Assembly (NCBI GenBank): GCA_963784355.1
Contig: CAWAQU010000006.1
Span: forward strand, 1 to 64,000
Direction of reading: 5' to 3'
Source: an uncultured bacterium
GTDB lineage: Bacteria; Patescibacteriota; JACMRA01
Length of the DNA stretch: 64,000 nucleotides
Part shown: positions 1 through 64,000 of the stretch, piece after piece
Layout: the number at the start of each line of letters is the position of its first letter
Numbering within the stretch: position 1 is the stretch's first letter
Program-made: the position numbers and the translations under genes
The notes under the pieces: model-generated
The model's database searches: none
The model's input: the letters and a program-made list of their open reading frames with translations, nothing else
Told to the model about the DNA's origin: nothing

Positions 1-2256
1 AGTAGGAAGGTAAATGCCGTTTCCCCACATCCAGACTTTCCCCTCGTTATCTAGTGACATGCAAACATACTCTGTACATTTAAAATCATCTATCTTGCTC
101 CCTCCAAAATTGAGCTGTGTGGGAGAAGTGACTAAATTGGTACCCGTGCCAAAAGATGCCCCCTTATAAGATCTGTCAGCATAGCCTGCTAGTGTCCATA
201 AAGTACCATCTGATTTTAATCCTAAAATTCCATTATCTTCAGTACCCCCAATTGCGATAACATCGCTTATACCATTAATTTTGATAAGTGCTGGTGCCTG
301 AGTGTTAGCACTATTTCCTCCGTAGTCAGTGCTGCTAAGATTTATCTGACCATTTGCAACGCACCAGTAGCAGGTAGTCCAAACTTCTCCTTTGTCATTT
401 AACATCAGTGCATTTTCATAATTTTTACTAACTTTAATCACTTTTCCTACTGCACCAATACCTCCTGATTTTACTAAAATTTCTCTTGGTACACTACTGT
501 CAACACCGTCACAAGATGTATCCACTCCCATTTCACAATAACCGCCAAATCCCCAGTAAAGAGCTCTTCCAAGGTTGGTGGAAACAACGGCTGTATAGTC
601 TAGAGAATAAATATCAGTAACATATTCACCATCCAAAAAATTTACTTTGGTAATTTCCTCAGGTTGACCGGAATATTGTAAATATTGACCTGCAACGAGT
701 GTATGGTCAGGTACTGTAACTCCGTTTGAATTTGATTGACTGTAAAGAAGTCCTCTTCCTAAAATTCCATTATAATTTATACCACAGCCATACACTTTTC
801 CATCCTCTGTTAATATTAAGGTGAATCCTCCCGCGCTCCGAGCATCATCTCCAACTATTTTCTTAATTTTCTTACCATTGATTGCACCACCACTGAGAGA
901 AGTGATTTCCGTAGGGAGTAATACATTCGGTTCAAGTCCCGCACCTGCCACACATAATTGCTGAGCTGTATAGGTACGTTCAGAATTCGCTCCCCAACCA
1001 AACACCGTACCATCTTCATACTTCAAATTAAGATTAAAACTGCCAGGATTATTTGGATCTTTTAAACTTGCGAAATTAGAATCACCAGTTTTACCAATAC
1101 CGTTAGTTGTGATTACTTTAAAAGCATAGTTACCAATAGGGAAATTTGTTGGGTTATCAATAACGAGATTTGGTTCAGTTACAGTAGAATAGGTATTCCA
1201 AGTAGTACCATCAATTGTGTATTTAACTTCATATCCAGTGATAGCAGAAGAATTATCACTAGGAGCACTCCAACTAAGATTGATTTTGTTTCCACTCCAG
1301 CTGGCTGCCAGGTCACTTACTTTATTAGGTCTACTCCTAAACGTAGCTGAGGCGATATTGGAAGGTTTGCTTGATAAACCGTTGTAGCCGCTTCCAAATA
1401 CTCTAAAGTAGTTAGTTCCTGGCTTTAATCCATTGCTTGTCTTTAATGATAAAGTATCTCCTACATTAGCGTAGCCGCAATTAACCCAAGCTTGTTGATC
1501 TTGAGAGCATTGCAAGGTAAATGATTGAACACCTCCCAGGTCTTGATTTCCCGGGTTGCTCCAGTTGGCAGTTATGCTTCCGTCAGGATTTCCAATTGCA
1601 GTTAAATTTGTAACTGGATCTGGTGCGCATACATAACCCTCTGTTACTATGTTAGCACTAAAAGAATTAACATCAAAATTAGGGAGATTGATTGTTTTAT
1701 ACATTATATAATTAGTATCAACATCTCGGGTCAAGGAAGCATTGATTTTGACTGTTACGGTTCTATTTGTTGCGTCTCGATTTGTAATTTCCACGTTATT
1801 ATATTGAAAAACAAAATATCTAGCATTAAGATTTTCATCAAAAGAGGTGGCATTCATTTGATCATTATTAAAATATTGTTGAGCACCTATATAATCTCCT
1901 AGTTGTCTAAAGCCTGAATAAGTACCCCCCCGATTTTGCATCACACTCCCATTACTAAATTCAATAATATCCACTCTAAATAAACAATTTTTATCCGCCG
2001 CCGGCACATTATAACTAGCCCTTGCATCCTTCCTTACTTGCAACTTATCATTTAACACAAACAATCCAGCTCCAAGTACTAAAGAAAAAAGTAAAGTAGT
2101 AATTAGAGTAAAAACTGCAGGTCTCTTTACTAACCATTTATACTTTCCAGTAAACTTATCTTCAAACTTACTTTTTAATTTTAATTTAACTTCTAGTCTA
2201 CTTTTTATTTTAACTATTAGTTTTGAAACTTTAAAAAAAGGATTTGTTTTCTTCAT
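1..2256 (-). CDS. Surface protein: N-terminal TM/signal, two fibronectin type III domains, RCC1/BLIP-II-like repeats (partial, runs off window start)
   Basis: Manual translation from ATG 2256: MKKTNPFF...AVFTLITTLLFSLVLGAGLFVL; FN3-like DPVTNLTAIGNPDGSITANW and VSDLAASWSGNKINLSWSAP; RCC1-like FTLILTEDGKVYGCGINYNGILGRG. Missing from ORF track because no stop lies in the window. Confidence 0.85.
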   Translation of the reverse strand, partial: MKKTNPFFKVSKLIVKIKSRLEVKLKLKSKFEDKFTGKYKWLVKRPAVFTLITTLLFSLVLGAGLFVLNDKLQVRKDARASYNVPAADKNCLFRVDIIEFSNGSVMQNRGGTYSGFRQLGDYIGAQQYFNNDQMNATSFDENLNARYFVFQYNNVEITNRDATNRTVTVKINASLTRDVDTNYIMYKTINLPNFDVNSFSANIVTEGYVCAPDPVTNLTAIGNPDGSITANWSNPGNQDLGGVQSFTLQCSQDQQAWVNCGYANVGDTLSLKTSNGLKPGTNYFRVFGSGYNGLSSKPSNIASATFRSRPNKVSDLAASWSGNKINLSWSAPSDNSSAITGYEVKYTIDGTTWNTYSTVTEPNLVIDNPTNFPIGNYAFKVITTNGIGKTGDSNFASLKDPNNPGSFNLNLKYEDGTVFGWGANSERTYTAQQLCVAGAGLEPNVLLPTEITSLSGGAINGKKIKKIVGDDARSAGGFTLILTEDGKVYGCGINYNGILGRGLLYSQSNSNGVTVPDHTLVAGQYLQYSGQPEEITKVNFLDGEYVTDIYSLDYTAVVSTNLGRALYWGFGGYCEMGVDTSCDGVDSSVPREILVKSGGIGAVGKVIKVSKNYENALMLNDKGEVWTTCYWCVANGQINLSSTDYGGNSANTQAPALIKINGISDVIAIGGTEDNGILGLKSDGTLWTLAGYADRSYKGASFGTGTNLVTSPTQLNFGGSKIDDFKCTEYVCMSLDNEGKVWMWGNGIYLPT

Positions 2257-2344
2257 ATGCGTTATTTGTTTTTGTGTTTGTTTTTGTATGTATTTTTATT
2301 TTTATTTAAGCTGGTTTTGTATTTTATTTAATTTTTTACTTCAC

Positions 2345-3949
2345 CTACTTTAAATCTACTTTTTGCTTATGTTTCTTACGATAAAGTACAAAGACTGATA
2401 TTAGTCCTATTAGAGATACAATTTTTACTATAGACTCTCCTCCAGTTCTAATTACATTACTAATTGGATCCATGGTTGTATTGGATGAGTTTGTGTTAGA
2501 GGTATTAGCAGTGTTATTAGAGGTATTACTTGTGTTAGTGGCTGTGTTTGAGGTGTTAGTATTGTTACTTGTATTAGTTGTGTTAGTGGCAGTACCTGAA
2601 GTATTAGTGCCTGAAGTTGAAGTAGCTGTTCCACTTGTATTTGTAGCCGTATTGGTCGTGTTAGCTGTATTTGCCGTATTACTTGTATTAGAAGTGTTAC
2701 TCGTGTTAGTACTTGTATTAGTTGCAGTGTTTGTAGTATTGCTTGTATTAGAAGTATTTGTTGCAGTACCTGAAGTATTAGTACCTGAGGTTGAAGTGCT
2801 CGTAGTGTTAGTACCTGTATTAGTACTTGTTCCATTTGTACTGGTAGCTGTATTAGTGCCTGAAGTTGAAGTAGCTGTATTACTTGTATTAGTACCTGTA
2901 TTTGTAGCCGTATTGCTTGTGTTAGAAGTGTTCGTTGCAGTATTTGAGGTATTAGTACTTGTAGTATTGGAACCTGTATTAGTACCCGAGGTTGAAGTAG
3001 CAGTTCCACTTGTACTGGTAGCTGTGTTACTTGTGTTAGAACCTGTACTTGTAGCCGTGTTTGTAGTATTACTTGTATTAGTACCTGTATTTGTAGCCGT
3101 ATTGCTTGTGTTAGAAGTGTTCGTTGCAGTATTTGAGGTATTAGTACTTGTAGTATTGGAACCTGTATTAGTACCCGAGGTTGAAGTAGCAGTTCCACTT
3201 GTACTGGTAGCTGTGTTACTTGTGTTAGAACCTGTACTTGTAGCCGTGTTGCTTGTATTAGTGCCTGAGGTTGAAGTACCTGTATTAGTTGCAGTATTGC
3301 TTATATTAGAAGTGTTCGTTGCTGTATTAGTACCTGAAGTATTTGTAGCCGTGTTTGTGCCTGAGGTTGAAGTACTTGTAGTATTAGTACCTGTATTCGC
3401 ACCGGTTGTTCCAGAAGTCGTACCTGAGGTTGAAGTACCTGTATTAGTTGCAGTATTACTTGTATTAGTACCTGTATTCGTACCGGTTGTGCCTGAAGTA
3501 TTAGTACCTGTTCCACTTGTACTTGTTGTGTTCGTTGCAGTGTTTGTAGTGTTACTCGTATTAGAAGTATCTGTAGTATTTGTTGCTGTACCTGAAGTAT
3601 TTGTATCTGAGGTTGAAGTAGTTGTTCCACTTGTGTTCGTTGTAGTATTACTTGTATTAGTACCCGTTCCAGAAGTTGAAGTACTATTAGTTACTACACA
3701 CTCCATCGGATAAGCTAATTCATTAGAATAAATAGTATCAACTGCTCCATCATAAGTTATTGTAGCTACATTATTTAAACTACAATCAAGATTAGCTAAT
3801 GCTACCCGTGGTTGTTTTGAAAACAAATTACTATTTACACTAAGAATGCCTAATGCAAAAATACAAATAGCAAAAGAAGCAGAAGCAATTATATACCAGC
3901 TTTTTTTACTATAATTTAAACGGAATTGAATCTTCCGAAAATCTACCAT
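2345..3949 (-). CDS. Thr/Ser/Asn-rich mucin-like surface protein with C-terminal RTGG-TM-basic tail
   Basis: N-terminal TM, small 2-Cys domain, ~400 aa T/S/N/G low-complexity stalk, ends VIRTGG-hydrophobic-RKKHKQK. Confidence 0.85.
   Translation of the reverse strand: MVDFRKIQFRLNYSKKSWYIIASASFAICIFALGILSVNSNLFSKQPRVALANLDCSLNNVATITYDGAVDTIYSNELAYPMECVVTNSTSTSGTGTNTSNTTTNTSGTTTSTSDTNTSGTATNTTDTSNTSNTTNTATNTTSTSGTGTNTSGTTGTNTGTNTSNTATNTGTSTSGTTSGTTGANTGTNTTSTSTSGTNTATNTSGTNTATNTSNISNTATNTGTSTSGTNTSNTATSTGSNTSNTATSTSGTATSTSGTNTGSNTTSTNTSNTATNTSNTSNTATNTGTNTSNTTNTATSTGSNTSNTATSTSGTATSTSGTNTGSNTTSTNTSNTATNTSNTSNTATNTGTNTSNTATSTSGTNTATSTNGTSTNTGTNTTSTSTSGTNTSGTATNTSNTSNTTNTATNTSTNTSNTSNTSNTANTANTTNTATNTSGTATSTSGTNTSGTATNTTNTSNNTNTSNTATNTSNTSNNTANTSNTNSSNTTMDPISNVIRTGGESIVKIVSLIGLISVFVLYRKKHKQKVDLK
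2877..3250. repeat. Direct tandem duplication within the T/S/N stalk (~185 bp identical, period 189 bp)
   Basis: 2877-3061 matches 3066-3250. Confidence 0.85.
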
Positions 3950-4175
3950 AATATATGTTTTTTATTTTTATTTTTATTAATTTACCTCAGTAAGTGTGAA
4001 TACTAAATACACTAAATACAAGGTTTCACTACTTATTTATGTAAGTATATCAAATATATTTTTTTTTGTAAAATCGGTTCTATATCTGTGTTTAAAGTAT
4101 CAATAAAATAAATGAAATTACAAATCTTATTATTAATTGCTCGACAAATAATGAAGAGTACGACATTTATTTTTT

Positions 4176-4970
4176 ATGCCCAAAATTCGAGATTTGATAA
4201 TGACCTCTGAGGAGTTTTTAAAGCTTAAAATTCTTGCTCCATATGCTTACCAAATTGATTCAAAATCTGCTAGTTTGTACCTTTTTGGAGGAAACCATAA
4301 ACCATATGGTACGCAACCTGAAGATCCACAATACCCTGTTTTAAGAGACTTTTGGCAAAAGTTTGTTCTTGAGACGGAAGGTAAAAATAGAATGGTAGTT
4401 TGTGAAGCAAGAATTAGGCCTGGTACTATTGATTTAAATACCTATAAGGGAAAAGGTGGAGAATCCATATATACTCAGGTTTTAGCCAATCAATTGGGTA
4501 TTTCTGTAGTTAGATTTGAACCGGACACAAAAACTGTAAATGAAATTGCTCTGAAAGAAGTGACTAAAGATGAATTGCAATATCACTATTTTGCCAGGGT
4601 AGTGTATCAATGGAATAGATCTACAGAAAAACCAAATTTTGAGGAGTATATTTCCAAGTATTTAGCTGAAGATAAAAAAGAATCAAATTGGGAAGGGTAT
4701 GATTTCTCTTTAAAGCATATGATTGAGATACACAAAAATATGTTTGGTGCTGAGTTTGATCCTAATGACGAAAAGTTTTTTCACCAAATTTGTAATCCTC
4801 ACCGAATAATTTCTAGAGCGAATTTTGCTTCAAAAATAGTCACTCTGGTAAGGGATGAGGTAGTATCCGGTAAAATTGTTGAGCTGGTTCAAAGTGGTGT
4901 AAATGTGTTCACTTGTTATGGTTTTGGTCATGCTATAGTTCAAGAACCTGTTTATAGGGCTTTATTGTAG
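4176..4970 (+). CDS. Hypothetical protein
   Basis: 264-aa ORF with normal composition; no family recognised. Confidence 0.75.
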   Translation: MPKIRDLIMTSEEFLKLKILAPYAYQIDSKSASLYLFGGNHKPYGTQPEDPQYPVLRDFWQKFVLETEGKNRMVVCEARIRPGTIDLNTYKGKGGESIYTQVLANQLGISVVRFEPDTKTVNEIALKEVTKDELQYHYFARVVYQWNRSTEKPNFEEYISKYLAEDKKESNWEGYDFSLKHMIEIHKNMFGAEFDPNDEKFFHQICNPHRIISRANFASKIVTLVRDEVVSGKIVELVQSGVNVFTCYGFGHAIVQEPVYRALL

Positions 4971-4991
4971 TATTGAAATTAGGTTTCAAAT

Positions 4992-6251
4992 TTACTTCGT
5001 ACTTACTTTATATATTTTCCCAGACATGTCGTCAGAAATAAGTAATCCGTCCCGATAATTTACAACTCCAACCGGTCTACCTTTTAAATCGTCATCGCCG
5101 TTAATAAATCCTGTAATAAAATCAGAAATTTGGCCTGTTTTAGTATCTACTGTGACTACTTTGTAGCCAACCGGCGGCTTGCTTAAATATGATCCATGAA
5201 GTGCTACAATAAGTTTGTCTTTGTATTCTGCAGGAAAACTAGCGCCAGTATAACCTATTATCCCAAGAGGAGCTACGTGAGCCGGTAAATCTACCCAAGC
5301 TGCTTGAGTTTCGGGGCAAGGATTATTTTTTTCATCAAAAGTAACATCATGTACCTGTTTTCCGAAGCAATATGGCCATCCATAGTTTTTACCTTCTTCA
5401 ACTATGTTAATTTCATCGGGAGGGTTGTCATTTCCGATCAAATCTTTTCCTGTATCTAAAGCGTAAATTTTGTCATTAAATTTTGTAAAATCCACTGAAT
5501 TCCTAAGACCAGGAGCAATAATCTGGCAATTTTTTCCATCTAGATCGCATTTGGTTAGAGATGCTCGCCTCTGGTCTTCTTCAAAGCATGAATTACAGGA
5601 AGACCCCATTGTGAAGTACAGCTTGTCATCAATTATGTGTACTGTACGAGTAAAATGAATTCCGAGTCCGGGTAAATCAATAAGTTTTTCCAAAGTATCT
5701 TTTTCGGCAACTCCATCATTGTTTGTGTCTTTTACTCTAATAATCTTGTCAGTTTCACCAATATAAATCCAATCTTGATATTTATCAATGCCATGGGGTA
5801 GGTTTAAATTATCTAAAAATACTTTCTTTTCATCTGCAACTCCATCGTTATTTGAATCAGTGAGAGCTAGTACCTGGCCATTTTTAAGCAAGGTAGTAAA
5901 TACAGTGTTGCCTTTAATAACCATATGTCTAGAGCCATAGTTTGGTCCTGGTACATAAACATTCGGACCACCTAGATCCTGAGCAAAAAGATTTATTTTA
6001 AAACCCTCAGGTAAATTTAAATAGCTTAGCTCTCCTTCTGCTGGATGTAATGTATTGGTTTTCTCAATATTTTTTTCTTGATTTGAACCTAAATAACTTT
6101 TTGTTTTACTAAATATATTGGCAAAGTTCGGTTTTGGTCCATATAGCCAATTCAAAACAAAAGCTGAGATTAAAGTCACGGCAACTATACCGAGTATTAT
6201 CAAATTTTTTAACGGAAATTTCTTTTTATTTTCAATTCTTTCTTCAGTCAT
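4992..6251 (-). CDS. PQQ-dependent sugar / L-sorbosone dehydrogenase family beta-propeller, membrane-anchored
   Basis: LPEGFKINLFA, GSSCNSC, GLRNSV, PPDEIN, YGWPYC, AHVAPLG, ALHGS, GRPVGV, ISDD motifs. Confidence 0.85.
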   Translation of the reverse strand: MTEERIENKKKFPLKNLIILGIVAVTLISAFVLNWLYGPKPNFANIFSKTKSYLGSNQEKNIEKTNTLHPAEGELSYLNLPEGFKINLFAQDLGGPNVYVPGPNYGSRHMVIKGNTVFTTLLKNGQVLALTDSNNDGVADEKKVFLDNLNLPHGIDKYQDWIYIGETDKIIRVKDTNNDGVAEKDTLEKLIDLPGLGIHFTRTVHIIDDKLYFTMGSSCNSCFEEDQRRASLTKCDLDGKNCQIIAPGLRNSVDFTKFNDKIYALDTGKDLIGNDNPPDEINIVEEGKNYGWPYCFGKQVHDVTFDEKNNPCPETQAAWVDLPAHVAPLGIIGYTGASFPAEYKDKLIVALHGSYLSKPPVGYKVVTVDTKTGQISDFITGFINGDDDLKGRPVGVVNYRDGLLISDDMSGKIYKVSTK

Positions 6252-6391
6252 ATTTTATTTATTTAAGTTTTGAGTAAAAAACTAGCAAAATCAGCCATAT
6301 TGTCAACCTGAAGTGAAATTCATGACTGTTTACAAAAAGCAAAAAGTGTGGCTATTTACAAGTATTGAAAAATATGATATATAATTAAAAT

Positions 6392-8059
6392 ATGACTAAT
6401 TCTGAAACAAATTTTAATGGACATACAAATCTTAATGGACACGAGTATAGGCCTCATAATGCTTCTAAATTAAAAAGGGGTGAGCATAAGACACGAAAAA
6501 GTACGCAAGAAAAAAAACCTTTAAATGAAAATATCTTAATTGGGCTTACTGCACTTGCTGCTGGTACTTTTGCTAGTGCAAATATATACACCTCTGCACC
6601 TAACATAGACTCAACTAAAGTGACATCTCCTTTTCAAGATACAACTACAATTTTGGGATCAACTTATCAAAATTCTAAACTAGAATCAACTTCTCATCAA
6701 TTTGCTAAATCACCTTCCAATAATCAAATGTCAAAGCTTGAAAATGATCAAAAAGTTGAAGAAAATAGTATCAAGGTGGCTGTAGAGAAAGTTGTTGAAA
6801 AGACGGGCGCTCTAAATTTAAATCAAAAAAAAGAAGGGTATTTGGGATTAAAAAATAAAGCTAAAGCACAAAATATAGAGGATCTGACTCAAATTCCGGA
6901 AGCGGCTAGTCTAAATCGCAACGAAAAAGTTGTTCAGATGCAAGAAAAATTATCTAAAGAGCTAATTGAGTTTTCACGTGGGGCAGGGGGTGCTGCTAAA
7001 ATTAAAAAAACCGAGTTTATTGCTAATTACCTTGGCTCAATAGCCACTAAAGCTGGAGAAAAAAAACTAGGAGAGATTATTGAAGGCCAATTTAATCCAG
7101 ATATTAAGGATAAAAATAGTGTAATAAAAACAGAAGAAGATAGAAATCTTGGGGCAGGTATTGGAGGATTCTTAATTGGCCTTGGTGTAGTTATCATGGG
7201 TGGATTAAGAAAAGCTTTAAATGATAAAGGCAATGTTGAAATATTTGAAGAGGAAAGTAGTCCTAATAAATTTAAAAAAGCATTCGATGGATTAACTGAT
7301 AAAAAATTAAACACTGCCGATAGAGAATACATAGCCAAAACTAGCTCTTATTTGGCACGTGAATTAAGTATGATGAAATATAAATCACTTGGTAATGATA
7401 TTACAAATAAATACTTTTTATTTGTAAAATATAGAAGTTTAGTTGAAAAAGAATTAAAAAGGTATATTACAGAAAATTGTAAAGATAAAACTCAACTTTT
7501 AGAATTCAAAAATAAATTTGCTAAATGTAGAAATGAAAAGGAAAGACAGCAGTTTATTAATGATTTGTATAATAAGGCAATTAAGACATCTGATCCAGCT
7601 CCTTTTGTTAGACCGCAGAATCCATATTTAAATGTTAAAAATAGTAAGGTTGCTAATGCTAATAATAATGGTAATAATGGTAACGGTAAAACTAAACTCC
7701 CTGAGACTGTAGATGTTCCAGCTACAAAACTCGCTTACACAGAAGTAAAAGAAGAGCAAATAGGCAAAGTAGCAAGTAATATTGTAACTCAATGGGCTAC
7801 AATTCAGTTTAATAGAGGTGTAATAATGAGTTTAAGTACAATCAAAAATGTAAAAAATATTAATCTAGTTAAAAAAATGTTAAGTGAAATCTGTATCCAA
7901 AAGCCTGAGGAACTTGATATTATTATGAATAATATTGAAAATCTAATTAATGATGTGAAAAACTCTAAGGAAGGAACACTAAAACATTTAAAAAATAGCC
8001 AAGCATACATTAAATATATTAGCGATTTAGTTAAAAAAGCAACTAACCCTTTAATTTAA
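6392..8059 (+). CDS. Hypothetical membrane-anchored protein
   Basis: 555-aa ORF with two hydrophobic segments, Lys/Asn-rich. Confidence 0.75.
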   Translation: MTNSETNFNGHTNLNGHEYRPHNASKLKRGEHKTRKSTQEKKPLNENILIGLTALAAGTFASANIYTSAPNIDSTKVTSPFQDTTTILGSTYQNSKLESTSHQFAKSPSNNQMSKLENDQKVEENSIKVAVEKVVEKTGALNLNQKKEGYLGLKNKAKAQNIEDLTQIPEAASLNRNEKVVQMQEKLSKELIEFSRGAGGAAKIKKTEFIANYLGSIATKAGEKKLGEIIEGQFNPDIKDKNSVIKTEEDRNLGAGIGGFLIGLGVVIMGGLRKALNDKGNVEIFEEESSPNKFKKAFDGLTDKKLNTADREYIAKTSSYLARELSMMKYKSLGNDITNKYFLFVKYRSLVEKELKRYITENCKDKTQLLEFKNKFAKCRNEKERQQFINDLYNKAIKTSDPAPFVRPQNPYLNVKNSKVANANNNGNNGNGKTKLPETVDVPATKLAYTEVKEEQIGKVASNIVTQWATIQFNRGVIMSLSTIKNVKNINLVKKMLSEICIQKPEELDIIMNNIENLINDVKNSKEGTLKHLKNSQAYIKYISDLVKKATNPLI

Positions 8060-8162
8060 ATTATTATTCAGATTTGGCAAAGGTGTAATAGTTTTAAACA
8101 AACTTATAATTTTTAAACTCTATTATCTTGACAAATCACCATTTTTAGGGAATTTATAATAT

Positions 8163-9407
8163 ATGACTTCGTATCCTGCTTCAAAAATCAGAAATATCGC
8201 GATTATCGCTCACGTTGACCACGGAAAAACTACTTTAGTTGATGGTCTAATTCGCCAAGCCCTAAACATCAGAAATGTAGAGAGCATGGGTGACTTAATT
8301 ATGGATAGCATGGATCAGGAAAGAGAAAGAGGAATCACTATTAAGGCTAAAAATGCAAGTATTTACTATAGCTACCAAAATGAAGAATACAAAGTGAATA
8401 TTGTTGATACTCCTGGTCACGCTGATTTTGGAGGTGAAGTAGAGAGAACTCTTAGAATGGTAGATGGTGTAGCACTTTTGGTAGACGCTCAGGAAGGTCC
8501 AATGCCTCAGACAAAATTTGTTTTGAAAAAAGCAATTCAGTTAGGTTTGAAAATTATTGTAATTATTAACAAAGTTGATAAACCTGCGGCAAATGCAGCA
8601 AAAGCTTTGTCTAAAGTGGAAGATTTATTTTTAGATTTGGGTGCAAATGATGAGCAAATGGATTTTTCTGTAGTATACGCTAGTGGCGTGCAGGGTAAGG
8701 CAGGATCTGCTCCTGAAAAATTGGAAGATAATCTGTTTTACTTTTTGAATAAAGTTATTGAAGTTATTCCACAACCGGAAGTACTTGAAAATACCGGAGA
8801 AGTGGAAAACCCTTTACAAATTTTAGTTTTGGCTTTGCAGTATGACAATTTTAAAGGTAAGATGGGCGTAGGTAAAATCTCCAGCGGAAAAATCTTGAAA
8901 AATATGTCTATCCAGGCCATACAGGAAAATGGTAGCTTAAAAGGAAGAGTAGCTAGTTTGTTGGTATTTGATGGATTAGGATTAAAAGAAGTGGAAGAAG
9001 CCGGTGGAGGAGAAATTGTGATGGTTGCAGGGCTTGAAAACGTGGGTATCGGTGACACAATTAGTGCTGCAGAATACAATAAATCTTTACCTAGAGTAAA
9101 AGTAGATGAACCTACAATTCAAATGACTTTTGGAGTAAATACATCACCATTTTCCGGAAAAGAAGGTAAACTTGGTACATCCAGACAAATTCGCGAAAGA
9201 TTATATAAAGAATTAGAGACTAATGTAGCTTTAAAAGTGCAAGATCATCCTGAATCTTCTGAAAAATTCATCGTATCGGGTAGGGGAGAGCTCCACTTAG
9301 CTGTACTGATTGAAAGTATGCGCCGAGAGGGATTTGAATTGGAAGTATCTAGACCTGAAGTAATTCTCAAAACCAAGGAAGAAGTAGAGGCAATGATGAA
9401 ACCTTAG
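8163..9407 (+). CDS. typA: Translational GTPase TypA/BipA, N-terminal half (domains I-III)
   Basis: RNIAIIAHVDHGKTT, ERERGITI, DTPGHADFGGEVER, NKVD, SGRGELHL; ends just after SRPEVILK. Confidence 0.95.
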   Translation: MTSYPASKIRNIAIIAHVDHGKTTLVDGLIRQALNIRNVESMGDLIMDSMDQERERGITIKAKNASIYYSYQNEEYKVNIVDTPGHADFGGEVERTLRMVDGVALLVDAQEGPMPQTKFVLKKAIQLGLKIIVIINKVDKPAANAAKALSKVEDLFLDLGANDEQMDFSVVYASGVQGKAGSAPEKLEDNLFYFLNKVIEVIPQPEVLENTGEVENPLQILVLALQYDNFKGKMGVGKISSGKILKNMSIQAIQENGSLKGRVASLLVFDGLGLKEVEEAGGGEIVMVAGLENVGIGDTISAAEYNKSLPRVKVDEPTIQMTFGVNTSPFSGKEGKLGTSRQIRERLYKELETNVALKVQDHPESSEKFIVSGRGELHLAVLIESMRREGFELEVSRPEVILKTKEEVEAMMKP

Positions 9408-9439
9408 TTTGATAAAATCAAAATTGTAATAAATATCTT

Positions 9440-9473
9440 AAGGAGTTCTACTTATATGGTAGGGCTCTTTTTT
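9440..9473 (+). terminator. Intrinsic terminator after typA N-half
   Basis: aggagttctac-ttatatg-gtagggctctt followed by T run. Confidence 0.8.
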
Positions 9474-9562
9474 ATGCAGAAGAATTTTATCGAACTTTGA
9501 GACATCATCAAATTTGACAATTAGTACTAAATCTCACCAGCTATAAAAAACTTATTAATCAT

Positions 9563-10225
9563 ATGTCAGTTTTAATTGATGCTAAACAAATCTCTAAATT
9601 GTACGGCACTCGCAAAAATCCTATAAAAGCTCTAGGTCCTGTAGACATTCAAATTGAAAAAGGAAGCTTTACTGTAATTTTAGGTAGAAGTGGTAGTGGT
9701 AAATCAACTTTACTAAATGTTTTATCCGGTCTTGATAAAATTAGTTCCGGTGAATTACAAGTAGGAAATGTAGATCTTACTAAAGCAAATGCTAGAAAAT
9801 TAGCTAAATACCGTGGAGGTATCGGTATTATTTTCCAATTCTACAACCTCCTACCTAATCTAAACACTCTAGAAAACGTGCTTATGGGTAGTTGGGCAGG
9901 TGGTAAACAACCATCTAGAGAAAAAGCAATTGAATTATTAAAAAAATTTGGGCTGGAGCATAGAATAAATGCTGATGTAAAAACTTTATCAGGTGGAGAA
10001 AAGCAAAGGGTGGCAATTTGCAGAAGTTTGATCGGAGATCCTGAAATATTGTTTTGTGATGAGCCAACCGGTGCTCTAGATACTACAAATGAAAAGCAAG
10101 TAGAAGAAATTTTAGCTGAATTACATAAACTGGGTCTTACAATTGTAATGGTTACACATAATCCGGAATTTGCAAAACTTGCAGATCAGGTGATTAGAAT
10201 GAAAGACGGTTTAGTTGAAGCCTAA
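9563..10225 (+). CDS. ABC transporter ATP-binding protein (LolD/MacB/FtsE-like)
   Basis: GRSGSGKST, LSGGEKQRVAI, DEPTGALD, VTH. Confidence 0.93.
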   Translation: MSVLIDAKQISKLYGTRKNPIKALGPVDIQIEKGSFTVILGRSGSGKSTLLNVLSGLDKISSGELQVGNVDLTKANARKLAKYRGGIGIIFQFYNLLPNLNTLENVLMGSWAGGKQPSREKAIELLKKFGLEHRINADVKTLSGGEKQRVAICRSLIGDPEILFCDEPTGALDTTNEKQVEEILAELHKLGLTIVMVTHNPEFAKLADQVIRMKDGLVEA

Positions 10226-10268
10226 TTAACAAATTTTAATAATTTACTACTAAATATTTACATATAAT

Positions 10269-11711
10269 ATGACCTTTTCCTCTTTTTTACTAATTTTACG
10301 AAGGCAATTTACTCACAAATGGGGACGCTTTTTACTCGCTTCAGGTGGCATCATGATTGGTATCTGGGCTATTACTTTGACCACGGGTGTTTCGCTTGGT
10401 CTCAGAGATACTATTTTAACTGCTATAAATAGTAGAGCAGATGCAACTAGTGTTTTTATGAGCAAGACTGAAGGAGATAAGAGTGCTTTTTCCTTCGTAG
10501 GCGGGGACCCAAGCCAAGCACCTAAACTTCTTCCTCTAACATTAAATGATTTAGAAATAATAAAAAAAGAAGTAAATGGTATTGAGGCCATAACTCCATA
10601 TACACAAGCTGTTGGCTTTATTTCTTTTGAAAAAAATATTTCTTGTCAGGAATTACGAACTAAAGACGCTAATAATCCAAGTTCTATAGATAAGTGTAAA
10701 GATATATTTTTAAACAGTGATATTTTTGCATCTTTCTATAGTAATAATAAAAAAGATTGGGTAGGTAAAACTTCAGAACCCGCCGATAACGAAATTGTTA
10801 CTTGCTTTAAATGTGCTGAGATAGAATTGGATAAAAAGTTAGGAGTGTCAAAACCTGAGGAAATGGTTGGAAAGAAAATTACTATTGAATTTACTAATGT
10901 ACCAAAGCTATACCCTCTTGAAAAATCAGCAAATCTTTATGAGACTGCCCCTGCACAAATTTTAGATAAAAGTATAGCTAAAGAATATATAATCAGTGCT
11001 GTTGTAGATGACTCAAATGCAACGGCAAACGGCTTTAATTTTTCATCACCCTACAAATTTTATTTAAATTTTAACAACTTTAACAATTTAGCAAAACAAA
11101 ATAAAATGGATTTTGATGTTAATAAAGCTGGTTATTTACAACACATAATTAAAATTCAAAGTTTTGACCAGTTAGATCAGGTTTTGAATAAATTACAAGA
11201 GCTTAAATACGATGCACTTTCACCAGTTAAATCCATAATTGATGGAATAAATACAGCATTTTTAGTAATAACTATTGGTTTGTCATTATTCGGGTTAATT
11301 GCTCTAATTGCTTCAATTTTCGGCATTATCAATGTGATGACTATTTCGGTGCTTGAAAGAAAAAAAGAAATTGGTATTTTGAAATCTTTGGGTGCCGGAA
11401 ATGGTGATGTATTTAGATTATTTTTAATGGAAAGTGCTTTAATAGGCTTTGTGGGCTGGTTAATGGGAACACTGCTAGCTATGTTAATAGGATTTCTAAT
11501 TGGTTTTATTGCGCAGCAAGTTATCACTTCTGACGAAAGCTGGAGGAATAATCTAGCGACTTTAAATATAGAAAATATTGCCCCTAGTTTCCCATGGTGG
11601 CTTTTAGGTGGTACTTTATTGATTGCTTTAGTCTTTACCACATTGTCAGGAATCATCCCTGCACTTAAAGCAGGTAGACAAAATCCAGTTGATGTACTTA
11701 GAAGTGAATAA
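10269..11711 (+). CDS. ABC transporter permease (MacB/FtsX-like)
   Basis: N-terminal TM, large extracytoplasmic loop, SVLERKKEIGILKSLGA, C-terminal PVDVLRSE. Confidence 0.92.
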   Translation: MTFSSFLLILRRQFTHKWGRFLLASGGIMIGIWAITLTTGVSLGLRDTILTAINSRADATSVFMSKTEGDKSAFSFVGGDPSQAPKLLPLTLNDLEIIKKEVNGIEAITPYTQAVGFISFEKNISCQELRTKDANNPSSIDKCKDIFLNSDIFASFYSNNKKDWVGKTSEPADNEIVTCFKCAEIELDKKLGVSKPEEMVGKKITIEFTNVPKLYPLEKSANLYETAPAQILDKSIAKEYIISAVVDDSNATANGFNFSSPYKFYLNFNNFNNLAKQNKMDFDVNKAGYLQHIIKIQSFDQLDQVLNKLQELKYDALSPVKSIIDGINTAFLVITIGLSLFGLIALIASIFGIINVMTISVLERKKEIGILKSLGAGNGDVFRLFLMESALIGFVGWLMGTLLAMLIGFLIGFIAQQVITSDESWRNNLATLNIENIAPSFPWWLLGGTLLIALVFTTLSGIIPALKAGRQNPVDVLRSE

Positions 11712-11748
11712 AATCTAGAAATTATTGGCTTAAACAAAATTTAATATT

Positions 11749-11780
11749 GAGGGAATGGGCTAATAACTCATTCCTTTTTT
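11749..11780 (+). terminator. Intrinsic terminator between convergent genes
   Basis: ggaatggg-ctaataa-ctcattcc followed by T run. Confidence 0.6.
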
Positions 11781-11810
11781 ATTGGTTGTTAATAAGTTCT
11801 GGTTTTAACT

Positions 11811-12278
11811 TTATTTCAAGCCTACGTTTCTTAAAACAATGTGCAGAGGGTTTAGACCCGGTGTAGATTCATTGTAGGGTAGGGTATTGCCTAAAAAGGA
11901 AATTAAAGCTTTTAGATCTTCCTCTTCACTGTCTACATAAAAATAGTAAAACTGGTGATTTATCTTATCTGTTCTAATTACAAATTCTACAACGTCGTGC
12001 AAATTTACTACTGCCCATTCGATACTCTCATCCCAACTAATCTTTTTGTCATCAATGTAAATTGCATCTTCATCAACGACGATATTGATTTCTGTGGGAG
12101 GGATAGAAAGTAAAAAATAACCTGCAACACTACACACTATAATTGTGAGGGTAACCATAAAATCCCTATAAAGTAAAAAAGCTAAAAGTGCTAAAAACAC
12201 ACCAAAAGCAACTACATAATAAAGTCTTATGCTACCTTTTAGATTTAAAAATCTGGAGTATGCGGTAAATTCAAACAT
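11811..12278 (-). CDS. Hypothetical membrane protein (2 TM plus C-terminal beta domain)
   Basis: ORF track 11811-12320; ATG at 12278 (MFEFT) preferred over the TTG start. Confidence 0.7.
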   Translation of the reverse strand: MFEFTAYSRFLNLKGSIRLYYVVAFGVFLALLAFLLYRDFMVTLTIIVCSVAGYFLLSIPPTEINIVVDEDAIYIDDKKISWDESIEWAVVNLHDVVEFVIRTDKINHQFYYFYVDSEEEDLKALISFLGNTLPYNESTPGLNPLHIVLRNVGLK

Positions 12279-12387
12279 TTGTATATGTATAATTATATCA
12301 CCAAAAATAAATTTGGGCAAATTTTGACCATTATTGTATTATAGGTAATAATTAGTGTAACAGATACAAAAATAAATATAAATAAGT

Positions 12388-13290
12388 TTGGCTCAAGATA
12401 TCAATCAGAGTTTTGGAGGGTTATTAAGAGGTCCTAGGATTAGCCCTAGATTAGGCTTTGAAATCTGGGAAATACTAACGATACTTACAGTGGTATTGTC
12501 ATTGGTTAGTGCCTTAATGTGGTATAGCAATTTTCAGCCACAGAGAGTAGAGTCAGATATTATATATATTGAAAAGCAAAAACACAACATCTATGCTCAT
12601 ATACCTACCTTAGCAAAACTTACTGATGAGGATTTAAAATTTGTCACTGAGTATGAGTTGAACCAAAAGTGTTATGCAGATATATCAAAAATCACAATAT
12701 CTAGTGAAAGATTGGATCAAAATCTTAGTAAACTTCGTGAAATCGATCAAGAAGTACTCAATAATGAAGCTAATCCGACAAATAACTTTTTCAGCACGGG
12801 ATATAGTGAATTATCAAGCTTAGAAATAATATTTAAATCTTATATAAAAGAACTTACTGATACCCAAACAATGGAGTACAAATTTTATACTTCTGTTTTG
12901 AAAATCCAAAATAAATTTTCTTTGCTTTGTAGAGCGACATTTGATGAAGTGCCTCAATATTTGGAAAGTATCAATAGTGAAACTATCAATTTAGAAACTT
13001 TCGGTATGAGTCAGTTTGAGAGTTGGAAGAAAAATACCTTAAATCTGATTAAAAACCTAACCACCGAATTTGAAAATACAAAAAGTATAAACGAGAAATC
13101 AATTTTTGAACTCAAACAATCATTTAACCAAATATTCTTACTCGACTATAAGGGTTTAGGTAGTAAAAATATCACTAAGGATAAAGAAAGATATTTAAAT
13201 GAAAGTATACTTAATCTGGAAAAGTTTGAGAAAAAAATAGTAGAATATAACCCACAACTTGATAGTAAAGTAATTTATATTTTTGATTAA
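12388..13290 (+). CDS. Hypothetical protein, single TM plus helical ectodomain
   Basis: 300-aa ORF, TTG start, upstream TTGACC-N17-AATAAT. Confidence 0.7.
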   Translation: MAQDINQSFGGLLRGPRISPRLGFEIWEILTILTVVLSLVSALMWYSNFQPQRVESDIIYIEKQKHNIYAHIPTLAKLTDEDLKFVTEYELNQKCYADISKITISSERLDQNLSKLREIDQEVLNNEANPTNNFFSTGYSELSSLEIIFKSYIKELTDTQTMEYKFYTSVLKIQNKFSLLCRATFDEVPQYLESINSETINLETFGMSQFESWKKNTLNLIKNLTTEFENTKSINEKSIFELKQSFNQIFLLDYKGLGSKNITKDKERYLNESILNLEKFEKKIVEYNPQLDSKVIYIFD

Positions 13291-13363
13291 TTTGCTGAGT
13301 TTGACAATAAATAAAACTATATTGTTGCTTAGATTAAGTTTGTAAATTAAACAAATAAATTAT

Positions 13364-13843
13364 ATGAGTAAAACAAATATAGGCCTGACAAAAGAACAGT
13401 TAGAAGGATCAATTAATATTTTAAACAGAGTACTTGCAGATGAATTTTTGCTTTACACTAAAGTGAGAAAATATCACTGGAATGTAAGAGGATTGCAATT
13501 CAACGACCTGCACAAATTTTTTGAAGAATTATATACAGAATTGGAAATTGTAATCGACGAGGTAGCCGAGAGAGTGAGAACTTTAAATGGATTTGCAATA
13601 GGTACAGTAAGTGAGTTTGCAAAGGTTTCTAGACTAAAAGAATTTCCTGGAGATTATCCTAAGGCTCTAGAAATGATTAAAAATCTACTGGCTGAGTACG
13701 AAACAATTATCAGAGAATTGAGATCTGACATTGACGCATGTGAGGAGGAAAATCATGACATGGGCAGTGCAGACTTTTTGACCGGAATCATGGAAAAGCA
13801 TGAGAAAAAAGCTTGGATGCTTAGAAGCTTGCTGGATAACTAA
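13364..13843 (+). CDS. dps: DNA starvation/stationary-phase protection protein Dps
   Basis: HWNVRG, LHKFFEELY, DEVAER, HEKKAWML. Confidence 0.95.
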   Translation: MSKTNIGLTKEQLEGSINILNRVLADEFLLYTKVRKYHWNVRGLQFNDLHKFFEELYTELEIVIDEVAERVRTLNGFAIGTVSEFAKVSRLKEFPGDYPKALEMIKNLLAEYETIIRELRSDIDACEEENHDMGSADFLTGIMEKHEKKAWMLRSLLDN

Positions 13844-13875
13844 TTCAACTTTCTTTAACTTATTACAAAACATCA

Positions 13876-13898
13876 CTCCGCTTAAATGCGGGGTTTTT
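13876..13898 (+). terminator. Intrinsic terminator after dps
   Basis: ctccgc-ttaaat-gcgggg-ttttt. Confidence 0.75.
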
Positions 13899-14173
13899 AC
13901 ACAACCAATTGATATAGCACTATTGCAGAAAAATGTACTTAAATAGAGCTGTTGGTACCATTAAACTTTTTATAATCATTTTACTAAAAAATAAATGTTA
14001 TTATTGGTGATTACAAAAGAATTTATTAAACTTAAAACACATCTAGCTTTATTTTAGTCTTTATCTATTTTGGGCTATGACAATTCTCTTTATGCAAATA
14101 TAATTAGACAAAATGTGAAAAGTTATTGAAGAGTTAAGAAATACATAAAATATAAATAGTTTATTTTAAAAAT

Positions 14174-14878
14174 ATGTTTGGAAATTTAAATAGCTTGGGA
14201 AATGCCTTAAAGTGGCTGTGCATTCTACTGTTAATCATTATTTTCGGTGTTGGTGCATTTATGTTTTATACTAGCTACATAAAAAACAAAAATTCTGATC
14301 CAAAAGTTAAGGTAAATCTTGATAAAATAGTGATAATAAATAAAGTCCAGAATTTGAGCCGCTTGGAAACGGTGAGCCAAACTTTGCAAAGAGATATAGA
14401 AATAGAGCTAGATTTGGGTGATTTAAAGATTTTCGATTTTACATTACTTGAAAATAGACGTAACCAAAAAATAGCTGTGACTGGAAGTGTTACTGCAGGA
14501 ATTGACCTGAGAAATTTCAATCAGGAAAATGTGAAAATTGAAGATAAAACCCTAAAAATGGATTTGAAATCTCCGGAAATTTTTAATGTAAATATAATTG
14601 AAGATAAAACTAGCCTTTTGAAAGATGATTTGAGTTTGCTGTTTAGACTTAGGGAAAATCTTGATAATACAAAAAGACGAGAAATAAACGAATATTTACA
14701 AAAGCAAATCATTAAACAGAGCAAATTGGCCTTGGTAGAAGCGGCCTGCGAAAACAAAATATTGGATCAAGCAGGAGAAAATGGCAAAAAAAATATTGGA
14801 GAGCTTTTCAAAAATTCAGCTTACGAAAAAGTAGAAGTAAATTTCGCTGCACCTAGTACATGTAAATATGCAGAATAA
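14174..14878 (+). CDS. DUF4230-like membrane-anchored protein
   Basis: TM, then LSRLETV, GSVTAGIDL, PEI, ILDQAGENG pattern. Confidence 0.75.
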   Translation: MFGNLNSLGNALKWLCILLLIIIFGVGAFMFYTSYIKNKNSDPKVKVNLDKIVIINKVQNLSRLETVSQTLQRDIEIELDLGDLKIFDFTLLENRRNQKIAVTGSVTAGIDLRNFNQENVKIEDKTLKMDLKSPEIFNVNIIEDKTSLLKDDLSLLFRLRENLDNTKRREINEYLQKQIIKQSKLALVEAACENKILDQAGENGKKNIGELFKNSAYEKVEVNFAAPSTCKYAE

Positions 14879-14884
14879 AAAACT

Positions 14885-15502
14885 ATGTCCATATTTGACC
14901 TGTTTGACCTAGCAAAAACTTTGATTGAAAAAATGGGATACTTTGGAGTATTTTTGGGTACTTTTTTAGAATCGGTATTCCCTCCAATCCCTAGTGAAGT
15001 TATAATGGGATTTTCAGGGTTTTTGATAAGTGAAGGAAGGTTTAGTTGGTTCCCGACGCTTTTTGCTGCAATTCTCGGAAATATGGCCTCAGTTAGCTTA
15101 CTTTGGTACTTAGGAAATAAATATGGTAGAGGTTTTATTTTAAAAATCGGAAAATATGGTGGGTTTACAGAAAATGATATCGATAGAGGAGAGAAATTGT
15201 TTGCAAAGTATGGGTATATGATTGTACTTGGATGTCAACTTTTGCCTCTAGCTCGGTCCTGGATAGCAATACCTGCCGGCACACTTAAAACAAATTATTT
15301 TAAATTCATATTTTTTAATACACTTGGAGCATCGATTTGGCTTTCTGTTTTGTGTTATGTGGGATATACACTAGGGAAAAACTGGGAAGAAATAGAGATG
15401 ATCTTTAAACCCTATGAAAGATTCTTTTTACTTATTTTAGCTGCAATTTTAATCTATATAGTGTATAAATTTTTCAGAAGTAGGATAGTGAAAAAAGCTT
15501 AG
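14885..15502 (+). CDS. DedA family membrane protein
   Basis: LESVFPPIPSEVIM, LPLARSWIAIPAG. Confidence 0.93.
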   Translation: MSIFDLFDLAKTLIEKMGYFGVFLGTFLESVFPPIPSEVIMGFSGFLISEGRFSWFPTLFAAILGNMASVSLLWYLGNKYGRGFILKIGKYGGFTENDIDRGEKLFAKYGYMIVLGCQLLPLARSWIAIPAGTLKTNYFKFIFFNTLGASIWLSVLCYVGYTLGKNWEEIEMIFKPYERFFLLILAAILIYIVYKFFRSRIVKKA

Positions 15503-15614
15503 TTATTTGGACTAGTTATTTTAGACTAACTAGCATTAGATTTCTCCTTAGTATTTTATCTGTAGGATAACCAAGCTCAAAATAAAAAATAATTTCAATT
15601 TAATTTTCCAGCTC

Positions 15615-15643
15615 TTGACTTTTTCTGTTTTTTCTGGATTAAT
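15615..15643 (+). promoter_or_regulatory. Putative sigma70 promoter of typA C-half (leaderless)
   Basis: TTGACT-N17-ATTAAT, 6 nt before ATG 15650. Confidence 0.5.
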
Positions 15644-15649
15644 TGGTAA

Positions 15650-16294
15650 ATGTCGAATCAACCACTATACGAGCCATTTGAGTTCGTTGAAATAGATGTA
15701 CCTCAAGATTACCAGGGTGTAGTAATGCAAGAGCTCGGTAAAAGAAGTGCTGATATCCAAAATATTTCACCTAATGAGGCCGGAACCGAATTTCATTTTG
15801 AAGCTGTGATGCCTACAAGAGCTTTAATTGGGCTTAAATCATTGCTTATTACTGCAACAAAAGGTACTGTTATAATGCACAGTATTTTTGATGGGTACAG
15901 ACCAATGGTTAATTTACAGATTAGTAGTGACCATGGAAGTTTGGTAAGTACTGAAACTGGTGTAACTTCAGGTTATTCACTGGATAATGCTCAGCAAAGA
16001 GGAGTTTTGTTTGTAGGACCTGCCGTTGAAGTTTACGCAGGAATGGTAATTGGTGAGTGTAGTAAAGACGAAGATTTGGAGATAAATCCTTGTAGAGAAA
16101 AGAAGTTGAGCAACGTTCGTTCAAAATCCTCTGACGATGCTATCATGTTAGCTCCTCCTCGCGAAGTAACGCTAGATACCTGTCTTGAGTATATTGGAGA
16201 TGACGAATTGGTTGAAATTACCCCAAAAAGTCTTAGAATCAGAAAAAAATATTTAGATCCAAACGATAGAAAGAGGTTTAAACATAAAATGTAA
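15650..16294 (+). CDS. typA: TypA/BipA C-terminal half (domain V plus CTD)
   Basis: EPFEFVEIDVP, PTRALIG, VYAGMVIGE, KKLSNVRS, DDELVEITPKSLRIRKKYL. Confidence 0.95.
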   Translation: MSNQPLYEPFEFVEIDVPQDYQGVVMQELGKRSADIQNISPNEAGTEFHFEAVMPTRALIGLKSLLITATKGTVIMHSIFDGYRPMVNLQISSDHGSLVSTETGVTSGYSLDNAQQRGVLFVGPAVEVYAGMVIGECSKDEDLEINPCREKKLSNVRSKSSDDAIMLAPPREVTLDTCLEYIGDDELVEITPKSLRIRKKYLDPNDRKRFKHKM

Positions 16295-16330
16295 TTTAGA
16301 TCAAAAACTCATTTTTCTTTGACAGAATTA

Positions 16331-16354
16331 GTCCTAGGCATCTAGGATTTTTTT
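16331..16354 (+). terminator. Intrinsic terminator after typA C-half
   Basis: gtcctagg-ca-tctaggat followed by T run. Confidence 0.65.
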
Positions 16355-16404
16355 GTGCCCTAAAAATATTATTAAAGCTTAATAAAAACTAAATTAATAA
16401 AATT

Positions 16405-17259
16405 ATGTCAGCAGAATTACAACCAAAACAACAGCAAAGTACTCAACCCGGACATGAATCTGAAATGAATCCAAAACCAATATTTATCAGAGCAGATTAT
16501 CAAGGCAGTAACAAATTACAAGATAAAATGGCCATAATCACTGGTGGTGATAGCGGAATTGGCCGTAGCGTAGCTATACATTTTGCTAAAGAGGGAGCTA
16601 ATATTGCGATTGTTTATTTGAATGAAAAAGAGGATGCAGAGGAAACTAAAAGAGAAATTGAAAAAATTGGAAGGCATTGCATGCTTGTTAGTGGGGATAT
16701 AGGTGATGAGGAATTTTGCAAAAAAATAGTAAATGAAGTAGTAACTATGCATGACAAAATTGATATTTTAGTAAATAATGCAGCAGAACAGCACCCCCAG
16801 GAAAGCATAGAAGATATAACTAAAGAGCAACTGGAAAAAACTTTTAGAACAAATATTTTTGGTTATTTCTATTTAACAAAAGCAGCTTTAAAATACATGC
16901 CTGAGGGGAGCACAATCATTAATACAACTTCAGTTACAGCATATCGCGGCACAAAACAGCTATTGGATTATTCTAGCACAAAAGGAGCAATTGTAGCATT
17001 TACAAGATCTTTAGCCCTAATGCTCACCGATAAAAAGATAAGAGTAAATGGAGTAGCTCCTGGACCCATCTGGACTCCACTAATTCCATCAACTTTTAAT
17101 GAGGAAAAAGTAGCCAGTTTTGGTAGTGAAGTGCCTATGCAAAGAGCAGGGCAGCCGGCAGAGGTAGGTCCTTGCTATGTGTTTTTAGCTTCAAAAGATA
17201 GCTTATACATGTCAGGACAAGTCTTACATCCAAATGGCGGTGAAATAATAAACACTTAG
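16405..17259 (+). CDS. Short-chain dehydrogenase/reductase (YdaD/YhxC general stress type)
   Basis: TGGDSGIG, NNAAEQ, YSSTK, VAPGPIWTPL. Confidence 0.93.
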   Translation: MSAELQPKQQQSTQPGHESEMNPKPIFIRADYQGSNKLQDKMAIITGGDSGIGRSVAIHFAKEGANIAIVYLNEKEDAEETKREIEKIGRHCMLVSGDIGDEEFCKKIVNEVVTMHDKIDILVNNAAEQHPQESIEDITKEQLEKTFRTNIFGYFYLTKAALKYMPEGSTIINTTSVTAYRGTKQLLDYSSTKGAIVAFTRSLALMLTDKKIRVNGVAPGPIWTPLIPSTFNEEKVASFGSEVPMQRAGQPAEVGPCYVFLASKDSLYMSGQVLHPNGGEIINT

Positions 17260-17262
17260 ATA

Positions 17263-17291
17263 TTGACTTTTTTGTAGACTCAGCTTAGAAT
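17263..17291 (+). promoter_or_regulatory. Sigma70 promoter of dgkA-HAD pair
   Basis: TTGACT-N17-TAGAAT, 10 nt before ATG. Confidence 0.7.
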
Positions 17292-17301
17292 TTTTGCTAG
17301 T

Positions 17302-17688
17302 ATGTCTTTACAAACAAAATATAAACCAAATAATTGGATAGATAAAACATTAGTAGGTGTTAATGGACTTAAAACAGCATTTAGAAGTGAACCAACGCTT
17401 GCAATTCAGGTAACGGTAGGTACCATTGCTACAATATTAGCTTTGTTTATCGGTGGACAGTGGTGGTATGTCAAACAAACAATATTTATGACTGTGGCTG
17501 TAGTTTTGGCAGAGCTAGTTAATACCTCGTTTGAATATTTATGCGATCTTGTAGAACCAAACAAAAATTCCAAAGTCAAAAAAATTAAAGATATTTTAGC
17601 CGGTGTAGTCTTGATTGTTGCTTTAACTGCTATATTCATCACACTACTTGACCTTATAAATATCCTCAGAAATTATTACTTAAAGTAA
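17302..17688 (+). CDS. dgkA: Diacylglycerol/undecaprenol kinase family
   Basis: ELVNTSFEYLCDLV, KKIKDILAG. Confidence 0.88.
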   Translation: MSLQTKYKPNNWIDKTLVGVNGLKTAFRSEPTLAIQVTVGTIATILALFIGGQWWYVKQTIFMTVAVVLAELVNTSFEYLCDLVEPNKNSKVKKIKDILAGVVLIVALTAIFITLLDLINILRNYYLK

Positions 17689-17690
17689 TT

Positions 17691-18314
17691 ATGCTAGAGA
17701 TGGAGAATAAAAGTTTAATTTTCGATTTTGATGGAGTTATTGGCAATACTTTTGAGGCTTCAGTCCAATTTATTGCAAAATATTTAAAAATAAGTCCTGA
17801 GAGAGCTAGAATTATCCTAATCAAAGATGGATTAAAAAACAGAAAGGACAGTTCTATTTATAGATTTGTGAAAAACTGGTATTACAAAAGACTTCTAAGC
17901 TTTTTTGAAAAACAAACGGATTTACTTTTTAAAGATAAGATTGAAGATATTGAAAGACTTTGGCCACATAATCCCAAGGCAATATTAAGTCGTAGTGATA
18001 GTAGAATATGTAGAGCATTATTGGCTGATAAACAAGATATGTTTGAGTTTGTTCTTGGTAGAGATAAAGTAAAAACTAAGCTTGAAGGGTTGGAGATTAT
18101 TAATCTTAGTTCAAGATTTAAACTGGAAAACTGTATTTTTTTTACGGACTCTGTTGGTGATTATAGGGAAATGACAAAAATATTAAAACCCGAGCAGATT
18201 TATGTAGTAACTTGGGGTTTCCAACCAAAAGACTTCCTGGAAAAATATATTTCAGACAAAAGACTATTGGATAATTTTGCAGATATTACAGAAAAGGTTG
18301 ACAAGTTAGCCTAA
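17691..18314 (+). CDS. HAD-superfamily hydrolase
   Basis: IFDFDGVI, FFTDSVGD, VTWGF. Confidence 0.85.
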   Translation: MLEMENKSLIFDFDGVIGNTFEASVQFIAKYLKISPERARIILIKDGLKNRKDSSIYRFVKNWYYKRLLSFFEKQTDLLFKDKIEDIERLWPHNPKAILSRSDSRICRALLADKQDMFEFVLGRDKVKTKLEGLEIINLSSRFKLENCIFFTDSVGDYREMTKILKPEQIYVVTWGFQPKDFLEKYISDKRLLDNFADITEKVDKLA

Positions 18315-18450
18315 ATGTTTTTTTATAGGATTACTAACTATGATCATAAATATATGACAAAAAGTACAAAATTTACCCCAATAAAATAAGGGCGCATTTT
18401 TTGCCGATCATAATCATCAACAAAACCTTTTTTAAAATTAACCAATATTA

Positions 18451-18471
18451 ACTCCCCACAAGGGGGTTTTT
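18451..18471 (+). terminator. Intrinsic terminator
   Basis: actcccc-aca-aggggg followed by ttttt. Confidence 0.6.
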
Positions 18472-18540
18472 ACTTTGGCTAAATTTCAAGATTGAGCAGA
18501 AATAATTAGGCAGGTGACAAAATAAACTATGATTTAAAAC

Positions 18541-18567
18541 AAAACAAAAAGCCCTATGATAGGACTA
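18541..18567 (-). terminator. Terminator downstream of tRNA-Cys
   Basis: Minus strand agtcct-atcat-agggct-ttttgtttt. Confidence 0.65.
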
Positions 18568-18587
18568 ATTATGTGTCTAGAAAATTT

Positions 18588-18661
18588 TGGAGGCAACGAC
18601 CGGGTTCGAACCGGTGTACAAGGTTTTGCAGACCTCTGCCTAACCACTCGGCCACGTCGCC
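18588..18661 (-). tRNA. tRNA-Cys (GCA)
   Basis: Minus strand GGCGACGTGGCCGAGTGGTTAGGCAGAGGTCTGCAAAACCTTGTACACCGGTTCGAACCCGGTCGTTGCCTCCA; cloverleaf, GTTCGAA T-loop, encoded CCA. Confidence 0.97.
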
Positions 18662-18738
18662 AAAAAACAAGCTGTTGACAAAGAACAGGTTACGTACTAT
18701 TTACTTAAGTAAAAGATTTAACATTTAGTCAAGTTATT

Positions 18739-19317
18739 GTGCCTAACCTTTCCTTTAAAATTAGTGGAAATCAACTATTTACACCAGCGATATTAATATC
18801 GATTTTTGCCCTGACTTACATTATTTCTATTCAGGAATTTAAAGATAGCTACAATACTTATTCCATAATACTTGCCACTGCTATTTCCTTCTTCCTTCTA
18901 AAGACCTTTATAATTTCATTTGCTACTATTGAAAAGACACTTATCAACAAAAAATGGTTTTTCTTAGGCTTTAATTTAATTGCAGCTTTTGCACAAACTT
19001 GGGTATGCTGGTTAGCTTTGAGAGAATTAACTATAAATTCATACCCTGTTTATACTGTAGGTGGACTTTTGATTGCTAGCCTAGGTTTTTATTTGCAAGC
19101 TTTTATAAATAAGGTTCCAGGACTTCTGAAAATGTGTATAACTGGGTTTTTAGTCTACACAATTGTTTTTGTGCTACTGCTAACTACAGCTTTTGATGCT
19201 TTTGTAGGCAATAACTTACTTTTACTTGTCTTTCAGCAGACTACCGGGTACATGTCTTTAGGTATCGAGACTATCTTATTATTCCAAGTTGCCAGGCAGT
19301 TTATCAATAAGAATTAG
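18739..19317 (+). CDS. Hypothetical multi-pass membrane protein
   Basis: About 6 hydrophobic segments; GTG start. Confidence 0.7.
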   Translation: MPNLSFKISGNQLFTPAILISIFALTYIISIQEFKDSYNTYSIILATAISFFLLKTFIISFATIEKTLINKKWFFLGFNLIAAFAQTWVCWLALRELTINSYPVYTVGGLLIASLGFYLQAFINKVPGLLKMCITGFLVYTIVFVLLLTTAFDAFVGNNLLLLVFQQTTGYMSLGIETILLFQVARQFINKN

Positions 19318-19340
19318 TTTAATCTTGATTTCTTTAAAAT

Positions 19341-19982
19341 ATGCAAAATAAAAATAAATATTTAATCTTTGATTATGATGGCGTTTTAGGTAATACCTGG
19401 AATGCTGCAATAAAATCTATCGCACAAACCAATAATATAACTAATGAAGAGGCTTCAAAACACATATTGAATCACACCAAAAAGCCAATATACGCAAAGA
19501 GTAATAATTTATCTGAAGAGGAAATACTAAAAAATCAATCTAGAATTATTAAATTAAATTTGCTGATGATGGAGCATAAATTTAACTTGTTTGAAGAATT
19601 TTTAGAAGAAATCGCAAAAATATCAGATACTAAGCTTGCAATTGTTTCAAGTGGGTCCGCAGAAATGATGATAAAACCTTCTTTGAAGTCTCATCCATTA
19701 AAATTTACGCATATTTTAGGCATTGAACATCATAATTCCAAAGAAGAAAAAATTGAACAAATTTGTGCTGATTGGAAAATTTCAGTCAAAGATGTTTATT
19801 ATTTTACTGATACTACCACTGATGTGTATGAGCTAGAGCAATTTTTAGATTTTAAGAAAATAATTGGTTGTAGTTGGGGTTGGCATGGATATGAATTATT
19901 ATCTACTATCTTGCCCGACGCTCAAATTTTAAATAGCTTTAGTGATATACACAGATTATTTCAATCCACTAACCAAGTATAG
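19341..19982 (+). CDS. HAD-superfamily hydrolase (paralog of 17691-18314)
   Basis: IFDYDGVL, VSSG, YFTDTTTD, SWGWHG. Confidence 0.87.
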   Translation: MQNKNKYLIFDYDGVLGNTWNAAIKSIAQTNNITNEEASKHILNHTKKPIYAKSNNLSEEEILKNQSRIIKLNLLMMEHKFNLFEEFLEEIAKISDTKLAIVSSGSAEMMIKPSLKSHPLKFTHILGIEHHNSKEEKIEQICADWKISVKDVYYFTDTTTDVYELEQFLDFKKIIGCSWGWHGYELLSTILPDAQILNSFSDIHRLFQSTNQV

Positions 19983-21134
19983 CTGCTTTTCTTTTTGACT
20001 ATCAGGAGAGAGTACTGAAGGTTTACCTGGATTAGCTTCCCAAAGAATTTTAGCTGTGTTCACAGTGCTGATATAATCAATCAAATAATCTGCGTTAAAT
20101 GCTTGGGTCCATTCTTCTTGAACACCTTCATAATTTTCTATGTCTACAGAGCTTTCACTGGAGTATCCATCTTGGGTTTGGGCAGACAAAACAATTCTAG
20201 AGTTTTTAGGATCAGCTTTTAAGGTAACAGAGTGATTTATAGTATTAGTTCTTGCAAACAAATAAACCTGCTTTAGACTATTTAAAAGGTCTTTAGAAGA
20301 AATACTAAATGTACAATTAAAACTTTGCGGAATAATTTTATCATAATCAGGATATTTTCCTTCTCCGTATCTCATTATTAAAGATGTGTTATCAAACTTT
20401 ATCCACAAAAAATCTTTTTCAAAATTGAATTCAATAGAATCTTCAGACTCAACTGCACTAGTCAAAAGCTGTACACTTTTAGGATTTATCAAAAAATTTA
20501 CGGATGATTCAGTTTGAATAAATTCGTTTAGATTATCGTAATTTGCGACCAATACATTTTTTGTAATCCTATAGCGGTCAGTAGATACAATTAACATCTT
20601 GTTTTCACTAGGTTTAAGAGTAAAACAAATATTCAAAAATTCGGGCTGATATACATTTTTAGGTTGGCCTACAGAAATCTGTGCTGATTTAATAGCATCT
20701 AAAGCTTCTTGTGTGATTAATCTCGCGGTAGCTTGCAGTTCTTCAGGTTTTTCACTTGGTAAGACGAAATCAGCAAGCATTTGATTATTTATCCTCAAAG
20801 TATGTTTACTTTTAGCTCCTTGAATAACTAGAGTACTTTTTTCTAAATCTATTTCCAAGCTTACTTTTTCATCTGTAATCAAAGCAATACTGCTACTAAA
20901 TACATCGGTTTTGATTAAAAATGATAGCTCAATTTCAGGTTTATCAATATTTTGAATCTTTAGTTTGGTCTTGAAAAATAAACTGGGATTTAGAGCGGAT
21001 AGAGCTAGTTCCCCATTTTTAATATCTACTCTTGTATAAGTAAAAATTTCCACTTCACTTTTTTTAAGGCTAACCTGATTACAAATACTTAATTTAGTTA
21101 AGAGGTCTTTTTGATTTAAGCTAAAAAATTCCAT
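19956..21134 (-). CDS. dnaN: DNA polymerase III beta clamp
   Basis: STDRYRI, GKYPDYDKIIP, AFNADYLID; 392 aa. Confidence 0.9.
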   Translation of the reverse strand: MEFFSLNQKDLLTKLSICNQVSLKKSEVEIFTYTRVDIKNGELALSALNPSLFFKTKLKIQNIDKPEIELSFLIKTDVFSSSIALITDEKVSLEIDLEKSTLVIQGAKSKHTLRINNQMLADFVLPSEKPEELQATARLITQEALDAIKSAQISVGQPKNVYQPEFLNICFTLKPSENKMLIVSTDRYRITKNVLVANYDNLNEFIQTESSVNFLINPKSVQLLTSAVESEDSIEFNFEKDFLWIKFDNTSLIMRYGEGKYPDYDKIIPQSFNCTFSISSKDLLNSLKQVYLFARTNTINHSVTLKADPKNSRIVLSAQTQDGYSSESSVDIENYEGVQEEWTQAFNADYLIDYISTVNTAKILWEANPGKPSVLSPDSQKEKQLYLVSGLK

Positions 21135-21247
21135 ATTACAAGGTAAAAAATCTGATAAGTCATTTTAAAGAAAGCCTAATTTTGTACTAATGTCAAGACT
21201 GGTACTACTAATATTAGCATTTAAACTAGGTCTGAAACCTTCAAATA

Positions 21248-21655
21248 TTAAAACGAAAGATTTTTAAAAATAAACACAATGCTAATTTGATACAATATAA
21301 CCACGAGCCAAGACAAGGCAACCATCAAAACAGCTCCTGCAGCGATGTCTTTGATTATTTTGACCTTAGGGTGATAATCAGGCTGAACTAGGTCACAAAG
21401 TGTCTCTATAGCTGAATTAAGCATCTCTAGACTTATTACAATGCTCATCAAAATCAAATTAGCAACAGCAGTAACCCACCTTTGGTGAAATATTCCGAAG
21501 ATTGTAAAAGATATACCTACAAATAATTGTAAACTAAGATTTGGCTCTCTTTTGAAAGCTGTGTAAATACCCACAAGTGCATAATACGGACTCTTTAATA
21601 TATTGTACTTCATTACTTTCTCCGGTATTATGATTTTATCTTCTTCATCGTACAT
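21248..21655 (-). CDS. dgkA: Diacylglycerol/undecaprenol kinase family (second copy)
   Basis: EMLNSAIETLCDLV, KIIKDIAAGAV. Confidence 0.9.
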   Translation of the reverse strand: MYDEEDKIIIPEKVMKYNILKSPYYALVGIYTAFKREPNLSLQLFVGISFTIFGIFHQRWVTAVANLILMSIVISLEMLNSAIETLCDLVQPDYHPKVKIIKDIAAGAVLMVALSWLVVILYQISIVFIFKNLSF

Positions 21656-21656
21656 A

Positions 21657-22949
21657 TTATTTGTTTAAAGCAGTTTTTGTAATATTAGCTATTTTAGTTG
21701 CATCTGATGTGGTTGTGTTTATATTTGTAGGTAAATTTAATACTTTATTTCGAATTAGCTCTGAAATATTGGTTAGGTCAGTTATTTTATAGTTGTATGC
21801 TTGCTCGTCATTTATTGCTGTGCCTAAGAATACTTTATTATACCATTTTCCCAAAAAAATACCTTGGTTTTTCATGGCTGTGTATATCTTATTGTAAATT
21901 TCTTCGTGTGTAAGTTTGTCTATAAATATTGGCAATCTTAAGTACACATTTTGAGGATTAAAATCTATATCTAGCTCATTAGCGTAAATCAAAGCTAATT
22001 CTTGCCTGTGTTTGTTGTATCTCTCTAGTTTGTTTAATTGATTAAGGAGTAGCGGAAATAAATTTAAACTCATTATTAGTGGGGTAGGGAATTGGTCCAC
22101 ATTCAAAGTTTTTTCAGAGGTAGTATAAACCGGTTTGCTTAGTTTTGTCTTGGTACTAAAAATAGCAATTGCCTTACCAATTCCAAAATAGTACAAAGGT
22201 TTTATAAAAACTGTAGTTAATATTACGTAGAGTAAATTTTGGACTGAAGCTTTAAGATTCATTACTTCTAAAGTGTGGTGCGTCGCCTCAAATGCTTTTT
22301 CCCAGCTTTCAAAATCAACTTGAGCTTGGAGTGCATTTTCCTTATTAAAAATAACTGCTCCACCACTAGTTGTGGATATAATTTTATCTCTTCCAAAACT
22401 GAAAGCTGCAGCATGACCAAATTTACCTACCTCAAACTCTTGTTTACCCAAACTAAATCTAGCTCCCAAACTATGAGCACAGTCTTCAATTAGAATTAAA
22501 TTATATTTATTACATATTTCTAAAACTCTTTGCATGTTCGGCACTATGCCAAAATTGTATTGTAAAATCCAGACTTTGGTATTTGGGGTAATTTTCGCTT
22601 CCAATTTATCCAAATCAAAATTAAAATTTTCGGTAGATACGTCACAAATTATAGGTTTTAAGTTTGCTTGAAGCACAGCATTTGGTACGACAATACAAGA
22701 AAATCCCTGTACAAGTACCTCAGTATCAGAATTTAGATTTAAACTTTTTAGCAACAGGTATATACCACCTCTGCAAGTATCAAAAAACCACACATTTTCT
22801 ACACCAAATTTATCTTTAAACCAATTTTCAACTTTAGCTTTGGCACCTTGAAATGCCTTTTTATTCGGTAAAAATAGAGTTTTCAAAGTGGTAATTACAT
22901 CGTCTTTTTGGTAGTTTGGTCCAATTTCCAAGCTAATTAATCTTTTCAT
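21657..22949 (-). CDS. DegT/DnrJ/EryC1/StrS PLP-dependent aminotransferase
   Basis: IEDCAHSLG, FSFGRDKII. Confidence 0.88.
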   Translation of the reverse strand: MKRLISLEIGPNYQKDDVITTLKTLFLPNKKAFQGAKAKVENWFKDKFGVENVWFFDTCRGGIYLLLKSLNLNSDTEVLVQGFSCIVVPNAVLQANLKPIICDVSTENFNFDLDKLEAKITPNTKVWILQYNFGIVPNMQRVLEICNKYNLILIEDCAHSLGARFSLGKQEFEVGKFGHAAAFSFGRDKIISTTSGGAVIFNKENALQAQVDFESWEKAFEATHHTLEVMNLKASVQNLLYVILTTVFIKPLYYFGIGKAIAIFSTKTKLSKPVYTTSEKTLNVDQFPTPLIMSLNLFPLLLNQLNKLERYNKHRQELALIYANELDIDFNPQNVYLRLPIFIDKLTHEEIYNKIYTAMKNQGIFLGKWYNKVFLGTAINDEQAYNYKITDLTNISELIRNKVLNLPTNINTTTSDATKIANITKTALNK

Positions 22950-22950
22950 A

Positions 22951-24627
22951 TTACAGTTCTAAAAAGTTTTTACTTTGATAACCTAATAATAATACAAGAT
23001 TATCTTGGCCAGTTAATTTTGAAGCTACCTCAGCTTTGATTTGTCGGGTATTTTTGCCATTCCAGCTGAAAATATTGCTTTTTTCAAAACCGTATTCGAT
23101 TAATTTGCTTTCCAGTAACTTGTTAAAACTTCTACCTAAAAGTATAATTTGAGTAGGATTAGTTTCAAATATTGACTTACTTAATTTCTCATGAATTTCA
23201 TTAGATTTGCTACCCAATTCCATTATATCATCAATAAAAATCACTTTTTTACCTTTGTAATTTTCCAATAGGCTTAAAGCGTTTATAATCCCGTCTTCGT
23301 TGTTATATTGATTGTATAATAGTCTGCCCCACTTTTTATCAAAAATTTGCAATCTGCCCTCAATATCAGGTAAATTTAAAATTATTTCACTAACCTCCTC
23401 TACAGTAAACAAATTATTCTCTCTTACATAGGCTATTGCATGCAAAATATTTTGGATATTTCCTTTACTGATTAAATTGGTTTCCAGATAGTAAGTATCT
23501 TGCCCATTGATGACTAAATCAAAAGTTGTGCCTTGAAAATTAATTTCAATATTTTTTGCTAAATAATTTACATCATTATTGAATTCACCGTTACTTATTT
23601 TATCATTAGTCTCAACTGCGCACTTAATTACTTTAGCTTGTTTAGGAAAATCAATTTTATGACAAAGTGGACTACTCCAATTTACAATAATGATTTCTCC
23701 GGGCTTTAAAAAATGAATTGATTCACTTTCTGCTTTGATAATGTTCTCTTCACTTCCAAAAAAACTAAAATGTTGATAGTTTAAACCTGTAACTATAGAA
23801 CTGTTGGGTGCTATAAACTCACAGATTTCATTACCATCACCTCTTTTGTAGGCTCCAAGTTCACACAAAAAATAATTTGTATCGAGATTTAGTTTTAAAG
23901 TTCTTCGGGCACAACTTACATTGGAATTCTGATTTTTAATAGTTTTTTCTACTTTATACTTTTGGCTTAATACATGGTCCAGAATCTCCTTGGTTGTAGT
24001 TTTACCGTAGGCTCCGGAGATTGCAACCACATTCAAATTTTGTATTGTCTGTCTGTACTTGGCAGCCTTTTTAAAAAGTTGAGATTTGGTATACCAATCA
24101 AATGGAAAAAGAAATAAAATCCAATATCCAATATTTATCGGCACAAGTAGAATTATTAAAGTACAGAAAAAAGATAAAAGGTTCAAACCTGCTATACTAA
24201 AATCATGCAAATCATTTTTTACAAAAGAATACCAGAGAAAGGGTAACAAAACCATTATGGCTAAAAAACTAAGTATCGTGAGCAAACCTGCCTTGGCGGT
24301 AATTTTTGGAAACTTAACTCTTCTTCTATATAAATCAAATAAGAATTTTACAATTTCAAGAAAATTTGCTATAATTAAAGATGTTGTAATAATAGTTCGT
24401 GTGATACTATTTTCAGTAAAAAATGCCGATAAAAATAAAATTATGAGAAATAAAAATCTTAAGATAGTCCAATAATCAAATATAATTTTCTTAGATTCAG
24501 GTAGTTTTAAGTAATCAACCATTTTGTCACCTCGGTATTCTTTATTTTGCCAAAGATATAGCCAAAAGAGATTTTGTTTAACTATAATACCAAAGAATAA
24601 AATCAAGGATAAATACCAGAGATACAT
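22951..24627 (-). CDS. murF: Mur ligase (MurF-like) with N-terminal TM domain
   Basis: AISGAYGKTTTKE, ELGAY, EGRL, MELG, preceded by about 5 TM helices. Confidence 0.7.
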   Translation of the reverse strand: MYLWYLSLILFFGIIVKQNLFWLYLWQNKEYRGDKMVDYLKLPESKKIIFDYWTILRFLFLIILFLSAFFTENSITRTIITTSLIIANFLEIVKFLFDLYRRRVKFPKITAKAGLLTILSFLAIMVLLPFLWYSFVKNDLHDFSIAGLNLLSFFCTLIILLVPINIGYWILFLFPFDWYTKSQLFKKAAKYRQTIQNLNVVAISGAYGKTTTKEILDHVLSQKYKVEKTIKNQNSNVSCARRTLKLNLDTNYFLCELGAYKRGDGNEICEFIAPNSSIVTGLNYQHFSFFGSEENIIKAESESIHFLKPGEIIIVNWSSPLCHKIDFPKQAKVIKCAVETNDKISNGEFNNDVNYLAKNIEINFQGTTFDLVINGQDTYYLETNLISKGNIQNILHAIAYVRENNLFTVEEVSEIILNLPDIEGRLQIFDKKWGRLLYNQYNNEDGIINALSLLENYKGKKVIFIDDIMELGSKSNEIHEKLSKSIFETNPTQIILLGRSFNKLLESKLIEYGFEKSNIFSWNGKNTRQIKAEVASKLTGQDNLVLLLGYQSKNFLEL

Positions 24628-24666
24628 ACTTATCTTTAGGCTGTAGTTGCGTTTTTCGTCAATAGG

Positions 24667-26181
24667 TTATTCCACTTTTGAGTCCTTCTTATAAGAATTG
24701 TATTCAGATAAGTTAAAACTTGGCCAAGCGTAGTTTTTATTTGAATATTTTCTTCTTAAATTAGCTCTTCTAAATTCTAGCCTTTCTACAATAACTGCTT
24801 TTGTAGACTCCGGTAAACCTGATGAATTTACTTTATTAATCAGATCATTTGTACTGGCTGCATCGGTACTTAATTGTCCATAGTACTCACTAGCTTGTCC
24901 ACTTTCTTCTTTAGGTAAATTGTTATAAATTAAATTATCAAAGTTAATAAAATTGACCATTAAAATGATTGAAAATGTAAAGATTGCAGCTACTTTGAGT
25001 AGGTATTTACTTCTGTAATCTAACAATTTAACAAACAAAATTATTACTATACCGACTAACCAGGCAATTACAGCAAATCCATAAAGTCTTTTAAATGTTA
25101 GACCCCAAGTTGTAATATAGTCTAAATCACTTTTGAATGCTATATAAATTAAAAATAAGTTTTGAAGTAGTAAAATCAAAGAAGTTGTTAAATTTAGTCT
25201 TTTTCTAAGTTTGTCAAAATACACTAAAGCAATTACGATAACAGCAACAATTGAAAGTTGAGCAAAAACCTCATTATTCAATCTACCATAGCTATATCCT
25301 AAGCTTGCTAATGCCGCTGATGTAGCTAAATATAGTTGAATTTGCGCTATAAAGAAAGCAAATAAAACTGCAATTGTAGTTAATTTTGGAATACTAAAAC
25401 TGATAAGATTTCCTTTTTCATAACTATCGTCATTTGTTACAATCTCATAATTTTTTACAAGTTCAACTACTTTTGGAAGATTAAAGTATAAAATCAAAAA
25501 CATTATTAATCTAATAACATTTAATGGCGTGTAGATTGCATTTATTATTTTGGCTATCAAAAGATTCAAACTAGAAATGAATTGATTCAACCTGAAAAAG
25601 TTCAAAGTATTATTAATGAAATCTTGAAAAATTGGATTAGACGAAGAGAGAAGAGGTAAAACTATAGCTAAAATTAGGATAGAAATTACAGAACCGATCA
25701 ATATTCCGCTCCAGTTTATATCTTTTTTAGTTAAATTTGTTTTAGCTGCAGTTAGATCTTTATGAAAATCTATACGTTTGTACACTTCATTGTAGTATTT
25801 ATCTTCAACTTTAACTTTAAAAATAGATCTTAGCACAAGAAGCGGTGCGGCTAATATTTTTATCAACTTATTTTTTCCAAAGTCTAGAGGGTCAATAATT
25901 AAAAAACATGTGCTATAAATTATAGCAATTAGATTCAGAAAAGTTAGTAGAGAGTTTGCACGAATTACAAAGCATAAACAGAATAAAATTGTGGTTATAT
26001 AAAAAACTGAAGCTTTGGATTTATTTTGCTTACTCAAAAATATTAAAGTGGCAAATAAAATCGTGCTCAAACTTAATCCGGTAAAGGGAAAGCTTGAGTT
26101 TCCTAAAACAAGTAAGAATGGAACTACAATTGATAAAGCCAGAATCGAAACTTTTTGCAGTAGATTGGTTTTTGGTGACAT
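24667..26181 (-). CDS. DUF4153/DUF4173-like polytopic membrane protein
   Basis: EVFAQL, YITTWGLTFKRLY, LSTDA, SFNLS; start moved to ATG 26181 to avoid overlapping groL. Confidence 0.75.
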   Translation of the reverse strand: MSPKTNLLQKVSILALSIVVPFLLVLGNSSFPFTGLSLSTILFATLIFLSKQNKSKASVFYITTILFCLCFVIRANSLLTFLNLIAIIYSTCFLIIDPLDFGKNKLIKILAAPLLVLRSIFKVKVEDKYYNEVYKRIDFHKDLTAAKTNLTKKDINWSGILIGSVISILILAIVLPLLSSSNPIFQDFINNTLNFFRLNQFISSLNLLIAKIINAIYTPLNVIRLIMFLILYFNLPKVVELVKNYEIVTNDDSYEKGNLISFSIPKLTTIAVLFAFFIAQIQLYLATSAALASLGYSYGRLNNEVFAQLSIVAVIVIALVYFDKLRKRLNLTTSLILLLQNLFLIYIAFKSDLDYITTWGLTFKRLYGFAVIAWLVGIVIILFVKLLDYRSKYLLKVAAIFTFSIILMVNFINFDNLIYNNLPKEESGQASEYYGQLSTDAASTNDLINKVNSSGLPESTKAVIVERLEFRRANLRRKYSNKNYAWPSFNLSEYNSYKKDSKVE

Positions 26182-26242
26182 ATAAAAATAAGTTGAAATG
26201 TATATTAAAGATTGCTTACTAATTAGATGACTATAGGGGTAC

Positions 26243-26267
26243 AAAAAAACCGGCCTTTGCAGCCGGA
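26243..26267 (-). terminator. Terminator after groL
   Basis: Minus strand tccggc-tgcaaag-gccggt followed by T run. Confidence 0.75.
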
Positions 26268-26290
26268 TAAAATTTAATCTTGATTTTAAT

Positions 26291-27925
26291 TTAGTAGTCC
26301 ATTCCACCCATTCCTCCTCCGGGCATTGCTGCTTTTTCCTCTTTTGGTTCGTCAACAATTACAACTTCTGTGGTAATTATAGAGCCTGCAACTGAAGCAG
26401 CATTTGAAACGGCTTGTTTTAAAACCATTACCGGATCAATAATACCTGCTTCCAGCATGTTGTCCACACCCTTCATATCTTTAAAGTCAAATCCAAATGT
26501 CTTATTTTGAACGATTTGGTGTAGAGTGATGGATACATCGTAAATTCCGGCATTTTTAGCGATTGCTCTAAATGGAGTATAGAGAGCTGATTTAAATATT
26601 CTAACTCCTACTTTTTCATCTTCATCAACAGTGCTATCCATAACCTCATTAAGTGCTTCAGCAATTCTTACTAAAGTCACTGCACCTCCAGGTACCACAC
26701 CTTCAGCAATTGCAGCTTTTGTAGCATTAAGCGCATCTTCTACAGTGTATTTAAGCTCTTTCATTTCTACTTCTGTAGCAGCACCAACTTTGATTACTCC
26801 GACACCACCGACTAGTTTGGCCAATCTTTCTTCTAATTTCTCTCTGTCATAATCTGATTTAGTATCTAAAACAGCAGCTTTAATAGTATTTACTCTTTGA
26901 TCAATTGCAGATTTATCACCTTTACCGCCTACAATAGTTGTATTGTCCTTAGTAGAGATTACTCTGTCAGCAGCACCAAGATCGTCTATTGTAGCTGATT
27001 TTAATTGCATACCAAGATCACTTGATATAAAGGTTGCTCCGGTCAAAATTGCAATGTCCTCAAGCATAGCTTTGCGTCTGTCACCAAATGCAGGAGCCTG
27101 TATGGCAAATACGTTAAATATACCTCTGATTTTATTAAGTACAAAAGTAGCTAGAGCCTCACCTTCGATATCATCAGCAATAATTACTAAATCTTTTTTG
27201 CCTTGTTGCGCCATTGATTCAATTACAGGTAAAACATCTTGAATGGAAGAAATTTTGCGATCTGTGACCAAAATCATAGGTTTTTCTGCTACGGCTTCCA
27301 TTCTTGCAGTGTCGGTAACAAAATAAGGTGATTTATAACCTTTATCAAATTGCATACCTTCTACAACTTCTACCTCAGTTTTATTGGAATCTCCGCTTTG
27401 AACAGTAGCTACTCCATTTGCTCCAATTTTTTCTAGCACATCAGCAATCATGTCACCAATTTCACGACTACGACTTGAGATTGTAGCTATATCTGATTTT
27501 TGTTCTTTAGTAGTTACAGCAACAGCCTCTCTATTTAAGTAATCAAGACTAAATTGAACAGCTTTTTTGATACCCGTGCGAATTTTTACAGGATCATTTC
27601 CAGCTTCCACAACTTTCAAACCTTCATTTATTAATGCTCCGGAAAGTACTGTGGTTAGAGTAGTTCCATCTCCGGCAATATCGTTTGTTTTGTTGGCAGC
27701 TTGTTGGATGAGACTTACACCCATTTGTTCTAAACCTTCGAGTTCTACAGCTTTTGCAATGGTTACACCATCATTTGAAATGTCAGGTCCACCGTAAGAT
27801 TTACCAATCACGCTTGTTCTTCCAAGTGGTCCATAACTGGTTTGTACTGCATTTACAACAGTATTTACACCTGTTTGAATTGATTTCCTGGCATCGCTAC
27901 CGAATTTGATTATTTTTTTAGCCAT
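26291..27925 (-). CDS. groL: Chaperonin GroEL
   Basis: NDGVTIAK, GDGTTL, EGMQFDKGY, GGMGGMDY tail. Confidence 0.98.
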   Translation of the reverse strand: MAKKIIKFGSDARKSIQTGVNTVVNAVQTSYGPLGRTSVIGKSYGGPDISNDGVTIAKAVELEGLEQMGVSLIQQAANKTNDIAGDGTTLTTVLSGALINEGLKVVEAGNDPVKIRTGIKKAVQFSLDYLNREAVAVTTKEQKSDIATISSRSREIGDMIADVLEKIGANGVATVQSGDSNKTEVEVVEGMQFDKGYKSPYFVTDTARMEAVAEKPMILVTDRKISSIQDVLPVIESMAQQGKKDLVIIADDIEGEALATFVLNKIRGIFNVFAIQAPAFGDRRKAMLEDIAILTGATFISSDLGMQLKSATIDDLGAADRVISTKDNTTIVGGKGDKSAIDQRVNTIKAAVLDTKSDYDREKLEERLAKLVGGVGVIKVGAATEVEMKELKYTVEDALNATKAAIAEGVVPGGAVTLVRIAEALNEVMDSTVDEDEKVGVRIFKSALYTPFRAIAKNAGIYDVSITLHQIVQNKTFGFDFKDMKGVDNMLEAGIIDPVMVLKQAVSNAASVAGSIITTEVVIVDEPKEEKAAMPGGGMGGMDY

Positions 27926-27945
27926 AATAAGATAAAATTTTTAAT

Positions 27946-28242
27946 TTATTTTTCAATTATTGCCAAGATATCCTTAGCGTTGATTATTTTATAAATAGTT
28001 TCAGAATCTACTTCATCTTTTACTTCTTCACCGGAGTATTTACCAAACATAACGCTGTTACCAATACTTAGACCCAGATTTTGTACATTTTCATCCTGGC
28101 CTATTCCGCCTCCAATAGCAATCACTTCACCAATTGCCTGTTCGTTTTTCTCTTCCGCAGATAATATAATACCTGAAGCTGTTGTATTTTTTTGCTTAAT
28201 AAGCTTTACAACAACTCTATTTCCTAGTGGTTTAATAGTCAT
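27946..28242 (-). CDS. groS: Co-chaperonin GroES
   Basis: IKPLGNRVVV, TASGIIL, KYSG, DILAII. Confidence 0.97.
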   Translation of the reverse strand: MTIKPLGNRVVVKLIKQKNTTASGIILSAEEKNEQAIGEVIAIGGGIGQDENVQNLGLSIGNSVMFGKYSGEEVKDEVDSETIYKIINAKDILAIIEK

Positions 28243-28423
28243 AAAATGTATAAATTTTTTAGTGCAAAAGTAAAAATTGTTTTGCTACATTTTGCAGATT
28301 TAGCAACTAACTACTACACTAAGTAGTTGGCAAACTAAAAACATATTTGCTAAAAATTGTCAAGGATAAAGCTGCTTGACCTTATGTTGACAGAATTTAC
28401 TATAACACATAATTTAAGCGGAA

Positions 28424-29383
28424 ATGCCAGAAAATAAAAATAATCCGCAACTTGATAAATTACAATCATATATATCTAGTTTTATAAAGCAGTTTGGGAC
28501 TCTTATTTTATTTTTGTATAAGGAAATTAATGGATTCATAGTAAAATATAAATACCTTTTTACTGCCATTACCATTTTTTTACTTTCACTGTTTTTCTTT
28601 ATAATAATCGGCTTTCCGGAAATTACTGTTTACTCTATTTTTTTTAAGCAGAGAACGCTTGGGCTTGCAATTTTGAGCTTAATTTTTTTATTTACCTTTC
28701 TCGTTGTATACTACTCAAAGTTTAGCAATTATCAAAAAATTTCTTATTGGTTGCAAAGTAATATTCTTACTTTTTTTTCCTTTGCTTACTTTCTTAGATT
28801 AAATGCAGCAGTAGTAAATTTCTCAAATTTTAATATCGATACTAGGCTAGTTGCTTTACCTTTATCCGGCTTTATTTTGTATGCTAATTATCAGCTACTT
28901 ACTATCAATCAAAGAAAACTGACTTATCTGGTCCCTCAAATTGTAATTATAGCAGTGCAGGCTTATTCTTTTGTGAATTTAATTAAGCTTGATAGAACTT
29001 CCATCCGTAGTTTTTCATATGATTGGCTGGCTCTGTTATTTAATCTGCCAGGTTTTATTTGGTTTGTAGTGTGCGCTCTTGCTATTACTTTAGTGAGCTT
29101 ACTGAGCTACAAGTTGAAAACAAAAAAGCAAAATTTAATATTTGGTCTAATTTTATTTGTCTTACTTTTTCAAGCGTTGTTTGCAATTGACCATATAGCA
29201 GGACTTAGTTATTGGTATAAAACATTCCTTTTTTTGGTTTTTTGGGACTTTATCTACAACCCTATTTATACTATCTCAAATCAAATTAATGACACTAAAT
29301 ACCAACCAAAATTAGTCGTGTCTGCAATTTACCACTTTGTATTAATAATAGCCCTACTAATCGGCCGACCTATTTTTGGCTAA
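28424..29383 (+). CDS. Hypothetical polytopic membrane protein
   Basis: About 9 hydrophobic segments. Confidence 0.75.
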   Translation: MPENKNNPQLDKLQSYISSFIKQFGTLILFLYKEINGFIVKYKYLFTAITIFLLSLFFFIIIGFPEITVYSIFFKQRTLGLAILSLIFLFTFLVVYYSKFSNYQKISYWLQSNILTFFSFAYFLRLNAAVVNFSNFNIDTRLVALPLSGFILYANYQLLTINQRKLTYLVPQIVIIAVQAYSFVNLIKLDRTSIRSFSYDWLALLFNLPGFIWFVVCALAITLVSLLSYKLKTKKQNLIFGLILFVLLFQALFAIDHIAGLSYWYKTFLFLVFWDFIYNPIYTISNQINDTKYQPKLVVSAIYHFVLIIALLIGRPIFG

Positions 29384-29409
29384 AATTTTCTAACACCTAT
29401 AAGTTTTTC

Positions 29410-30273
29410 ATGTCTACAATTAAGTTAATTTCCTGGAATATTAATGGTTTCAGAGCTGCTATAAAAAAAGGTTTTTGGGAAAAAGTACAACAACTTGATC
29501 CTGATATAATTTGTCTTCAGGAAACCAAATCTGATATTGAAATTATGTCCAGTGAAGTGGTTAAACATTCTGACTATTCTATGGTATTCAATAGTTGCAG
29601 TATGAAAAAAGGTTATAGTGGAGTGGCAACTTTATTTAAAAATGAGTATAAAAATAAGACTAGTGATGATTTATTTTTGACGGAAAAGACTGTAACTACA
29701 AACCCAAAAATTTTACAAACTGATTATTTTATTTCACTTGATATTCCTGAGTTTGATGTAGAAGGTCGACTTGTTGTAACTAAATTCAAAAATATTGAAA
29801 AAAACTTTGAGTTTACTTTATTAAATGGTTATTTTCCCCAAGGTGGAAGAGGGCCTGAGAGAATTGCCTACAAAATTAGATTTTATGAAGCTGTTTATAA
29901 GTTAGCTAATGAAATGAGGGAAAAAGGCGAAAAAATAATTATATGTGGAGATTTAAATACCACTGTAACTGATATTGATTTAGCTAGACCAAAAGAAAAC
30001 AAAAATACTACAGGATGTTTGCCTGAAGAGAGGGATGCACTAGATTTATTTTTAAAAAACGGTTATATTGACAGTTTTAGATATTTTTATCCTGATGAGG
30101 CTAAGTATACTTATTGGGACCAAATTACCAGAGCTAGAGAAAGAAATGTAGGTTGGAGAATTGATTATTTTTTGGTTGATGAATCACTTGTACCAATGCT
30201 TAAATCTGCAGAAATTTTGAACGACGTTTTTGGTAGTGATCACTGTCCGGTCAGTATAGAATTACAATTTTAA
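29410..30273 (+). CDS. xth: Exodeoxyribonuclease III / AP endonuclease
   Basis: SWNING, LQETK, GDLN, GWRIDY, SDHCP. Confidence 0.96.
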   Translation: MSTIKLISWNINGFRAAIKKGFWEKVQQLDPDIICLQETKSDIEIMSSEVVKHSDYSMVFNSCSMKKGYSGVATLFKNEYKNKTSDDLFLTEKTVTTNPKILQTDYFISLDIPEFDVEGRLVVTKFKNIEKNFEFTLLNGYFPQGGRGPERIAYKIRFYEAVYKLANEMREKGEKIIICGDLNTTVTDIDLARPKENKNTTGCLPEERDALDLFLKNGYIDSFRYFYPDEAKYTYWDQITRARERNVGWRIDYFLVDESLVPMLKSAEILNDVFGSDHCPVSIELQF

Positions 30274-30282
30274 TAATTTTTA

Positions 30283-30294
30283 TTATACGAAGTC
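30283..30294 (-). other. dif-arm-like 12-mer GACTTCGTATAA (satellite 1)
   Basis: TTATACGAAGTC on + strand, intergenic xth/pgi. Confidence 0.75.
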
Positions 30295-30297
30295 AAT

Positions 30298-31548
30298 ATG
30301 CTTAAAGTAAATTTTCAAAATATACACGGTTTAACAGATCAAAATTCTATCTCAAAAGAGAGTTTATTGCAGGCTAGAAGTAAAATGGACGACCTGTATA
30401 ATCAAATTTTAAACCACAAACAAGGTTTTTTAGATTTACCCAATGCTTCCACAGAGGAGATTAAAACATTTACTCAACAGGTTACCAGCAAGTATAAAAA
30501 TATTGTAATTTTGGGTATTGGTGGGTCAATGCTTGGTCCAAAATGTATTCTAGATGCTCTCTATACATATAAAGATGGTCTTAAAGTCTACTGTTTAGAT
30601 AATATTGATCCGGATCAGATTAGTATAATGGAATCTAGAATCGATCTCAAAGACACACTATTTTTAGTTCAAACTAAATCAGGTACTACTCCGGAAACTA
30701 TTGCCCAGTATCTTTATTTTAAAAAAAAAGTCGAAGCGGAAAATTTAGATTTCAGAAATCACTTTGTATTTGTAACAGATCCTGAAAAAGGTTATCTTAG
30801 GAACATAGCTAATCAAGAACAAGTTCCATGTTTTGAAATTCCACAGAACGTTGGTGGAAGATTTAGCGTACTTACACCTGTAGGCTTGCTCGTTGCTTCT
30901 CTGGTCGGTATTAATATTGACGAGATTTTAAGCGGAGCTAAATACAGTACTGAGAATTTACTCAATGATGCCTATGATTTTGCGTATATCAACTACGAGT
31001 TAAGCGCCAAAGGAAAAAATGTTCATGTGATCATGCCGTACGCAACTAAATTGAAAACTTTTTCTGAATGGTGTGTGCAGTTGATAAGTGAAAGCATAGG
31101 TAAAAAAAGAAGTGTTGAAGGTAACATAGATAATGTAGGAGTTACACCATTGCCTGCTGTTGGAGCTACCGATCAGCACTCTCAATTGCAATTATTTGCC
31201 GAAGGTCCTAATGATAAATTAATTACTTTTATAGAAGTTGAGAAATTTGACACAACTGTTGCAATTCCTGCCAATTCTGAAAGTAGTTTAAGTTATTTAA
31301 ATAACCATAGTTTCAATGATTTAATCAAGGCTGAATTTTATGGAACTAGAGAAAGCCTAACTGAAGCAGACAGACCAAATATAACTATATCAATTGAAAA
31401 GCTGAATGGAAAGAGTCTGGGAGCTTTATTCATGTTTTTTGAAGTATATACTGCTTTTTTTGGTGAAATGTTAGGAGTAAATACCTTTAATCAACCCGGG
31501 GTAGAAAGAAGCAAAGTATTGGCCAGAGAAAATATCTTAAAATTCTAA
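30298..31548 (+). CDS. pgi: Glucose-6-phosphate isomerase
   Basis: GIGGS, KSGTTPET, VGGRFSV, DQHSQLQ, FNQPGVE. Confidence 0.96.
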   Translation: MLKVNFQNIHGLTDQNSISKESLLQARSKMDDLYNQILNHKQGFLDLPNASTEEIKTFTQQVTSKYKNIVILGIGGSMLGPKCILDALYTYKDGLKVYCLDNIDPDQISIMESRIDLKDTLFLVQTKSGTTPETIAQYLYFKKKVEAENLDFRNHFVFVTDPEKGYLRNIANQEQVPCFEIPQNVGGRFSVLTPVGLLVASLVGINIDEILSGAKYSTENLLNDAYDFAYINYELSAKGKNVHVIMPYATKLKTFSEWCVQLISESIGKKRSVEGNIDNVGVTPLPAVGATDQHSQLQLFAEGPNDKLITFIEVEKFDTTVAIPANSESSLSYLNNHSFNDLIKAEFYGTRESLTEADRPNITISIEKLNGKSLGALFMFFEVYTAFFGEMLGVNTFNQPGVERSKVLARENILKF

Positions 31549-31569
31549 TCATAAATAATAAAATATAAA

Positions 31570-32067
31570 ATGCACTTTGGTTTATTGCCTAATATATTAG
31601 GTTTCTCGGCTCTAATTCTCTATATACTAACTCTAATTCCTGGCTTATCCAGAGTTGCGTTGACCGATTTTAGGCGAACCAAGTTTGTGCTATTCTTGAT
31701 GAAGTACCGTAGGGAATTCGGTTTAGCAACTTTTGCTGTGGCCTTAGCACATGGTATATTGATTGGTATTGAGCGAAACTTGAATTTTTTGGAGTTAGGT
31801 ACGATTTTTAAGTATGTTCAGGGTATTACTGCCATGATAATATTGATACTTCTAGCACTTACTTCAAATGACTTTAGTGTGAAAAAAATGAAGCGCAACT
31901 GGAAAAGGCTGCATTCTCTTACTTATTTACTACTTTTTATTTTACCCTGGCACATTGTTGATAAAATGAATGGTCACTGGAGCGTTTTTACACCTTTAGC
32001 TTTAGGATTGTTGCTTATAACTTTGTATTTCTTTGCGGTGAGAATATTTAAGTTGTTGAGAAAATAG
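31570..32067 (+). CDS. Ferric reductase-like transmembrane protein (MsrQ-like heme b carrier)
   Basis: RREFGL, LAH, LALTSND, WKRLHSLTY, WH. Confidence 0.85.
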   Translation: MHFGLLPNILGFSALILYILTLIPGLSRVALTDFRRTKFVLFLMKYRREFGLATFAVALAHGILIGIERNLNFLELGTIFKYVQGITAMIILILLALTSNDFSVKKMKRNWKRLHSLTYLLLFILPWHIVDKMNGHWSVFTPLALGLLLITLYFFAVRIFKLLRK

Positions 32068-32243
32068 TATACTAACTTCATTTAAATAACCGCATTGTCT
32101 ACAAATATAGGGATTTGATTTAATTATCTTATTCCTATTTTTTTTGGCTCGAATTAAGAGATATTACCAAATAAATACTGTTTGACTTTAACAAAAAAGT
32201 GTGCTATAGAATTAATACCAATCAAGTTAATTTGAGTAATAAT

Positions 32244-34788
32244 ATGAGCGCTATAGGCAAAATAATAAATCAATCTTTTTCAAAGTATTTCAACATCTTT
32301 CTGAGTTTAGCGTTGTTTTGCAGTATTTTTTCTGTATTACATGTAAATTCACAAACTATTCCGGCACCTGCAGAGCCAAACTGTCAGACCGTGAGTACAA
32401 ACCCAGCTTTTAATCCATATCCAATTACAACAAGACTCAGTGCGCCTGATATTATTTCAGGGGATTGTAAGGACATGCCGCTTATAAGCTTTTTCCCTAT
32501 TGATTTTAGAAATAACAACCCTAGAGAAAAAACGATAGTACAAGGACAGGACGTTAGCTTCCAACTATATTACATCAATGGTGCAAGGCCAGATGGTAGC
32601 GGAAATCCTAAAATTGAGAATCCTGTAGTAAAAATGGAGCTGATTAAGGAAAGCAACACTAAATATCGTGTTAGAGCTGTCTTATCAGGTAACAACGTTA
32701 CTACTACTACTTCTGCTGATAAAGGTGGTGATTTAATTATCAATACGCCTGCAAATACAACTTTTAAAATAATGGGTAGAGATACTAGACACTATAATGA
32801 TGCTATTGAGAGAAAATATCAAGTAGAGACAGGGCAAAATTCACAACTATACGATTTTATTCAAGATAATTCGAACGGAAATACAATATCAAACCCTATT
32901 TGGTCTCGTTTTGAAGGTGTAAATTTACCAAGCACTTCAGGATTTCAAATTAAACCAAATTTAGAAGCAGGACTTTTAGGGTATGGATATATTCTTACTT
33001 CTATTACTGCTGAAGCACCTGCACCTCAGCCCCCAACTCCTCCAGTTACCCCAGAAAATTTACCTCCTTCTTTACCAGGCGAAGAAATTACAGTAGTTAG
33101 AGGACAGAACGGTTCATTCCAGAGATTAAATGGTACAGATCAAGACAATAATTACCCCCTTACCTACGATTTATCTCAATTACCAGCAAATTGTAGACAG
33201 ACTAGTACTGGTACAGGAAGTAATGGTCCTGGTAGAACTGGTCCCGTGATCACTTGTTCAACTGATGCTAATACACCTACAAGATTTCAATTTATAATTA
33301 CTCCAATTGATTCAAAAGGACTTAGAGGTACTCCAGGTACATTTATAGTAAATGTTATTGAACCAAAAATGACATCTATAAAGCAATGTTTCGTAAAAGG
33401 AACTAATAATCCATGTGCCTCTACTACATTAAAACCAGGAGATGATGTAACTTATAAAGTAACTGTTAATAGCACTGGTACATACAAATTGACCAATCTA
33501 AGAATCACTGACACCTACGACAAAACTAGATTAAATACTATTACCAACATTAGTGATAACGGTACTTTAGGAGATGGTACAATAAACTGGAGTCTTGGTG
33601 ATTTAGCTATTGGAGCTTCTAAGTCTGTCACATTTGATGCTAAAATTTCCAACAATGTACAAAATGGTGATATTGTTTTAAATAGAGCTGTAATCAAAGC
33701 AGACAACTTACCTGATCAAAATGTAAGTGTGCAATTCCCTATCGCAATTGGAAATATTATTGCAGTAAAAGAGTGTTTCGTAAAAGGAACCAACACGCCT
33801 TGTGCTTCTGCCGAATTGAAACCTGGTAATGAAGTAACTTACAAAATAACTGTAAAAAATACAACTCAAACTACCGTAAAAAATCTAAGAATCACTGACA
33901 CCTACGACAAAACTAGATTAAATACTATTACCAACATTAGTGATAACGGTACTTTAGGAGATGGTACAATAAACTGGAGTCTTGGTGATTTAGCCGGAAA
34001 TGCAACTAAAACAGTTAATTTCAACGCTAAAATTACAGATGCTGCAAAATCCGGTGATGTAATTGTAAATATTGCTAAAATTGTAGCTGAGGGTATTCCT
34101 GAAATTACAGTACAAGTGCAGTTCCCTGTTGTTACAGATGAACCTCTTTTATCAACTTCTAATAAAGAATGTTTTAGACAATCTACAAATACAGCATGTA
34201 ACCAAGCAAACCTAAAGCCTGGTGATAAAGTAACTTATAAGATTAATGTTAAAAATACAGGTAAAGGTATTGCAAAAAATCTAAGAATCACTGACACCTA
34301 CGACAAAACTAGACTAAACGGTATCACAAATCTTAATCCACAAGGTCAAGTAAACACCGATCAAGGAACTATTACTTGGAGTATTGGTGATCTTACTGCA
34401 GGTCAAACATCTACATTAGTATTTGATGCTACTATTACAAATGCAATTGCTAATGGTGATATTATTATTAACTCAGCTGTAATCAAAGCAGACAACTTAC
34501 CTGATCAAAATGTAAGTGTGCAATTTGCTGTAACTTTACCTGGAATGCCACCTATTGTTACTCCACCTACACCAAATCTCCCAAATACACCTGCAAACCC
34601 AACCTTACCACAAAATCTAACTCCTAATCCGGTTGCCCCCTGCAGTTAACTTTACCCCTAGAACTGGAGGTGTAAGTACTGCCGCTTTACTCTCAGGGTT
34701 GGTTATGTTTGGCTTTGGTTTTCTATACAAGAAAAATTCTAAATCTAGAGGAAGTTTTATTCCAAAAAGAAATAGTGAAATGAGATAA
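32244..34788 (+). CDS. Large surface protein with three DUF11-like repeats, Pro-rich linker and TPRTGG-TM-basic tail; +1 frameshift near 34636-34640
   Basis: Three xKPGDxVTYKITVxN...ITDTYD...WSLGDL repeats; frame 0 stops at 34649; +1 frame continues PAVNFTPRTGGVSTAALLSGLVMFGFGFLYKKNSK to TAA 34788. Confidence 0.85.
33495..33994. repeat. 113-bp identical block in DUF11 repeats 1 and 2 (33495-33607 and 33882-33994); partial third copy at about 34278
   Basis: aatctaagaatcactgacacctacgacaaaactag...ggagtcttggtgatttagc repeated exactly. Confidence 0.85.
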
Positions 34789-34837
34789 AATTCCAACTCA
34801 AAACGATAGAATTAAAGATAATAAAGCAAAGCGAATG

Positions 34838-34863
34838 GTCCCGGGTAACTCCGGGATTTTTTT
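34838..34863 (+). terminator. Intrinsic terminator downstream of the frameshift-extended end of the surface gene
   Basis: tcccgg-gtaact-ccggga followed by T7. Confidence 0.8.
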
Positions 34864-34880
34864 AAAGCAAGATTAATCAT

Positions 34881-35252
34881 ATGTTAGAATACCCATCTTT
34901 TCCTAACAGACCAAAAAAAGAAAAATCTGAATTTACTCCAAAGCAATTATTCATTGAGCTCTTAGTTAATGAAAAAATTCACTCAGACGACTATAATCTA
35001 GAATTAGATATTCTTTTGCAGAAATCATCAGTAGAGTGCCAAGAGAAGACAATGCTATATATTACACTTTTAAATTTAGATATTGAATTAATAACCTCTA
35101 ACCTAATTAAACGACGAATTGTATTTCTTAATGCAATGTTAGGAATTTTTAAAGGGGTTAAAGCAGCAAAATTGACAAAAGCGGACTCTTATAATTTAAG
35201 ACATCAGCTCATTTTAGAAATAAATAAAATAATAGACCAAAGTAAATTGTAA
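34881..35252 (+). CDS. Hypothetical protein
   Basis: 123-aa ORF. Confidence 0.6.
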   Translation: MLEYPSFPNRPKKEKSEFTPKQLFIELLVNEKIHSDDYNLELDILLQKSSVECQEKTMLYITLLNLDIELITSNLIKRRIVFLNAMLGIFKGVKAAKLTKADSYNLRHQLILEINKIIDQSKL

Positions 35253-35400
35253 ATTTATGTAAGTATTTTTGAGTTGTAAGTAGCCTCAAACTTATTATAA
35301 TTTAATGATCTGACCATGTACGAAATCTAGTTTTCTTATTTACAGGTAAATATATTTTAATTTCATCAAATTAAAGTTAAAACTTAGGTTAAAATTTGCC

Positions 35401-35898
35401 TTATCTTAATATCATTTTAATGCCTTTTTTATGTGAGTTTTCCGAGTTTAAATACTCAAATCCAAACTTCAAGTAAAATTTATCAGCAACAGTTGTTTCA
35501 AGAAAAATTGGTTTATTCTGGATTTTATACTTTAGTATTGCATTCATTAAATTTTGCCCGATACTAATATTTTGCCAACTAGGGTGAACGAACATAGATT
35601 TTAACTCCATACTTTCTTCTTTATTAACTAAAAAAACACTTCCTACTGCTTCATTATTTATTTTGGCAACTAAAGCTAAACTTTGTTTTTTGGCTAAAAT
35701 TTGTTTTAATTCAGTTAGCTTTTTTGACCAGTTTATATTATTTATTTGCTCTTCGGTAGCTTGGTATTCGTCATTAACATAATTTTTGATATAACAAAGC
35801 CTCTGAATTTCTACTATCTGCTCAAGATCAGTAATATCTGCATTAGAAAAAGATAGGTTTTGCAGTAACAAGATTTTGTCTTCGGATAAAGAGTTCAT
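35401..35898 (-). CDS. GNAT family N-acetyltransferase
   Basis: MFVHPSWQNISIGQNLM, FYLKFGF. Confidence 0.85.
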   Translation of the reverse strand: MNSLSEDKILLLQNLSFSNADITDLEQIVEIQRLCYIKNYVNDEYQATEEQINNINWSKKLTELKQILAKKQSLALVAKINNEAVGSVFLVNKEESMELKSMFVHPSWQNISIGQNLMNAILKYKIQNKPIFLETTVADKFYLKFGFEYLNSENSHKKGIKMILR

Positions 35899-35937
35899 AG
35901 TACGTTTTGCTTCTATGTGTTATTAGAACAAACTTTG

Positions 35938-37954
35938 CTACTCCATCAATTTAAACTCTTCTGTTAATCTATCTACTTTGCTTTTTTTGCCGAATACTAA
36001 AACTCCTAAATAATTTAATTCAGTGGATTTTTTTGGTTCTTGTTTATCTCGAGCTTTTTCATCACTATTACTATCTCTCATTTCTTCAGTAAATACAGCT
36101 ATTTTTAAACCCTCTTTTTCAGCAGCTCTTTTTAGCTCCAACAATTGCTCTCTAGAATCTGTTTGTTTGATAATAATTGTATGTTGAATATTCATTGGAA
36201 TTTCCTCGCCATCCTGAGTCTCGAATCTATCTATACCTATAAGCCTATCTCCCTGCCTAGCTGCTAAAGAGGCAGCCAAATGAGCTGATGTAGCAAGTTT
36301 ACTCCAAGTTGGTATTTCAGGGGTGTTTAAAAGGATGCTGTGAGCTACTAAAGTCTTACCGGGTTTTTCAGAATCATTGTCGCGACTTCTTGTGTGAGGA
36401 AATGTAACACACTCTTTTATATGCTTACCAAGTAAAAATGAAACCAATCTTTCACTCATTCCAAAACCTGCAAGTGGCGGAAGTCCATATTCTAGAGCTT
36501 TTACATAATCTTCATTCATAAACTGTGCCTCATCGTCACCTGCATCTCTAGCGGCTTGCTGCGCTTTAAATCTATCCAACTGGTCAATCGGATCATTTAA
36601 CTCACTAAAACATTTGCCTAGTTCAGCGGTACCAGCTACAATTTGCCATCTGTGAACAAGCTTAGGATTTTCAGGATCTCGCTTAGCCAGTGGTTCTAAT
36701 TCCACAGGTTGCTCAGCCAAAAATATTGGATTTTGAATATAAATTCTAGCGACTTTTTTATAGATTTTATCAATTAAATTACTCATTGAAGTGCCTTTTT
36801 CAATTTCAATTTTGTTTTCATTGGCTATCTCAAGCAATTCTTTATAAGTTTTATTTTCCAAATCTACTTTGTCACCGGAAAAATATCTAATTGCTTCAAA
36901 ATATGGAATTACCGGCCAACCATTTACTAGTTTCCACCCATGTCTATCTGCTTCTTCCTGACTACACCAATTACCCCAATTTATACTTTTACCATTGTAA
37001 TCAATTTGTTCATAAGTACCTAAAAATTCTTGTACTATACGTCTATAAATTCTTTGAATTAATGGCATTCCGTCAAAATAGTTGGCATAGGCCCAATAAA
37101 ATTCGATTTGAGTATATTCCTGAAGATGTTGAGGACTGTTACCTTCATTTCTAAAAATTCTGCCAATTTCAAAAACTTTTTCAAACCCACCGGCAATCAA
37201 TTTTTTTAAAGGTAATTCTAACGATATGCGTAAATAGACTTCTTGATTTAATTCATTATAATAGGTTGTAAATGGTTTTGCATCTGCTCCCCCCGGAATT
37301 GTTTCAAAAATAGGGCATTCTACTTCCAAAAAACCTTCCTTAATCATTTCTTCGCGCCAAATCTGCCAGTATCTTGATTTAAGTTTAATTATATCACGGA
37401 CGGATAAGCCGTTTTCATCTTTGGTGTTCATTTTGAAATCTGCAACTTTATCCAAATACCTTGTCTCCACATTTTCATAATCTAATTGCTCAGGTAGGGG
37501 CCTAAGTGATTTAGTCAAAATTGTGTATTCCTCTACAAATAAACTAGGCTCGCCACGTTGAGAAAGGTCCAATTTGCCTGTTGCTTGAATATAGTCACCT
37601 TCATCAAATAAATCTTTATAATTTTCAAAACTTAACTTCTTTTCAGTATTATATTCTTGAGGTAAATCATCTTTTTTAAAAATGAATTGAAATCCCTCAG
37701 GTAGACTCTCATCCTCAATTGTGCCAAAAGCAATTTTACCGGACATTCTTTTAGATTTAACTCTTCCGGCCAATGTAACTTGCTGACCTTTGTTTTCCTC
37801 AAATTTTGATTTTATATCATATAAGGTATAATCTCTTTTTAGAGTAGGGGGTAAAAGGATTTTGACCTAGATCTTCTAGTTTATACATTTTCTCAATACG
37901 AATTTGGCGTTGAGTTTCGACGGATGAATATGAAATACCTGCTTGTTGAGACAT
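35938..37954 (-). CDS. lysS: Lysine--tRNA ligase (class II) with C-terminal DUF2000/PTH2-like domain; +1 frameshift between 37866 and 37820
   Basis: GGADAKPF, YLRISLEL, IGRIFRNEG, SELNDPIDQ, YGLPP; N-terminus MSQQ...RQIRIEK...GQNPF from ATG 37954 lies in a different frame. Confidence 0.93.
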
Positions 37955-37979
37955 ATTGGAATGATATAGTTACCTAATT

Positions 37980-38005
37980 AAAAAACAAACTCCCTGGAAG
38001 GGAGC
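37980..38005 (-). terminator. Attenuator terminator upstream of lysS
   Basis: Minus strand GCTCCCT-TCC-AGGGAGT-TTGTTTTTT, 26 nt before lysS ATG. Confidence 0.8.
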
Positions 38006-38032
38006 ATAAAAATAAATTAACCGAGCCCCCTT

Positions 38033-38083
38033 TTACTGAGAAGTTTTTTTAGAATTTTTCTTGGAGAAGACTACGAGTTTCAT
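38033..38083 (-). CDS. Putative lysS leader peptide MKLVVFSKKNSKKTSQ
   Basis: 16 aa with 5 Lys codons (two tandem pairs); ATG 7 nt after TATAAT; followed by alternative hairpins. Confidence 0.75.
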   Translation of the reverse strand: MKLVVFSKKNSKKTSQ

Positions 38084-38090
38084 GACTACA

Positions 38091-38120
38091 ATTATAGGAC
38101 GATTAAGATATAGCTGTCAA
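38091..38120 (-). promoter_or_regulatory. Consensus sigma70 promoter for leader-lysS
   Basis: TTGACA-N18-TATAAT on minus strand. Confidence 0.85.
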
Positions 38121-38291
38121 GGATAGGGGATACTGCTATTAAAATTTACTATAAATAATTAATACGCATAAGATTTTACAGTCTTACAAACTTCAGCTAT
38201 ACTATCTCAGCACTAAATAAAATACGAATATAAAAATATAAAGTAGCTTCTGTCACACAAAAGTACTATATTATTGAATAATCTATCCAAA

Positions 38292-39461
38292 ATGAAAAAT
38301 GTATCTTTTAAAAAAGTGGCATTAGTACTGTCTTTAATTGCATTCAGTTTAATTGTCTGTGCAGGTCTGCTTATAGGGCAAAGTATAAATACAGCAAAAA
38401 ATGTAACTATTATAGCCGGAAACCCAAATGATTCAAAGTCCAATATAATTTTTGATAAACAATCTGCACAAGCTGGTAGCCAGGCAATAATTAACCAGCC
38501 TAAACAATCTTTAGTTCCTAAGAAAGAGCCGGTAGAAACAACTAGGTTAGCTCAAACTGCTGCTGATCTGGCTTTTGATGAATATGAAAAATACGAAACC
38601 GAGTTAAAACAACTTGTAATTAGCCAAGATCCCACTGTGGCTTTAAGAAAACTAAACAGCGATATCCACACAGTAAAATCCGCACAAGAATACTGCCATA
38701 GTCTAACTCATGCCATAGGTAATGCGGCGCTAGATAAATATGAAAATAGTGTAGAAAAATCTTTGGCCTACAATGTGGACATTTGTGGAGGAGGCTATGT
38801 GCACGGAATTATAGAAGAGTATTTAGAAAAAAATTCAAATGCGGAAAAAGAGATCATAACTATTTGTAAAAAAGCAAGCGACGGAACCTGTTTCCATGCA
38901 ATTGGCCACGGTTTAATGTTGATTTATAAAATGGACATAGATAAATCTGTTCAGGCTTGTAAGCGCTTATCTAATTTTACTAAAGAGCTTTGGTGTGGGG
39001 AAGGAGTATTTATGGAAAATTTTGACTCGGAAAATGTCTCAGATGCCAAGAAACCATTTCTAAAATCTGATGATCCTATTTATCCATGTAGCAATTATAG
39101 TGATCCATACAGCGATGCTTGCTATTATTATTCAGGAAGGTATATTTTTAAGCAAAATAAAGATGATCCTAAGGCTGCTTTGCAAAAATGTATTACTGTA
39201 AAAATAAACTCGGGTACATGTATTCGCGGCATGTCGGCAGGTATTTTACGTGCAGATTTATTGAATCCAAATATAATGGAAGATTATTGCAATTCTGTTC
39301 CAAAATATAAATCAAATTGTCTGCAAGGGGCCGTTAATTACCACTTATTCATGTTTGGAAACAATGATAAGACTAAAACTGAAATGTGTAATAAATTCAT
39401 TGATATCACAAATAAAAATACCTGCATTAACCTGATTGCCCAGTCTCCTTTTAAAAACTAA
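38292..39461 (+). CDS. Membrane-anchored Cys/His-rich protein of unknown function
   Basis: N-terminal TM; CHSLTHAIG, CGGGYVHG, CFHAIGHG, CGEGVFMEN; many Cys; ATG 38292. Confidence 0.8.
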   Translation: MKNVSFKKVALVLSLIAFSLIVCAGLLIGQSINTAKNVTIIAGNPNDSKSNIIFDKQSAQAGSQAIINQPKQSLVPKKEPVETTRLAQTAADLAFDEYEKYETELKQLVISQDPTVALRKLNSDIHTVKSAQEYCHSLTHAIGNAALDKYENSVEKSLAYNVDICGGGYVHGIIEEYLEKNSNAEKEIITICKKASDGTCFHAIGHGLMLIYKMDIDKSVQACKRLSNFTKELWCGEGVFMENFDSENVSDAKKPFLKSDDPIYPCSNYSDPYSDACYYYSGRYIFKQNKDDPKAALQKCITVKINSGTCIRGMSAGILRADLLNPNIMEDYCNSVPKYKSNCLQGAVNYHLFMFGNNDKTKTEMCNKFIDITNKNTCINLIAQSPFKN

Positions 39462-39519
39462 GTTTTATAGGTCCAGCGTTAATATTACAAGTTTACACAA
39501 TTATTTCATCAAATATACA

Positions 39520-39531
39520 TTATACGAAGTC
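39520..39531 (-). other. dif-arm-like 12-mer (satellite 2) with adjacent TGTATA spacer
   Basis: Minus strand GACTTCGTATAA-TGTATA-TTTGATGAAAT. Confidence 0.75.
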
Positions 39532-39595
39532 TAAAGCTGAATCAAAATTATAAGCTTGACACAAAACAGGGAAGGTAGTAAAAAATGAGTAATTT

Positions 39596-40138
39596 ATGAA
39601 AGAACTAAAACTCAATAGGAGTCTTTTATCAGGCTATTATGTATCTATTTTAATTTCTTTCTTTTTGTTTCAGCTAATTAAAGAATCTATTGTAAATCTT
39701 TGGACGACTTGGTTTATTAGTTTCTTGGCTGCCGCATTTAAAATTAATGCTACAACGAGTGGGGCAACTTGGTTATCTTTAGTATTTATCTGTTTTATTG
39801 TTGTATTTGTTATTAGGCGCTTTGTGGTTGAGGTCCTAAATTTATATTCAGATAATGAGTCTTATAAACCATGGGAAAGTGGTGTTTTACTTATTTTAGT
39901 GGCCGGTTACTTTATCTATGTAGTAAACAAAGTTTTTAGCCAGCCGATGCCTTCTGCATGGTTTCCAGATTTTTTAGTAAAATTGTTAGGTGGAAATGGG
40001 GAAGGTATAGAAGTTGTTGCTTTATCAGTAGAGGAAAAAAATGCTTGGACTATTGTGCCCTGGCTTTGGACTATTGGCCCTGTAGCCTTTATGTATTTTC
40101 GTACAATTGCTTCAAAATTTAAGTCAGGTGAAAAGTAA
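39596..40138 (+). CDS. Hypothetical membrane protein
   Basis: About 4 TM segments. Confidence 0.72.
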   Translation: MKELKLNRSLLSGYYVSILISFFLFQLIKESIVNLWTTWFISFLAAAFKINATTSGATWLSLVFICFIVVFVIRRFVVEVLNLYSDNESYKPWESGVLLILVAGYFIYVVNKVFSQPMPSAWFPDFLVKLLGGNGEGIEVVALSVEEKNAWTIVPWLWTIGPVAFMYFRTIASKFKSGEK

Positions 40139-40344
40139 AGACTTGCCAAAATTTGAAAAATTGTTTTAGATAATAAAGTTATAATATAGTTTGCGTTAAA
40201 AATGTTGGTTATTTGCAGTGTAATTGTATTAAATTATTCAAGCTTTATTGTAACAATTTGCTTAGACTGAATGTAGTTTCAGTTTACAATAAGCTATAAA
40301 GTAATAACTTTAATCATTTATATTATATAATAATCAATATTTTT

Positions 40345-41700
40345 ATGTACGAAAATAATAATTCAGATAGAAGAAGATCATCATCATCAAACTCAAGTTC
40401 AAGCAGAAGTAGTAGACCATCAAGTGGAGGTTTCGGAGGATCAGACAGAAATAGCTCAGATAGGGGTGGAGATAGAAGAAGATCATCATTTGGCGGAGGT
40501 AGATCATCAGGAGGTTTTGGTGGTGGTAATTCAGGGGGTGGAAACAGAGGAGGAGGCAGAAGATTTGGTAGACCAGTTAAAAGATCCAATTATGATCTTT
40601 ATATTAAAGCTGCTACAGAAAAAACCGAAGAAAAGAAATACAATTCAACTTTTTTATTTAAAGATTTAGAGGTAGACAAAGGACTAGTGGAAGCAATTTT
40701 AGCTTTAGGTTTTGTTGCACCTACACCAATACAAGATATGGCAATTCCTCATATTCTTGCTAAAAAAGATGTGATTGGTTTGGCTAGCACCGGTACTGGT
40801 AAAACAGGAGCATTTTTGATTCCTTTGATCCAGCAAGCTATAGAACATGAAGATAAAAGAGAAGAATGGCAGACTTTGATCATTGCTCCAACTAGGGAAT
40901 TAGCTCTACAAATAAATGAAGAATTTTCAAAATTTAGGCCAAGAAATCCAAAACTTTTCTCAGCTGTTTGTATTGGAGGATCAAACATGTATACTCAGAT
41001 CCAAAATATGAAGAAAAAGAACCACTTCATAATTGGTACCCCAGGTAGAATAAAAGATTTAATTGAACGCAAGATTTTGAACTTAAGTAAATTTAAGTGT
41101 GTTGTATTAGATGAGGTTGATAGAATGTTAGATATGGGATTTATAGACGATATAAATTTGATTGTCTCTAAACTTCCTCCTGAACGCCAAAGTTTATTCT
41201 TCTCAGCTACACTTAGTAGAAATTTAGTTCCTATTGCAAATGCATTCTTAACTAATCCTGTCACTGTATCAATGGATGAATCAGGGCCAAGTCAAAATGT
41301 CCATCAAGATGTTGTAAAAACTACTAACAGATCTCATAAAATTGAAGCTTTACAAGAAATTTTAGCATCAGATAATTGTACTAAATCTTTGATTTTTACT
41401 CAAACTAAGATGGAAGCTGAAAATTTAAATGATGAGTTATATAAACTCGGCTATAGGTCAGAGTCTATTCATGGAGACAAAAAATTAGCTTACAGAAAGA
41501 GAGCTTTAGACTCGTTTAAAACCGGTAGAGTATCCATTTTAGTAGCTACTGATGTGGCAGCTAGAGGTATTGATGTGAAAGATATTAGTCATGTAATCAA
41601 CTATGACGAGCCAGAGAATTACGATACATATATTCACCGTATCGGTCGAACAGGTAGGGGAGGCAGCACAGGATGGGCTATTACTTTTGTAAACGCTTAG
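40345..41700 (+). CDS. DEAD-box RNA helicase with N-terminal Arg/Ser/Gly-rich tail
   Basis: PTPIQ, TGTGKT, PTRELA, TPGR, DEVD, SAT, ARGID, HRIGRTGR. Confidence 0.96.
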   Translation: MYENNNSDRRRSSSSNSSSSRSSRPSSGGFGGSDRNSSDRGGDRRRSSFGGGRSSGGFGGGNSGGGNRGGGRRFGRPVKRSNYDLYIKAATEKTEEKKYNSTFLFKDLEVDKGLVEAILALGFVAPTPIQDMAIPHILAKKDVIGLASTGTGKTGAFLIPLIQQAIEHEDKREEWQTLIIAPTRELALQINEEFSKFRPRNPKLFSAVCIGGSNMYTQIQNMKKKNHFIIGTPGRIKDLIERKILNLSKFKCVVLDEVDRMLDMGFIDDINLIVSKLPPERQSLFFSATLSRNLVPIANAFLTNPVTVSMDESGPSQNVHQDVVKTTNRSHKIEALQEILASDNCTKSLIFTQTKMEAENLNDELYKLGYRSESIHGDKKLAYRKRALDSFKTGRVSILVATDVAARGIDVKDISHVINYDEPENYDTYIHRIGRTGRGGSTGWAITFVNA

Positions 41701-41720
41701 CCATTTTTAAGACCAGAAAT

Positions 41721-42371
41721 TTAAAAAAATACCCAAACACTTAAATATCCGGAAACAATTGGTAGCATTAAATTGTCCCAACCATCTCCAAACACAGCTT
41801 CAACACAAGTTAGAAATAAAGAACTAACTATACTTTTGCTAAATCTATCTCCAGTAATGCCCAGATTGTAGATAGGCAATAGAAATAGCATAAGTAAGAC
41901 TGTGACAGTAAAAAAAGTAATGCTACCTTCAATTGTTTTCTCTACTCCAATTTGAAATTTGATCTTTCCATAAAGTTTACCTACTACGGCAGCTAAAGCA
42001 TCAGAGAAACCTAAAATTAGACAACACATTTGGTAAACATATGGCTCAAAGTTCCAAAAAGTTATCGCTGCAATCATTAGTCCCAGGACGAAAAATTGTG
42101 GCGATTTTGTTTTCATGTAATATTCACCTTGAAATAACCAGACAAATAAACCTAATTGTTTTGAAATCGTAAGTATTAATATAAAAGCAAAACCGGAAAT
42201 GATAACTGTATTTATACTCATCCAGTAGGGTAGCAATAAAGCGATAATAGAACCTGCAATATGGGTTATATTTCTAGCAAAGTAATTCGGTGTATTTAGC
42301 CTATGAGCAATCTCACCCAAGGCCATAGATACACAAAATAAGGCTCCAATTATCACTGCGTGCAATATCAT
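41721..42371 (-). CDS. Dolichol/phytol kinase-like membrane protein (CTP-dependent polyprenol kinase family)
   Basis: RNITHI, DALAAVVG, KTIEGS, DNLMLP. Confidence 0.85.
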   Translation of the reverse strand: MILHAVIIGALFCVSMALGEIAHRLNTPNYFARNITHIAGSIIALLLPYWMSINTVIISGFAFILILTISKQLGLFVWLFQGEYYMKTKSPQFFVLGLMIAAITFWNFEPYVYQMCCLILGFSDALAAVVGKLYGKIKFQIGVEKTIEGSITFFTVTVLLMLFLLPIYNLGITGDRFSKSIVSSLFLTCVEAVFGDGWDNLMLPIVSGYLSVWVFF

Positions 42372-42445
42372 TACATTAATTATACCCTAAAACTTATGTT
42401 TAGTCTAATTCAAGGCAATCATTTATACTTTAAGTGATTAGAATC

Positions 42446-43492
42446 TTAAAATCCCAATAAATTAATCTCCGTTTCCAAATCAAGGTTATATTTTATTTTA
42501 GCTTCAGATTTTACAGCGTTGATTAGTTTCATCACATCTTCAGCTTTTCCCTCACCCTTATTTTCAATGAAATTGGCGTGTTTATCTGAAATCATGACTT
42601 CACCCTGAGTTTTTCCTTTCCAATTAAATTCTTTATCTACGATATAACCGACGCTTGGGGTAGGGAACCCTAATTCAGCTTGTTTTTCCAATGGTATATT
42701 TTTAAATGTGCATCCTGCGGTTCTACGTGGTTGAATTCTTTTGCGTTTCATCCATTCATTTGCTACAAATTTCGCTTTTTCTATATCTCCTTTAAATAAA
42801 TTGAGTGTGACTGAAACTACTATAATATTTTTATTGTCTCTTAAAACACTTTGATCATATCCGAAATTAAAATCTTTAAATAAAAATTCTTGTAACTTGC
42901 CATCGACTAGGACTTCTGCAGAATAAAAATTGTCAGAAAAATGTTTGGTGCCTCCATGGATATTATTAAATAAGGCTCCTCCAATTGTACCTGGAATTCC
43001 GGCAAAGAATTGCAATCCGCTTATTTCATTTTTTAGTGTCCAAGCAATTGCCCAAGATAAATCTACACCTGAATCAAATTTCACTTTAGTTCTTTGGCCA
43101 GATTCTTCATAATCTAGATCTTTAAATGAGTAAAAACTTCCATCTTCTTCACCGTGTCTTGGTGGAATCCAAGGATTGTAAGCCTCTGCATCGACAGCAC
43201 TGATTTTAGCTGTCTCAGTATGTTCTAAAAGCTCAATGTTTTTGGATTTATTTATAATAACCAATCCTTTTATACCACTATCTGAGATAAGTACATTTGA
43301 GCCACCACCAAGGATAGTGTAGGGGATATCATTCTCAATTGATATATTTACAAGTTCGATTAAATCTTTAGAGCTAGTTAATTCAACTAAATATTCTGCT
43401 GGGCCACCGATTTTCCAAGTGGTGTAGGGGGCTAATGGGCAACTTAGTTTTGGATTGAACTTAGATATTTGATTTAAAAAGATTGTGTTCAT
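42446..43492 (-). CDS. murB: UDP-N-acetylenolpyruvoylglucosamine reductase
   Basis: TTWKIGGPA, GGGSNVL, GIPGTIGG, GCTFKN, KHANF, LETE. Confidence 0.95.
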   Translation of the reverse strand: MNTIFLNQISKFNPKLSCPLAPYTTWKIGGPAEYLVELTSSKDLIELVNISIENDIPYTILGGGSNVLISDSGIKGLVIINKSKNIELLEHTETAKISAVDAEAYNPWIPPRHGEEDGSFYSFKDLDYEESGQRTKVKFDSGVDLSWAIAWTLKNEISGLQFFAGIPGTIGGALFNNIHGGTKHFSDNFYSAEVLVDGKLQEFLFKDFNFGYDQSVLRDNKNIIVVSVTLNLFKGDIEKAKFVANEWMKRKRIQPRRTAGCTFKNIPLEKQAELGFPTPSVGYIVDKEFNWKGKTQGEVMISDKHANFIENKGEGKAEDVMKLINAVKSEAKIKYNLDLETEINLLGF

Positions 43493-43500
43493 AGGGTTGA

Positions 43501-43528
43501 ATTTTAGTCATTTACTAGCTTTTGTCAA
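43501..43528 (-). promoter_or_regulatory. Sigma70 promoter of murB (near-leaderless)
   Basis: TTGACA-N16-TAAAAT, 8 nt before ATG. Confidence 0.65.
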
Positions 43529-43603
43529 GTAAGCCTTATATCATATATGATATATTATTGTATTTTTGACATTAAAGGTACTAGCTGCAATTATATGATT
43601 ATA

Positions 43604-44506
43604 ATGAACTATTATATAGTTTTACCGAGTAAAAAGATACCGCAGCCCTATTTAACTTATAAGTATACTGAAGAGTTGGAAGTAGGTAGAATAATTGAAG
43701 TAAACGTTAGAAATGCTAGTGTGTGGGCTGTGGTACTAAAAAAAGTGGATGTAAGTAGCTTAAAATTTGATGAATCCAAAGTTAAAGAGATTGAAAATAA
43801 ATTACCTGTAATATTGGGGGAGCAAAATATAAAATTTTTATATGCCTTTAGTCAAAATACTTTTAACACATTAAATACAGTTTTAAATTCATTTTTACAA
43901 CCATTTAAATTATTAACAAAAAAGCAATGGTCTGAACTTAGTTCGAAACAAGTGGAATTGGCTCAAAATACCCCCCCGGCTTCTGGAAGTGGTTTCAATG
44001 TATTATTTGATCTAAATATATATACCACGTTACGTATAATATACATTATACGAAGTCATTTAAATACAACAAAAAAAAGAATACTACTAGTCTTCCCTGA
44101 AACAAAACACATCAATCGATTTTTAGATGAACTTACTAATCAACAAGATTTTACTGAAATAAAGAAAAAGCTCGACATTTTTATATATACAGGCTCTCCG
44201 GATAAAGAATCAAAGAAAACTGTGTGGAGTATTTTAAATCAAAATTCTAAGACTACTATTATACTTTCAACTCGCAGCGGACTCTTTCTACCATTTAATA
44301 AGTTGGATGAAATAATATTAGTTGATGAAGCAAATTCATTTCATATTCAAGACCAAAATCAGATTTATTTTGATACGCGTGACGTTATTTACCTAATGGC
44401 CCAGAGTTTTCAGTCCAAATTGACCTTCTTAAGTACCCTACCCTCAATTAGGCTCTATAATTTCTATCAGAGCGAAGTTTTTACTCAGTTTAAGGAAAAG
44501 TATTGA
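43604..44506 (+). CDS. priA: Primosomal protein N' (PriA), N-terminal part, degenerate helicase motifs
   Basis: LTYK...VGRIIEV 3'-binding domain; TRSGLFLPFNKLDEIILVDEA, DTRDV, STLPS; ATG 43604 preferred. Confidence 0.8.
   Translation: MNYYIVLPSKKIPQPYLTYKYTEELEVGRIIEVNVRNASVWAVVLKKVDVSSLKFDESKVKEIENKLPVILGEQNIKFLYAFSQNTFNTLNTVLNSFLQPFKLLTKKQWSELSSKQVELAQNTPPASGSGFNVLFDLNIYTTLRIIYIIRSHLNTTKKRILLVFPETKHINRFLDELTNQQDFTEIKKKLDIFIYTGSPDKESKKTVWSILNQNSKTTIILSTRSGLFLPFNKLDEIILVDEANSFHIQDQNQIYFDTRDVIYLMAQSFQSKLTFLSTLPSIRLYNFYQSEVFTQFKEKY
44029..44056. other. Putative chromosome dimer resolution site (dif), 11-6-11 bp, inside priA
   Basis: GTTACGTATAA-TATACA-TTATACGAAGT; spacer equals the E. coli dif core TGTATA on the minus strand; lies at the KOPS polarity switch. 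Confidence 0.8.
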
Positions 44507-45546
44507 TGTCTCAAAAAAAAGCTTTATTTATACATTGTAGACGTGGACTTTATCAGCTAACCAAATGCAAAAGTTGTGGTCATAGTTTTTCTTGTGATAA
44601 TTGTGATGCTAAACTGGTTACTTATAAAACAGGTGGTAGCAGTCTTGAACTTCTGTGTCACCAGTGCCAAACTTATTATAAGTATCCAAATCATTGTCCT
44701 AAGTGTAACTCAAAGGAAATATTTTCTAAATATGGTGGTATTGAAGAATTAGCGCAGTTATTGGAAAAAGAAGATTATAAACTTATTAGACTTGATCAAT
44801 CAAAAAACTTCCCTACAAATCATGCAAATGAAATAGAATCAAATATTGAGGGTAAAAATATACAAATTTCTTTTAGACAAAATAAAAATGACCTAGTAAG
44901 CCCACATTTAACCAGTAATTTAGAAGAATATGATATTTACCTACATACAAGAATATTTGACCCGCTTTTACCCTACTCTATTTTTGATAAAATAGTATTT
45001 GTACAAGCTGAGAATTTACTTGCTAGCCCTGATTATCTAGTAAGCGAAGAAATAATCAAAGCAACTGCTGAAATTTTACTTCAATGCAATACAACTAATG
45101 AAATCATATTTGATACAAATGCCCCTGAATTGGAATTATTTGAAGAGTTAAAAAAACTCCACTACGAGTATCCTGAAAATCACAAGGTCTATGAGTGGTA
45201 TTTAGAATTTTTGGAAAAAGAGAAATCAAACAGGCAAAAATACGGTTTTCCACCATTCAAGAATTTACTTTTGATTACTACTCAGGAAAAAGATATTCAA
45301 AGCTCCAATAAAAAACTAGAAACAATTACTAATTATCTGGATAAGATGAGAGGTGAGTTACCTGAAGTAAGTTGGTCTACCCCCTACCCTGCGAGGTTTT
45401 TAAAACGAAAAAATATGTATTCACATCACATTTTGCTACGTTTCCCGCGCCAATATGAACATTTCAATCTTTTAAGAAAGGAAATCGGAGAAATTGTAGA
45501 GTTATATAGAGTACAAGTAAGGCTTAACCCCAGACATTTGTTTTAG
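44506..45546 (+). CDS. priA: PriA C-terminal part (Zn-binding Cys-rich region plus CTD)
   Basis: RRG..CKSCG..CDNC..CHQC..CPKC, GGIEE, RQKYGFPPF; TGATG overlap with upstream part. Confidence 0.85.
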   Translation: MSQKKALFIHCRRGLYQLTKCKSCGHSFSCDNCDAKLVTYKTGGSSLELLCHQCQTYYKYPNHCPKCNSKEIFSKYGGIEELAQLLEKEDYKLIRLDQSKNFPTNHANEIESNIEGKNIQISFRQNKNDLVSPHLTSNLEEYDIYLHTRIFDPLLPYSIFDKIVFVQAENLLASPDYLVSEEIIKATAEILLQCNTTNEIIFDTNAPELELFEELKKLHYEYPENHKVYEWYLEFLEKEKSNRQKYGFPPFKNLLLITTQEKDIQSSNKKLETITNYLDKMRGELPEVSWSTPYPARFLKRKNMYSHHILLRFPRQYEHFNLLRKEIGEIVELYRVQVRLNPRHLF

Positions 45547-45615
45547 AAACAGGCAGTAGAGCAATTTTTACTTAGGTTTTTACTTGTTTTGTTATATTTT
45601 TTGTGTAAATTTACT

Positions 45616-45627
45616 GACTTCGTATAA
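45616..45627 (+). other. dif-arm-like 12-mer (satellite 3)
   Basis: GACTTCGTATAA-TGTAT, intergenic. Confidence 0.75.
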
Positions 45628-45662
45628 TGTATTAAGTATTTTATTTCAATTCAAATTAACTT

Positions 45663-46016
45663 TTAGTCGTGGAAACTTGTAATTTCAAACTCATTCCCTT
45701 CGATATCAACGCAAGAGACAGAATTATATTCATCATAATCAACATCTAAAATTTTTCCGCCTAAGTTTATTACTTTTCCTTTTAAAATCACTAATTCTGT
45801 GCTATTAAATTCAAAAACTGGAACACAATTTGATCCAATCCATTTTTCATACTCTAAAGAAATAAAAGATAAATTTATATTACCAAAATCAAATTCTACC
45901 CATTCTTTAGTGTCTTTTTCAGGCTTTGGAGAAATATTAAACAGCTCTGAATATAAAGTTTTTAATTTAGTTATATCTTTGCTTTTAAAATATACTGTTC
46001 TGATTTTTAAGGTCAT
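45663..46016 (-). CDS. VOC/glyoxalase family protein
   Basis: TVYF, YSELF, WVEF, PVFE, DIEGNEFEI. Confidence 0.8.
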   Translation of the reverse strand: MTLKIRTVYFKSKDITKLKTLYSELFNISPKPEKDTKEWVEFDFGNINLSFISLEYEKWIGSNCVPVFEFNSTELVILKGKVINLGGKILDVDYDEYNSVSCVDIEGNEFEITSFHD

Positions 46017-46075
46017 GTATCCAAAAAAATAGAGTAGCTTATTACTGTCAAATTTGGAGTTAAGTTCTACTTTTT

Positions 46076-46087
46076 GACTTCGTATAA
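46076..46087 (+). other. dif-arm-like 12-mer (satellite 4)
   Basis: GACTTCGTATAA, intergenic. Confidence 0.75.
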
Positions 46088-46133
46088 TAATTTAACATTT
46101 GACATTTGCAGTTTTGGGAGCAATATTTATGTG

Positions 46134-46589
46134 ATGTCATATTACCTTTATTCCAAGCCATTTACTAAGTTACCTAACTGGACTGAGCTATACACGGCCA
46201 AAATAATATCACTACCCAATAATCACTTAGTTAAAATACACATCGGTCAAAACTTACATTATATCACTTCGGATAATGATAACCTAAACTTTACGGAAAT
46301 ACTTACGGAAAATCTACCAATTAAGTTAGTACCAGATTCTTTAGAGTTTGAGCCAATTATTGATTACACAAATCAAACAGAGAATTATAAAATAAGTGTT
46401 AAAAAGTTCGATGAAAACGAGATTGATGAATTCCTCAAAACTCCTGATTGTTTATTTTATTTATTTACAAATGGTGACTGGAAAATTATCAGATGGGAAA
46501 TAGATAAGCAGCAATTGATATTCAAAACTCTACAAACTCTAGATGAAAACCAATTCACTATTTTTACCGAAACAAGCTATAATTTTTAA
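46134..46589 (+). CDS. Hypothetical protein
   Basis: ATG 46134 follows TTGACA-N17-AATATT; the track's TTG start at 46074 falls in the dif-like arm. Confidence 0.6.
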   Translation: MSYYLYSKPFTKLPNWTELYTAKIISLPNNHLVKIHIGQNLHYITSDNDNLNFTEILTENLPIKLVPDSLEFEPIIDYTNQTENYKISVKKFDENEIDEFLKTPDCLFYLFTNGDWKIIRWEIDKQQLIFKTLQTLDENQFTIFTETSYNF

Positions 46590-46596
46590 ATCTTTT

Positions 46597-48414
46597 TTAT
46601 TCTTTTACGCTAATACCAAGTTCTTTTAGCTGAATAGGCAATACTTCACTTGGACTTCCGGTCATCACATCTATTCCAGAACCATTTTTTGGAAATGCAA
46701 TTATTTCACGGATATTTGTTTCACCTGATAAGACCATCATTAAACGCTCAAAACCGTTTGCATAACCAGCATGAGATGGAGCTCCATACTCATAGGCTGT
46801 AAGCATGTGTCCGAATTTAGCTCTAACTTGCTCCTCAGTGTAACCTACTACCTCAAAAGCTTTTAGCAAGGCCTGAGGTTCATGATTACGCACGCCACCG
46901 CTCAAGATTTCATAACCATTACAGGTTGCATCGTATTGTATAGCTCTTAAATCAAGTAAGGTATTATTTTTAATTGCATCTTCAAGAGTTTCCAAAGGAG
47001 TCATGCCTTCATTAGGTTTCCATGCTCCAAAGGGATTGTGAGTAAAATCAACCTTATCTGTTTTTTCGTCTTTTTCAAAGAATGGGAAATTGTAGATCCA
47101 AGAAAATTTTAAAATATTCTCATCAACCAAGTCAAAGTGCTTAGCAATATGTTGTCTCATTTGATTCTGAGCTTTCCAAACTATATTTTTATCACTGTTA
47201 GCTATAAACAAGATCAGATCACCTTTTTCAATTCCAAAATAGCTTTTAATTTCTTTCTTTTTATTTTCTATCTCCTCTTCAGTACCAAAAAACTTAAATA
47301 TAGGACTTTTATCCTCCTCATCAAAATATTGAATATAGGCTATCCCAGGTAAACCGAATTGTCTACCAATATCCTGAATTTTATCTAAATCTGATCTACT
47401 TAACTTATCTACTTTTCCTTTCAAAACAAGAGCTTGTACTCTGGCATTTTTATCTTCACACAAGTCAGCAAAAACTTTAAATCCACTTTCTTTAAACACA
47501 GGTTTTGCATCTTTCCACTCTAAATTATACCTTAAATCAGGCTTATCTGAACCAAATTTGTCCATTGCATCATCAAATGTATATCTCACAAATTGCTCAT
47601 CAGCTAGCTTTTTATCTGTAAATTCAGGCCTTACTAAAACTTCTCTTACATATTTCTCAAACAGTCCAAAAATAGCCTCTTGATCAGCCCATGCTACCTC
47701 TAAGTCAAGCTGGTAAAAATCCCCTATAGCTCTATCTGCCCTTGGATCTTCATCTCTAAAACAAGGTGCAATTTGGAAATACTTATTAAATCCACCAACC
47801 ATTAAAAGTTGCTTAAATTGCTGTGGAGCTTGTGGTAAAGCATAAAATTTGCCTGGGTGCAGTCTTGACGGTATTAAATAGTCTCTTGCTCCTTCCGGTG
47901 AAGAATTTGCCAATATTGGAGTTTGTATCTCAACAAAACCTTCACTATCAAACCAATTACGACTAGCTAAAATCAGTTTATGTTTTCTTATTAAAAGGGA
48001 TTTCAATTTTTCTCTTCTCAAATCTAAATATCTATACTTCAATCGTAGATCTTCATTTGCCAAATTTTTATCTTCAGCGTGTATGTCAAAAGGTAAGAGT
48101 TTTGCTTTAGAAACTACTTCTACTTGTTTAATATTTATTTCAATCTCTCCGGTTGGTAAATTTGGATTTATTGTATCCTGACTTCTTTTTCTAATCTCTC
48201 CAGTGACTTTAATTACAAACTCGGGTTTTAGTTCCTCAATTTTGGCTAATATTTCTCTATTTTCTTCATTACTTATTACACATTGCAAAATATCTAAACT
48301 GCTCCTTAAATCAATAAAGATTAAGCCTCCATGGTCACGAATGTTGTGTATAAAGCCGCCGACTGTAACAACTTCTCCAATCTGTTTATTGAGATTTTCA
48401 GGAATAATATACAT
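46597..48414 (-). CDS. aspS: Aspartate--tRNA ligase
   Basis: RDHGGLIFIDLR, PEGARDY, LPQAPQQFKQLLM, FRDED, IAFPK. Confidence 0.97.
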   Translation of the reverse strand: MYIIPENLNKQIGEVVTVGGFIHNIRDHGGLIFIDLRSSLDILQCVISNEENREILAKIEELKPEFVIKVTGEIRKRSQDTINPNLPTGEIEINIKQVEVVSKAKLLPFDIHAEDKNLANEDLRLKYRYLDLRREKLKSLLIRKHKLILASRNWFDSEGFVEIQTPILANSSPEGARDYLIPSRLHPGKFYALPQAPQQFKQLLMVGGFNKYFQIAPCFRDEDPRADRAIGDFYQLDLEVAWADQEAIFGLFEKYVREVLVRPEFTDKKLADEQFVRYTFDDAMDKFGSDKPDLRYNLEWKDAKPVFKESGFKVFADLCEDKNARVQALVLKGKVDKLSRSDLDKIQDIGRQFGLPGIAYIQYFDEEDKSPIFKFFGTEEEIENKKKEIKSYFGIEKGDLILFIANSDKNIVWKAQNQMRQHIAKHFDLVDENILKFSWIYNFPFFEKDEKTDKVDFTHNPFGAWKPNEGMTPLETLEDAIKNNTLLDLRAIQYDATCNGYEILSGGVRNHEPQALLKAFEVVGYTEEQVRAKFGHMLTAYEYGAPSHAGYANGFERLMMVLSGETNIREIIAFPKNGSGIDVMTGSPSEVLPIQLKELGISVKE

Positions 48415-48454
48415 ATACAATATAATTTGCAAATTTAGAATTATGAGCTTTTCA

Positions 48455-49003
48455 TTAGATCAAAAGTAAGATGAGACCTAGTATAAAACCGCCTACCAAT
48501 CCACCCAAGTGGCCAAAATTATCAATTCTGGGATCGCTGAGGCCAATACCAAAGATAAATAAAATATTAATCATTACACTTCCCAAAGTGGAATAATCCC
48601 TAGTAATAATTGCATAGGCCAATACTGCTCCAACCAAACCCATAATAGATCCACTAGCACCTAAGCTAGGCACATTCGGATTAAACAGAAAAGAGAATAA
48701 TGATCCAACAATACCAGAAACTATATAAATTAACAAAAACTTAAAACTGTCTCTATAGATTAAAAGTACTACCGGCCCTACATTATATAGAGATATCATG
48801 TTAAATAACAAATGTAAGAAGCTACCATGTAAAAAAGTGGAAGTCAAAAACCTGTAGTAATCACCACTTATAATATCAGGATTGCTTTTCCACCCCAAGC
48901 TAATAAAACTAGTAAAACTATCCCTACCAAACCTGCCAAAATTGAAAACAAAGGGTATGGCAAATACTACAATATTTATTATAATTAAAATCAAAAATAC
49001 CAT
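48455..49003 (-). CDS. Rhomboid intramembrane serine protease
   Basis: FLHGSFLHLLFNM, GASG, HLGGLVGG. Confidence 0.93.
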   Translation of the reverse strand: MVFLILIIINIVVFAIPFVFNFGRFGRDSFTSFISLGWKSNPDIISGDYYRFLTSTFLHGSFLHLLFNMISLYNVGPVVLLIYRDSFKFLLIYIVSGIVGSLFSFLFNPNVPSLGASGSIMGLVGAVLAYAIITRDYSTLGSVMINILFIFGIGLSDPRIDNFGHLGGLVGGFILGLILLLI

Positions 49004-49004
49004 A

Positions 49005-49616
49005 CTACTCTTTTTTTAGGTTTTCAGGTATTATAATTGCGAGTAAAATACCAAACAACCAGCCCCCTAATATTGGTAAAGCTTGAAATTGCAGTGGCCT
49101 CTCAACATTTACTACTGCCTCAGTAAAATTTTTCATCGGAGTGACTCTAAACCCGATTTGTCTAGAATCGTTCCATTCATCAACCAACTTCAAATATGCT
49201 GATTTGGCACCATTTAAGAATTTATTAGCATCTTCATTAGATTGAGCCTGATAAGTTAAATTTACAAACCCTGCAGCACCAGCACCAATAACATAGAAAG
49301 GTGTTTTTTCGCTATAATTCGCAATTTTAAGTCCAGCATTTTTTGCAACTGTATCTTGAATATCAATATTTTTAAATCTGGATTCTAGATAACTACTAAA
49401 ATCTTTATTGGCAGTTAGATACGCAAGAGATTTATCATTGCTATTTTGGTTTATGACCAAATAAGATTGATCATTTAAGTTCAGACCAAATGTAAGACTA
49501 GCTTGGTATGAATTTGTTTTTGCCCAAGGAAATAAAAGTAGTGTAAATAGTAGAGTACTTAATAGTATTACCCACCAACGTTTAAAAATACGCCTACGTA
49601 GTTGATCAATCGTCAT
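49005..49616 (-). CDS. Two-TM protein, Wzz/CapA chain-length-determinant-like topology
   Basis: KRWWVILL TM, YQAS, C-terminal P-TM. Confidence 0.55.
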   Translation of the reverse strand: MTIDQLRRRIFKRWWVILLSTLLFTLLLFPWAKTNSYQASLTFGLNLNDQSYLVINQNSNDKSLAYLTANKDFSSYLESRFKNIDIQDTVAKNAGLKIANYSEKTPFYVIGAGAAGFVNLTYQAQSNEDANKFLNGAKSAYLKLVDEWNDSRQIGFRVTPMKNFTEAVVNVERPLQFQALPILGGWLFGILLAIIIPENLKKE

Positions 49617-49638
49617 ATATATTAAAATAATTTATATA

Positions 49639-52600
49639 TTATCTATCAAGACTCCCCTCATCAACAGATAAAGCAAGCTGTTCATCCACTTTTCTATCAT
49701 ATTGATCAGCAGTTTCTGTAACTTGCGCATTTACTTTAATACCTAATGCAGTCAACTCATTAGCTAATACAATAAATGAACTAGGTAAATTAGGACTGAA
49801 TATTGGTTTTTCTCTTACTATTGCTTCAAATGCTGCATCCCTACCTTTTACATCATCAGATTTTATAGTCAACATTTCTTGTAAAGCATAAGCCGCGCCA
49901 TAAGCTTCTAATGCCCACACCTCCATTTCTCCAAATCTTTGCCCTCCTGAATGGCTTCTTCCTCCGAGAGGTTGCTGTGTAACCAGTGAGTAAGGCCCTG
50001 TAGAACGAGTGTGCACCTTGTCATCAACTAAATGGTGAAGCTTGTTTAGATACAAATACCCTACTACGATAGGTCTATCATATTTATTTCCTGTTTGTCC
50101 ATCCCACAAATCAACCTTACCATCTTCTCTAAATCCAGCTTGTATCAACTGTTCTCTTACAATATCCACGGAAATTTCGTTTAAAGGTTGGGTTATGGCC
50201 ATCAAACCTTCTTTTTTACATATTAATCCCAAGTGCGTCTCTAAAAGCTGCCCTAGATTCATACGTCCAATAACACCAAGCGGATTAAGCACAACATCAA
50301 TAGGCACTCCATCTGCTGTATATGGCATATCATTTACAGGAAGTACGACTGAAACTACTCCTTTATTTCCATGTCTTCCGGCCATTTTATCACCAGGTTT
50401 GATTTTTCTGGTAGTAGCTAACCAAATATGCACTCTTTGAATAACGTCATTAGGTAAAGGATCACCTTTGCTTCTGTTAAATACTCTAATTGAAACTACC
50501 TTACCATTTAAACCGTGCTCCAAATATAATGAGCTATCTTTTACATCTCTGGAATATTCACCAAATAATACGCGGATTAATTTATCTTCAGGAGAAAGAT
50601 CAACCTCTCCTTTTGGAGTAATTTTACCTACTAAAATGTCGCCTGATTCTACATAAGCACCTTGATGGATAATACCATCTTTATCCAACTTTCTTAGCTT
50701 ATCACTTGCAACGTTAGGAATATCTCTAGTAATTTCTTCATTTCCTAATCTTGTTTCGTGCACATCACAAGTCAATTGGTAGATATGTGTTGAAGTAAAT
50801 TTATCGTCTGCAACAAGCCTTTCAGATAAAATAATAGCATCTTCAAAATTATAACCTTTGAATGGCATAAATGCAACACGTACATTTTGTCCAATTGCAA
50901 ATTCTCCATTATATATACCAAATCCTTCTACTAAAATGTCGCCTTTAACAACTTTTTCTCCCGGTCTTACCCTTACTTTTTGATTAATTGTAGAATTTCC
51001 GTTTGCAGGTAAAAATTTAAGTGGTTTATAAAAATATTTTTCTTTAGTTTTAGCATCTTGTATAGTTACTTCAGTGCTATCAGCCTTCAAAACTACTCCA
51101 TCACATTCAGAAATAAACATGTAACCACTATAATCCGCAGCAATTTTCTCAAATCCAGTTGCAACGATTGGTTGTTCCGGTCTTACCAAAGGAAGAGCTT
51201 GCCCTTGTTGATTTGTTCCCATGAGTACACGTGTACCGTCAGTTTGAGCTACAAAAGGAACCATACAAGTAGAAAGACTAAAAATTTGATTGGACGCCAC
51301 ATCCATAAACTCTACCTCTTCTACGCTTACTTGAACAGGATTTCCTTCTTTTCTAGCACCGACTGTTTCAATTTGAATATGACCCAATTCATCAACCTGG
51401 TTAATGTTTTCTGCAATTATATTTCTCATTTCTTCTTCACTACTAAACCAAACTATTTCATTTGATACATGCTTTCCTACCTTAACATCATAATTCGGAT
51501 CTACTGAGTTCAATTTTTCCCAAACATCTTGAGTTACTAATTGACCTACTTTAAACTGTCTTTTACCATCAATTACTATATCTTCTTGGATTATTCTAGA
51601 AATCAAATTTTTGTCAGAAGCTTTAAGACTATTTTTAATTCTAAGGTATGGAGTTTCTAAAAAGCCCATTTTATTGATTCTGGAATAAATTGCCGCGTGT
51701 AAATTTAAACCAAAAGCAGGGCCTTCAGGAGTATTTACAGGACAAATTCTACCATAGTAACTAGGTTGTACGTCACGTACTTCAAAACCAGCTCTTTCTC
51801 TTGTCAAACCTCCTGGCCCGGCACATGTCATAAACTGTCTCTGATCCATTTCAGACAATAGATTAGTTTGATCCATGAATCTGGACAATTGTGAAGTATT
51901 GAAGAAATCATCGACCATTGCAGCAAGTGGTCTCATATTTACCAGTTGAGCAGGAGTAAAGTTCTGATCTTCGTTAAGTGTCATTTTATCTTTTGTATTT
52001 CTAACAACTCTACTTAATCCGGCTTTAAATGTATTTCCAAGCCATTCACCCACACCTCTTACTCTTCTGTTGCTTAGTGAGTCAATATTATCAGGCTCCA
52101 CTTTTTCTACTGCCATCCTTACCAATTCTTTCATCGCAGCTGTAATCTCTCCAACTGACAAAGTTTTCTTATAATCACTACCTGCTTCAGGTTTAGATTT
52201 AAAATCAAGTCTTGTATCAAATTTATATCTACCAACTCCTCCAAAATCATACTTTGCACCGTCTTCAAATAATGAAACTAAGTATTTCCTACCTTGTTCA
52301 ATTGAAACAATATCTCCAGGACGTATCTTTTTGTAAATTGAATTTACGGCATCTTCAATACCAAAAGCAGAATCTTTTTCTAAAGTAGCTTGAATATAGC
52401 TAATCTTTTCATCTGTATCTACATCTTTAAACAAACTAATGATTTCAGCTTCTTTTGTAATACCAAATAATTTCAACAGTTGCGTTGCAGGGAATTTTTT
52501 CTTTCGATCTATTCTTGCATAAATAACTCCATCAGCACCAACTTCCAAATCTACCCAGATTCCACGGCTTGGAATAATTCTAGCTGTGTAAACAAATAAA

Positions 52601-53049
52601 CCTTTTTCCAGTTCTCTGGTATATAAAAGACCTGGTGATTTTACAAGCTGACTAACAACTATTTTCTGCACTCCATTAATAATAAAGTTACCTTTCCTTG
52701 TCATTAAAGGAATATTTCCTACAAAAACTCTTTGATTCTTTTTTTCCTTAGTGACTAGATTTTCTACGGTTACGCTTGCATATAAAGGTGCAGAATAGGT
52801 AGTTCCTTCCAACAATGCTTTATACTCATCCATTGCAGGATCAGCCTCTAAATAAAACTCTGGCCCTATATTGATTTGCCATCTACCTGAGCTGGTATCA
52901 CTAATTGGGCTAAATTCTTGAAATATCTTTGATAGATCCTGAGTCCAAAAATTTTGGTAGGAATCTTTTTGCATTGAATTTAAATTGGGAACAGGAAAAA
53001 CATTTTGCTTTACACCGAAGCTACTACGCTGAACTTTTTTGATGGCCAT
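49639..53049 (-). CDS. rpoB: RNA polymerase beta subunit
   Basis: FIINGVQKIVVSQL, GRICPVNTPEG, GDKMAGRHGNKG, GQRFGEMEVWALEAYGAA. Confidence 0.99.
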   Translation of the reverse strand: MAIKKVQRSSFGVKQNVFPVPNLNSMQKDSYQNFWTQDLSKIFQEFSPISDTSSGRWQINIGPEFYLEADPAMDEYKALLEGTTYSAPLYASVTVENLVTKEKKNQRVFVGNIPLMTRKGNFIINGVQKIVVSQLVKSPGLLYTRELEKGLFVYTARIIPSRGIWVDLEVGADGVIYARIDRKKKFPATQLLKLFGITKEAEIISLFKDVDTDEKISYIQATLEKDSAFGIEDAVNSIYKKIRPGDIVSIEQGRKYLVSLFEDGAKYDFGGVGRYKFDTRLDFKSKPEAGSDYKKTLSVGEITAAMKELVRMAVEKVEPDNIDSLSNRRVRGVGEWLGNTFKAGLSRVVRNTKDKMTLNEDQNFTPAQLVNMRPLAAMVDDFFNTSQLSRFMDQTNLLSEMDQRQFMTCAGPGGLTRERAGFEVRDVQPSYYGRICPVNTPEGPAFGLNLHAAIYSRINKMGFLETPYLRIKNSLKASDKNLISRIIQEDIVIDGKRQFKVGQLVTQDVWEKLNSVDPNYDVKVGKHVSNEIVWFSSEEEMRNIIAENINQVDELGHIQIETVGARKEGNPVQVSVEEVEFMDVASNQIFSLSTCMVPFVAQTDGTRVLMGTNQQGQALPLVRPEQPIVATGFEKIAADYSGYMFISECDGVVLKADSTEVTIQDAKTKEKYFYKPLKFLPANGNSTINQKVRVRPGEKVVKGDILVEGFGIYNGEFAIGQNVRVAFMPFKGYNFEDAIILSERLVADDKFTSTHIYQLTCDVHETRLGNEEITRDIPNVASDKLRKLDKDGIIHQGAYVESGDILVGKITPKGEVDLSPEDKLIRVLFGEYSRDVKDSSLYLEHGLNGKVVSIRVFNRSKGDPLPNDVIQRVHIWLATTRKIKPGDKMAGRHGNKGVVSVVLPVNDMPYTADGVPIDVVLNPLGVIGRMNLGQLLETHLGLICKKEGLMAITQPLNEISVDIVREQLIQAGFREDGKVDLWDGQTGNKYDRPIVVGYLYLNKLHHLVDDKVHTRSTGPYSLVTQQPLGGRSHSGGQRFGEMEVWALEAYGAAYALQEMLTIKSDDVKGRDAAFEAIVREKPIFSPNLPSSFIVLANELTALGIKVNAQVTETADQYDRKVDEQLALSVDEGSLDR

Positions 53050-53147
53050 AAATATATGTAATAACGATTGAAATCCTCTTTTTTGTCAAGCTGGCTCTTT
53101 TTTATTCAAAAAATCTTGTTTGGAAAGAAATACATCTTACTCACCAA

Positions 53148-54845
53148 TTACAATTTTGCACTTTTCAATTTTAAATACAAATTTTTTAGGTTTTCATCCA
53201 AAGCAAAACTTATTAATTTACTATCCAAATAATGAATGACCGTACTCCACATACTCTGTCTTTGATTGAGATCAAGTAGCTCTTTTTTTTCATCAATAAT
53301 CATCGCCATAATTTCAGTATTTTCCTCCAGATAATTACCAAAGCTTGAATAGTTATCCAATTGCGGCAATAAAGGTTTCAATAATTCAAAAGAGTGAGCA
53401 ATATTTTCGATAAATTCCGGCTGTATACTCAAAGTTGCCGCCAGTAAATTTTCCCAGGATAAATAAACTGACTGTTCCAAACTCAATCCCTTATCATTAT
53501 CTTCAGTATTATCCGGCTTTATTTCTAATGTATTATCTTTTACTAGGCTATCAAGCACGCTAAAACTTACCCCACTTATTTCACTTAATTTTTTTAAATA
53601 ATGTTCTCTGGAAACAGGATCTAAAACTTCCAGCAAATCAACTACCTTATGTATGGCTTCTTTTTGTGTATTTAAATCTCCACTTTTCAATTCCATATTA
53701 AGTCTTGATAACATCCAGGTTAGATATTCTGTAATATTTAATTCTTTAGGATTTTCAATTGATAAAAATTCATCCAAATCTTTATACTGAGTCGGAATCA
53801 CAACTTTTTGTACATTAAAACCCAACATTGTTGCCGCTTTAAACAGTTTATCAGAAGAAATAATCCCGGCCTCATCATTATCAAAAGCAACCTGAATATT
53901 TTTAGTCACATTTTTCAGAATTTTCAGCTGATTTTCCGTGAAAGAAGTACCTTGACTAGCTAAAGTATTTTTAAAACCTGCCTTAAAGCTCCCTACTACA
54001 TCCATATTTCCTTCTACAATAATTGCAGCTTTAGTTTGTAAAATATGGGTTCGAGCCAGATGCAGTCCAAACCACAAATCACTTTTATTAAACCAGATAC
54101 TTTGAGGCGAATTTAAATATTTTGGTCTTTCAGTTTTATCATATGGCAACACCCTACCTGTAAAGCCTACTACCCTACCCTGACGGTCAAAAACTGGTAT
54201 CATCAACCTATCTGAAAATTTGTCGCTGAGTTTTGCATTTTGATTTTCTTGCTCTTTTTCTTTAAACACACCAATGTCCAGCATTAACTCAGTATTCAAA
54301 TTGTATTTTTGAGCCAAACTAAGTAACATATTACCTCTCGGAGCATAGCCTAGCTTAAATTCATCAATGATTTCCTGTGTCAAACCTCTTTCCAGACAAT
54401 ATTTAGTTATAGGATTTTCTCTATCTTGTAAGACTCTTAAAAGTATTTTGTAATATACCTCACTCGTCCATTCAAGTAATTTTAGTCCTTGTTCAAACTT
54501 ACCAATACTAACTTTTTCTTGTTCAGGATCACTATTCTCATGATAGTCACTGTATTCTTTAGTTTTTTTCAACTCAACTCCAGCTTTTTTGGCAAGTTTA
54601 GTTAGTACCTCTTTTTTTGTAATATTCTCAATTTGCGTTACAAAAGCAAAAATATCACCCCCTGCCCCACAACCAAAGCAATGCCAAATTTTTTTTTCCG
54701 AATTAATCACTAGCGACGGACTTTTTTCACGATGAAATGGACACAACGCTTTATAAACACTGCCTTGAGTTTGCACAGGAATATACTCTTGAATCACATC
54801 TTCAATAGCCAATCTATCTTTTACCTCCTGCCAAACTGAATACAT
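53148..54845 (-). CDS. dnaG: DNA primase
   Basis: CPFHREKSPS, CFGCG, KYLNSP, VEGNMDV, FDNDEAG, KDLDE. Confidence 0.97.
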   Translation of the reverse strand: MYSVWQEVKDRLAIEDVIQEYIPVQTQGSVYKALCPFHREKSPSLVINSEKKIWHCFGCGAGGDIFAFVTQIENITKKEVLTKLAKKAGVELKKTKEYSDYHENSDPEQEKVSIGKFEQGLKLLEWTSEVYYKILLRVLQDRENPITKYCLERGLTQEIIDEFKLGYAPRGNMLLSLAQKYNLNTELMLDIGVFKEKEQENQNAKLSDKFSDRLMIPVFDRQGRVVGFTGRVLPYDKTERPKYLNSPQSIWFNKSDLWFGLHLARTHILQTKAAIIVEGNMDVVGSFKAGFKNTLASQGTSFTENQLKILKNVTKNIQVAFDNDEAGIISSDKLFKAATMLGFNVQKVVIPTQYKDLDEFLSIENPKELNITEYLTWMLSRLNMELKSGDLNTQKEAIHKVVDLLEVLDPVSREHYLKKLSEISGVSFSVLDSLVKDNTLEIKPDNTEDNDKGLSLEQSVYLSWENLLAATLSIQPEFIENIAHSFELLKPLLPQLDNYSSFGNYLEENTEIMAMIIDEKKELLDLNQRQSMWSTVIHYLDSKLISFALDENLKNLYLKLKSAKL

Positions 54846-54850
54846 GATCT

Positions 54851-54880
54851 AATATAAATATACTTTTCATTTTTTGGCAA
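54851..54880 (-). promoter_or_regulatory. Sigma70 promoter of dnaG (leaderless)
   Basis: TTGCCA-N18-TATATT, 5 nt before ATG. Confidence 0.55.
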
Positions 54881-54884
54881 TATT

Positions 54885-54896
54885 GACTTCGTATAA
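54885..54896 (+). other. dif-arm-like 12-mer (satellite 5)
   Basis: GACTTCGTATAA, intergenic. Confidence 0.75.
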
Positions 54897-54907
54897 CATG
54901 TTAAAGA

Positions 54908-56059
54908 TTAGTCTTTTTTAAATTTCCACACTAATTTTCTCAAATTATCTTTATAACCTGTACGTAAAAATATAATTTTACCCCATAACCACGATTTTAA
55001 GGGATTTATAGGTAAAACAAAAAGTCCGTAATTATCAATTCTATAGCCGCCAAAACTAAGCTTGTGGTCTGAATAACCTGAATGTTGACCGGAATTAGGC
55101 ACTACCCCCCAAAAATCATAGGTTTTTGAACCATATTTCTTAGCTGCTAGAATTGACTCCCAGCGCAACAAATACATAGCTTTAACCTGTGGATGCAGTC
55201 TATTGGAAGCAGCATAAAAAGATGAAGACCAGTATTTTGTTCTTTGGGAAATATTGATAGCAATCACATCACCCTCATAGCTAGCTTCAAAAAGTGAGAT
55301 ATTATTAGTACCCTTAAATACCTCAAATAGTCTAACAAAGCTTTTCAGGGGTCTAATCGGATAGCCTTTAGCTCTTTTCTGAGTTTCCAGTAATAAATTG
55401 TAGAATTGCTCAATTTTATCATGAATTTCAGGAGAATCAGGAGTATGCTCTTTTACAACTACACCTTTTTTCTGAGCCAACTTTATATTATAACGAGTAT
55501 TTTTATGGCAAAGACCAAGTAAATTTTCCTTTGTAGCAGAAAGATCATAATACAATTTGTATTTTGGCTGTACATTTCTAGGTGTTTTTTTAAATCCGTT
55601 TTTTATAAGTATTTCCGATAGTTCCGGATCAACGAAGTGTTCTAAATCTAAAGGTAATTCAACTTCCAAATTTGCGTTAACTCCTATTTTAGGCTCAATC
55701 TCAAGAGTAAAAATGTTATATTTCTGGGTAATTTTTTTAAGTTCAGCTATAAATAATGGTAAGGCAGTTTCTAAATTCATTTTATCAGTAAAAATAGGCC
55801 CGTGTGGTACGTACCCGTAATTTCCTAAAAACCCGGCTTTTTTATACAATATCTGCGCCCCAAATAACAACCTGTCACTTTCACCTGACTTCTCGAAAAC
55901 CCCTACTTTTAATGATTTCCAGTCTTCTTCTTTTTTAACTTCACCCCATTCATGAAATTGTAATATATCACCCCATTTGGAATTATCTACAAACTCATCC
56001 CACATTTTAAGCTCAATTTCCAAAAGCTCCCTAACTATAAATTCCGAAGACATAAACAT
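54908..56059 (-). CDS. FemABX/MurM family peptidoglycan bridge aminoacyltransferase
   Basis: LQFHEWGEVK, YVPHGP, NTRYNIKLAQKKGV, YDFWG, KLSFGG. Confidence 0.9.
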   Translation of the reverse strand: MFMSSEFIVRELLEIELKMWDEFVDNSKWGDILQFHEWGEVKKEEDWKSLKVGVFEKSGESDRLLFGAQILYKKAGFLGNYGYVPHGPIFTDKMNLETALPLFIAELKKITQKYNIFTLEIEPKIGVNANLEVELPLDLEHFVDPELSEILIKNGFKKTPRNVQPKYKLYYDLSATKENLLGLCHKNTRYNIKLAQKKGVVVKEHTPDSPEIHDKIEQFYNLLLETQKRAKGYPIRPLKSFVRLFEVFKGTNNISLFEASYEGDVIAINISQRTKYWSSSFYAASNRLHPQVKAMYLLRWESILAAKKYGSKTYDFWGVVPNSGQHSGYSDHKLSFGGYRIDNYGLFVLPINPLKSWLWGKIIFLRTGYKDNLRKLVWKFKKD

Positions 56060-56237
56060 TTATCTCATCTTGCAGATTTAAAATAATGTCAATTTTACCA
56101 ATGATAGCTAAAACTATTTAATATTAAATTTATGAATGAGAAAACAACTGTCTGAGTTACGATACATTTAAAATTACCGCTAAATTCAAATAACGAGTTT
56201 TGTTTTAGAGTAAGTAAGTTTAGTATTAAATGGCCAC

Positions 56238-56263
56238 AAAAAAAACCCGGTAAAAACCGGAGT
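56238..56263 (-). terminator. Intrinsic terminator
   Basis: Minus strand ccgg-ttttta-ccgg-g followed by T8. Confidence 0.65.
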
Positions 56264-56286
56264 AAAATTTAAAGTTAATTTTTTAA

Positions 56287-57495
56287 TTAGAAAGCGTATG
56301 TAGAATAACCATCGTATGTTCTAACTACACCATTAGGATCGTTAGCTCTAGGTCCTCCAATATCAGGATTTTCCCAGTCTAAGAAGTTGAATGAAATTAT
56401 CTTGTAATCTCCATCATTAGCTCCTAAACTACACTCTACAGGGTTACCGTTACGTACCATCTTACTTCCGTTTCTCTCATATAAATCACCTACTCTTACA
56501 CCATTTACTGTTGCTCTATAAACACAAGCTGTAGATCTATATCCATCATCCCAAGAAGCGTAAAAAGTATGAGTATGAATAAACATGTTTGTGTTTGCAT
56601 TGTTGTTTCCTGCTAATTGTCCACCATATTTAGTTCTAAAGAAACTCATACACTGATCAACGTTACTGTCATTAAATCCAAACCAAGTCTTACATTCATC
56701 TCTTGTAGGGTATTTGATTACATAAATATATTGAAATGCATGAATACTTCTTTCTTCAACAGTAGCGTTGTTTTGGAATTTACATTCTTTAGAAGGGTTG
56801 TTTACATCAATACCATAATCGCTAGGTTTGTAGGTGTCTAACCCATTAAGGCTAGATCTTACAGAAATTTGTCCATTTTGGATATCACAGTTACCACCTA
56901 AGTAAGTATATTTGTTATTTCCTAAATCAATCAATTTATCTACACCTGTACTGAACCATCTAGGTACTCCCTGCCCTTGTAGACAGTTGCTACCATAACT
57001 TGGGTAAATTCTACATTTGTACTCATCAGTAAAGATCTTATCAAGCTTTACATTTTCTGCTCTATTTACTGAAGCAACTGCTTGTTTTACACTTGCATCT
57101 TCATTATAAGTACTTACATTTTGATTGGTTACACCCATTAAAGGTAAGTTTAGACTACAAAAGTCTTGCTTTGTATTACCTGTATTGGTATAAATTGTAT
57201 CAAAATTACAATAGTTATTTTTTTGTGCAGCCCCATTTACAAAAAGTTTGTCTTGGCTTACACATCCTTTTTTATCATATGGTTTGGTATTTGAGTTACC
57301 GGCAGCTAAGTCTGCAACTTTTTGTCCAAAATTAAAAACTTCCATACAAGCAATCATGCTCATTGAAAAATCTTGTGATTGAGAGGGGATTGTAGTAGCC
57401 GCATAACTTGGAATACTAAAACCCAAGAGACTAACAAAAGCCAAAGCTAAAGTTATATTTCTTAATTGTTTTTTTGCAAATTTATATATAGTCAT
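56287..57495 (-). CDS. Secreted Cys-rich hypothetical protein
   Basis: Signal peptide ending SYAA; 12 Cys; Asn/Tyr-rich. Confidence 0.8.
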   Translation of the reverse strand: MTIYKFAKKQLRNITLALAFVSLLGFSIPSYAATTIPSQSQDFSMSMIACMEVFNFGQKVADLAAGNSNTKPYDKKGCVSQDKLFVNGAAQKNNYCNFDTIYTNTGNTKQDFCSLNLPLMGVTNQNVSTYNEDASVKQAVASVNRAENVKLDKIFTDEYKCRIYPSYGSNCLQGQGVPRWFSTGVDKLIDLGNNKYTYLGGNCDIQNGQISVRSSLNGLDTYKPSDYGIDVNNPSKECKFQNNATVEERSIHAFQYIYVIKYPTRDECKTWFGFNDSNVDQCMSFFRTKYGGQLAGNNNANTNMFIHTHTFYASWDDGYRSTACVYRATVNGVRVGDLYERNGSKMVRNGNPVECSLGANDGDYKIISFNFLDWENPDIGGPRANDPNGVVRTYDGYSTYAF

Positions 57496-57553
57496 ATTTC
57501 AATTCTAATTAAGTTTATAGCACATATTTTTAAGATAGTCAACAGGGTTTAAA

Positions 57554-60500
57554 TTAGTTACCACCACCCGCTTGAGGAACCCAAGGATTTGTATTAACTC
57601 CATTATTAAATTGGATTGACGGCCTTACTGGTTGCACTATTGGTGGTGGAGTTGTTGGTGCAATAGGCGTTACTACTTGCCCTGGTAATGACCCTGGAAG
57701 AGTTTCGGGAGTTCCAATTCCGCTACCCACACCTACATCAGGTTTAACTATAACAGGTGTTTCAGGCACTACTACTTCGGGTACTTGTGGTTGTACTGGC
57801 ACTGTTGGCTGTGTTGGAGTTACTGGTGGTTGCACTATTGGTGGTGGAGTTGTTGGTGCAATAGGCGTTACTACTTGCCCTGGTAATGACCCTGGAAGAG
57901 TTTCGGGAGTTCCAATTCCGCTACCCACACCTACATCAGGTTTAACTATAACAGGTGTTTCAGGCACTACTACTTCGGGTACTTGTGGTTGTACTGGCAC
58001 TGTTGGCTGTGTTGGAGTTACTGGTGGTTGCTCAATTACTGGAACTACATCAGGCTTTGGCACTACTACTTCTGCTGGAGTTGATGTTGGTACTGTTGGT
58101 GATTGAACATTACTTGTTGGTATATTTACCTCAGGTTTAACTGGAGCAGTAGGTATTGGCCCCTGTTGCCCTGTTGTTGCTGGAGTTGTTGTACCAGTTG
58201 AAACACCTTCATTAACGTTCACACTTGGTTTTGGGGCTGGAGCAGTAGGTACCTCTACTCCATTACCTGTTGAACTTGGTTGTGTTGGTGATGTAGATCC
58301 TCCTTGATTTGGAGTTACATTTTTAGGAGCCTCAGGCGTTGGCCCTTGATTTGGCTGTGATGTTGGAGTTGTTTCCGAAGTTGCATTACCTTGCTCCCTT
58401 TTAATTTCTTTTTTCACTTCAGGTTGGCTATGACTAGGTGTAGCTACAAGTGAAATTCTGCTATTTCTTTGCTCAATTTCAGCTAAATGTACTTCTTTCA
58501 CAGCTTTCAAAGCTTGACATAGTGCCACATCCTGCAAATCGCTTTCTGTACTCATAGTTACTTCCATGTATCTGCTACTACCAATACTTAGGAATAATTT
58601 TCCTGTAAATAGACCTAGAATGCTTGATGATGATCCTTTTTTCAAGTTGAATGAAGTAATATCACTTCTAGCGAATCCTTCTATAATCATTTTAGCATTT
58701 TTAGTATCTCCGTTTGCAATCAAAACATTCAAGCCTTCAATTACATCATGCATAGTTACATTAGGTGCAACATTTCTATTGGGTATTCCTGCTAATTTTT
58801 GTTTTAGCTGCGCATCTGAAAGAGGTTTAAGATTTGTAATATCTTTTCCGTAAATTGAAATTACATTGTTTTTGAGTGCAGGGAAGCATGATTCAAACAT
58901 TTTTTTAGCAGATTCATGCAATTTTCCAAGTGATTCACCAGCTTCAACTGTATTATTTCCTTTTATTGAATCAACAGCTAATGCAGCTCCACTCGATTTA
59001 GTTTTCTGCTCATATTGAGGTACAGTAAGACATTCTGCTGCTGTGGCTACTACACTAATATTTCCTTTAAACTCAGGTTGATTGACTAAAGACAAATTGT
59101 TGCACCACAAAATTTCGAAAGAGTGGTCATTAAACATTCTAATCCTGGTATTACCATTTTTCAGCAATGTAGCCGTAACATCAAGTTTAGTATTGCTGTT
59201 ATTTGAAACAACCTGGGTAATAACCTTATTTAATAAACCAGCCTCACTAACTGTGGTAATTTTACCTCCACCATTTGCAAATTTCTTTATTTCAGAAGCA
59301 TTGAAATCTCCAGAGGATTTTAAGTATGCTGCTGTAACAGCCTTGGGACTATGTCCGACTTTCTTAATCAAGCTTTGGATTTGTGCTTTATCATGATCTA
59401 ATCCTTTCAATCTTCCTTCAGCTACAATTCCACCTGCCTGTTTTAGGTGTCCTCTAATTTCATCACTTAGATCATTTGTATGACCTGCCATTTGTTCTAG
59501 ACTAGAACTTGCTCCAGTTACTATAACAGGATTACTTCCTGCTACACCCGTTCTTACACCTCTATTTCTTTCAGTTGAAATAATCAAAGCAGTGTTTTGA
59601 ATAGCTTTAGCAACTTGAGCAGCTTCCTCAGCACTATTTATTGTAAAACTCTTACCATTTCCAAGATTGATAGTGTAATTAATTTTACCACTTTTATCAC
59701 TTACTGCTTTAGTAAACGCTGTAATAAATGACGCGCCATTAGCAGTTTCATTTTTAATTACTCCCGCCAATTTTGGATCAGTTTCAGCAGACTTATAAAC
59801 AGCTATAGTTTGTAAAAAGTCATCTTTACTTTCCACTCTAATTCCACCTTTATCTTCACCGCTCCAACTAACAAAACCTCCATATTTTAAAAGTGGTACA
59901 ACAATATGTAATAGTTCCGCTGCCCTTGGTAAGCCATATTTTACTTTGTAATCATTAGAAATTTCATTGTAAATTTTATTTAATCTGGCCACTTCTTGTG
60001 GATTATTTGGACTGAAACCGATTTCACTATTAGTACTGCCTCTTTCATAAATTCCCCAAGGAGTAGGTATAATTATTCCTGAAGTACTAGCTTTTCTTAC
60101 AAATTGTTCTTTACTCAAAGTCTCTTGCCCCTCTGCTTTCAATAATGCATTTAATTCAGAAAGGTTATTATTGAATTCTTTATCTGTAGCTGTACCTCTA
60201 TTCCTGCTATATAAATCACTGTAGCGGTATTGATTTGCCAGATCTAACGCTTCTTTAGCTTGCTCGCTAGTTAACTTATTATACTTTGCCATATGAGCTA
60301 AATCGTTTAATCTTCTAGGCATTCCTCTTGATTCAGAAAAATTACCTTCTCCAAACCCAGCAACAATTTTATTCATTCTACTTAGAGTCACATCCATAAA
60401 CGCTGTCACTCCATCAGCACCCAACGCAGCTTGTGCAAGATTTATATCTCTGATATTTAGTCGGCCATTACTAGCAAGTATTCTATCACCTCCAGGTAAC

Positions 60501-63500
60501 CAACGTAATCCAACAGCAATCTTAACAAATCTACTTTGAGCCGGAGTTAGTTGATTATATGAAATTTTACCATTACTAAAGTCTGCATAAGTACTTCTTA
60601 ACGCATTTAGTAAAGCTCTGGTATCCATATCAGATTTTCCTTCTGCCCCAGCTGCCAAAATTCTAGTTACTGATACTAAATCTGTAGGTGGAACACCTAT
60701 TTTTATAAACCTGTCCCTTAACTCCTTATCTGCAACAGTAGCTTTAAACCGACTAGCATCCAAGGCTTTTGATAGTGAAATTTCTTTACCGTCTTCACCA
60801 GTTATTCTCATGTTTTCAAGAGCAGCTAGCCCGTCTAATCCATTTGCGTTAGGATTTACACCTGGCTCAATTCTAGATCTTACTCTAGGATCATTAGGGT
60901 TTACATCTATAATCCTATCTCTAACCTCATCTTCGGACAGACCCGTATTTATCATTTTAGATAAATTTTCTCTAGATAAAGCAATATCAGCTGAATGTTC
61001 ACCATTGATATGTTCTCCGGCAATATAAAAATTTGCAATTTGTGAAGTATTACCAATTCTATAAGCCTTCTTAGTTACAGTATCAATATATACCAATTTA
61101 AATGTATATTTCTTTGTTTCTTGATTCCTATCCGCAACAAATCCAAGTGCAGTGTTGTTTTTATCAGCCTCACTAACAATCTGTACATCATTCAAACTTA
61201 ATTCAGGACCTCTAGTAAGTGTATCAACTCCGGTAAAGGTAACTTTTACTAGTTCAATAACGTTGTTTCCGGATATTCTTGCATTAACATTTTTATTTAA
61301 AGTATTCTCCTTATCGGCTACATTAATAGCTTTGTTAGAATTTTCTAATTTGCTAGCTGAATTTTTTACATTGTTTAAGTCAGCCCTTGCAACTTTTAGT
61401 TGTTTTTGCAGTTCATTACGTGTTTTAGGATTTTTTGTACCATCCAATTTCTTTTGCAAATCAGATATTTTAGATTCTAAAGGCTTAATTTTAGTATTAT
61501 AGGACGCTGACTGTTTATTTTGCTCCAAAACAATCTTATTATTAGCACTAGGTTTAGATATTACTTCTGCTTTATCAACTATCACTTCATTTCCGCCGTT
61601 AACAGCATTAATAACACTTGAACCAGCTCCATTATTTTCATTGGTTTCTACACTTTGATTACTTACATTAACTTTAGTTACATTAGCTACGGCGTTTTCC
61701 GGATTTGGAATTTTCAACCCTAGATTTTTATAAACTTCAGCAACTGGCATGTCTGTCCTTAAAGCATAAGCTTCGACTTTTGTTCTCAATTGAGTATCGG
61801 CATATGTTAGTTGATCAGCTATTCTTTGAACTTGCTTTTCATTAGCAACAAGCTGAGATTCAATCCTTCGTGCAATGGTTCTTCTAGTTTCTACACTTCC
61901 TTTATTATTAGCCCTATATTGCTTTCTCAATTCCTCATTTTTTAGATATAATCTTCTGGATTCAGCTTCAAGTCTTCTTTTTTCTGCTAGTGTACCCTTA
62001 AACTCCGGTGTAACTTTATTTATATCAATATTATTTCTTTTAGCTTCAGTAGTGGACTGCTGTTGTAGTTCGTCATTTTGCTCATTTGAGTCTTCATTCC
62101 ACCATACTGTCTTTGGGGAGTTTGGAGTTTTATTTGACTGTGCTACTACTTGAGGTTTCGGCTTGGGTTCAACTTTTTCAGCATTTACAGACACTGATTT
62201 AACCCATCCTAATTCTTGTTTAGCACTCTCACTTGGTCTATAAACTACATATTCTGCTTTTCCACCAACATTGAATGGTCTAACAAGCAGTTTTTCAGGA
62301 TTACCCTTTACATATCTAACTAAGAACTCCTGCCCGTTTAATTTCACCGTTTCATCCTTTATACCTGTGATGAGCTGCGAAGCTTTAATAGTTGTCTTAG
62401 TTAACAAACCTCTCATTAAATCATTGCTAAATCTAGCTTCTTGGATTTGTAAGTTATTATTTTCTGCAACAGGATTATTGCCATTATTTACATTTTGATT
62501 AGTAGGCTCCGGCTTTGCATCCACTGCTATATCCGGATAGGCATTTACAGCTACATTAGGATAAATCTTAGAATTTTTGTTTGCTTGAGCTTGTTGGTTA
62601 ACTATAGTCGGTTTATCCCAACCCAATGAAACTCTAGTATCTTTTGTTGGTTCATAAATCACTGACTTACTGTCACCACTGTCACCCCTTACAACAAATG
62701 TTCTAACAAGTACTTTTTCATTCGTGCCTTTAACATAGCCAACTTTAAAACTCTCCTCATTTACTGTTACAGACTGTATTTTTGTACCGTAGGTTATTTG
62801 TGAAGGAGTTAAATTACTTTTATCAACCCAACGATCCATTGATTTATTAAATCTAGTTTCTTGAGCGGCCAGATCACTAATATTAAGATTAGCTATTTGT
62901 ACTTGATTGGGCACTTGTACAGGCTTCGCGTCATTTTGATTTATAGCTTGAGTTTTAGACTCAACAGGACGTGCTGTAGGTTTAGTTACAGGTTTTGTTG
63001 GTTCAACATTAGGAGTTACTATAGGCTTTGGTTTACCTACATTTTGAGCTACAGCTTGACTATTATTTCTTTCAATAGCAACTAATAATTTTTGTCTTGC
63101 ACCTTCAGAGATTGGGTTACCTTGTGAATTGATAAAGTATTTAAGTGATTCTTCACTAGGTACAACTACTTTTCCATCTTTTCTAATCAAATACCAAGCT
63201 TCTCCACTTTTTGATTTATAAATTGAAAATGGCTCTCCTCCATAGGTGATTTTAGTATTGGCACTAATCAAATTTGAACGAGATATTTTGGCAGACTCTA
63301 ATTCAAGTACAGGCCTTAATGGAGCATTTTGAACTACTTCTGTTCTTGTTGGTTGTTTTGGCTTAGACTCAATTGGAGTTGGAGCTGCTGCTCTTGTTTG
63401 AGCTTCTTTAAGCGCTGATGCTGAACTTACAAGCTTACTTCTAATCTCTGCAGGTAAAGTTTGGAATCTTTGATCTTTTGATACCCTATCACTTACTACA

Positions 63501-64000
63501 AAAGCTTCATTATTTTTGTTGACTAAGTATAATCTATTTCCGTCTTTACTTACTCTAAAAGTGAATTCTAAATTACCAGCAAGCTTTATACCTTCAATTC
63601 CTCGATATGAGAAGGTTTTGGTGTCTCTTGCAATATTTATATTAGGAACTTTGGTTAGATCAGTTGGTGCAAGTATATTATTTAAGGGTAAAAAGTTGAG
63701 GTCAGAAGCACCCTTTATATCAGGTATACTTTGATTTTGAGATATAGCTGCAATCTTTTCCTCTGTAGCATTTGAGTCGTTAAAACTTGCATTAGGTGTT
63801 AATTTACTAGTATCAGGTAAATTTCTACTACCCTGAGCATTGTTTACACTGGTAGGAGCTTCACTATGTTCTGCATGAGCAATTTTAGTAGTTTGCCCTG
63901 CCCAAGGATTAATAGGTTTAACAATATCATTTGTACTTACAGTTGTAGTTTGAGAGCCTTGAACTGTATTTAATACCTTATTCAAAGAACTTCGATAGTC
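57554..64000 (-). CDS. Giant (>2140 aa) hypothetical protein with internal repeats and Pro/Thr/Val-rich C-terminus (partial, start beyond window)
   Basis: Frame stays open to the window edge (GAC TAT CGA AGT TCT TTG...). Confidence 0.85.
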   Translation of the reverse strand, partial: DYRSSLNKVLNTVQGSQTTTVSTNDIVKPINPWAGQTTKIAHAEHSEAPTSVNNAQGSRNLPDTSKLTPNASFNDSNATEEKIAAISQNQSIPDIKGASDLNFLPLNNILAPTDLTKVPNINIARDTKTFSYRGIEGIKLAGNLEFTFRVSKDGNRLYLVNKNNEAFVVSDRVSKDQRFQTLPAEIRSKLVSSASALKEAQTRAAAPTPIESKPKQPTRTEVVQNAPLRPVLELESAKISRSNLISANTKITYGGEPFSIYKSKSGEAWYLIRKDGKVVVPSEESLKYFINSQGNPISEGARQKLLVAIERNNSQAVAQNVGKPKPIVTPNVEPTKPVTKPTARPVESKTQAINQNDAKPVQVPNQVQIANLNISDLAAQETRFNKSMDRWVDKSNLTPSQITYGTKIQSVTVNEESFKVGYVKGTNEKVLVRTFVVRGDSGDSKSVIYEPTKDTRVSLGWDKPTIVNQQAQANKNSKIYPNVAVNAYPDIAVDAKPEPTNQNVNNGNNPVAENNNLQIQEARFSNDLMRGLLTKTTIKASQLITGIKDETVKLNGQEFLVRYVKGNPEKLLVRPFNVGGKAEYVVYRPSESAKQELGWVKSVSVNAEKVEPKPKPQVVAQSNKTPNSPKTVWWNEDSNEQNDELQQQSTTEAKRNNIDINKVTPEFKGTLAEKRRLEAESRRLYLKNEELRKQYRANNKGSVETRRTIARRIESQLVANEKQVQRIADQLTYADTQLRTKVEAYALRTDMPVAEVYKNLGLKIPNPENAVANVTKVNVSNQSVETNENNGAGSSVINAVNGGNEVIVDKAEVISKPSANNKIVLEQNKQSASYNTKIKPLESKISDLQKKLDGTKNPKTRNELQKQLKVARADLNNVKNSASKLENSNKAINVADKENTLNKNVNARISGNNVIELVKVTFTGVDTLTRGPELSLNDVQIVSEADKNNTALGFVADRNQETKKYTFKLVYIDTVTKKAYRIGNTSQIANFYIAGEHINGEHSADIALSRENLSKMINTGLSEDEVRDRIIDVNPNDPRVRSRIEPGVNPNANGLDGLAALENMRITGEDGKEISLSKALDASRFKATVADKELRDRFIKIGVPPTDLVSVTRILAAGAEGKSDMDTRALLNALRSTYADFSNGKISYNQLTPAQSRFVKIAVGLRWLPGGDRILASNGRLNIRDINLAQAALGADGVTAFMDVTLSRMNKIVAGFGEGNFSESRGMPRRLNDLAHMAKYNKLTSEQAKEALDLANQYRYSDLYSRNRGTATDKEFNNNLSELNALLKAEGQETLSKEQFVRKASTSGIIIPTPWGIYERGSTNSEIGFSPNNPQEVARLNKIYNEISNDYKVKYGLPRAAELLHIVVPLLKYGGFVSWSGEDKGGIRVESKDDFLQTIAVYKSAETDPKLAGVIKNETANGASFITAFTKAVSDKSGKINYTINLGNGKSFTINSAEEAAQVAKAIQNTALIISTERNRGVRTGVAGSNPVIVTGASSSLEQMAGHTNDLSDEIRGHLKQAGGIVAEGRLKGLDHDKAQIQSLIKKVGHSPKAVTAAYLKSSGDFNASEIKKFANGGGKITTVSEAGLLNKVITQVVSNNSNTKLDVTATLLKNGNTRIRMFNDHSFEILWCNNLSLVNQPEFKGNISVVATAAECLTVPQYEQKTKSSGAALAVDSIKGNNTVEAGESLGKLHESAKKMFESCFPALKNNVISIYGKDITNLKPLSDAQLKQKLAGIPNRNVAPNVTMHDVIEGLNVLIANGDTKNAKMIIEGFARSDITSFNLKKGSSSSILGLFTGKLFLSIGSSRYMEVTMSTESDLQDVALCQALKAVKEVHLAEIEQRNSRISLVATPSHSQPEVKKEIKREQGNATSETTPTSQPNQGPTPEAPKNVTPNQGGSTSPTQPSSTGNGVEVPTAPAPKPSVNVNEGVSTGTTTPATTGQQGPIPTAPVKPEVNIPTSNVQSPTVPTSTPAEVVVPKPDVVPVIEQPPVTPTQPTVPVQPQVPEVVVPETPVIVKPDVGVGSGIGTPETLPGSLPGQVVTPIAPTTPPPIVQPPVTPTQPTVPVQPQVPEVVVPETPVIVKPDVGVGSGIGTPETLPGSLPGQVVTPIAPTTPPPIVQPVRPSIQFNNGVNTNPWVPQAGGGN
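57629..58031. repeat. Perfect tandem duplication, 198-bp (66-aa) unit
   Basis: PPVTPTQPTVPVQPQVPEVVVPETP...TTPPPIVQ twice, nucleotide-identical. Confidence 0.9.

Follow-up and report, generated by a model that had tools for sequence, protein, structure and literature searches.

An oriented array of dif half-sites around a dif-like site in a Patescibacteria family, and its possible role as a polar Xer roadblock

The dif-like site and its host gene

The window (the whole 64-kb stretch of DNA that was analysed) contains a priA-like gene split into two plus-strand ORFs: an N-terminal one at 43547..44506, which matches Pfam PriA_3primeBD with the NCBIfam PriA models below cut-off, and a C-terminal one at 44503..45546, which matches Pfam PriA_C and reaches 105 bits with TIGR00595, again below cut-off. 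The N-terminal ORF hosts a dif-like 11-6-11 site at 44029..44056 (GTTACGTATAA TATACA TTATACGAAGT), whose 28 bp comprise two imperfectly inverted 11-bp arms and a 6-bp spacer, as in dif. The peptide that the site encodes in this ORF is L-R-I-I-Y-I-I-R-S, and in the alignment of priA-like proteins the invariant residues R163, I164, Y166, I168 and R169 form an island in a variable region. Each of the 17 complete loci read, that of the source genome included, has a dif-like site within the priA-like gene, and in the 16 complete loci of other genomes the site class CGTATAA-N6-TTATACG always occupied the same position of the gene.

Half-sites in the window and in the genome

One arm of the dif-like site is the minus-strand copy, at 44046, of the 12-mer GACTTCGTATAA, which occurs six times exactly in the 64-kb window, a count that none of 100 shuffles reached, versus 0.02 copies expected. 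The other five copies, referred to here as satellites, lie at 30283..30294 on the minus strand, between an upstream ORF ending at 30273 and pgi, which starts at 30298; at 39520..39531 on the minus strand, in an intergenic region and followed by TGTATA; at 45616..45627 on the plus strand, between convergent genes and followed by TGTATT; at 46076..46087 on the plus strand, upstream of a small plus-strand ORF; and at 54885..54896 on the plus strand, flanked by the dnaG start at 54845 and by a FemAB-like gene ending at 54908. The first of these is part of a 17-nt island, TATTATACGAAGTCAAT, that the congener G001 conserves at the corresponding place although its flanks are only ~66% identical. An earlier note on this DNA had listed the same six positions and strands, stressed the rarity of the word and pointed out a TGTAT spacer start at two satellites, and all of this was confirmed, with the spacer start following the arm at 39520 and 45616.

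In the complete assembly (1.14 Mb), 20 exact copies of GACTTCGTATAA and 26 exact copies of the 11-mer core TTATACGAAGT were detected, and the motif was spread over 9 of 13 contigs. The satellites had previously been described as intergenic. This applies to the five in the window, in the case of 46076 only if the small ORF begins at ATG 46134, and fails genome-wide, where 16 of the 26 11-mer sites lie within ORFs of good length. In addition, ORF calling placed 46077 within an ORF by means of a doubtful TTG start. All three reading frames occur among the 16 intragenic sites, which are read as LYEV, IIRS or YTK depending on the frame, so the half-sites are under selection at the DNA level; a conserved peptide was ruled out by the occurrence of three frames in unrelated genes. 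A promoter element was also considered, as the word ends in TATAAT and often follows TTGAC, and was rejected because of wrong spacing and a mostly antisense placement relative to the host or adjacent gene. Similarly, scars of IMEX or other integration events were ruled out by sites that are in frame in housekeeping genes, mirror each other across dif and are kept throughout the family.

The second arm that a complete recombination site would carry was searched for at the 26 genome-wide sites. TTATA occurred at background level for spacers of 4-8 bp; at a 6-bp spacer it was found at two of the 26 sites, one being dif itself, with a background of 4%. The earlier observation that the satellites have no good second arm therefore holds genome-wide, and from their sequence the half-sites should be non-recombining. 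The inner 7 nt of the half-site word are the invariant dif core, whereas in most genomes the dif arms depart from the satellites in their outer 4 nt (neither arm of the G007 site has GAAGT), which indicates that dif and the satellites are not identical targets.

Polarity and distribution over the chromosome

In the source genome (G000), the polarity of the KOPS-like word GGGNAGGG converges on dif: the last plus-strand copy before the site is at 42658..42665 and the first minus-strand copy after it at 44436..44443. Half-sites, read as TTATACGAAGT, lie on the same strand as GGGNAGGG, and comparison of each half-site with its three nearest GGGNAGGG copies gave agreement at 22 of the 26 sites in this genome. 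Two of the misses (39520 and 44046) arise because the nearest GGGNAGGG copies sit across dif, and the other two belong to a mobile patch of contig C3. An attempt to order the contigs by GC skew failed because local skew mostly tracks gene orientation, and orientation was taken instead from GGGNAGGG polarity and from the closed relative G018. The flip of half-site orientation across the central site, already apparent in the six window copies, was replication-oriented in all six genomes examined (G000, G018, G006, G021, G007 and G009).

The polarity of half-sites tracks replication rather than transcription. The leading strand holds only 58% of coding bases, yet no half-site lies in the sense direction in a lagging-strand gene; the two half-sites within lagging-strand genes keep the replication polarity, as does the half-site at 46076, although the adjacent small ORF opposes its two neighbour genes. 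The sense reading contains TAA and TGA in two frames, which accounts for some of the bias toward leading-strand genes. Transcription or the avoidance of stop codons alone was rejected as the source of the orientation, as a strand skew of 19 to 1 is too strong for a leading strand with 58% of coding bases.

Chromosome-wide placement was studied in the single-contig relative G018, which bore out the enrichment near the terminus and the polarity anticipated in the earlier note. All ten exact 11-mers of G018 are on the leading strand (minus at 658-896 kb, plus at 947-1165 kb) and within about 260 kb of dif. Overall, the sites span about ±270 kb, or 42% of the genome. In the terminus half, 19 copies of the 9-mer TTATACGAA are leading and 2 are lagging; in the origin half the counts are 0 and 1. 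Half-sites, about 20-26 per genome, keep to the ~40% of the chromosome nearest the terminus. They also occur near dif, at 7-33 kb in G018, and the six sites within 25 kb in the window of the source genome point to a greater density there. In G018 the half-sites flip at 914 kb, which is also where GC skew and gene orientation reach their maxima and where the KOPS-like word flips. The origin of this chromosome was called from skew, gene orientation, KOPS-like polarity and a loose excess of DnaA-box-like words, which is located at 288-306 kb; dnaA itself is only 57 kb from dif.

Half-sites resemble KOPS in lying on the leading strand and pointing to dif. Unlike KOPS, which are words of about 8 bp skewed to the leading strand along whole replichores, the half-site word has 12-14 nt versus 8 and is absent from the origin half, and the family has a KOPS-fitting word of its own of the GGGNAGGG type. 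A canonical KOPS-like word, GGGTAGGG, has 41 leading and 0 lagging copies. Identity of the half-sites with KOPS or Chi was ruled out, given that their 9- to 11-mers are absent or nearly absent from the origin half of G018 and that GGGTAGGG fills the KOPS role.

Conservation in the family, Xer recombinase and partner proteins

The 12-mer was present in 21 of 24 family relatives and in none of 16 genomes of other families; the reversed word, used as a control, had 0-2 copies per genome. A single Xer-type tyrosine recombinase was encoded in each of the five relatives searched. The source genome has one Xer-type enzyme together with a small, apparently mobile tyrosine recombinase and a pseudogene. 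Its Xer-type protein (359 aa, contig C4, Phage_int_SAM_1 and Phage_integrase domains) stays under the equivalog cut-offs of XerC, XerD and XerA, and the label of XerC-type arm used in the earlier note has to be dropped. A 200-aa integrase on contig C3 is unlikely to be a general reader of the motif, as close homologues were found only in G001 and G002, where they are multi-copy.

The central 44029-44056 site is a credible dif at the replication terminus. In addition to its layout, the GGGNAGGG polarity flips between 42658 and 44436, the homologous site of G018 (914113) lies at the GC-skew and gene-orientation maxima, and both a candidate cognate Xer recombinase and an FtsK with a gamma domain are encoded. 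The earlier proposal of a central dif-like site at the terminus is therefore upheld, with the addition that the site sits inside a priA-like coding sequence. One Xer, an imperfectly palindromic dif and the presence of FtsK are also features of XerS/difSL, XerH/difH and archaeal XerA/dif; the present system differs from them in that dif is in a protein-coding gene and, in the source genome, not beside xer, and in its satellite array.

The motif is further linked to xer itself, which carries it in or close to the promoter in 8 of the 13 upstream regions read (the exact 11-mer in six and a near copy in two), and a -35-like hexamer TTGAC(A/C) lies 1-6 nt ahead of the motif in 6 of these 8 regions. 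The remaining five upstream regions, that of the source genome among them, had no half-site. Recurrence at xer promoters and the identity of the inner 7 nt with the invariant dif core count against a direct reader of the word other than Xer. Such a reader might be a transcription factor with a regulon, the FtsK gamma domain acting on an unusual KOPS, or a Chi-like system, with the likeness to a dif arm being incidental, and the difference in outer nucleotides between satellites and dif arms in most genomes would fit this. We consider it very unlikely, since the majority of sites are in genes rather than promoters, a separate canonical KOPS-like word covers the genome, and neither Chi nor KOPS is restricted to the terminus domain in this way.

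Profile searches for Smc, ScpA and MukB covered genomes that are 64-93% complete by marker count, one of them a single contig. SMC_hinge and ScpA had no match in four genomes, the single-contig G018 included; no protein of 26 genomes exceeded the cut-off for SMC_prok_B (best 57 bits versus 567) or for MukB. These results disfavor an XDS-like unloading of SMC, as with XerD of B. subtilis, which the earlier note had offered as one option. By the accounts in PMC11840125, PMC10945525 and PMC9226527, XDS are defined as Xer-type half-sites located near the terminus, and the sites described here are likewise extra dif-related sites in that region that would bind Xer without recombining and without a partner arm. 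However, the XDS layout outlined in PMC9226527 consists of a full Xer arm, a 5-6 bp spacer and the 5 innermost bp of the second arm, and the latter are absent from our half-sites. In this family there is a single Xer instead of XerC and XerD, the sites are pure half-sites, the Smc-ScpAB client of XDS was not found in the searches above, and ~20 sites with strict replication polarity, many of them in coding sequences, extend over ~40% of the chromosome. SMC unloading is thus a highly improbable role for the array.

Searches of four genomes for Tus (PF05472) and RTP (PF02334) gave no match. The two opposed polar groups flanking the terminus, the 10-20 sites over ~40% of the chromosome and the long, exactly conserved core nevertheless recall Tus-Ter of E. 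coli and RTP-Ter of B. subtilis, and the lack of a Tus or RTP homologue among these four genomes leaves the job vacant. Xer or another protein at the polar sites could admit replication forks and arrest those that have passed dif. Here, unlike in Tus-Ter and RTP-Ter, the word is a dif arm and fork arrest is putative. We know of no tyrosine recombinase that arrests replisomes, which counts against such a trap, and the sole experimental precedent for a polar block at an Xer half-site concerns FtsK (PMC2800217). On balance, a replication fork trap seems unlikely.

FtsK with a gamma domain was found in 25 of 26 genomes. Together with the failure to find an SMC or MukB client and with the limitation of sites to the terminus domain, denser near dif, this is compatible with a terminus organizer similar to MatP/matS or with an Xer reservoir: half-sites would hold Xer, and Xer-FtsK contacts would tether the terminus at the septum, or the local level of Xer would be raised, with polarity being a constraint that keeps the sites permissive for FtsK. 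A pure landmark role does not by itself explain the near-perfect polarity (10 of 10, and 19 to 1), and bridging and septal tethering are purely putative, so we regard this explanation as quite unlikely.

A possible polar Xer roadblock at the terminus

The explanation that we put forward is that the half-sites, each occupied by an Xer monomer, act as a polar roadblock array of the terminus domain; that Xer binds, that it does so as a monomer and that it then forms a roadblock is inferred, and we judge the chances of this being correct or incorrect to be about equal. The 14-bp word T-G-ACTTCGTATAA-T is predicted to be, most likely, a high-affinity single-arm site for the Xer-type recombinase of the family. 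Without a second arm, a half-site could hold an Xer monomer and would not recombine. Every half-site has its spacer-side (inner) face turned to the origin and its outer face to dif. When E. coli XerD was placed on a dif half-site in vitro, FtsK arriving at the outer face was blocked ~5-fold better than FtsK arriving at the inner one (Graham et al. 2010, PMC2800217). By analogy, the bound monomers may form a one-way barrier array. With the outer face as the stronger block, translocation toward dif, namely that of KOPS-guided FtsK and geometrically also of replication forks, would pass, while movement away from dif would be stopped, so that activity might stay focused on the dif zone. A half-site copy in the xer promoter would probably add autoregulation.

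The E. coli roadblock (PMC2800217) and the array proposed here have in common one recombinase on one arm and a face-dependent outcome, and the natural orientation of the half-sites is the permissive one for dif-ward movement. They differ in that the former is an engineered in vitro substrate and the latter a natural array in a distant phylum with a single recombinase. The precedent thus comes from in vitro work with E. coli XerD, which belongs to a two-recombinase system. The polarity may also be no function in its own right but a passive constraint, kept only so that FtsK is not blocked by the sites. Moreover, the half-sites are spread more widely than a dif-proximal FtsK zone seems to need, in which they resemble a Ter-type fork trap.

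Taken as a whole, the interpretation given in the earlier note, that of replication-oriented, non-recombining Xer-binding sites, has stood as regards dif, polarity, enrichment at the terminus, the missing second arm and the link to xer, and has been given up as regards SMC unloading, the XerC label and a purely intergenic location. Its statement that no such system has been described in CPR bacteria agrees with our literature searches, which found none.

Implications

To our knowledge, the systems known to define the terminus region are Tus-Ter, MatP-matS and XerD-XDS, all of which come from a few model bacteria. This family of ultra-small, uncultured Patescibacteria offers a clean, sequence-defined terminus system, in which FtsK, one Xer and KOPS-like words are kept and Smc, MukB, Tus and RTP are, as far as searched, lacking. 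The half-site array may be the natural counterpart of the directional roadblock seen at Xer half-sites in vitro, and the role of extra Xer sites without SMC becomes directly testable with recombinant proteins. The array also provides an easy means of finding ter and of putting the contigs of these MAGs in order. A more far-reaching version, which we consider unlikely, is that Xer, a tyrosine recombinase, now serves as the polar "lock" of a terminus trap. Xer monomers on ~20 oriented half-sites would let FtsK as well as forks through in one direction only, like a valve, around a dif hard-wired in the coding sequence of the replication-restart gene priA. If true, such an Xer lock in a CPR family without SMC and Tus would represent a new class of terminus-organizing system, built entirely from the machinery of dimer resolution.

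The repeated word and its distribution

Six exact copies of the 12-mer GACTTCGTATAA were detected in the window, on the minus strand at 30283, 39520 and 44046 and on the plus strand at 45616, 46076 and 54885, as the earlier note had claimed; 0.02 copies were expected after shuffling, and none of 100 shuffled windows contained six or more. Alignment of the flanks revealed nothing common to all six copies beyond T-G 5' of the word and T 3' of it, so that the repeat unit is a word of 12-14 nt and not a longer repeat. In the source assembly (G000; 13 contigs, 1.14 Mb, 33% GC, with the window corresponding to C6:1-64000), 20 exact 12-mers and 26 exact copies of the 11-mer ACTTCGTATAA were spread over nine contigs. 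The 12 one-mismatch variants of the 12-mer were close to a rough estimate of the chance level, and six of them vary at position 1 only, making the 11-mer the core.

The one-armed copies (satellites) had been described as intergenic, which holds for all five outer copies in the window and does not hold genome-wide, since 16 of the 26 11-mer sites lie within ORFs of good length (the site at 46077 becomes a seventeenth only if a doubtful TTG start is accepted). All three reading frames are used by the intragenic sites; the peptide is LYEV, IIRS or YTK, in proteins that are unrelated to one another, or TSYN if the word is in the sense direction of the gene. Selection therefore acts on the DNA of the word rather than on the peptide. 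Satellites have no second arm, in line with the earlier note: in G000, TTATA spaced 4-8 bp away from the arm is no more frequent than background. The region between two of the satellites encodes a probable surface protein of 816 aa (32199-34649) in which DUF11-type domains are repeated.

Within the family, 21 of 24 relatives carry the exact 12-mer, with 1-12 copies each; it is missing from all 16 genomes that represent other families in the order or phylum, and the reversed-word control gave 0-2 copies per genome. Among relatives without the 12-mer, G009 and G014 carry five and six exact 11-mers, respectively, and no exact 11-mer was found in G011. The satellite at 30283, upstream of pgi, belongs to a 17-nt island kept in the congener G001, with flanking DNA about 66% identical.

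The dif-like site within a priA-like gene

The central copy of the word is one arm of a 28-bp dif-like site at 44029-44056, arranged 11-6-11 as GTTACGTATAA TATACA TTATACGAAGT and located inside the coding sequence of the ORF at 43547-44506. The priA-like gene that hosts it (43547-45546) is split into ORFs of 319 and 347 aa that overlap, and it matches PriA models below cut-off only. Four other genera likewise have the N-terminal part as an ORF of its own, of 350-441 aa; in G009 this part is longer, at 570 aa. The dif-encoded R-I-x-x-x-I-R aligns with early helicase-core positions of PriA models, and no G-x-G-K-T Walker A motif was seen on an informal look at alignment A2.

A scan of public genomes with the priA-like protein alignment recovered 19 loci, whose records are labeled as Saccharibacteria, Patescibacteria, SR1, Gracilibacteria or Paceibacterota, several just as 'bacterium', two as Limisphaerales and one as 'uncultured bacterium'. 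The pattern NNNNCGTATAA-N6-TTATACGNNNN was present in all 16 loci covering the relevant part of the gene (one variant being TTATAAG); the other three end before the dif position and were left out of the count. The arms encode Arg-Ile and Ile-Arg, invariably with CGT and CGN arginine codons, which are expected to be uncommon at 33% GC. The spacer and its encoded residues vary across loci, and the Arg-Ile and Ile-Arg residues form an invariant island within a variable, gapped region of the protein alignment.

Polarity and chromosomal location

As local GC skew in G000 tracks gene orientation for the most part, two other polarity guides were used. The location results come from G018, the sole closed genome (same family, one contig, 1,272,640 bp), the other genomes being MAGs that are 64-93% complete by marker count. 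Cumulative GC skew in G018 has its minimum at ~300 kb and its maximum at ~900 kb, and both gene orientation and the polarity of GGGNAGGG, the canonical form of the FtsK-orienting polar sequence (KOPS), switch at these two points. The second guide came from ranking G018 k-mers by strand skew in an unbiased way: first among the octamers was GGGTAGGG (41 leading versus 0 lagging copies, over both chromosome halves), which agrees with the canonical form. Some spurious skewed k-mers in the same search were due to a single locus (C1:1170756-1171131) where a 24-nt unit containing GCAACACTCGGAGCAA is repeated in tandem 16 or more times. The origin call draws on four signals: GC skew, the orientation of genes, the polarity of KOPS-like words and, at 288-306 kb, a loose excess of words resembling DnaA boxes. 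The G018 dnaA gene (C1:856615-857100, 856.6 kb) is 57 kb from dif and far from the skew minimum; no dnaA above the Pfam cut-off was found in G000, an assembly 81% complete.

Exact 11-mers in G018 occur on the minus strand at 658810, 711129, 775189, 854559, 883299 and 895659 and on the plus strand at 947434, 1035396, 1100688 and 1165461, with no others on the whole contig, and the flip falls at a dif-like site, GTTTCGTATAA GGTACA TTATACGTAGT, at 914113. In the terminus half, the 9-mer TTATACGAA occurs 19 times on the leading strand and twice on the lagging strand; the origin half has a single copy, on the lagging strand. The leading strand carries just 58% of coding bases, yet no site is sense in a lagging-strand gene, and two sites lying in such genes retain replication polarity; polarity is therefore tied to replication rather than to transcription.

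In the window, GGGNAGGG is on the plus strand at 4-42.7 kb and on the minus strand from 44.4 kb onward, flipping exactly at the 28-bp site, and its polarity is consistent along G000 contigs. By a nearest-three rule, TTATACGAAGT shares the strand of GGGNAGGG at 22 of 26 sites; 39520 and 44046 are missed because their closest GGGNAGGG copies are across dif, and the remaining two misses lie in a mobile-looking patch on contig C3 of G000. This patch (~14.2-22 kb, L001/L013) encodes a PemK/MazF-like toxin together with a tyrosine recombinase of 200 aa that has the catalytic domain only. After these come two direct 28-nt repeats and one inverted copy of the half-site, and GGGNAGGG polarity is locally inverted in the patch. 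The proposed orientation flip and terminus enrichment were thus borne out, and in all six genomes examined (G000, G018, G006, G021, G007 and G009) the priA-like gene holds a dif-like site around which half-sites flip from minus to plus. The priA-like gene of G009 (C21:61611-63320, L125) itself carries three half-sites flanking dif in mirror orientation within 1.1 kb (61933 minus, 62709 plus, 63039 plus), with AA rather than TG before the word. The polarity of GGGTAGGG/GGGNAGGG is usable for orienting contigs of these MAGs.

A candidate reader

Three tyrosine-recombinase loci were identified in G000: a 359-aa Xer-type protein encoded on C4, which combines a SAM_1 with a catalytic domain (XerC 198 bits, XerA 194, XerD 186, all under equivalog cut-offs), the 200-aa integrase on C3, with the catalytic domain only, and a pseudogene on C2. 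Exactly one tyrosine recombinase, of 334-385 aa, is present in each of five relatives checked. When xer upstream regions of 13 genomes were examined, an exact 11-mer was found within ~100 nt of the start in six (G018, G021, G022, G007, G017 and, inverted, G015), a near copy with TTATACGAA intact in two (G004 and G019), and no copy in five (G000, G005, G012, G016 and G013). A TTGAC(A/C) -35-like hexamer precedes the word by 1-6 nt at six of the eight xer-upstream sites; in G017, TTGACA is much farther upstream. At 10-20 sites per Mb, chance coincidence with xer upstream regions is very unlikely, and a site at a gene's own promoter is the usual signature of autoregulation. These upstream sites are the main, indirect support for Xer as the putative reader of the word. 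The 200-aa integrase was rejected as a general reader because its close homologues are confined to G001 and G002, where they are multi-copy. A homologue in G001 adjoins a site made of an exact arm, a 6-bp spacer and GTATAA, the inner six bases of a second arm.

Possible roles of the array

One option raised earlier was unloading of SMC, as at the XerD-binding XDS of Bacillus subtilis. SMC_hinge and ScpA were each found in none of four genomes, and neither SMC_prok_B (best 57 bits, cut-off 567) nor MukB exceeded its cut-off in any of 26, so that the family, judged by Smc, ScpA (four genomes) and MukB, may be an SMC-less lineage. The XDS features compared are those given in PMC11840125, PMC10945525, PMC11894783 and PMC9226527; XDS are described as keeping five inner bp of a second arm (PMC9226527), which the half-sites here do not. 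XDS-like unloading is therefore disfavored.

FtsK with a gamma domain was detected in 25 of 26 genomes. Every satellite has its inner (TTATA) end toward the origin and its outer (GAAGTC) end toward dif. XerD bound to a dif half-site stops FtsK arriving at the outer face, and the block at the inner face is ~5-fold weaker, as shown by Graham et al. (2010, PMC2800217). By analogy, FtsK guided in the direction of dif and forks heading for the terminus would meet the permissive face of a half-site, and anything departing the terminus would meet the blocking face. A fork trap fits this geometry equally well, with Tus and RTP each found in none of four genomes; of the two candidate clients FtsK is favored, since it has a precedent. 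The array might also be passive, serving as an Xer reservoir or organizer whose orientation merely avoids obstructing FtsK. In line with the earlier note, which knew of no description of such sites in CPR bacteria, no paper linking Patescibacteria or CPR with dif, Xer or KOPS was among the 15 best-ranked of 151 full-text literature matches. All of these roles are read from sequence, and, given the satellite geometry and the face asymmetry shown in PMC2800217, the best-supported reading is that the array would consist of polar monomer-Xer sites and would serve the terminus domain as a landmark or one-way barrier.

Follow-up and report, generated by a model that had tools for sequence, protein, structure and literature searches.

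A candidate leader-peptide attenuator with clustered lysine codons upstream of a lysyl-tRNA synthetase gene in an uncultured Patescibacteria genome

In Escherichia coli K-12, the aminoacyl-tRNA synthetase genes pheST are controlled through pheM, a leader peptide of 14 residues, 5 of which are Phe; a purine-rich segment just past its stop codon (GGAGGCU) is complementary to the C-rich 5' arm of a 10-bp intrinsic terminator. Candidate classical attenuators have been proposed for leuS and trpS in Streptomyces, with pheST being of the same kind (PMC1262725), and for the hisS paralogues of bacilli (PMC2965389). As far as the available parts of these two reports go, the proposed regions combine a leader peptide, an antiterminator and a terminator before a synthetase gene, the predictions rest on cross-genome conservation, and none of the cases concerns lysS or Patescibacteria. 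In mycobacteria, leaderless polycysteine short ORFs have been described in which ribosome stalling remodels the downstream RNA; in the portion of that report available to us, the output is translational, through occlusion or release of a downstream ribosome-binding site (10.1101/834739). T-boxes and L-box riboswitches are also terminator/antiterminator switches, answering tRNA charging or lysine, and T-boxes precede many synthetase genes. The Bacillus cereus group has a T-box for lysK. The literature searched, largely without subscription journals, revealed neither a leader-peptide attenuator of lysS or one tuned to lysine nor attenuator papers on the Candidate Phyla Radiation (CPR).

We analyzed a stretch of 64,000 nucleotides from an uncultured bacterium, hereafter the window, in which a first-pass annotation had proposed a lysine-sensing attenuator upstream of lysS. 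Its suggestion that such an element was not yet described holds for lysS and lysine within the literature searched, but not for the class of mechanism, which is well known for other synthetase genes. When the minus strand is read, all the elements named in that annotation (promoter, ATG after 7 nt, ORF with five Lys codons, G-run, and hairpin followed by a U-tract) are present in the right order:

38091..38120, minus strand: sigma-70-type promoter TTGACA-N18-TATAAT, the sole 12/12 match in the window
38120-38115, minus strand: -35 box TTGACA, with an 18-nt spacer to the -10 box
38096-38091, minus strand: -10 box TATAAT, followed by 7 nt (38090-38084) and then by ATG at 38083
38033..38083, minus strand: putative leaderless leader ORF MKLVVFSKKNSKKTSQ, 16 codons plus TAA, read from the sequence, with Lys codons K2 AAA, K8 AAG, K9 AAA, K12 AAA and K13 AAA
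38062-38057 and 38050-38045, minus strand: the Lys pairs K8 K9 and K12 K13 of the leader ORF
38035-38033, minus strand: stop codon TAA of the leader ORF
38064..38079, minus strand: segment 1, leader ORF codons 2-7, which can pair with segment 2 (G-run region)
38025..38032, minus strand: segment 2, the G-run AAGGGGGC, antiterminator 5' arm, abutting the leader ORF stop
38036-38019, minus strand: extended pairing region of segment 2
37998..38005, minus strand: segment 3, GCTCCCTT, serving as antiterminator 3' arm and terminator 5' arm
37980..37995, minus strand: segment 4, AGGGAGT (terminator 3' arm) and U-tract TTGTTTTTT, a terminator-like site
38005-37980, minus strand: terminator hairpin, composed of GCTCCCT (38005-37999), loop TCC, AGGGAGT (37995-37989) and the U-tract (37988-37980)
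35938..37954, minus strand: lysS, encoding a class II LysRS with a C-terminal DUF2000 (Pfam), the putative regulated gene

The leader spans about 100 nt and the whole element about 170 nt, in a window with a G+C content of 31-36%. The terminator stem is modest, with 7 pairs including one G-U, and the distance from the U-tract to the lysS ATG at 37954 is 25 nt, one less than the 26 nt given previously. By eye, TATATC located 8 nt before the lysS ATG was considered as a promoter and rejected, as its last base is not the invariant T and a -35 box is missing.

The arrangement shares several characteristics with pheM-pheST, i.e. a short leader ORF in which codons for the cognate amino acid are frequent (here 5 of 16 for Lys, there 5 of 14 for Phe), a last regulatory codon 2-3 codons before the stop, and, just past the stop, a purine-rich anti-arm complementary to the C-rich 5' arm of the intrinsic terminator; the gene under control, in our case predicted, encodes an aminoacyl-tRNA synthetase. 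In contrast to pheM, where a strong 1:2 pairing accompanies the 10-bp terminator, the lysS leader has a weak 1:2 pairing and a 7-bp terminator, its ORF begins at the predicted 5' end of the transcript, both the amino acid and the phylum differ, and the two leaders show no similarity in sequence. With the Streptomyces and bacilli cases the lysS leader shares the general layout, but its prediction does not rest on cross-genome conservation. With the mycobacterial ORFs, as far as the available part of that report describes them, it shares a leaderless sensory short ORF carrying consecutive codons for the sensed amino acid, while the predicted target of the switch is an intrinsic terminator instead of a ribosome-binding site. 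For either a T-box or an L-box, the lysS leader is far too short. The lysS leader would probably join the well-known attenuator class, with its presumed leaderless start as a variation.

With moderate confidence, we interpret the lysS leader as a ribosome-mediated leader-peptide transcription attenuator that tunes lysS expression to the supply of charged tRNA-Lys. Transcription would start on the A of the leader ORF ATG or on a neighboring base, and the ORF would be translated as a leaderless message. When Lys-tRNA is plentiful, the ribosome would reach the UAA codon and its footprint would cover the adjoining G-run, leaving the C-rich segment 3 free to pair with segment 4, and the resulting hairpin with its U-tract would end the transcript about 25 nt before lysS. 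When Lys-tRNA is scarce, the ribosome would stall with K12 or K13 (or K8/K9) in the A site, and the exposed G-run would pair with segment 3 before segment 4 is made, such that no terminator forms and RNA polymerase enters lysS.

A leaderless start fits the habits of the organism, considering that the genome is poor in Shine-Dalgarno (SD) sequences and carries -10 hexamers near its start codons. Only 1 of the 47 genes inspected has an SD-like 4-mer (any of four, at positions -20 to -4), and lysS itself has none. A -10-like hexamer ending 5-9 nt before the start codon was found for 9/47 genes, compared to 3-6 at four control offsets, and the gene at 41721-42371 repeats the arrangement TATAAT, 7 nt, ATG. 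These counts suggest that leaderless or very short-leader mRNAs may be frequent in this genome, and they make the leaderless start proposed in the first-pass annotation plausible, with the start itself placed by inference. In the literature searched, no paper on leaderless or SD usage in Patescibacteria was found.

The 8-bp pairing between the G-run and the 5' arm of the terminator, claimed in the first-pass annotation, was reproduced at all eight positions. Folding of both conformers, which the annotation had recommended, yielded -11.7 kcal/mol for the antiterminator 2:3 (AAGGGGGC:GCUCCCUU, 8 contiguous pairs) and -9.8 kcal/mol for the terminator hairpin 3:4; as both use segment 3, the two pairings are mutually exclusive. 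When the naked transcript is folded as far as the U-tract, the minimum free energy structure contains 1:2 and 3:4 together (-19.6 kcal/mol), with 1:2 (leader ORF nt 4-19 with the G-run region) being weak. This four-segment arrangement resembles the textbook trp attenuator. The naked transcript that ends before segment 4, on the other hand, prefers the antiterminator 2:3. Because the naked leader already favors the antiterminator, the default of trp- and pheM-type systems, in which no translation means termination, is not clearly present. The folds suggest that termination here would depend on the arrival of a ribosome at the stop codon, a strong 1:2 'protector' being absent. For the full 130-nt leader, the preferred fold is a long hairpin with an additional pairing of ACUUCUC (codons 14-16) to GGGAGUU. 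This pairing and that of leader ORF nt 4-19 with the G-run region had been overlooked in the first-pass annotation.

The influence of a translating ribosome was modeled by masking a footprint composed of the A-site codon and 9 or 12 nt downstream. On the transcript extending to the U-tract, a mask at K12 or K13 left the antiterminator only, and a mask at the stop codon left the terminator only. With the mask at K8/K9, a long hairpin (ACUUCUC:GGGAGUU) stacked on the antiterminator was obtained at -17.5 kcal/mol, abutting the U-tract; in this model, a stall at K8/K9 might still lead to termination. As a positive control, we used the annotated pheM-pheS region of E. coli K-12. On the full-length pheM transcript the terminator formed with every mask and antitermination was not reproduced. 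Since full-length masking is uninformative on pheM, we rely on transcripts cut before the 3' arm of the terminator, which represent the kinetically relevant moment and are the sole form in which pheM validates the procedure. In this form, 7/10 arm nucleotides of pheM were sequestered for stalls at F9-F12, compared to 1-3/10 at the stop codon and 1/10 in the naked transcript. The lysS leader behaved in the same manner: all 7 arm nucleotides were paired with the ribosome at any position from K8 to K13, and 0/7 with the ribosome at the stop. In silico, these values bear out both halves of the earlier proposal, namely that a ribosome at the stop masks the G-run and that a stall on the Lys codons frees it.

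The same pattern could be produced by a translation-coupled attenuator that is not specific to lysine and senses general translation capacity, responding whenever the leading ribosome slows down. The structural evidence is identical for such a sensor, as any stall within codons 8-13 gives the same masking outcome. We nevertheless consider a general sensor distinctly unlikely, because the ORF is specifically Lys-rich and the controlled gene is lysS. Lys accounts for 5 of the 16 codons of the leader ORF, compared to 8.0% of the 9702 codons in 18 long ORFs; among the 534 ATG-initiated ORFs of 10-30 codons within the window, at least five Lys codons occur in 17, a Lys content of at least 31% in 4, and two Lys-Lys pairs in 8. 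Even less probable, to the point of being remote, is a mechanism in which the ORF is irrelevant and a trans-acting factor (LysRS, another RNA-binding protein or uncharged tRNA-Lys) picks the hairpin. Alternative hairpins do exist in the lysS leader, and synthetase genes offer precedents in the T-boxes and in the autoregulation of E. coli thrS, as described in the available parts of two reports (PMC2965389, PMC1262725). Against such a factor, the leader is merely ~100 nt long and the geometry of stop codon and G-run is what a ribosome-operated switch needs. In addition, neither a T-box nor an L-box is among the 6 Rfam matches of the lysS leader at E up to 10, and no other family is meaningful at that level; the best leader family in the scan of the region is Phe_leader with 17.4 bits against a cut-off of 55 (E = 5.7), a match lying mostly on the terminator. 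The scan of the whole window against Rfam returned one tRNA and nothing else.

Two further explanations dispense with regulation by the leader ORF altogether. The promoter and terminator may delimit an independent small transcript, either a small-protein gene or an sRNA, with lysS being reached by constitutive leakage through the terminator and lysine not being sensed; we regard this explanation as unlikely. It agrees with the perfect promoter and the gene-end type of terminator that bound a ~100-nt unit, with the lack of that unit in 24/24 relatives, as expected of a lineage-specific small gene, and with reports, available in part, that attenuator-derived RNAs and leader peptides can act in trans as well (PMC6614838, PMC7298713). 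A strict terminator definition yields 7 sites in the window, including the lysS-leader hairpin. Five of the other six directly follow 3' ends (typA-C, a hypothetical gene, the gene at 56287-57495, groEL and tRNA-Cys), implying that this genome ends its transcripts with hairpins of exactly this style; of the 7, the lysS-leader hairpin alone has no preceding gene on its strand. The 47 nt upstream of it form 8 contiguous pairs that engage 8 arm nucleotides at -11.3 kcal/mol, compared to 2-5 contiguous pairs and 0-5 paired arm nucleotides for the other six. A small transcript leaves this complement to 8/8 arm nucleotides, unique among the seven terminators and located exactly past the stop, unexplained, as it does the enrichment of Lys before lysS in particular. 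Furthermore, a separate lysS promoter downstream of the terminator, the presence of which would have spoken against attenuation according to the first-pass annotation, was not found: between the terminator (37980) and lysS (37954) there is no promoter-like site scoring at least 9/12. Without a promoter past the terminator, lysS must be transcribed through the hairpin, which argues for conditional or leaky termination. The remaining explanation, that promoter-like, ORF and hairpin sequences have come together by chance in intergenic DNA that is AT-rich, we regard as very unlikely. It draws on the absence of conservation, on the ordinary stability of the whole leader (z = -0.65, with 52/200 shuffles folding equally well or better) and on overall numbers of promoter-like sites (72 vs 70.0 in shuffles) and terminator-like sites (6 vs 7.7) that show no enrichment. 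The specific combination, however, is rare. A perfect TTGACA-N18-TATAAT occurs once in the 64-kb window, where 0.10 are expected and at least one was seen in 9/100 shuffles, and a 16-kb scan likewise identified the leader promoter as the sole 12/12 site. A contiguous 8-bp complement to the 5' arm of the terminator, with G-U pairs allowed, was present in 47 of 20000 random 30-nt genomic windows. Defining the module as a terminator, an anti-arm no shorter than 7 bp located within 60 nt and an ORF stop no more than 15 nt from the anti-arm, we counted 14 modules in total in 186 first-order Markov windows (mean of 5.9 strict terminators each), none of them Lys-rich, as opposed to one module, Lys-rich, in the real window; these chance estimates leave out of account the position of the module directly before lysS, one of ~50 genes.

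Relatives were collected as 27 loci from a contig search, of which 24 could be anchored at the lysS start and examined over 300 nt upstream; L010 and L027 were left out for unresolved N-termini and L026 for having no upstream DNA. The closest loci in the genome collection belong to Patescibacteria/CPR metagenome-assembled genomes labeled Gracilibacteria, Peregrinibacteria, Peribacteria and Saccharibacteria, with 39-65% LysRS identity, and the best non-self LysRS in a large protein collection has 72% identity, with the closest homologues there lying at 69-72%. A Lys-rich uORF together with a terminator upstream of lysS was found in 0/24 relatives, all with no more than 65% LysRS identity. Formally, the conservation that the first-pass annotation had proposed to look for is thus absent, at a large evolutionary distance. 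Seven loci carry some uORF with at least 3 Lys and no terminator (the uORF of L007 reads as antisense to the upstream gene), and the 11 closest loci have promoter-like TTGACA boxes ~30-70 nt from the lysS start. Searched against Rfam at the gathering threshold, the 27 loci contain tRNAs only, with no T-box or L-box. As far as can be seen from these loci, the lysS-leader element appears to be lineage-specific. One distant Patescibacteria lysS (L023, 40% identity) is preceded by a GC-rich hairpin with a T-run (L023 122-150, 53-72 nt upstream), with neither a Lys-rich uORF nor an Rfam match; it may be the terminator of the upstream gene or another kind of leader.

The putative target gene encodes an anticodon-binding OB domain, the tRNA-synt_2 core and the C-terminal DUF2000, as identified by Pfam. 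The DUF2000 portion lies at 35938-36320 on the minus strand (Pfam E = 2.5e-20); fusion of LysRS to DUF2000 is found in most of the best 120 homologues, some of which add the AlaRS-type PF01411 and PF07973. Overlooked in the first-pass annotation was a frameshift in lysS, caused by one extra A in an A5 run (37840-37836, minus strand). Frame A, starting from the ATG at 37954, contributes 45 residues, which match intact homologues at their N-termini in an alignment, and frame B (+1) contributes the remaining 633 residues; the source's own gene call is a truncated form of 611 aa. Homologues read ...S-(K/Q/H)-R-D... at the junction, which four A's would restore, and all 24 anchored relatives are open across the site. 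The frameshift is likely to be an assembly error or a recent mutation, so that the putative target may be a broken gene or its sequence may be imperfect. When the window was checked for homopolymer errors, only priA was also found to be split, and not clearly at a run.

The shift site, UCU-AAA-AAG (37843-37835, minus strand), is itself a Lys-Lys pair. Starvation-induced frameshifting at 'hungry' codons is established in E. coli, as stated in the part of the report available (PMC5009743). Synthesis of LysRS could in principle be under two controls that both answer a shortage of what the enzyme makes, the leaderless Lys attenuator and an obligatory +1 frameshift at this site, a scenario to which we give very little credence. 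With the rarer Lys codon AAG awaiting Lys-tRNA, the P-site tRNA-Lys on AAA would shift its pairing downstream by one base, and decoding would resume at AGA-GAU to yield the conserved ...S-K-R-D-Y... sequence. If this were true, lysS would be autoregulated by frameshifting in the manner of RF2, with a 'hungry' Lys codon as the trigger.

Other genes of the window are divided as well. The typA/bipA gene is found in two pieces on the plus strand, at 8163-9407 and 15650-16294, whose clean junction falls at the domain III/V boundary; ~6.2 kb lie between the two, with seven genes (an ABC transporter ATPase, an FtsX permease, a ferritin/Dps-like protein, DUF4230, VTT/DedA and two unknowns), and flanking repeats were not found. 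The priA gene consists of two overlapping plus-strand ORFs in different frames, 43547-44506 and 44503-45546, joined at TGATG and matching PriA residues ~292-384 and 438-514 of solved structures; a search of longer proteins with a limit of E = 1e-20 gave no fused PriA homologue, a negative that is weak as evidence. Stop codons in 50 ORFs comprise 37 TAA, 12 TAG and a single TGA, the one that ends the first priA piece, and the TGA trinucleotide is as common as TAG (2329 vs 2299). Some homologues are labeled SR1, a lineage that reassigns TGA. Considering the near-absence of TGA stops together with the SR1-labeled homologues, TGA may be close to unassigned in this genome. The use of TGA as a sense codon was considered as an explanation for the split genes and rejected, since the frames past the TGA stop again or are non-homologous.

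If the attenuator reading of the lysS leader is correct, no leader-peptide attenuator of a lysyl-tRNA synthetase gene, or indeed for lysine, would precede it within the literature searched, and it would be an example of ribosome-operated transcription control in Patescibacteria/CPR. It would also mean that the classical mechanism can operate from a start that is leaderless and free of an SD sequence. Patescibacteria/CPR are thought to depend on outside amino acids; were the element real, such organisms would monitor the charging of tRNA-Lys directly.

Follow-up and report, generated by a model that had tools for sequence, protein, structure and literature searches.

A candidate chromosomal dif site held within the priA coding sequence of a class-level lineage of small-genome bacteria

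A 28-bp near-palindrome lying inside the reading frame for the N-terminal part of a PriA homologue very probably serves as the chromosomal dif site in a class-level lineage of bacteria with small genomes. The first-pass annotation of this DNA had proposed a chromosomal dif acted upon by a single Xer recombinase and overprinted on a gene, and this proposal is supported by the conservation of the site, by its position at the replication terminus and by the gene content of the genomes. Single copies of one arm of the site, referred to here as half-sites, are found on both sides of it in a polar array. The array is absent from the first-pass annotation and is new in the present analysis. The window (the whole stretch of DNA analysed, 64,000 nucleotides) is contig C6 of a genome, G000, of 1.14 Mb with 33% G+C in 13 contigs and 81% complete. 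The features discussed are as follows.

30282..30293, minus strand: half-site ACTTCGTATAAT, left of the site
39519..39530, minus strand: half-site ACTTCGTATAAT, left of the site, with 18 bases in common with the minus-strand site
43547..44506, plus strand: N-terminal ORF of the PriA homologue, 319 aa, comprising the first lobe of the helicase and the 3' DNA-binding domain
44029..44056, no strand assigned: 28-bp dif-like core site, 11-6-11, overprinted on codons 161-170 of the N-terminal priA ORF
44503..45546, plus strand: C-terminal ORF of the PriA homologue, 347 aa, with a Cys-rich region and the PriA_C domain
45617..45628, plus strand: half-site ACTTCGTATAAT, right of the site
46077..46088, plus strand: half-site ACTTCGTATAAT, right of the site
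54886..54897, plus strand: half-site ACTTCGTATAAC, right of the site, with one outer mismatch and the 9-base core intact

On the plus strand the core site (window positions 44029-44056) reads GTTACGTATAA-TATACA-TTATACGAAGT, that is, two inverted 11-bp arms with the consensus nnT[T/G/A]CGTATAA about a 6-bp central region. Its description as a near-palindrome with an 11-6-11 layout was confirmed. Complementarity is perfect over the inner 7 bases of the arms, and a further pair is formed by positions 3 and 26, giving 8 pairs out of 11. An alternative parsing as CGTATAAT/ATTATACG about a 4-base centre also gives 8 matched base pairs. The spacer read on the minus strand is TGTATA, as had been noted. 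Among relatives the spacer is variable, and it can stand in either orientation relative to priA: within one genus both TATACA and the complementary TGTATA are found. Using the polarity of the half-sites as a 'chromosome frame' with which to orient the spacer was dropped because the pattern is symmetric under reverse complementation. The 11-6-11 layout found here has the structure of a dif site, namely about 28-30 bp made up of two inverted arms and a centre of 6-8 bp, and the core site probably resembles the dif sites of Escherichia coli and Bacillus subtilis.

The gene carrying the site is split. Profile searches matched PriA_3primeBD to the ORF at 43547-44506 and PriA_C to the ORF at 44503-45546, and the NCBIfam PriA models matched both ORFs with scores well under their cut-offs. 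The start of the second ORF overlaps the stop of the first and the two are in different frames, so that fusing them by reading with genetic code 4 was ruled out. The site is translated in frame as LRIIYIIRS, codons 161-170 of the first ORF, exactly as had been claimed. The additional claim that the site follows an eroded Walker A region fits the data, as the N-terminal ORF lacks the GK[ST] signature, with DEAN at the Walker B position, and its alignment to the NCBIfam PriA model starts only at residue 168. Given these two observations, the site would correspond to the helix after the P-loop in a PriA lacking Walker A.

Palindromy by itself does not distinguish the site. A search for the 11-6-11 layout with the inner 7 bases perfect and at least 8 of 11 positions paired returned 51 palindromes of comparable quality in the 1.14 Mb genome; such palindromes are common and the idea that palindromy as such is unusual was rejected. 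The exact arms, CGTATAA-N6-TTATACG, occur once in the genome. When 28-mers were ranked against a generic dif consensus, the core site came top. No better dif was found elsewhere, the core site being also the sole exact copy of the palindrome in the genome. The class, which here amounts to one order, is represented by 27 species genomes, 26 in one family and 1 in a sister family. It is the particular sequence that exceeds chance: exact arms are present in 25 of the 27 (as a single copy in 20) and a reversed control sequence in none. In a sample of 301 genomes from the phylum the arms were found in 16 of 17 class members and in 2 of the 284 others, the control being found in 1 of 301. Three genomes (G001, G015 and G032) have more than one exact palindrome, 2-3 copies each, and if up to one mismatch is allowed six genomes, including these three, have extra copies.

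The site is embedded in priA at the same codons in 24 of the 27 class genomes. This count is made up of 21 of 25 family loci examined around the palindrome, two further family genomes recovered by protein search (G032, contig C36, and G015, contig C118) and the sister-family genome. In G001, which belongs to the same genus as the window's genome, the two halves of priA-N are at the ends of two contigs, both of which stop at the site. Separately, it was observed that contigs of several relatives terminate at or near the site. G002 (84% complete) yielded no priA-N and no palindrome. The priA orthologue of G017 has NRITDLLYS in place of the peptide and no palindrome; the palindrome of this genome, the only one with its site outside priA, is located on another contig in AT-rich non-coding DNA. 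This arrangement means that the DNA site can be separated from the protein.

Alignment of 21 priA orthologues shows the extent to which the DNA itself is conserved. The 14 columns of the arm cores carry 2.0 bits each, with one column at 1.7. The values are 1.7 bits for position 3 (T), 2.0 bits for position 26 (A), between 0.9 and 1.7 bits for the six columns of the spacer, and only 0.53 and 0.37 bits for the 45-base flanks. PriA-N is only 29-43% identical in matches covering most of its length. The first Arg codon is CGT in all 21 orthologues, CGT making up 9.9% of Arg codons genome-wide, and Ile is always encoded by ATA at its two positions (42 of 42), against a genome-wide share for ATA of 30%. 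The relatives are not independent of one another, though in these sequences the direction of the effect, a choice of codon against genome usage, is plain. Nucleotide-level conservation at synonymous positions among priA orthologues had been named earlier as one of the checks, and it was found: the arms are invariant in all 21 whereas the flanks fall to 0.4-0.5 bits.

The position of the site on the chromosome could be examined best in G018, the one relative with a closed genome (one contig, 1,272,640 bp). Cumulative GC skew in this closed relative is lowest at 250 kb and highest at 900 kb, with a plateau over 896-924 kb that includes the site (914,117). The share of genes on the plus strand is 0.22-0.31 for 100-250 kb, mostly above 0.5 for 250-900 kb and 0.22-0.28 for 900-1050 kb. 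By these shares the genes point away from each other around 250 kb and toward each other around 900 kb, and this places the site at the terminus. A skew inversion elsewhere in the genome had been given as grounds for abandoning the dif proposal; in this one closed genome the site was found within the plateau of the skew maximum, where the gene bias also converges. An unexpected feature of the closed relative is that dnaA is at 856.6 kb, 57 kb from the site and away from the skew minimum. With dnaA near the site, the terminus call depends upon the sign of the skew and the convergence of gene strands. A genome-wide bias of genes toward the lagging strand is not known to occur, and the position of dnaA is for this reason taken as an oddity. 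A search for clusters of DnaA boxes in the closed relative gave no clear origin, the best being 4 boxes at 497 kb.

The fragmented genomes were also examined. On the window's contig, positive skew between 2 and 20 kb contrasts with negative skew between 46 and 64 kb. The plus-strand share of genes is 0.56 on the left side of the site and drops to 0.07 over the 20 kb on the right side. One relative's contig (G009) has its skew maximum at 60 kb and the site at 62.3 kb. In another (G006) the site is on a skew plateau and the local skew within 20 kb on either side does not change sign at the site. Against a terminus location, the cumulative skew of the 153-kb contig of G013 climbs until 145 kb, far beyond the site at 28.8 kb. 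Local skew over the same 20-kb flanks in the contigs of 10 relatives is noisy. Of the contigs with a right flank of at least 8 kb, seven in all, the skew is higher in the left flank in six and changes from positive to negative in four.

The claim that a single Xer recombinase serves the lineage is borne out by the closed relative, where there is only one PF00589 gene (883.7-884.4 kb, 30 kb from the site), and by the 16 of 26 family genomes that have exactly one recombinase match. A tyrosine recombinase match was obtained in 25 of the 26 family genomes and a long Xer-type ORF in 23 of them (frames of 306-385 aa). The xer gene and the site share a contig in five genomes, 6-43 kb apart, and are otherwise on different contigs. 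The Xer of the window's genome is a 359-aa ORF on contig C4 in which the catalytic residues R..K..HxxR..H..Y can be read from the sequence; this genome has in addition a 200-aa recombinase and a broken one. The 359-aa protein resembles XerC, XerA and XerD and is under every curated NCBIfam cut-off, scoring 198 bits for XerC (cut-off 335), 194 for XerA (220), 186 for XerD (330) and 85 for XerS (267); the models matched included none for XerH or XerL. It is 63% identical to the Xer of the closed relative, whereas for PriA-N this pair of genomes shows only about half that identity. In a genome from a distant family of the same phylum (G227) the arms are found about 0.5 kb from an xer gene whose product is 30% identical, and outside priA. 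An FtsK with both motor and gamma domain was found in the window's genome and in the closed relative.

These components suggest how the site might work. Two molecules of the one Xer-type recombinase of the lineage would each bind one of the near-identical 11-bp arms, and strand exchange across the 6-bp central region would resolve chromosome dimers at the replication terminus. FtsK, in which a gamma domain was found, probably activates the reaction. Recombination between sister copies of the site would leave priA unchanged. The anatomy of the site, its conservation, its place at the terminus, the gene content and the polarity of the half-sites are observed; it is from sequence that we infer Xer binding, recombination and any function of the half-sites.

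The arm of the site also occurs on its own. The minus-strand arm 12-mer ACTTCGTATAAT has 20 copies in the window's genome as against 0.43 ± 0.80 for shuffled 12-mers. The core of the half-site is TTCGTATAA, often found as TG-ACTTCGTATAA-T, and there are some 20-30 copies per genome. The 12-mer is specific to the family, being present in 17 of 18 other family genomes and in none of 12 genomes outside. Of the 20 exact copies, 12 are antisense within crude ORFs, in all three frames, 2 are sense and 6 are outside ORFs. The possibility that the half-sites encode a protein motif was rejected since the ORFs concerned are unrelated and every frame is represented; the half-site is a word at the level of DNA.

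The placement of the half-sites is polar with respect to the site. In the closed relative 20 of the 22 copies of the 9-mer TTCGTATAA are within 260 kb of the site on either side, a region comprising 41% of the genome, and the origin-proximal 59% contains the other 2 copies. A rule of minus strand to the left and plus strand to the right is obeyed by 19 of the 22 9-mer copies and by 12 of 12 copies of the 10-mer. Shuffled 9-mers have 27.9 ± 18.8 copies in this genome, 51% of them concordant with the rule and 40% near the site, and the total count for the real word is thus ordinary. An ordinary total together with a skewed placement indicates depletion of the word around the origin and a fixed orientation around the terminus. 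In the window's genome each contig has a single polarity (8 of 8 copies on C7, 3 of 3 on both C5 and C8 and 2 of 2 on C11), apart from C6, on which it reverses at the site, and from a small C3 cluster; there are no copies on C9, C10 and C4. On the contigs of eight relatives 33 of 37 flanking copies are concordant. The contig of G006 shows the pattern plainly, with 5 minus-strand half-sites, then the site, then 4 plus-strand half-sites, and that of G013 has one half-site of the wrong polarity. The flanking arms have their outer ends toward the site, opposite to the dif arm on the same side. This opposite facing marks the palindrome as a genuine core site, more than just a seam between two arrays.

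The half-sites may be oriented binding sites for Xer monomers which mark or police the terminus domain, with each monomer presumably bound to a single arm in a fixed orientation. One could instead suppose that the palindrome and the half-sites together form a system for organising the terminus or terminating replication, either a fork trap of the Ter type or a gate for a translocase, served by another protein and acting without recombination. The half-sites are opposed on the two sides and confined largely to the terminus-proximal 41% of the closed relative, as in the layout of a fork trap, and no Tus or RTP homologue was found, such that this role could be vacant. However, the inner ends of the arms adjoin the 6-bp spacer, which is the geometry of a tyrosine-recombinase core site rather than the junction of two arrays, there is one conserved Xer gene nearby and the same arms adjoin xer in G227. 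Moreover, a terminus system is compatible with a dif and both could hold. We therefore regard a terminus system without recombination as improbable, albeit the best of the alternatives.

The sequence of the arms brings to mind a promoter, and the site might be an internal or antisense promoter element, or an operator for a dimeric transcription factor, regulating priA or murB. The minus-strand arm together with the first base of the spacer reads CGTATAAT and contains a perfect -10 hexamer, there is a TATAAT in each arm, and TG is often located two to three bases upstream of the half-sites. Against this, a -35 partner is absent and promoter-like sites in the region 43400-44700 number 8 as compared to 6.4 ± 2.6 in shuffled sequence. 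For murB there is a separate 11-of-12 match, adjoining the start of the gene. The half-sites are predominantly antisense within ORFs (12 of 20 exact copies, with 2 sense) and the nearest gene on the same strand is mostly hundreds to thousands of bases off. Neither a restriction to the terminus nor a polarity around the site is characteristic of promoters. A regulatory role for the palindrome thus appears quite unlikely.

Slightly less likely again is that a mobile element, or the 200-aa tyrosine recombinase, uses the palindrome for attachment or inversion, in place of the housekeeping Xer. The 200-aa protein of the window's genome, which is of the size of FimB or FimE, is encoded on contig C3; three half-sites are less than 600 bp downstream of it and its orthologue in G001 (56% identical) is about 430 bp from a second full palindrome. 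The ends of the relatives' contigs at or near the site could also be read as a sign of a mobile element. The small recombinase, however, is present in only about 5 of the 26 family genomes whereas the priA site is present in 23 of them, as one copy at the terminus and in conserved synteny. Finally, conservation at the level of the protein, through a needed PriA helix (RIxYxIR), or of the RNA, through an mRNA hairpin, is the least likely reading: the peptide R-I-x-x-x-I-R is kept in 20 of 21 orthologues and an 8-bp stem is possible, but the codons are fixed against genome usage and the G017 PriA does without the peptide, the hairpin has a folding energy of only -6.1 kcal/mol (z = -1.39, with 18 of 200 shuffles folding equally well), the arms are invariant, with no sign of covariation, and unrelated genes contain the same sequence in each of the three frames.

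Reading the site as a chromosomal dif places it beside the XerS/difSL system of streptococci, the XerH/difH system of Helicobacter and Campylobacter, the XerA/dif system of archaea and the XerL/dif system of the Legionellales, each of which has one tyrosine recombinase per genome. The likeness extends to an AT-rich site of about 28-30 bp with similar inverted arms and a short centre, to its location at the terminus and to the presence of FtsK. The present recombinase differs from XerC, XerD, XerA and XerS in falling under the curated cut-offs, and the present system differs in the distance of xer from the site within the class (6-43 kb, or another contig) and in its polar array of single arms. 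The site next to xer in G227 is arranged as in the XerS and XerH modules described in the available part of PMC9765430. In the same part of that source the known dif sites are intergenic, with flanking genes that vary, and an intergenic location is used as a criterion. In contrast, the site described here is within a coding sequence, at the same codons throughout the class. A literature search on dif within coding sequence returned, as judged by title and abstract, a phage attP in an ORF and no chromosomal dif. A further literature search found no description of Xer/dif for Patescibacteria or the Candidate Phyla Radiation.

The first-pass annotation also called the site loxP-like. When the 42-nt site was compared with 50,697 phage records, the best matches were indeed the annotated lox sites of phages P1, P7 and phiW39, 87.5% identical over 31-32 nt, but the E value of 0.2 is not significant by itself. 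Judged at the sequence level the likeness to loxP appears real but weak. Like the loxP site used by Cre of phage P1, the site seems to be the palindromic core site of a tyrosine recombinase; unlike loxP, it is at a chromosomal terminus with no phage context and is read best as 11-6-11, loxP being 13-8-13.

The half-site array can be compared with three kinds of known system and none of them fits it fully. The first is the XDS of B. subtilis, dif-like XerD sites in the terminus which, according to the available text of PMC11840125 and PMC10945525 (citing Karaboja et al. 2021), unload Smc-ScpAB. Both the XDS and the half-sites are additional dif-like sites scattered in the terminus region, and the XDS are bound without recombination (same sources, in the text available). 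However, no SMC on which such unloading could act was found in the window's genome (81% complete) or in the closed relative: SMC_hinge was unmatched and SMC_N matched only ORFs of up to 704 aa. The second kind comprises the fork traps Tus-Ter and RTP-Ter, which similarly have some 10-20 oriented terminus-proximal sites in two opposed groups meeting at the terminus. Here the sequence of the half-site is that of the dif arm, and PF05472 and PF02334 were unmatched in the same two genomes, the controls being matched only in E. coli and B. subtilis respectively. The third kind is KOPS/AIMS, skewed words of the leading strand that are directed toward dif (for AIMS, as given in the available part of PMC5993296). 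As with these, the reverse complement of the half-site is on the presumed leading strand of both replichores, directed toward the site and denser near the terminus. The half-sites differ from them in having 12-15 conserved bases and about 20-30 copies, as opposed to an 8-mer in hundreds of copies, and in their near absence from the origin-proximal 59% of the closed relative.

It is possible, though we would put it forward only tentatively and think it more doubtful than the assignment of the dif itself, that Xer has a second, non-recombinational job in this lineage. Monomers on the 20-30 or so oriented arms would then form a one-way fork trap or a gate for FtsK translocation, and the dif would be locked in a retained gene so that integrating elements which exploit Xer break priA. 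If the recombinase does bind the array, the role of Xer as a terminus-organising protein would extend to bacteria without SMC.

As a probable dif, the site would be the first case found of a chromosomal dif held within a coding sequence class-wide and would provide a testable dif/Xer system for a large uncultured phylum of small-genome bacteria. It is also an example of a DNA site and a protein helix being specified by the same 28 bases. The polar array of half-sites gives a clean in silico marker of the terminus for fragmented metagenome bins. As a minor observation, none of six 151-nt unitigs built from sequencing runs spans the site; one soil run was found to contain 22% of the sampled words.

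In the closed relative of the window's genome, G018, the dif-like palindrome is on the plateau of the cumulative GC skew maximum, and dnaA (G018:C1:856615-857100) is found 57 kb from both. The gene is about 600 kb away from the skew minimum, which is the expected position of the origin. Neither of these two places is marked by a cluster of DnaA boxes. Searches of the whole genomes of G018 and of G000, the window's own genome, did not find an SMC hinge, Tus or RTP. FtsK is present in both. The lineage of these two genomes may be without the usual terminus and condensin machinery.

The PriA homologue that holds the palindrome (window 43547-45546) is split into two ORFs, which in the window's genome are coupled via a stop/start overlap. 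The split protein is without a Walker A motif and has a DEAN motif at the Walker B position. As its halves are on opposite strands in the relatives G014 (L034) and G003 (L041), the split is therefore old. The same arm cores also occur outside priA, about 0.5 kb from the xer gene of G227 (G227:C2:25413-25432, L189), the genome of a distant family within the same phylum. This layout, with the arm cores beside xer, is module-like, as are the XerS and XerH systems.

Single copies of the arm (half-sites) normally lie on the minus strand to the left of the site and on the plus strand to the right. In G031:C4 the site lies between two extra half-sites of the opposite polarity, 42268(+) and 43060(-), which are about 250 and 540 nt away from it and make up a second inverted pair around it. 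The window also has a 171-aa ORF (46074-46589) with no Pfam matches, whose first bases include a half-site (46077-46088). Translation of this ORF probably begins at an internal start codon, about 43 nt beyond the half-site.

Half-sites are also found near a recombinase gene of G000 other than that of the 359-aa Xer:

G000 C3 14848-15450 (L001 1474-2076): 200-aa tyrosine recombinase
G000 C3 15596-15970: nearby half-sites

The protein is of FimB/FimE size and matches a model for tyrosine-type DNA invertases with E = 6e-21. In the 600 bp downstream of the gene there are three half-site copies: a repeat of about 30 nt holds two of them, and the other is inverted and lies about 80 bp beyond. The G001 orthologue is 56% identical and has a second full palindrome about 430 bp away. 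The G000 locus could represent either an invertible switch or an element exploiting dif-like sites. Separately, a third tyrosine recombinase gene (G000 C2 23425-24070) is interrupted by three stop codons (one TAG, two TAA).

In several relatives' metagenome bins a contig ends at the palindrome or about 60-270 nt from it:

G001:C35 and G001:C9 (starts)
G033:C96 and C20
G012:C18 (end)
G017:C119
G015:C108
G035:C189

The palindrome occupies contig bases 118-137 in both G033:C96 and G017:C119. Such ends could arise from population variation, from integration at the site or from low coverage of the terminus.
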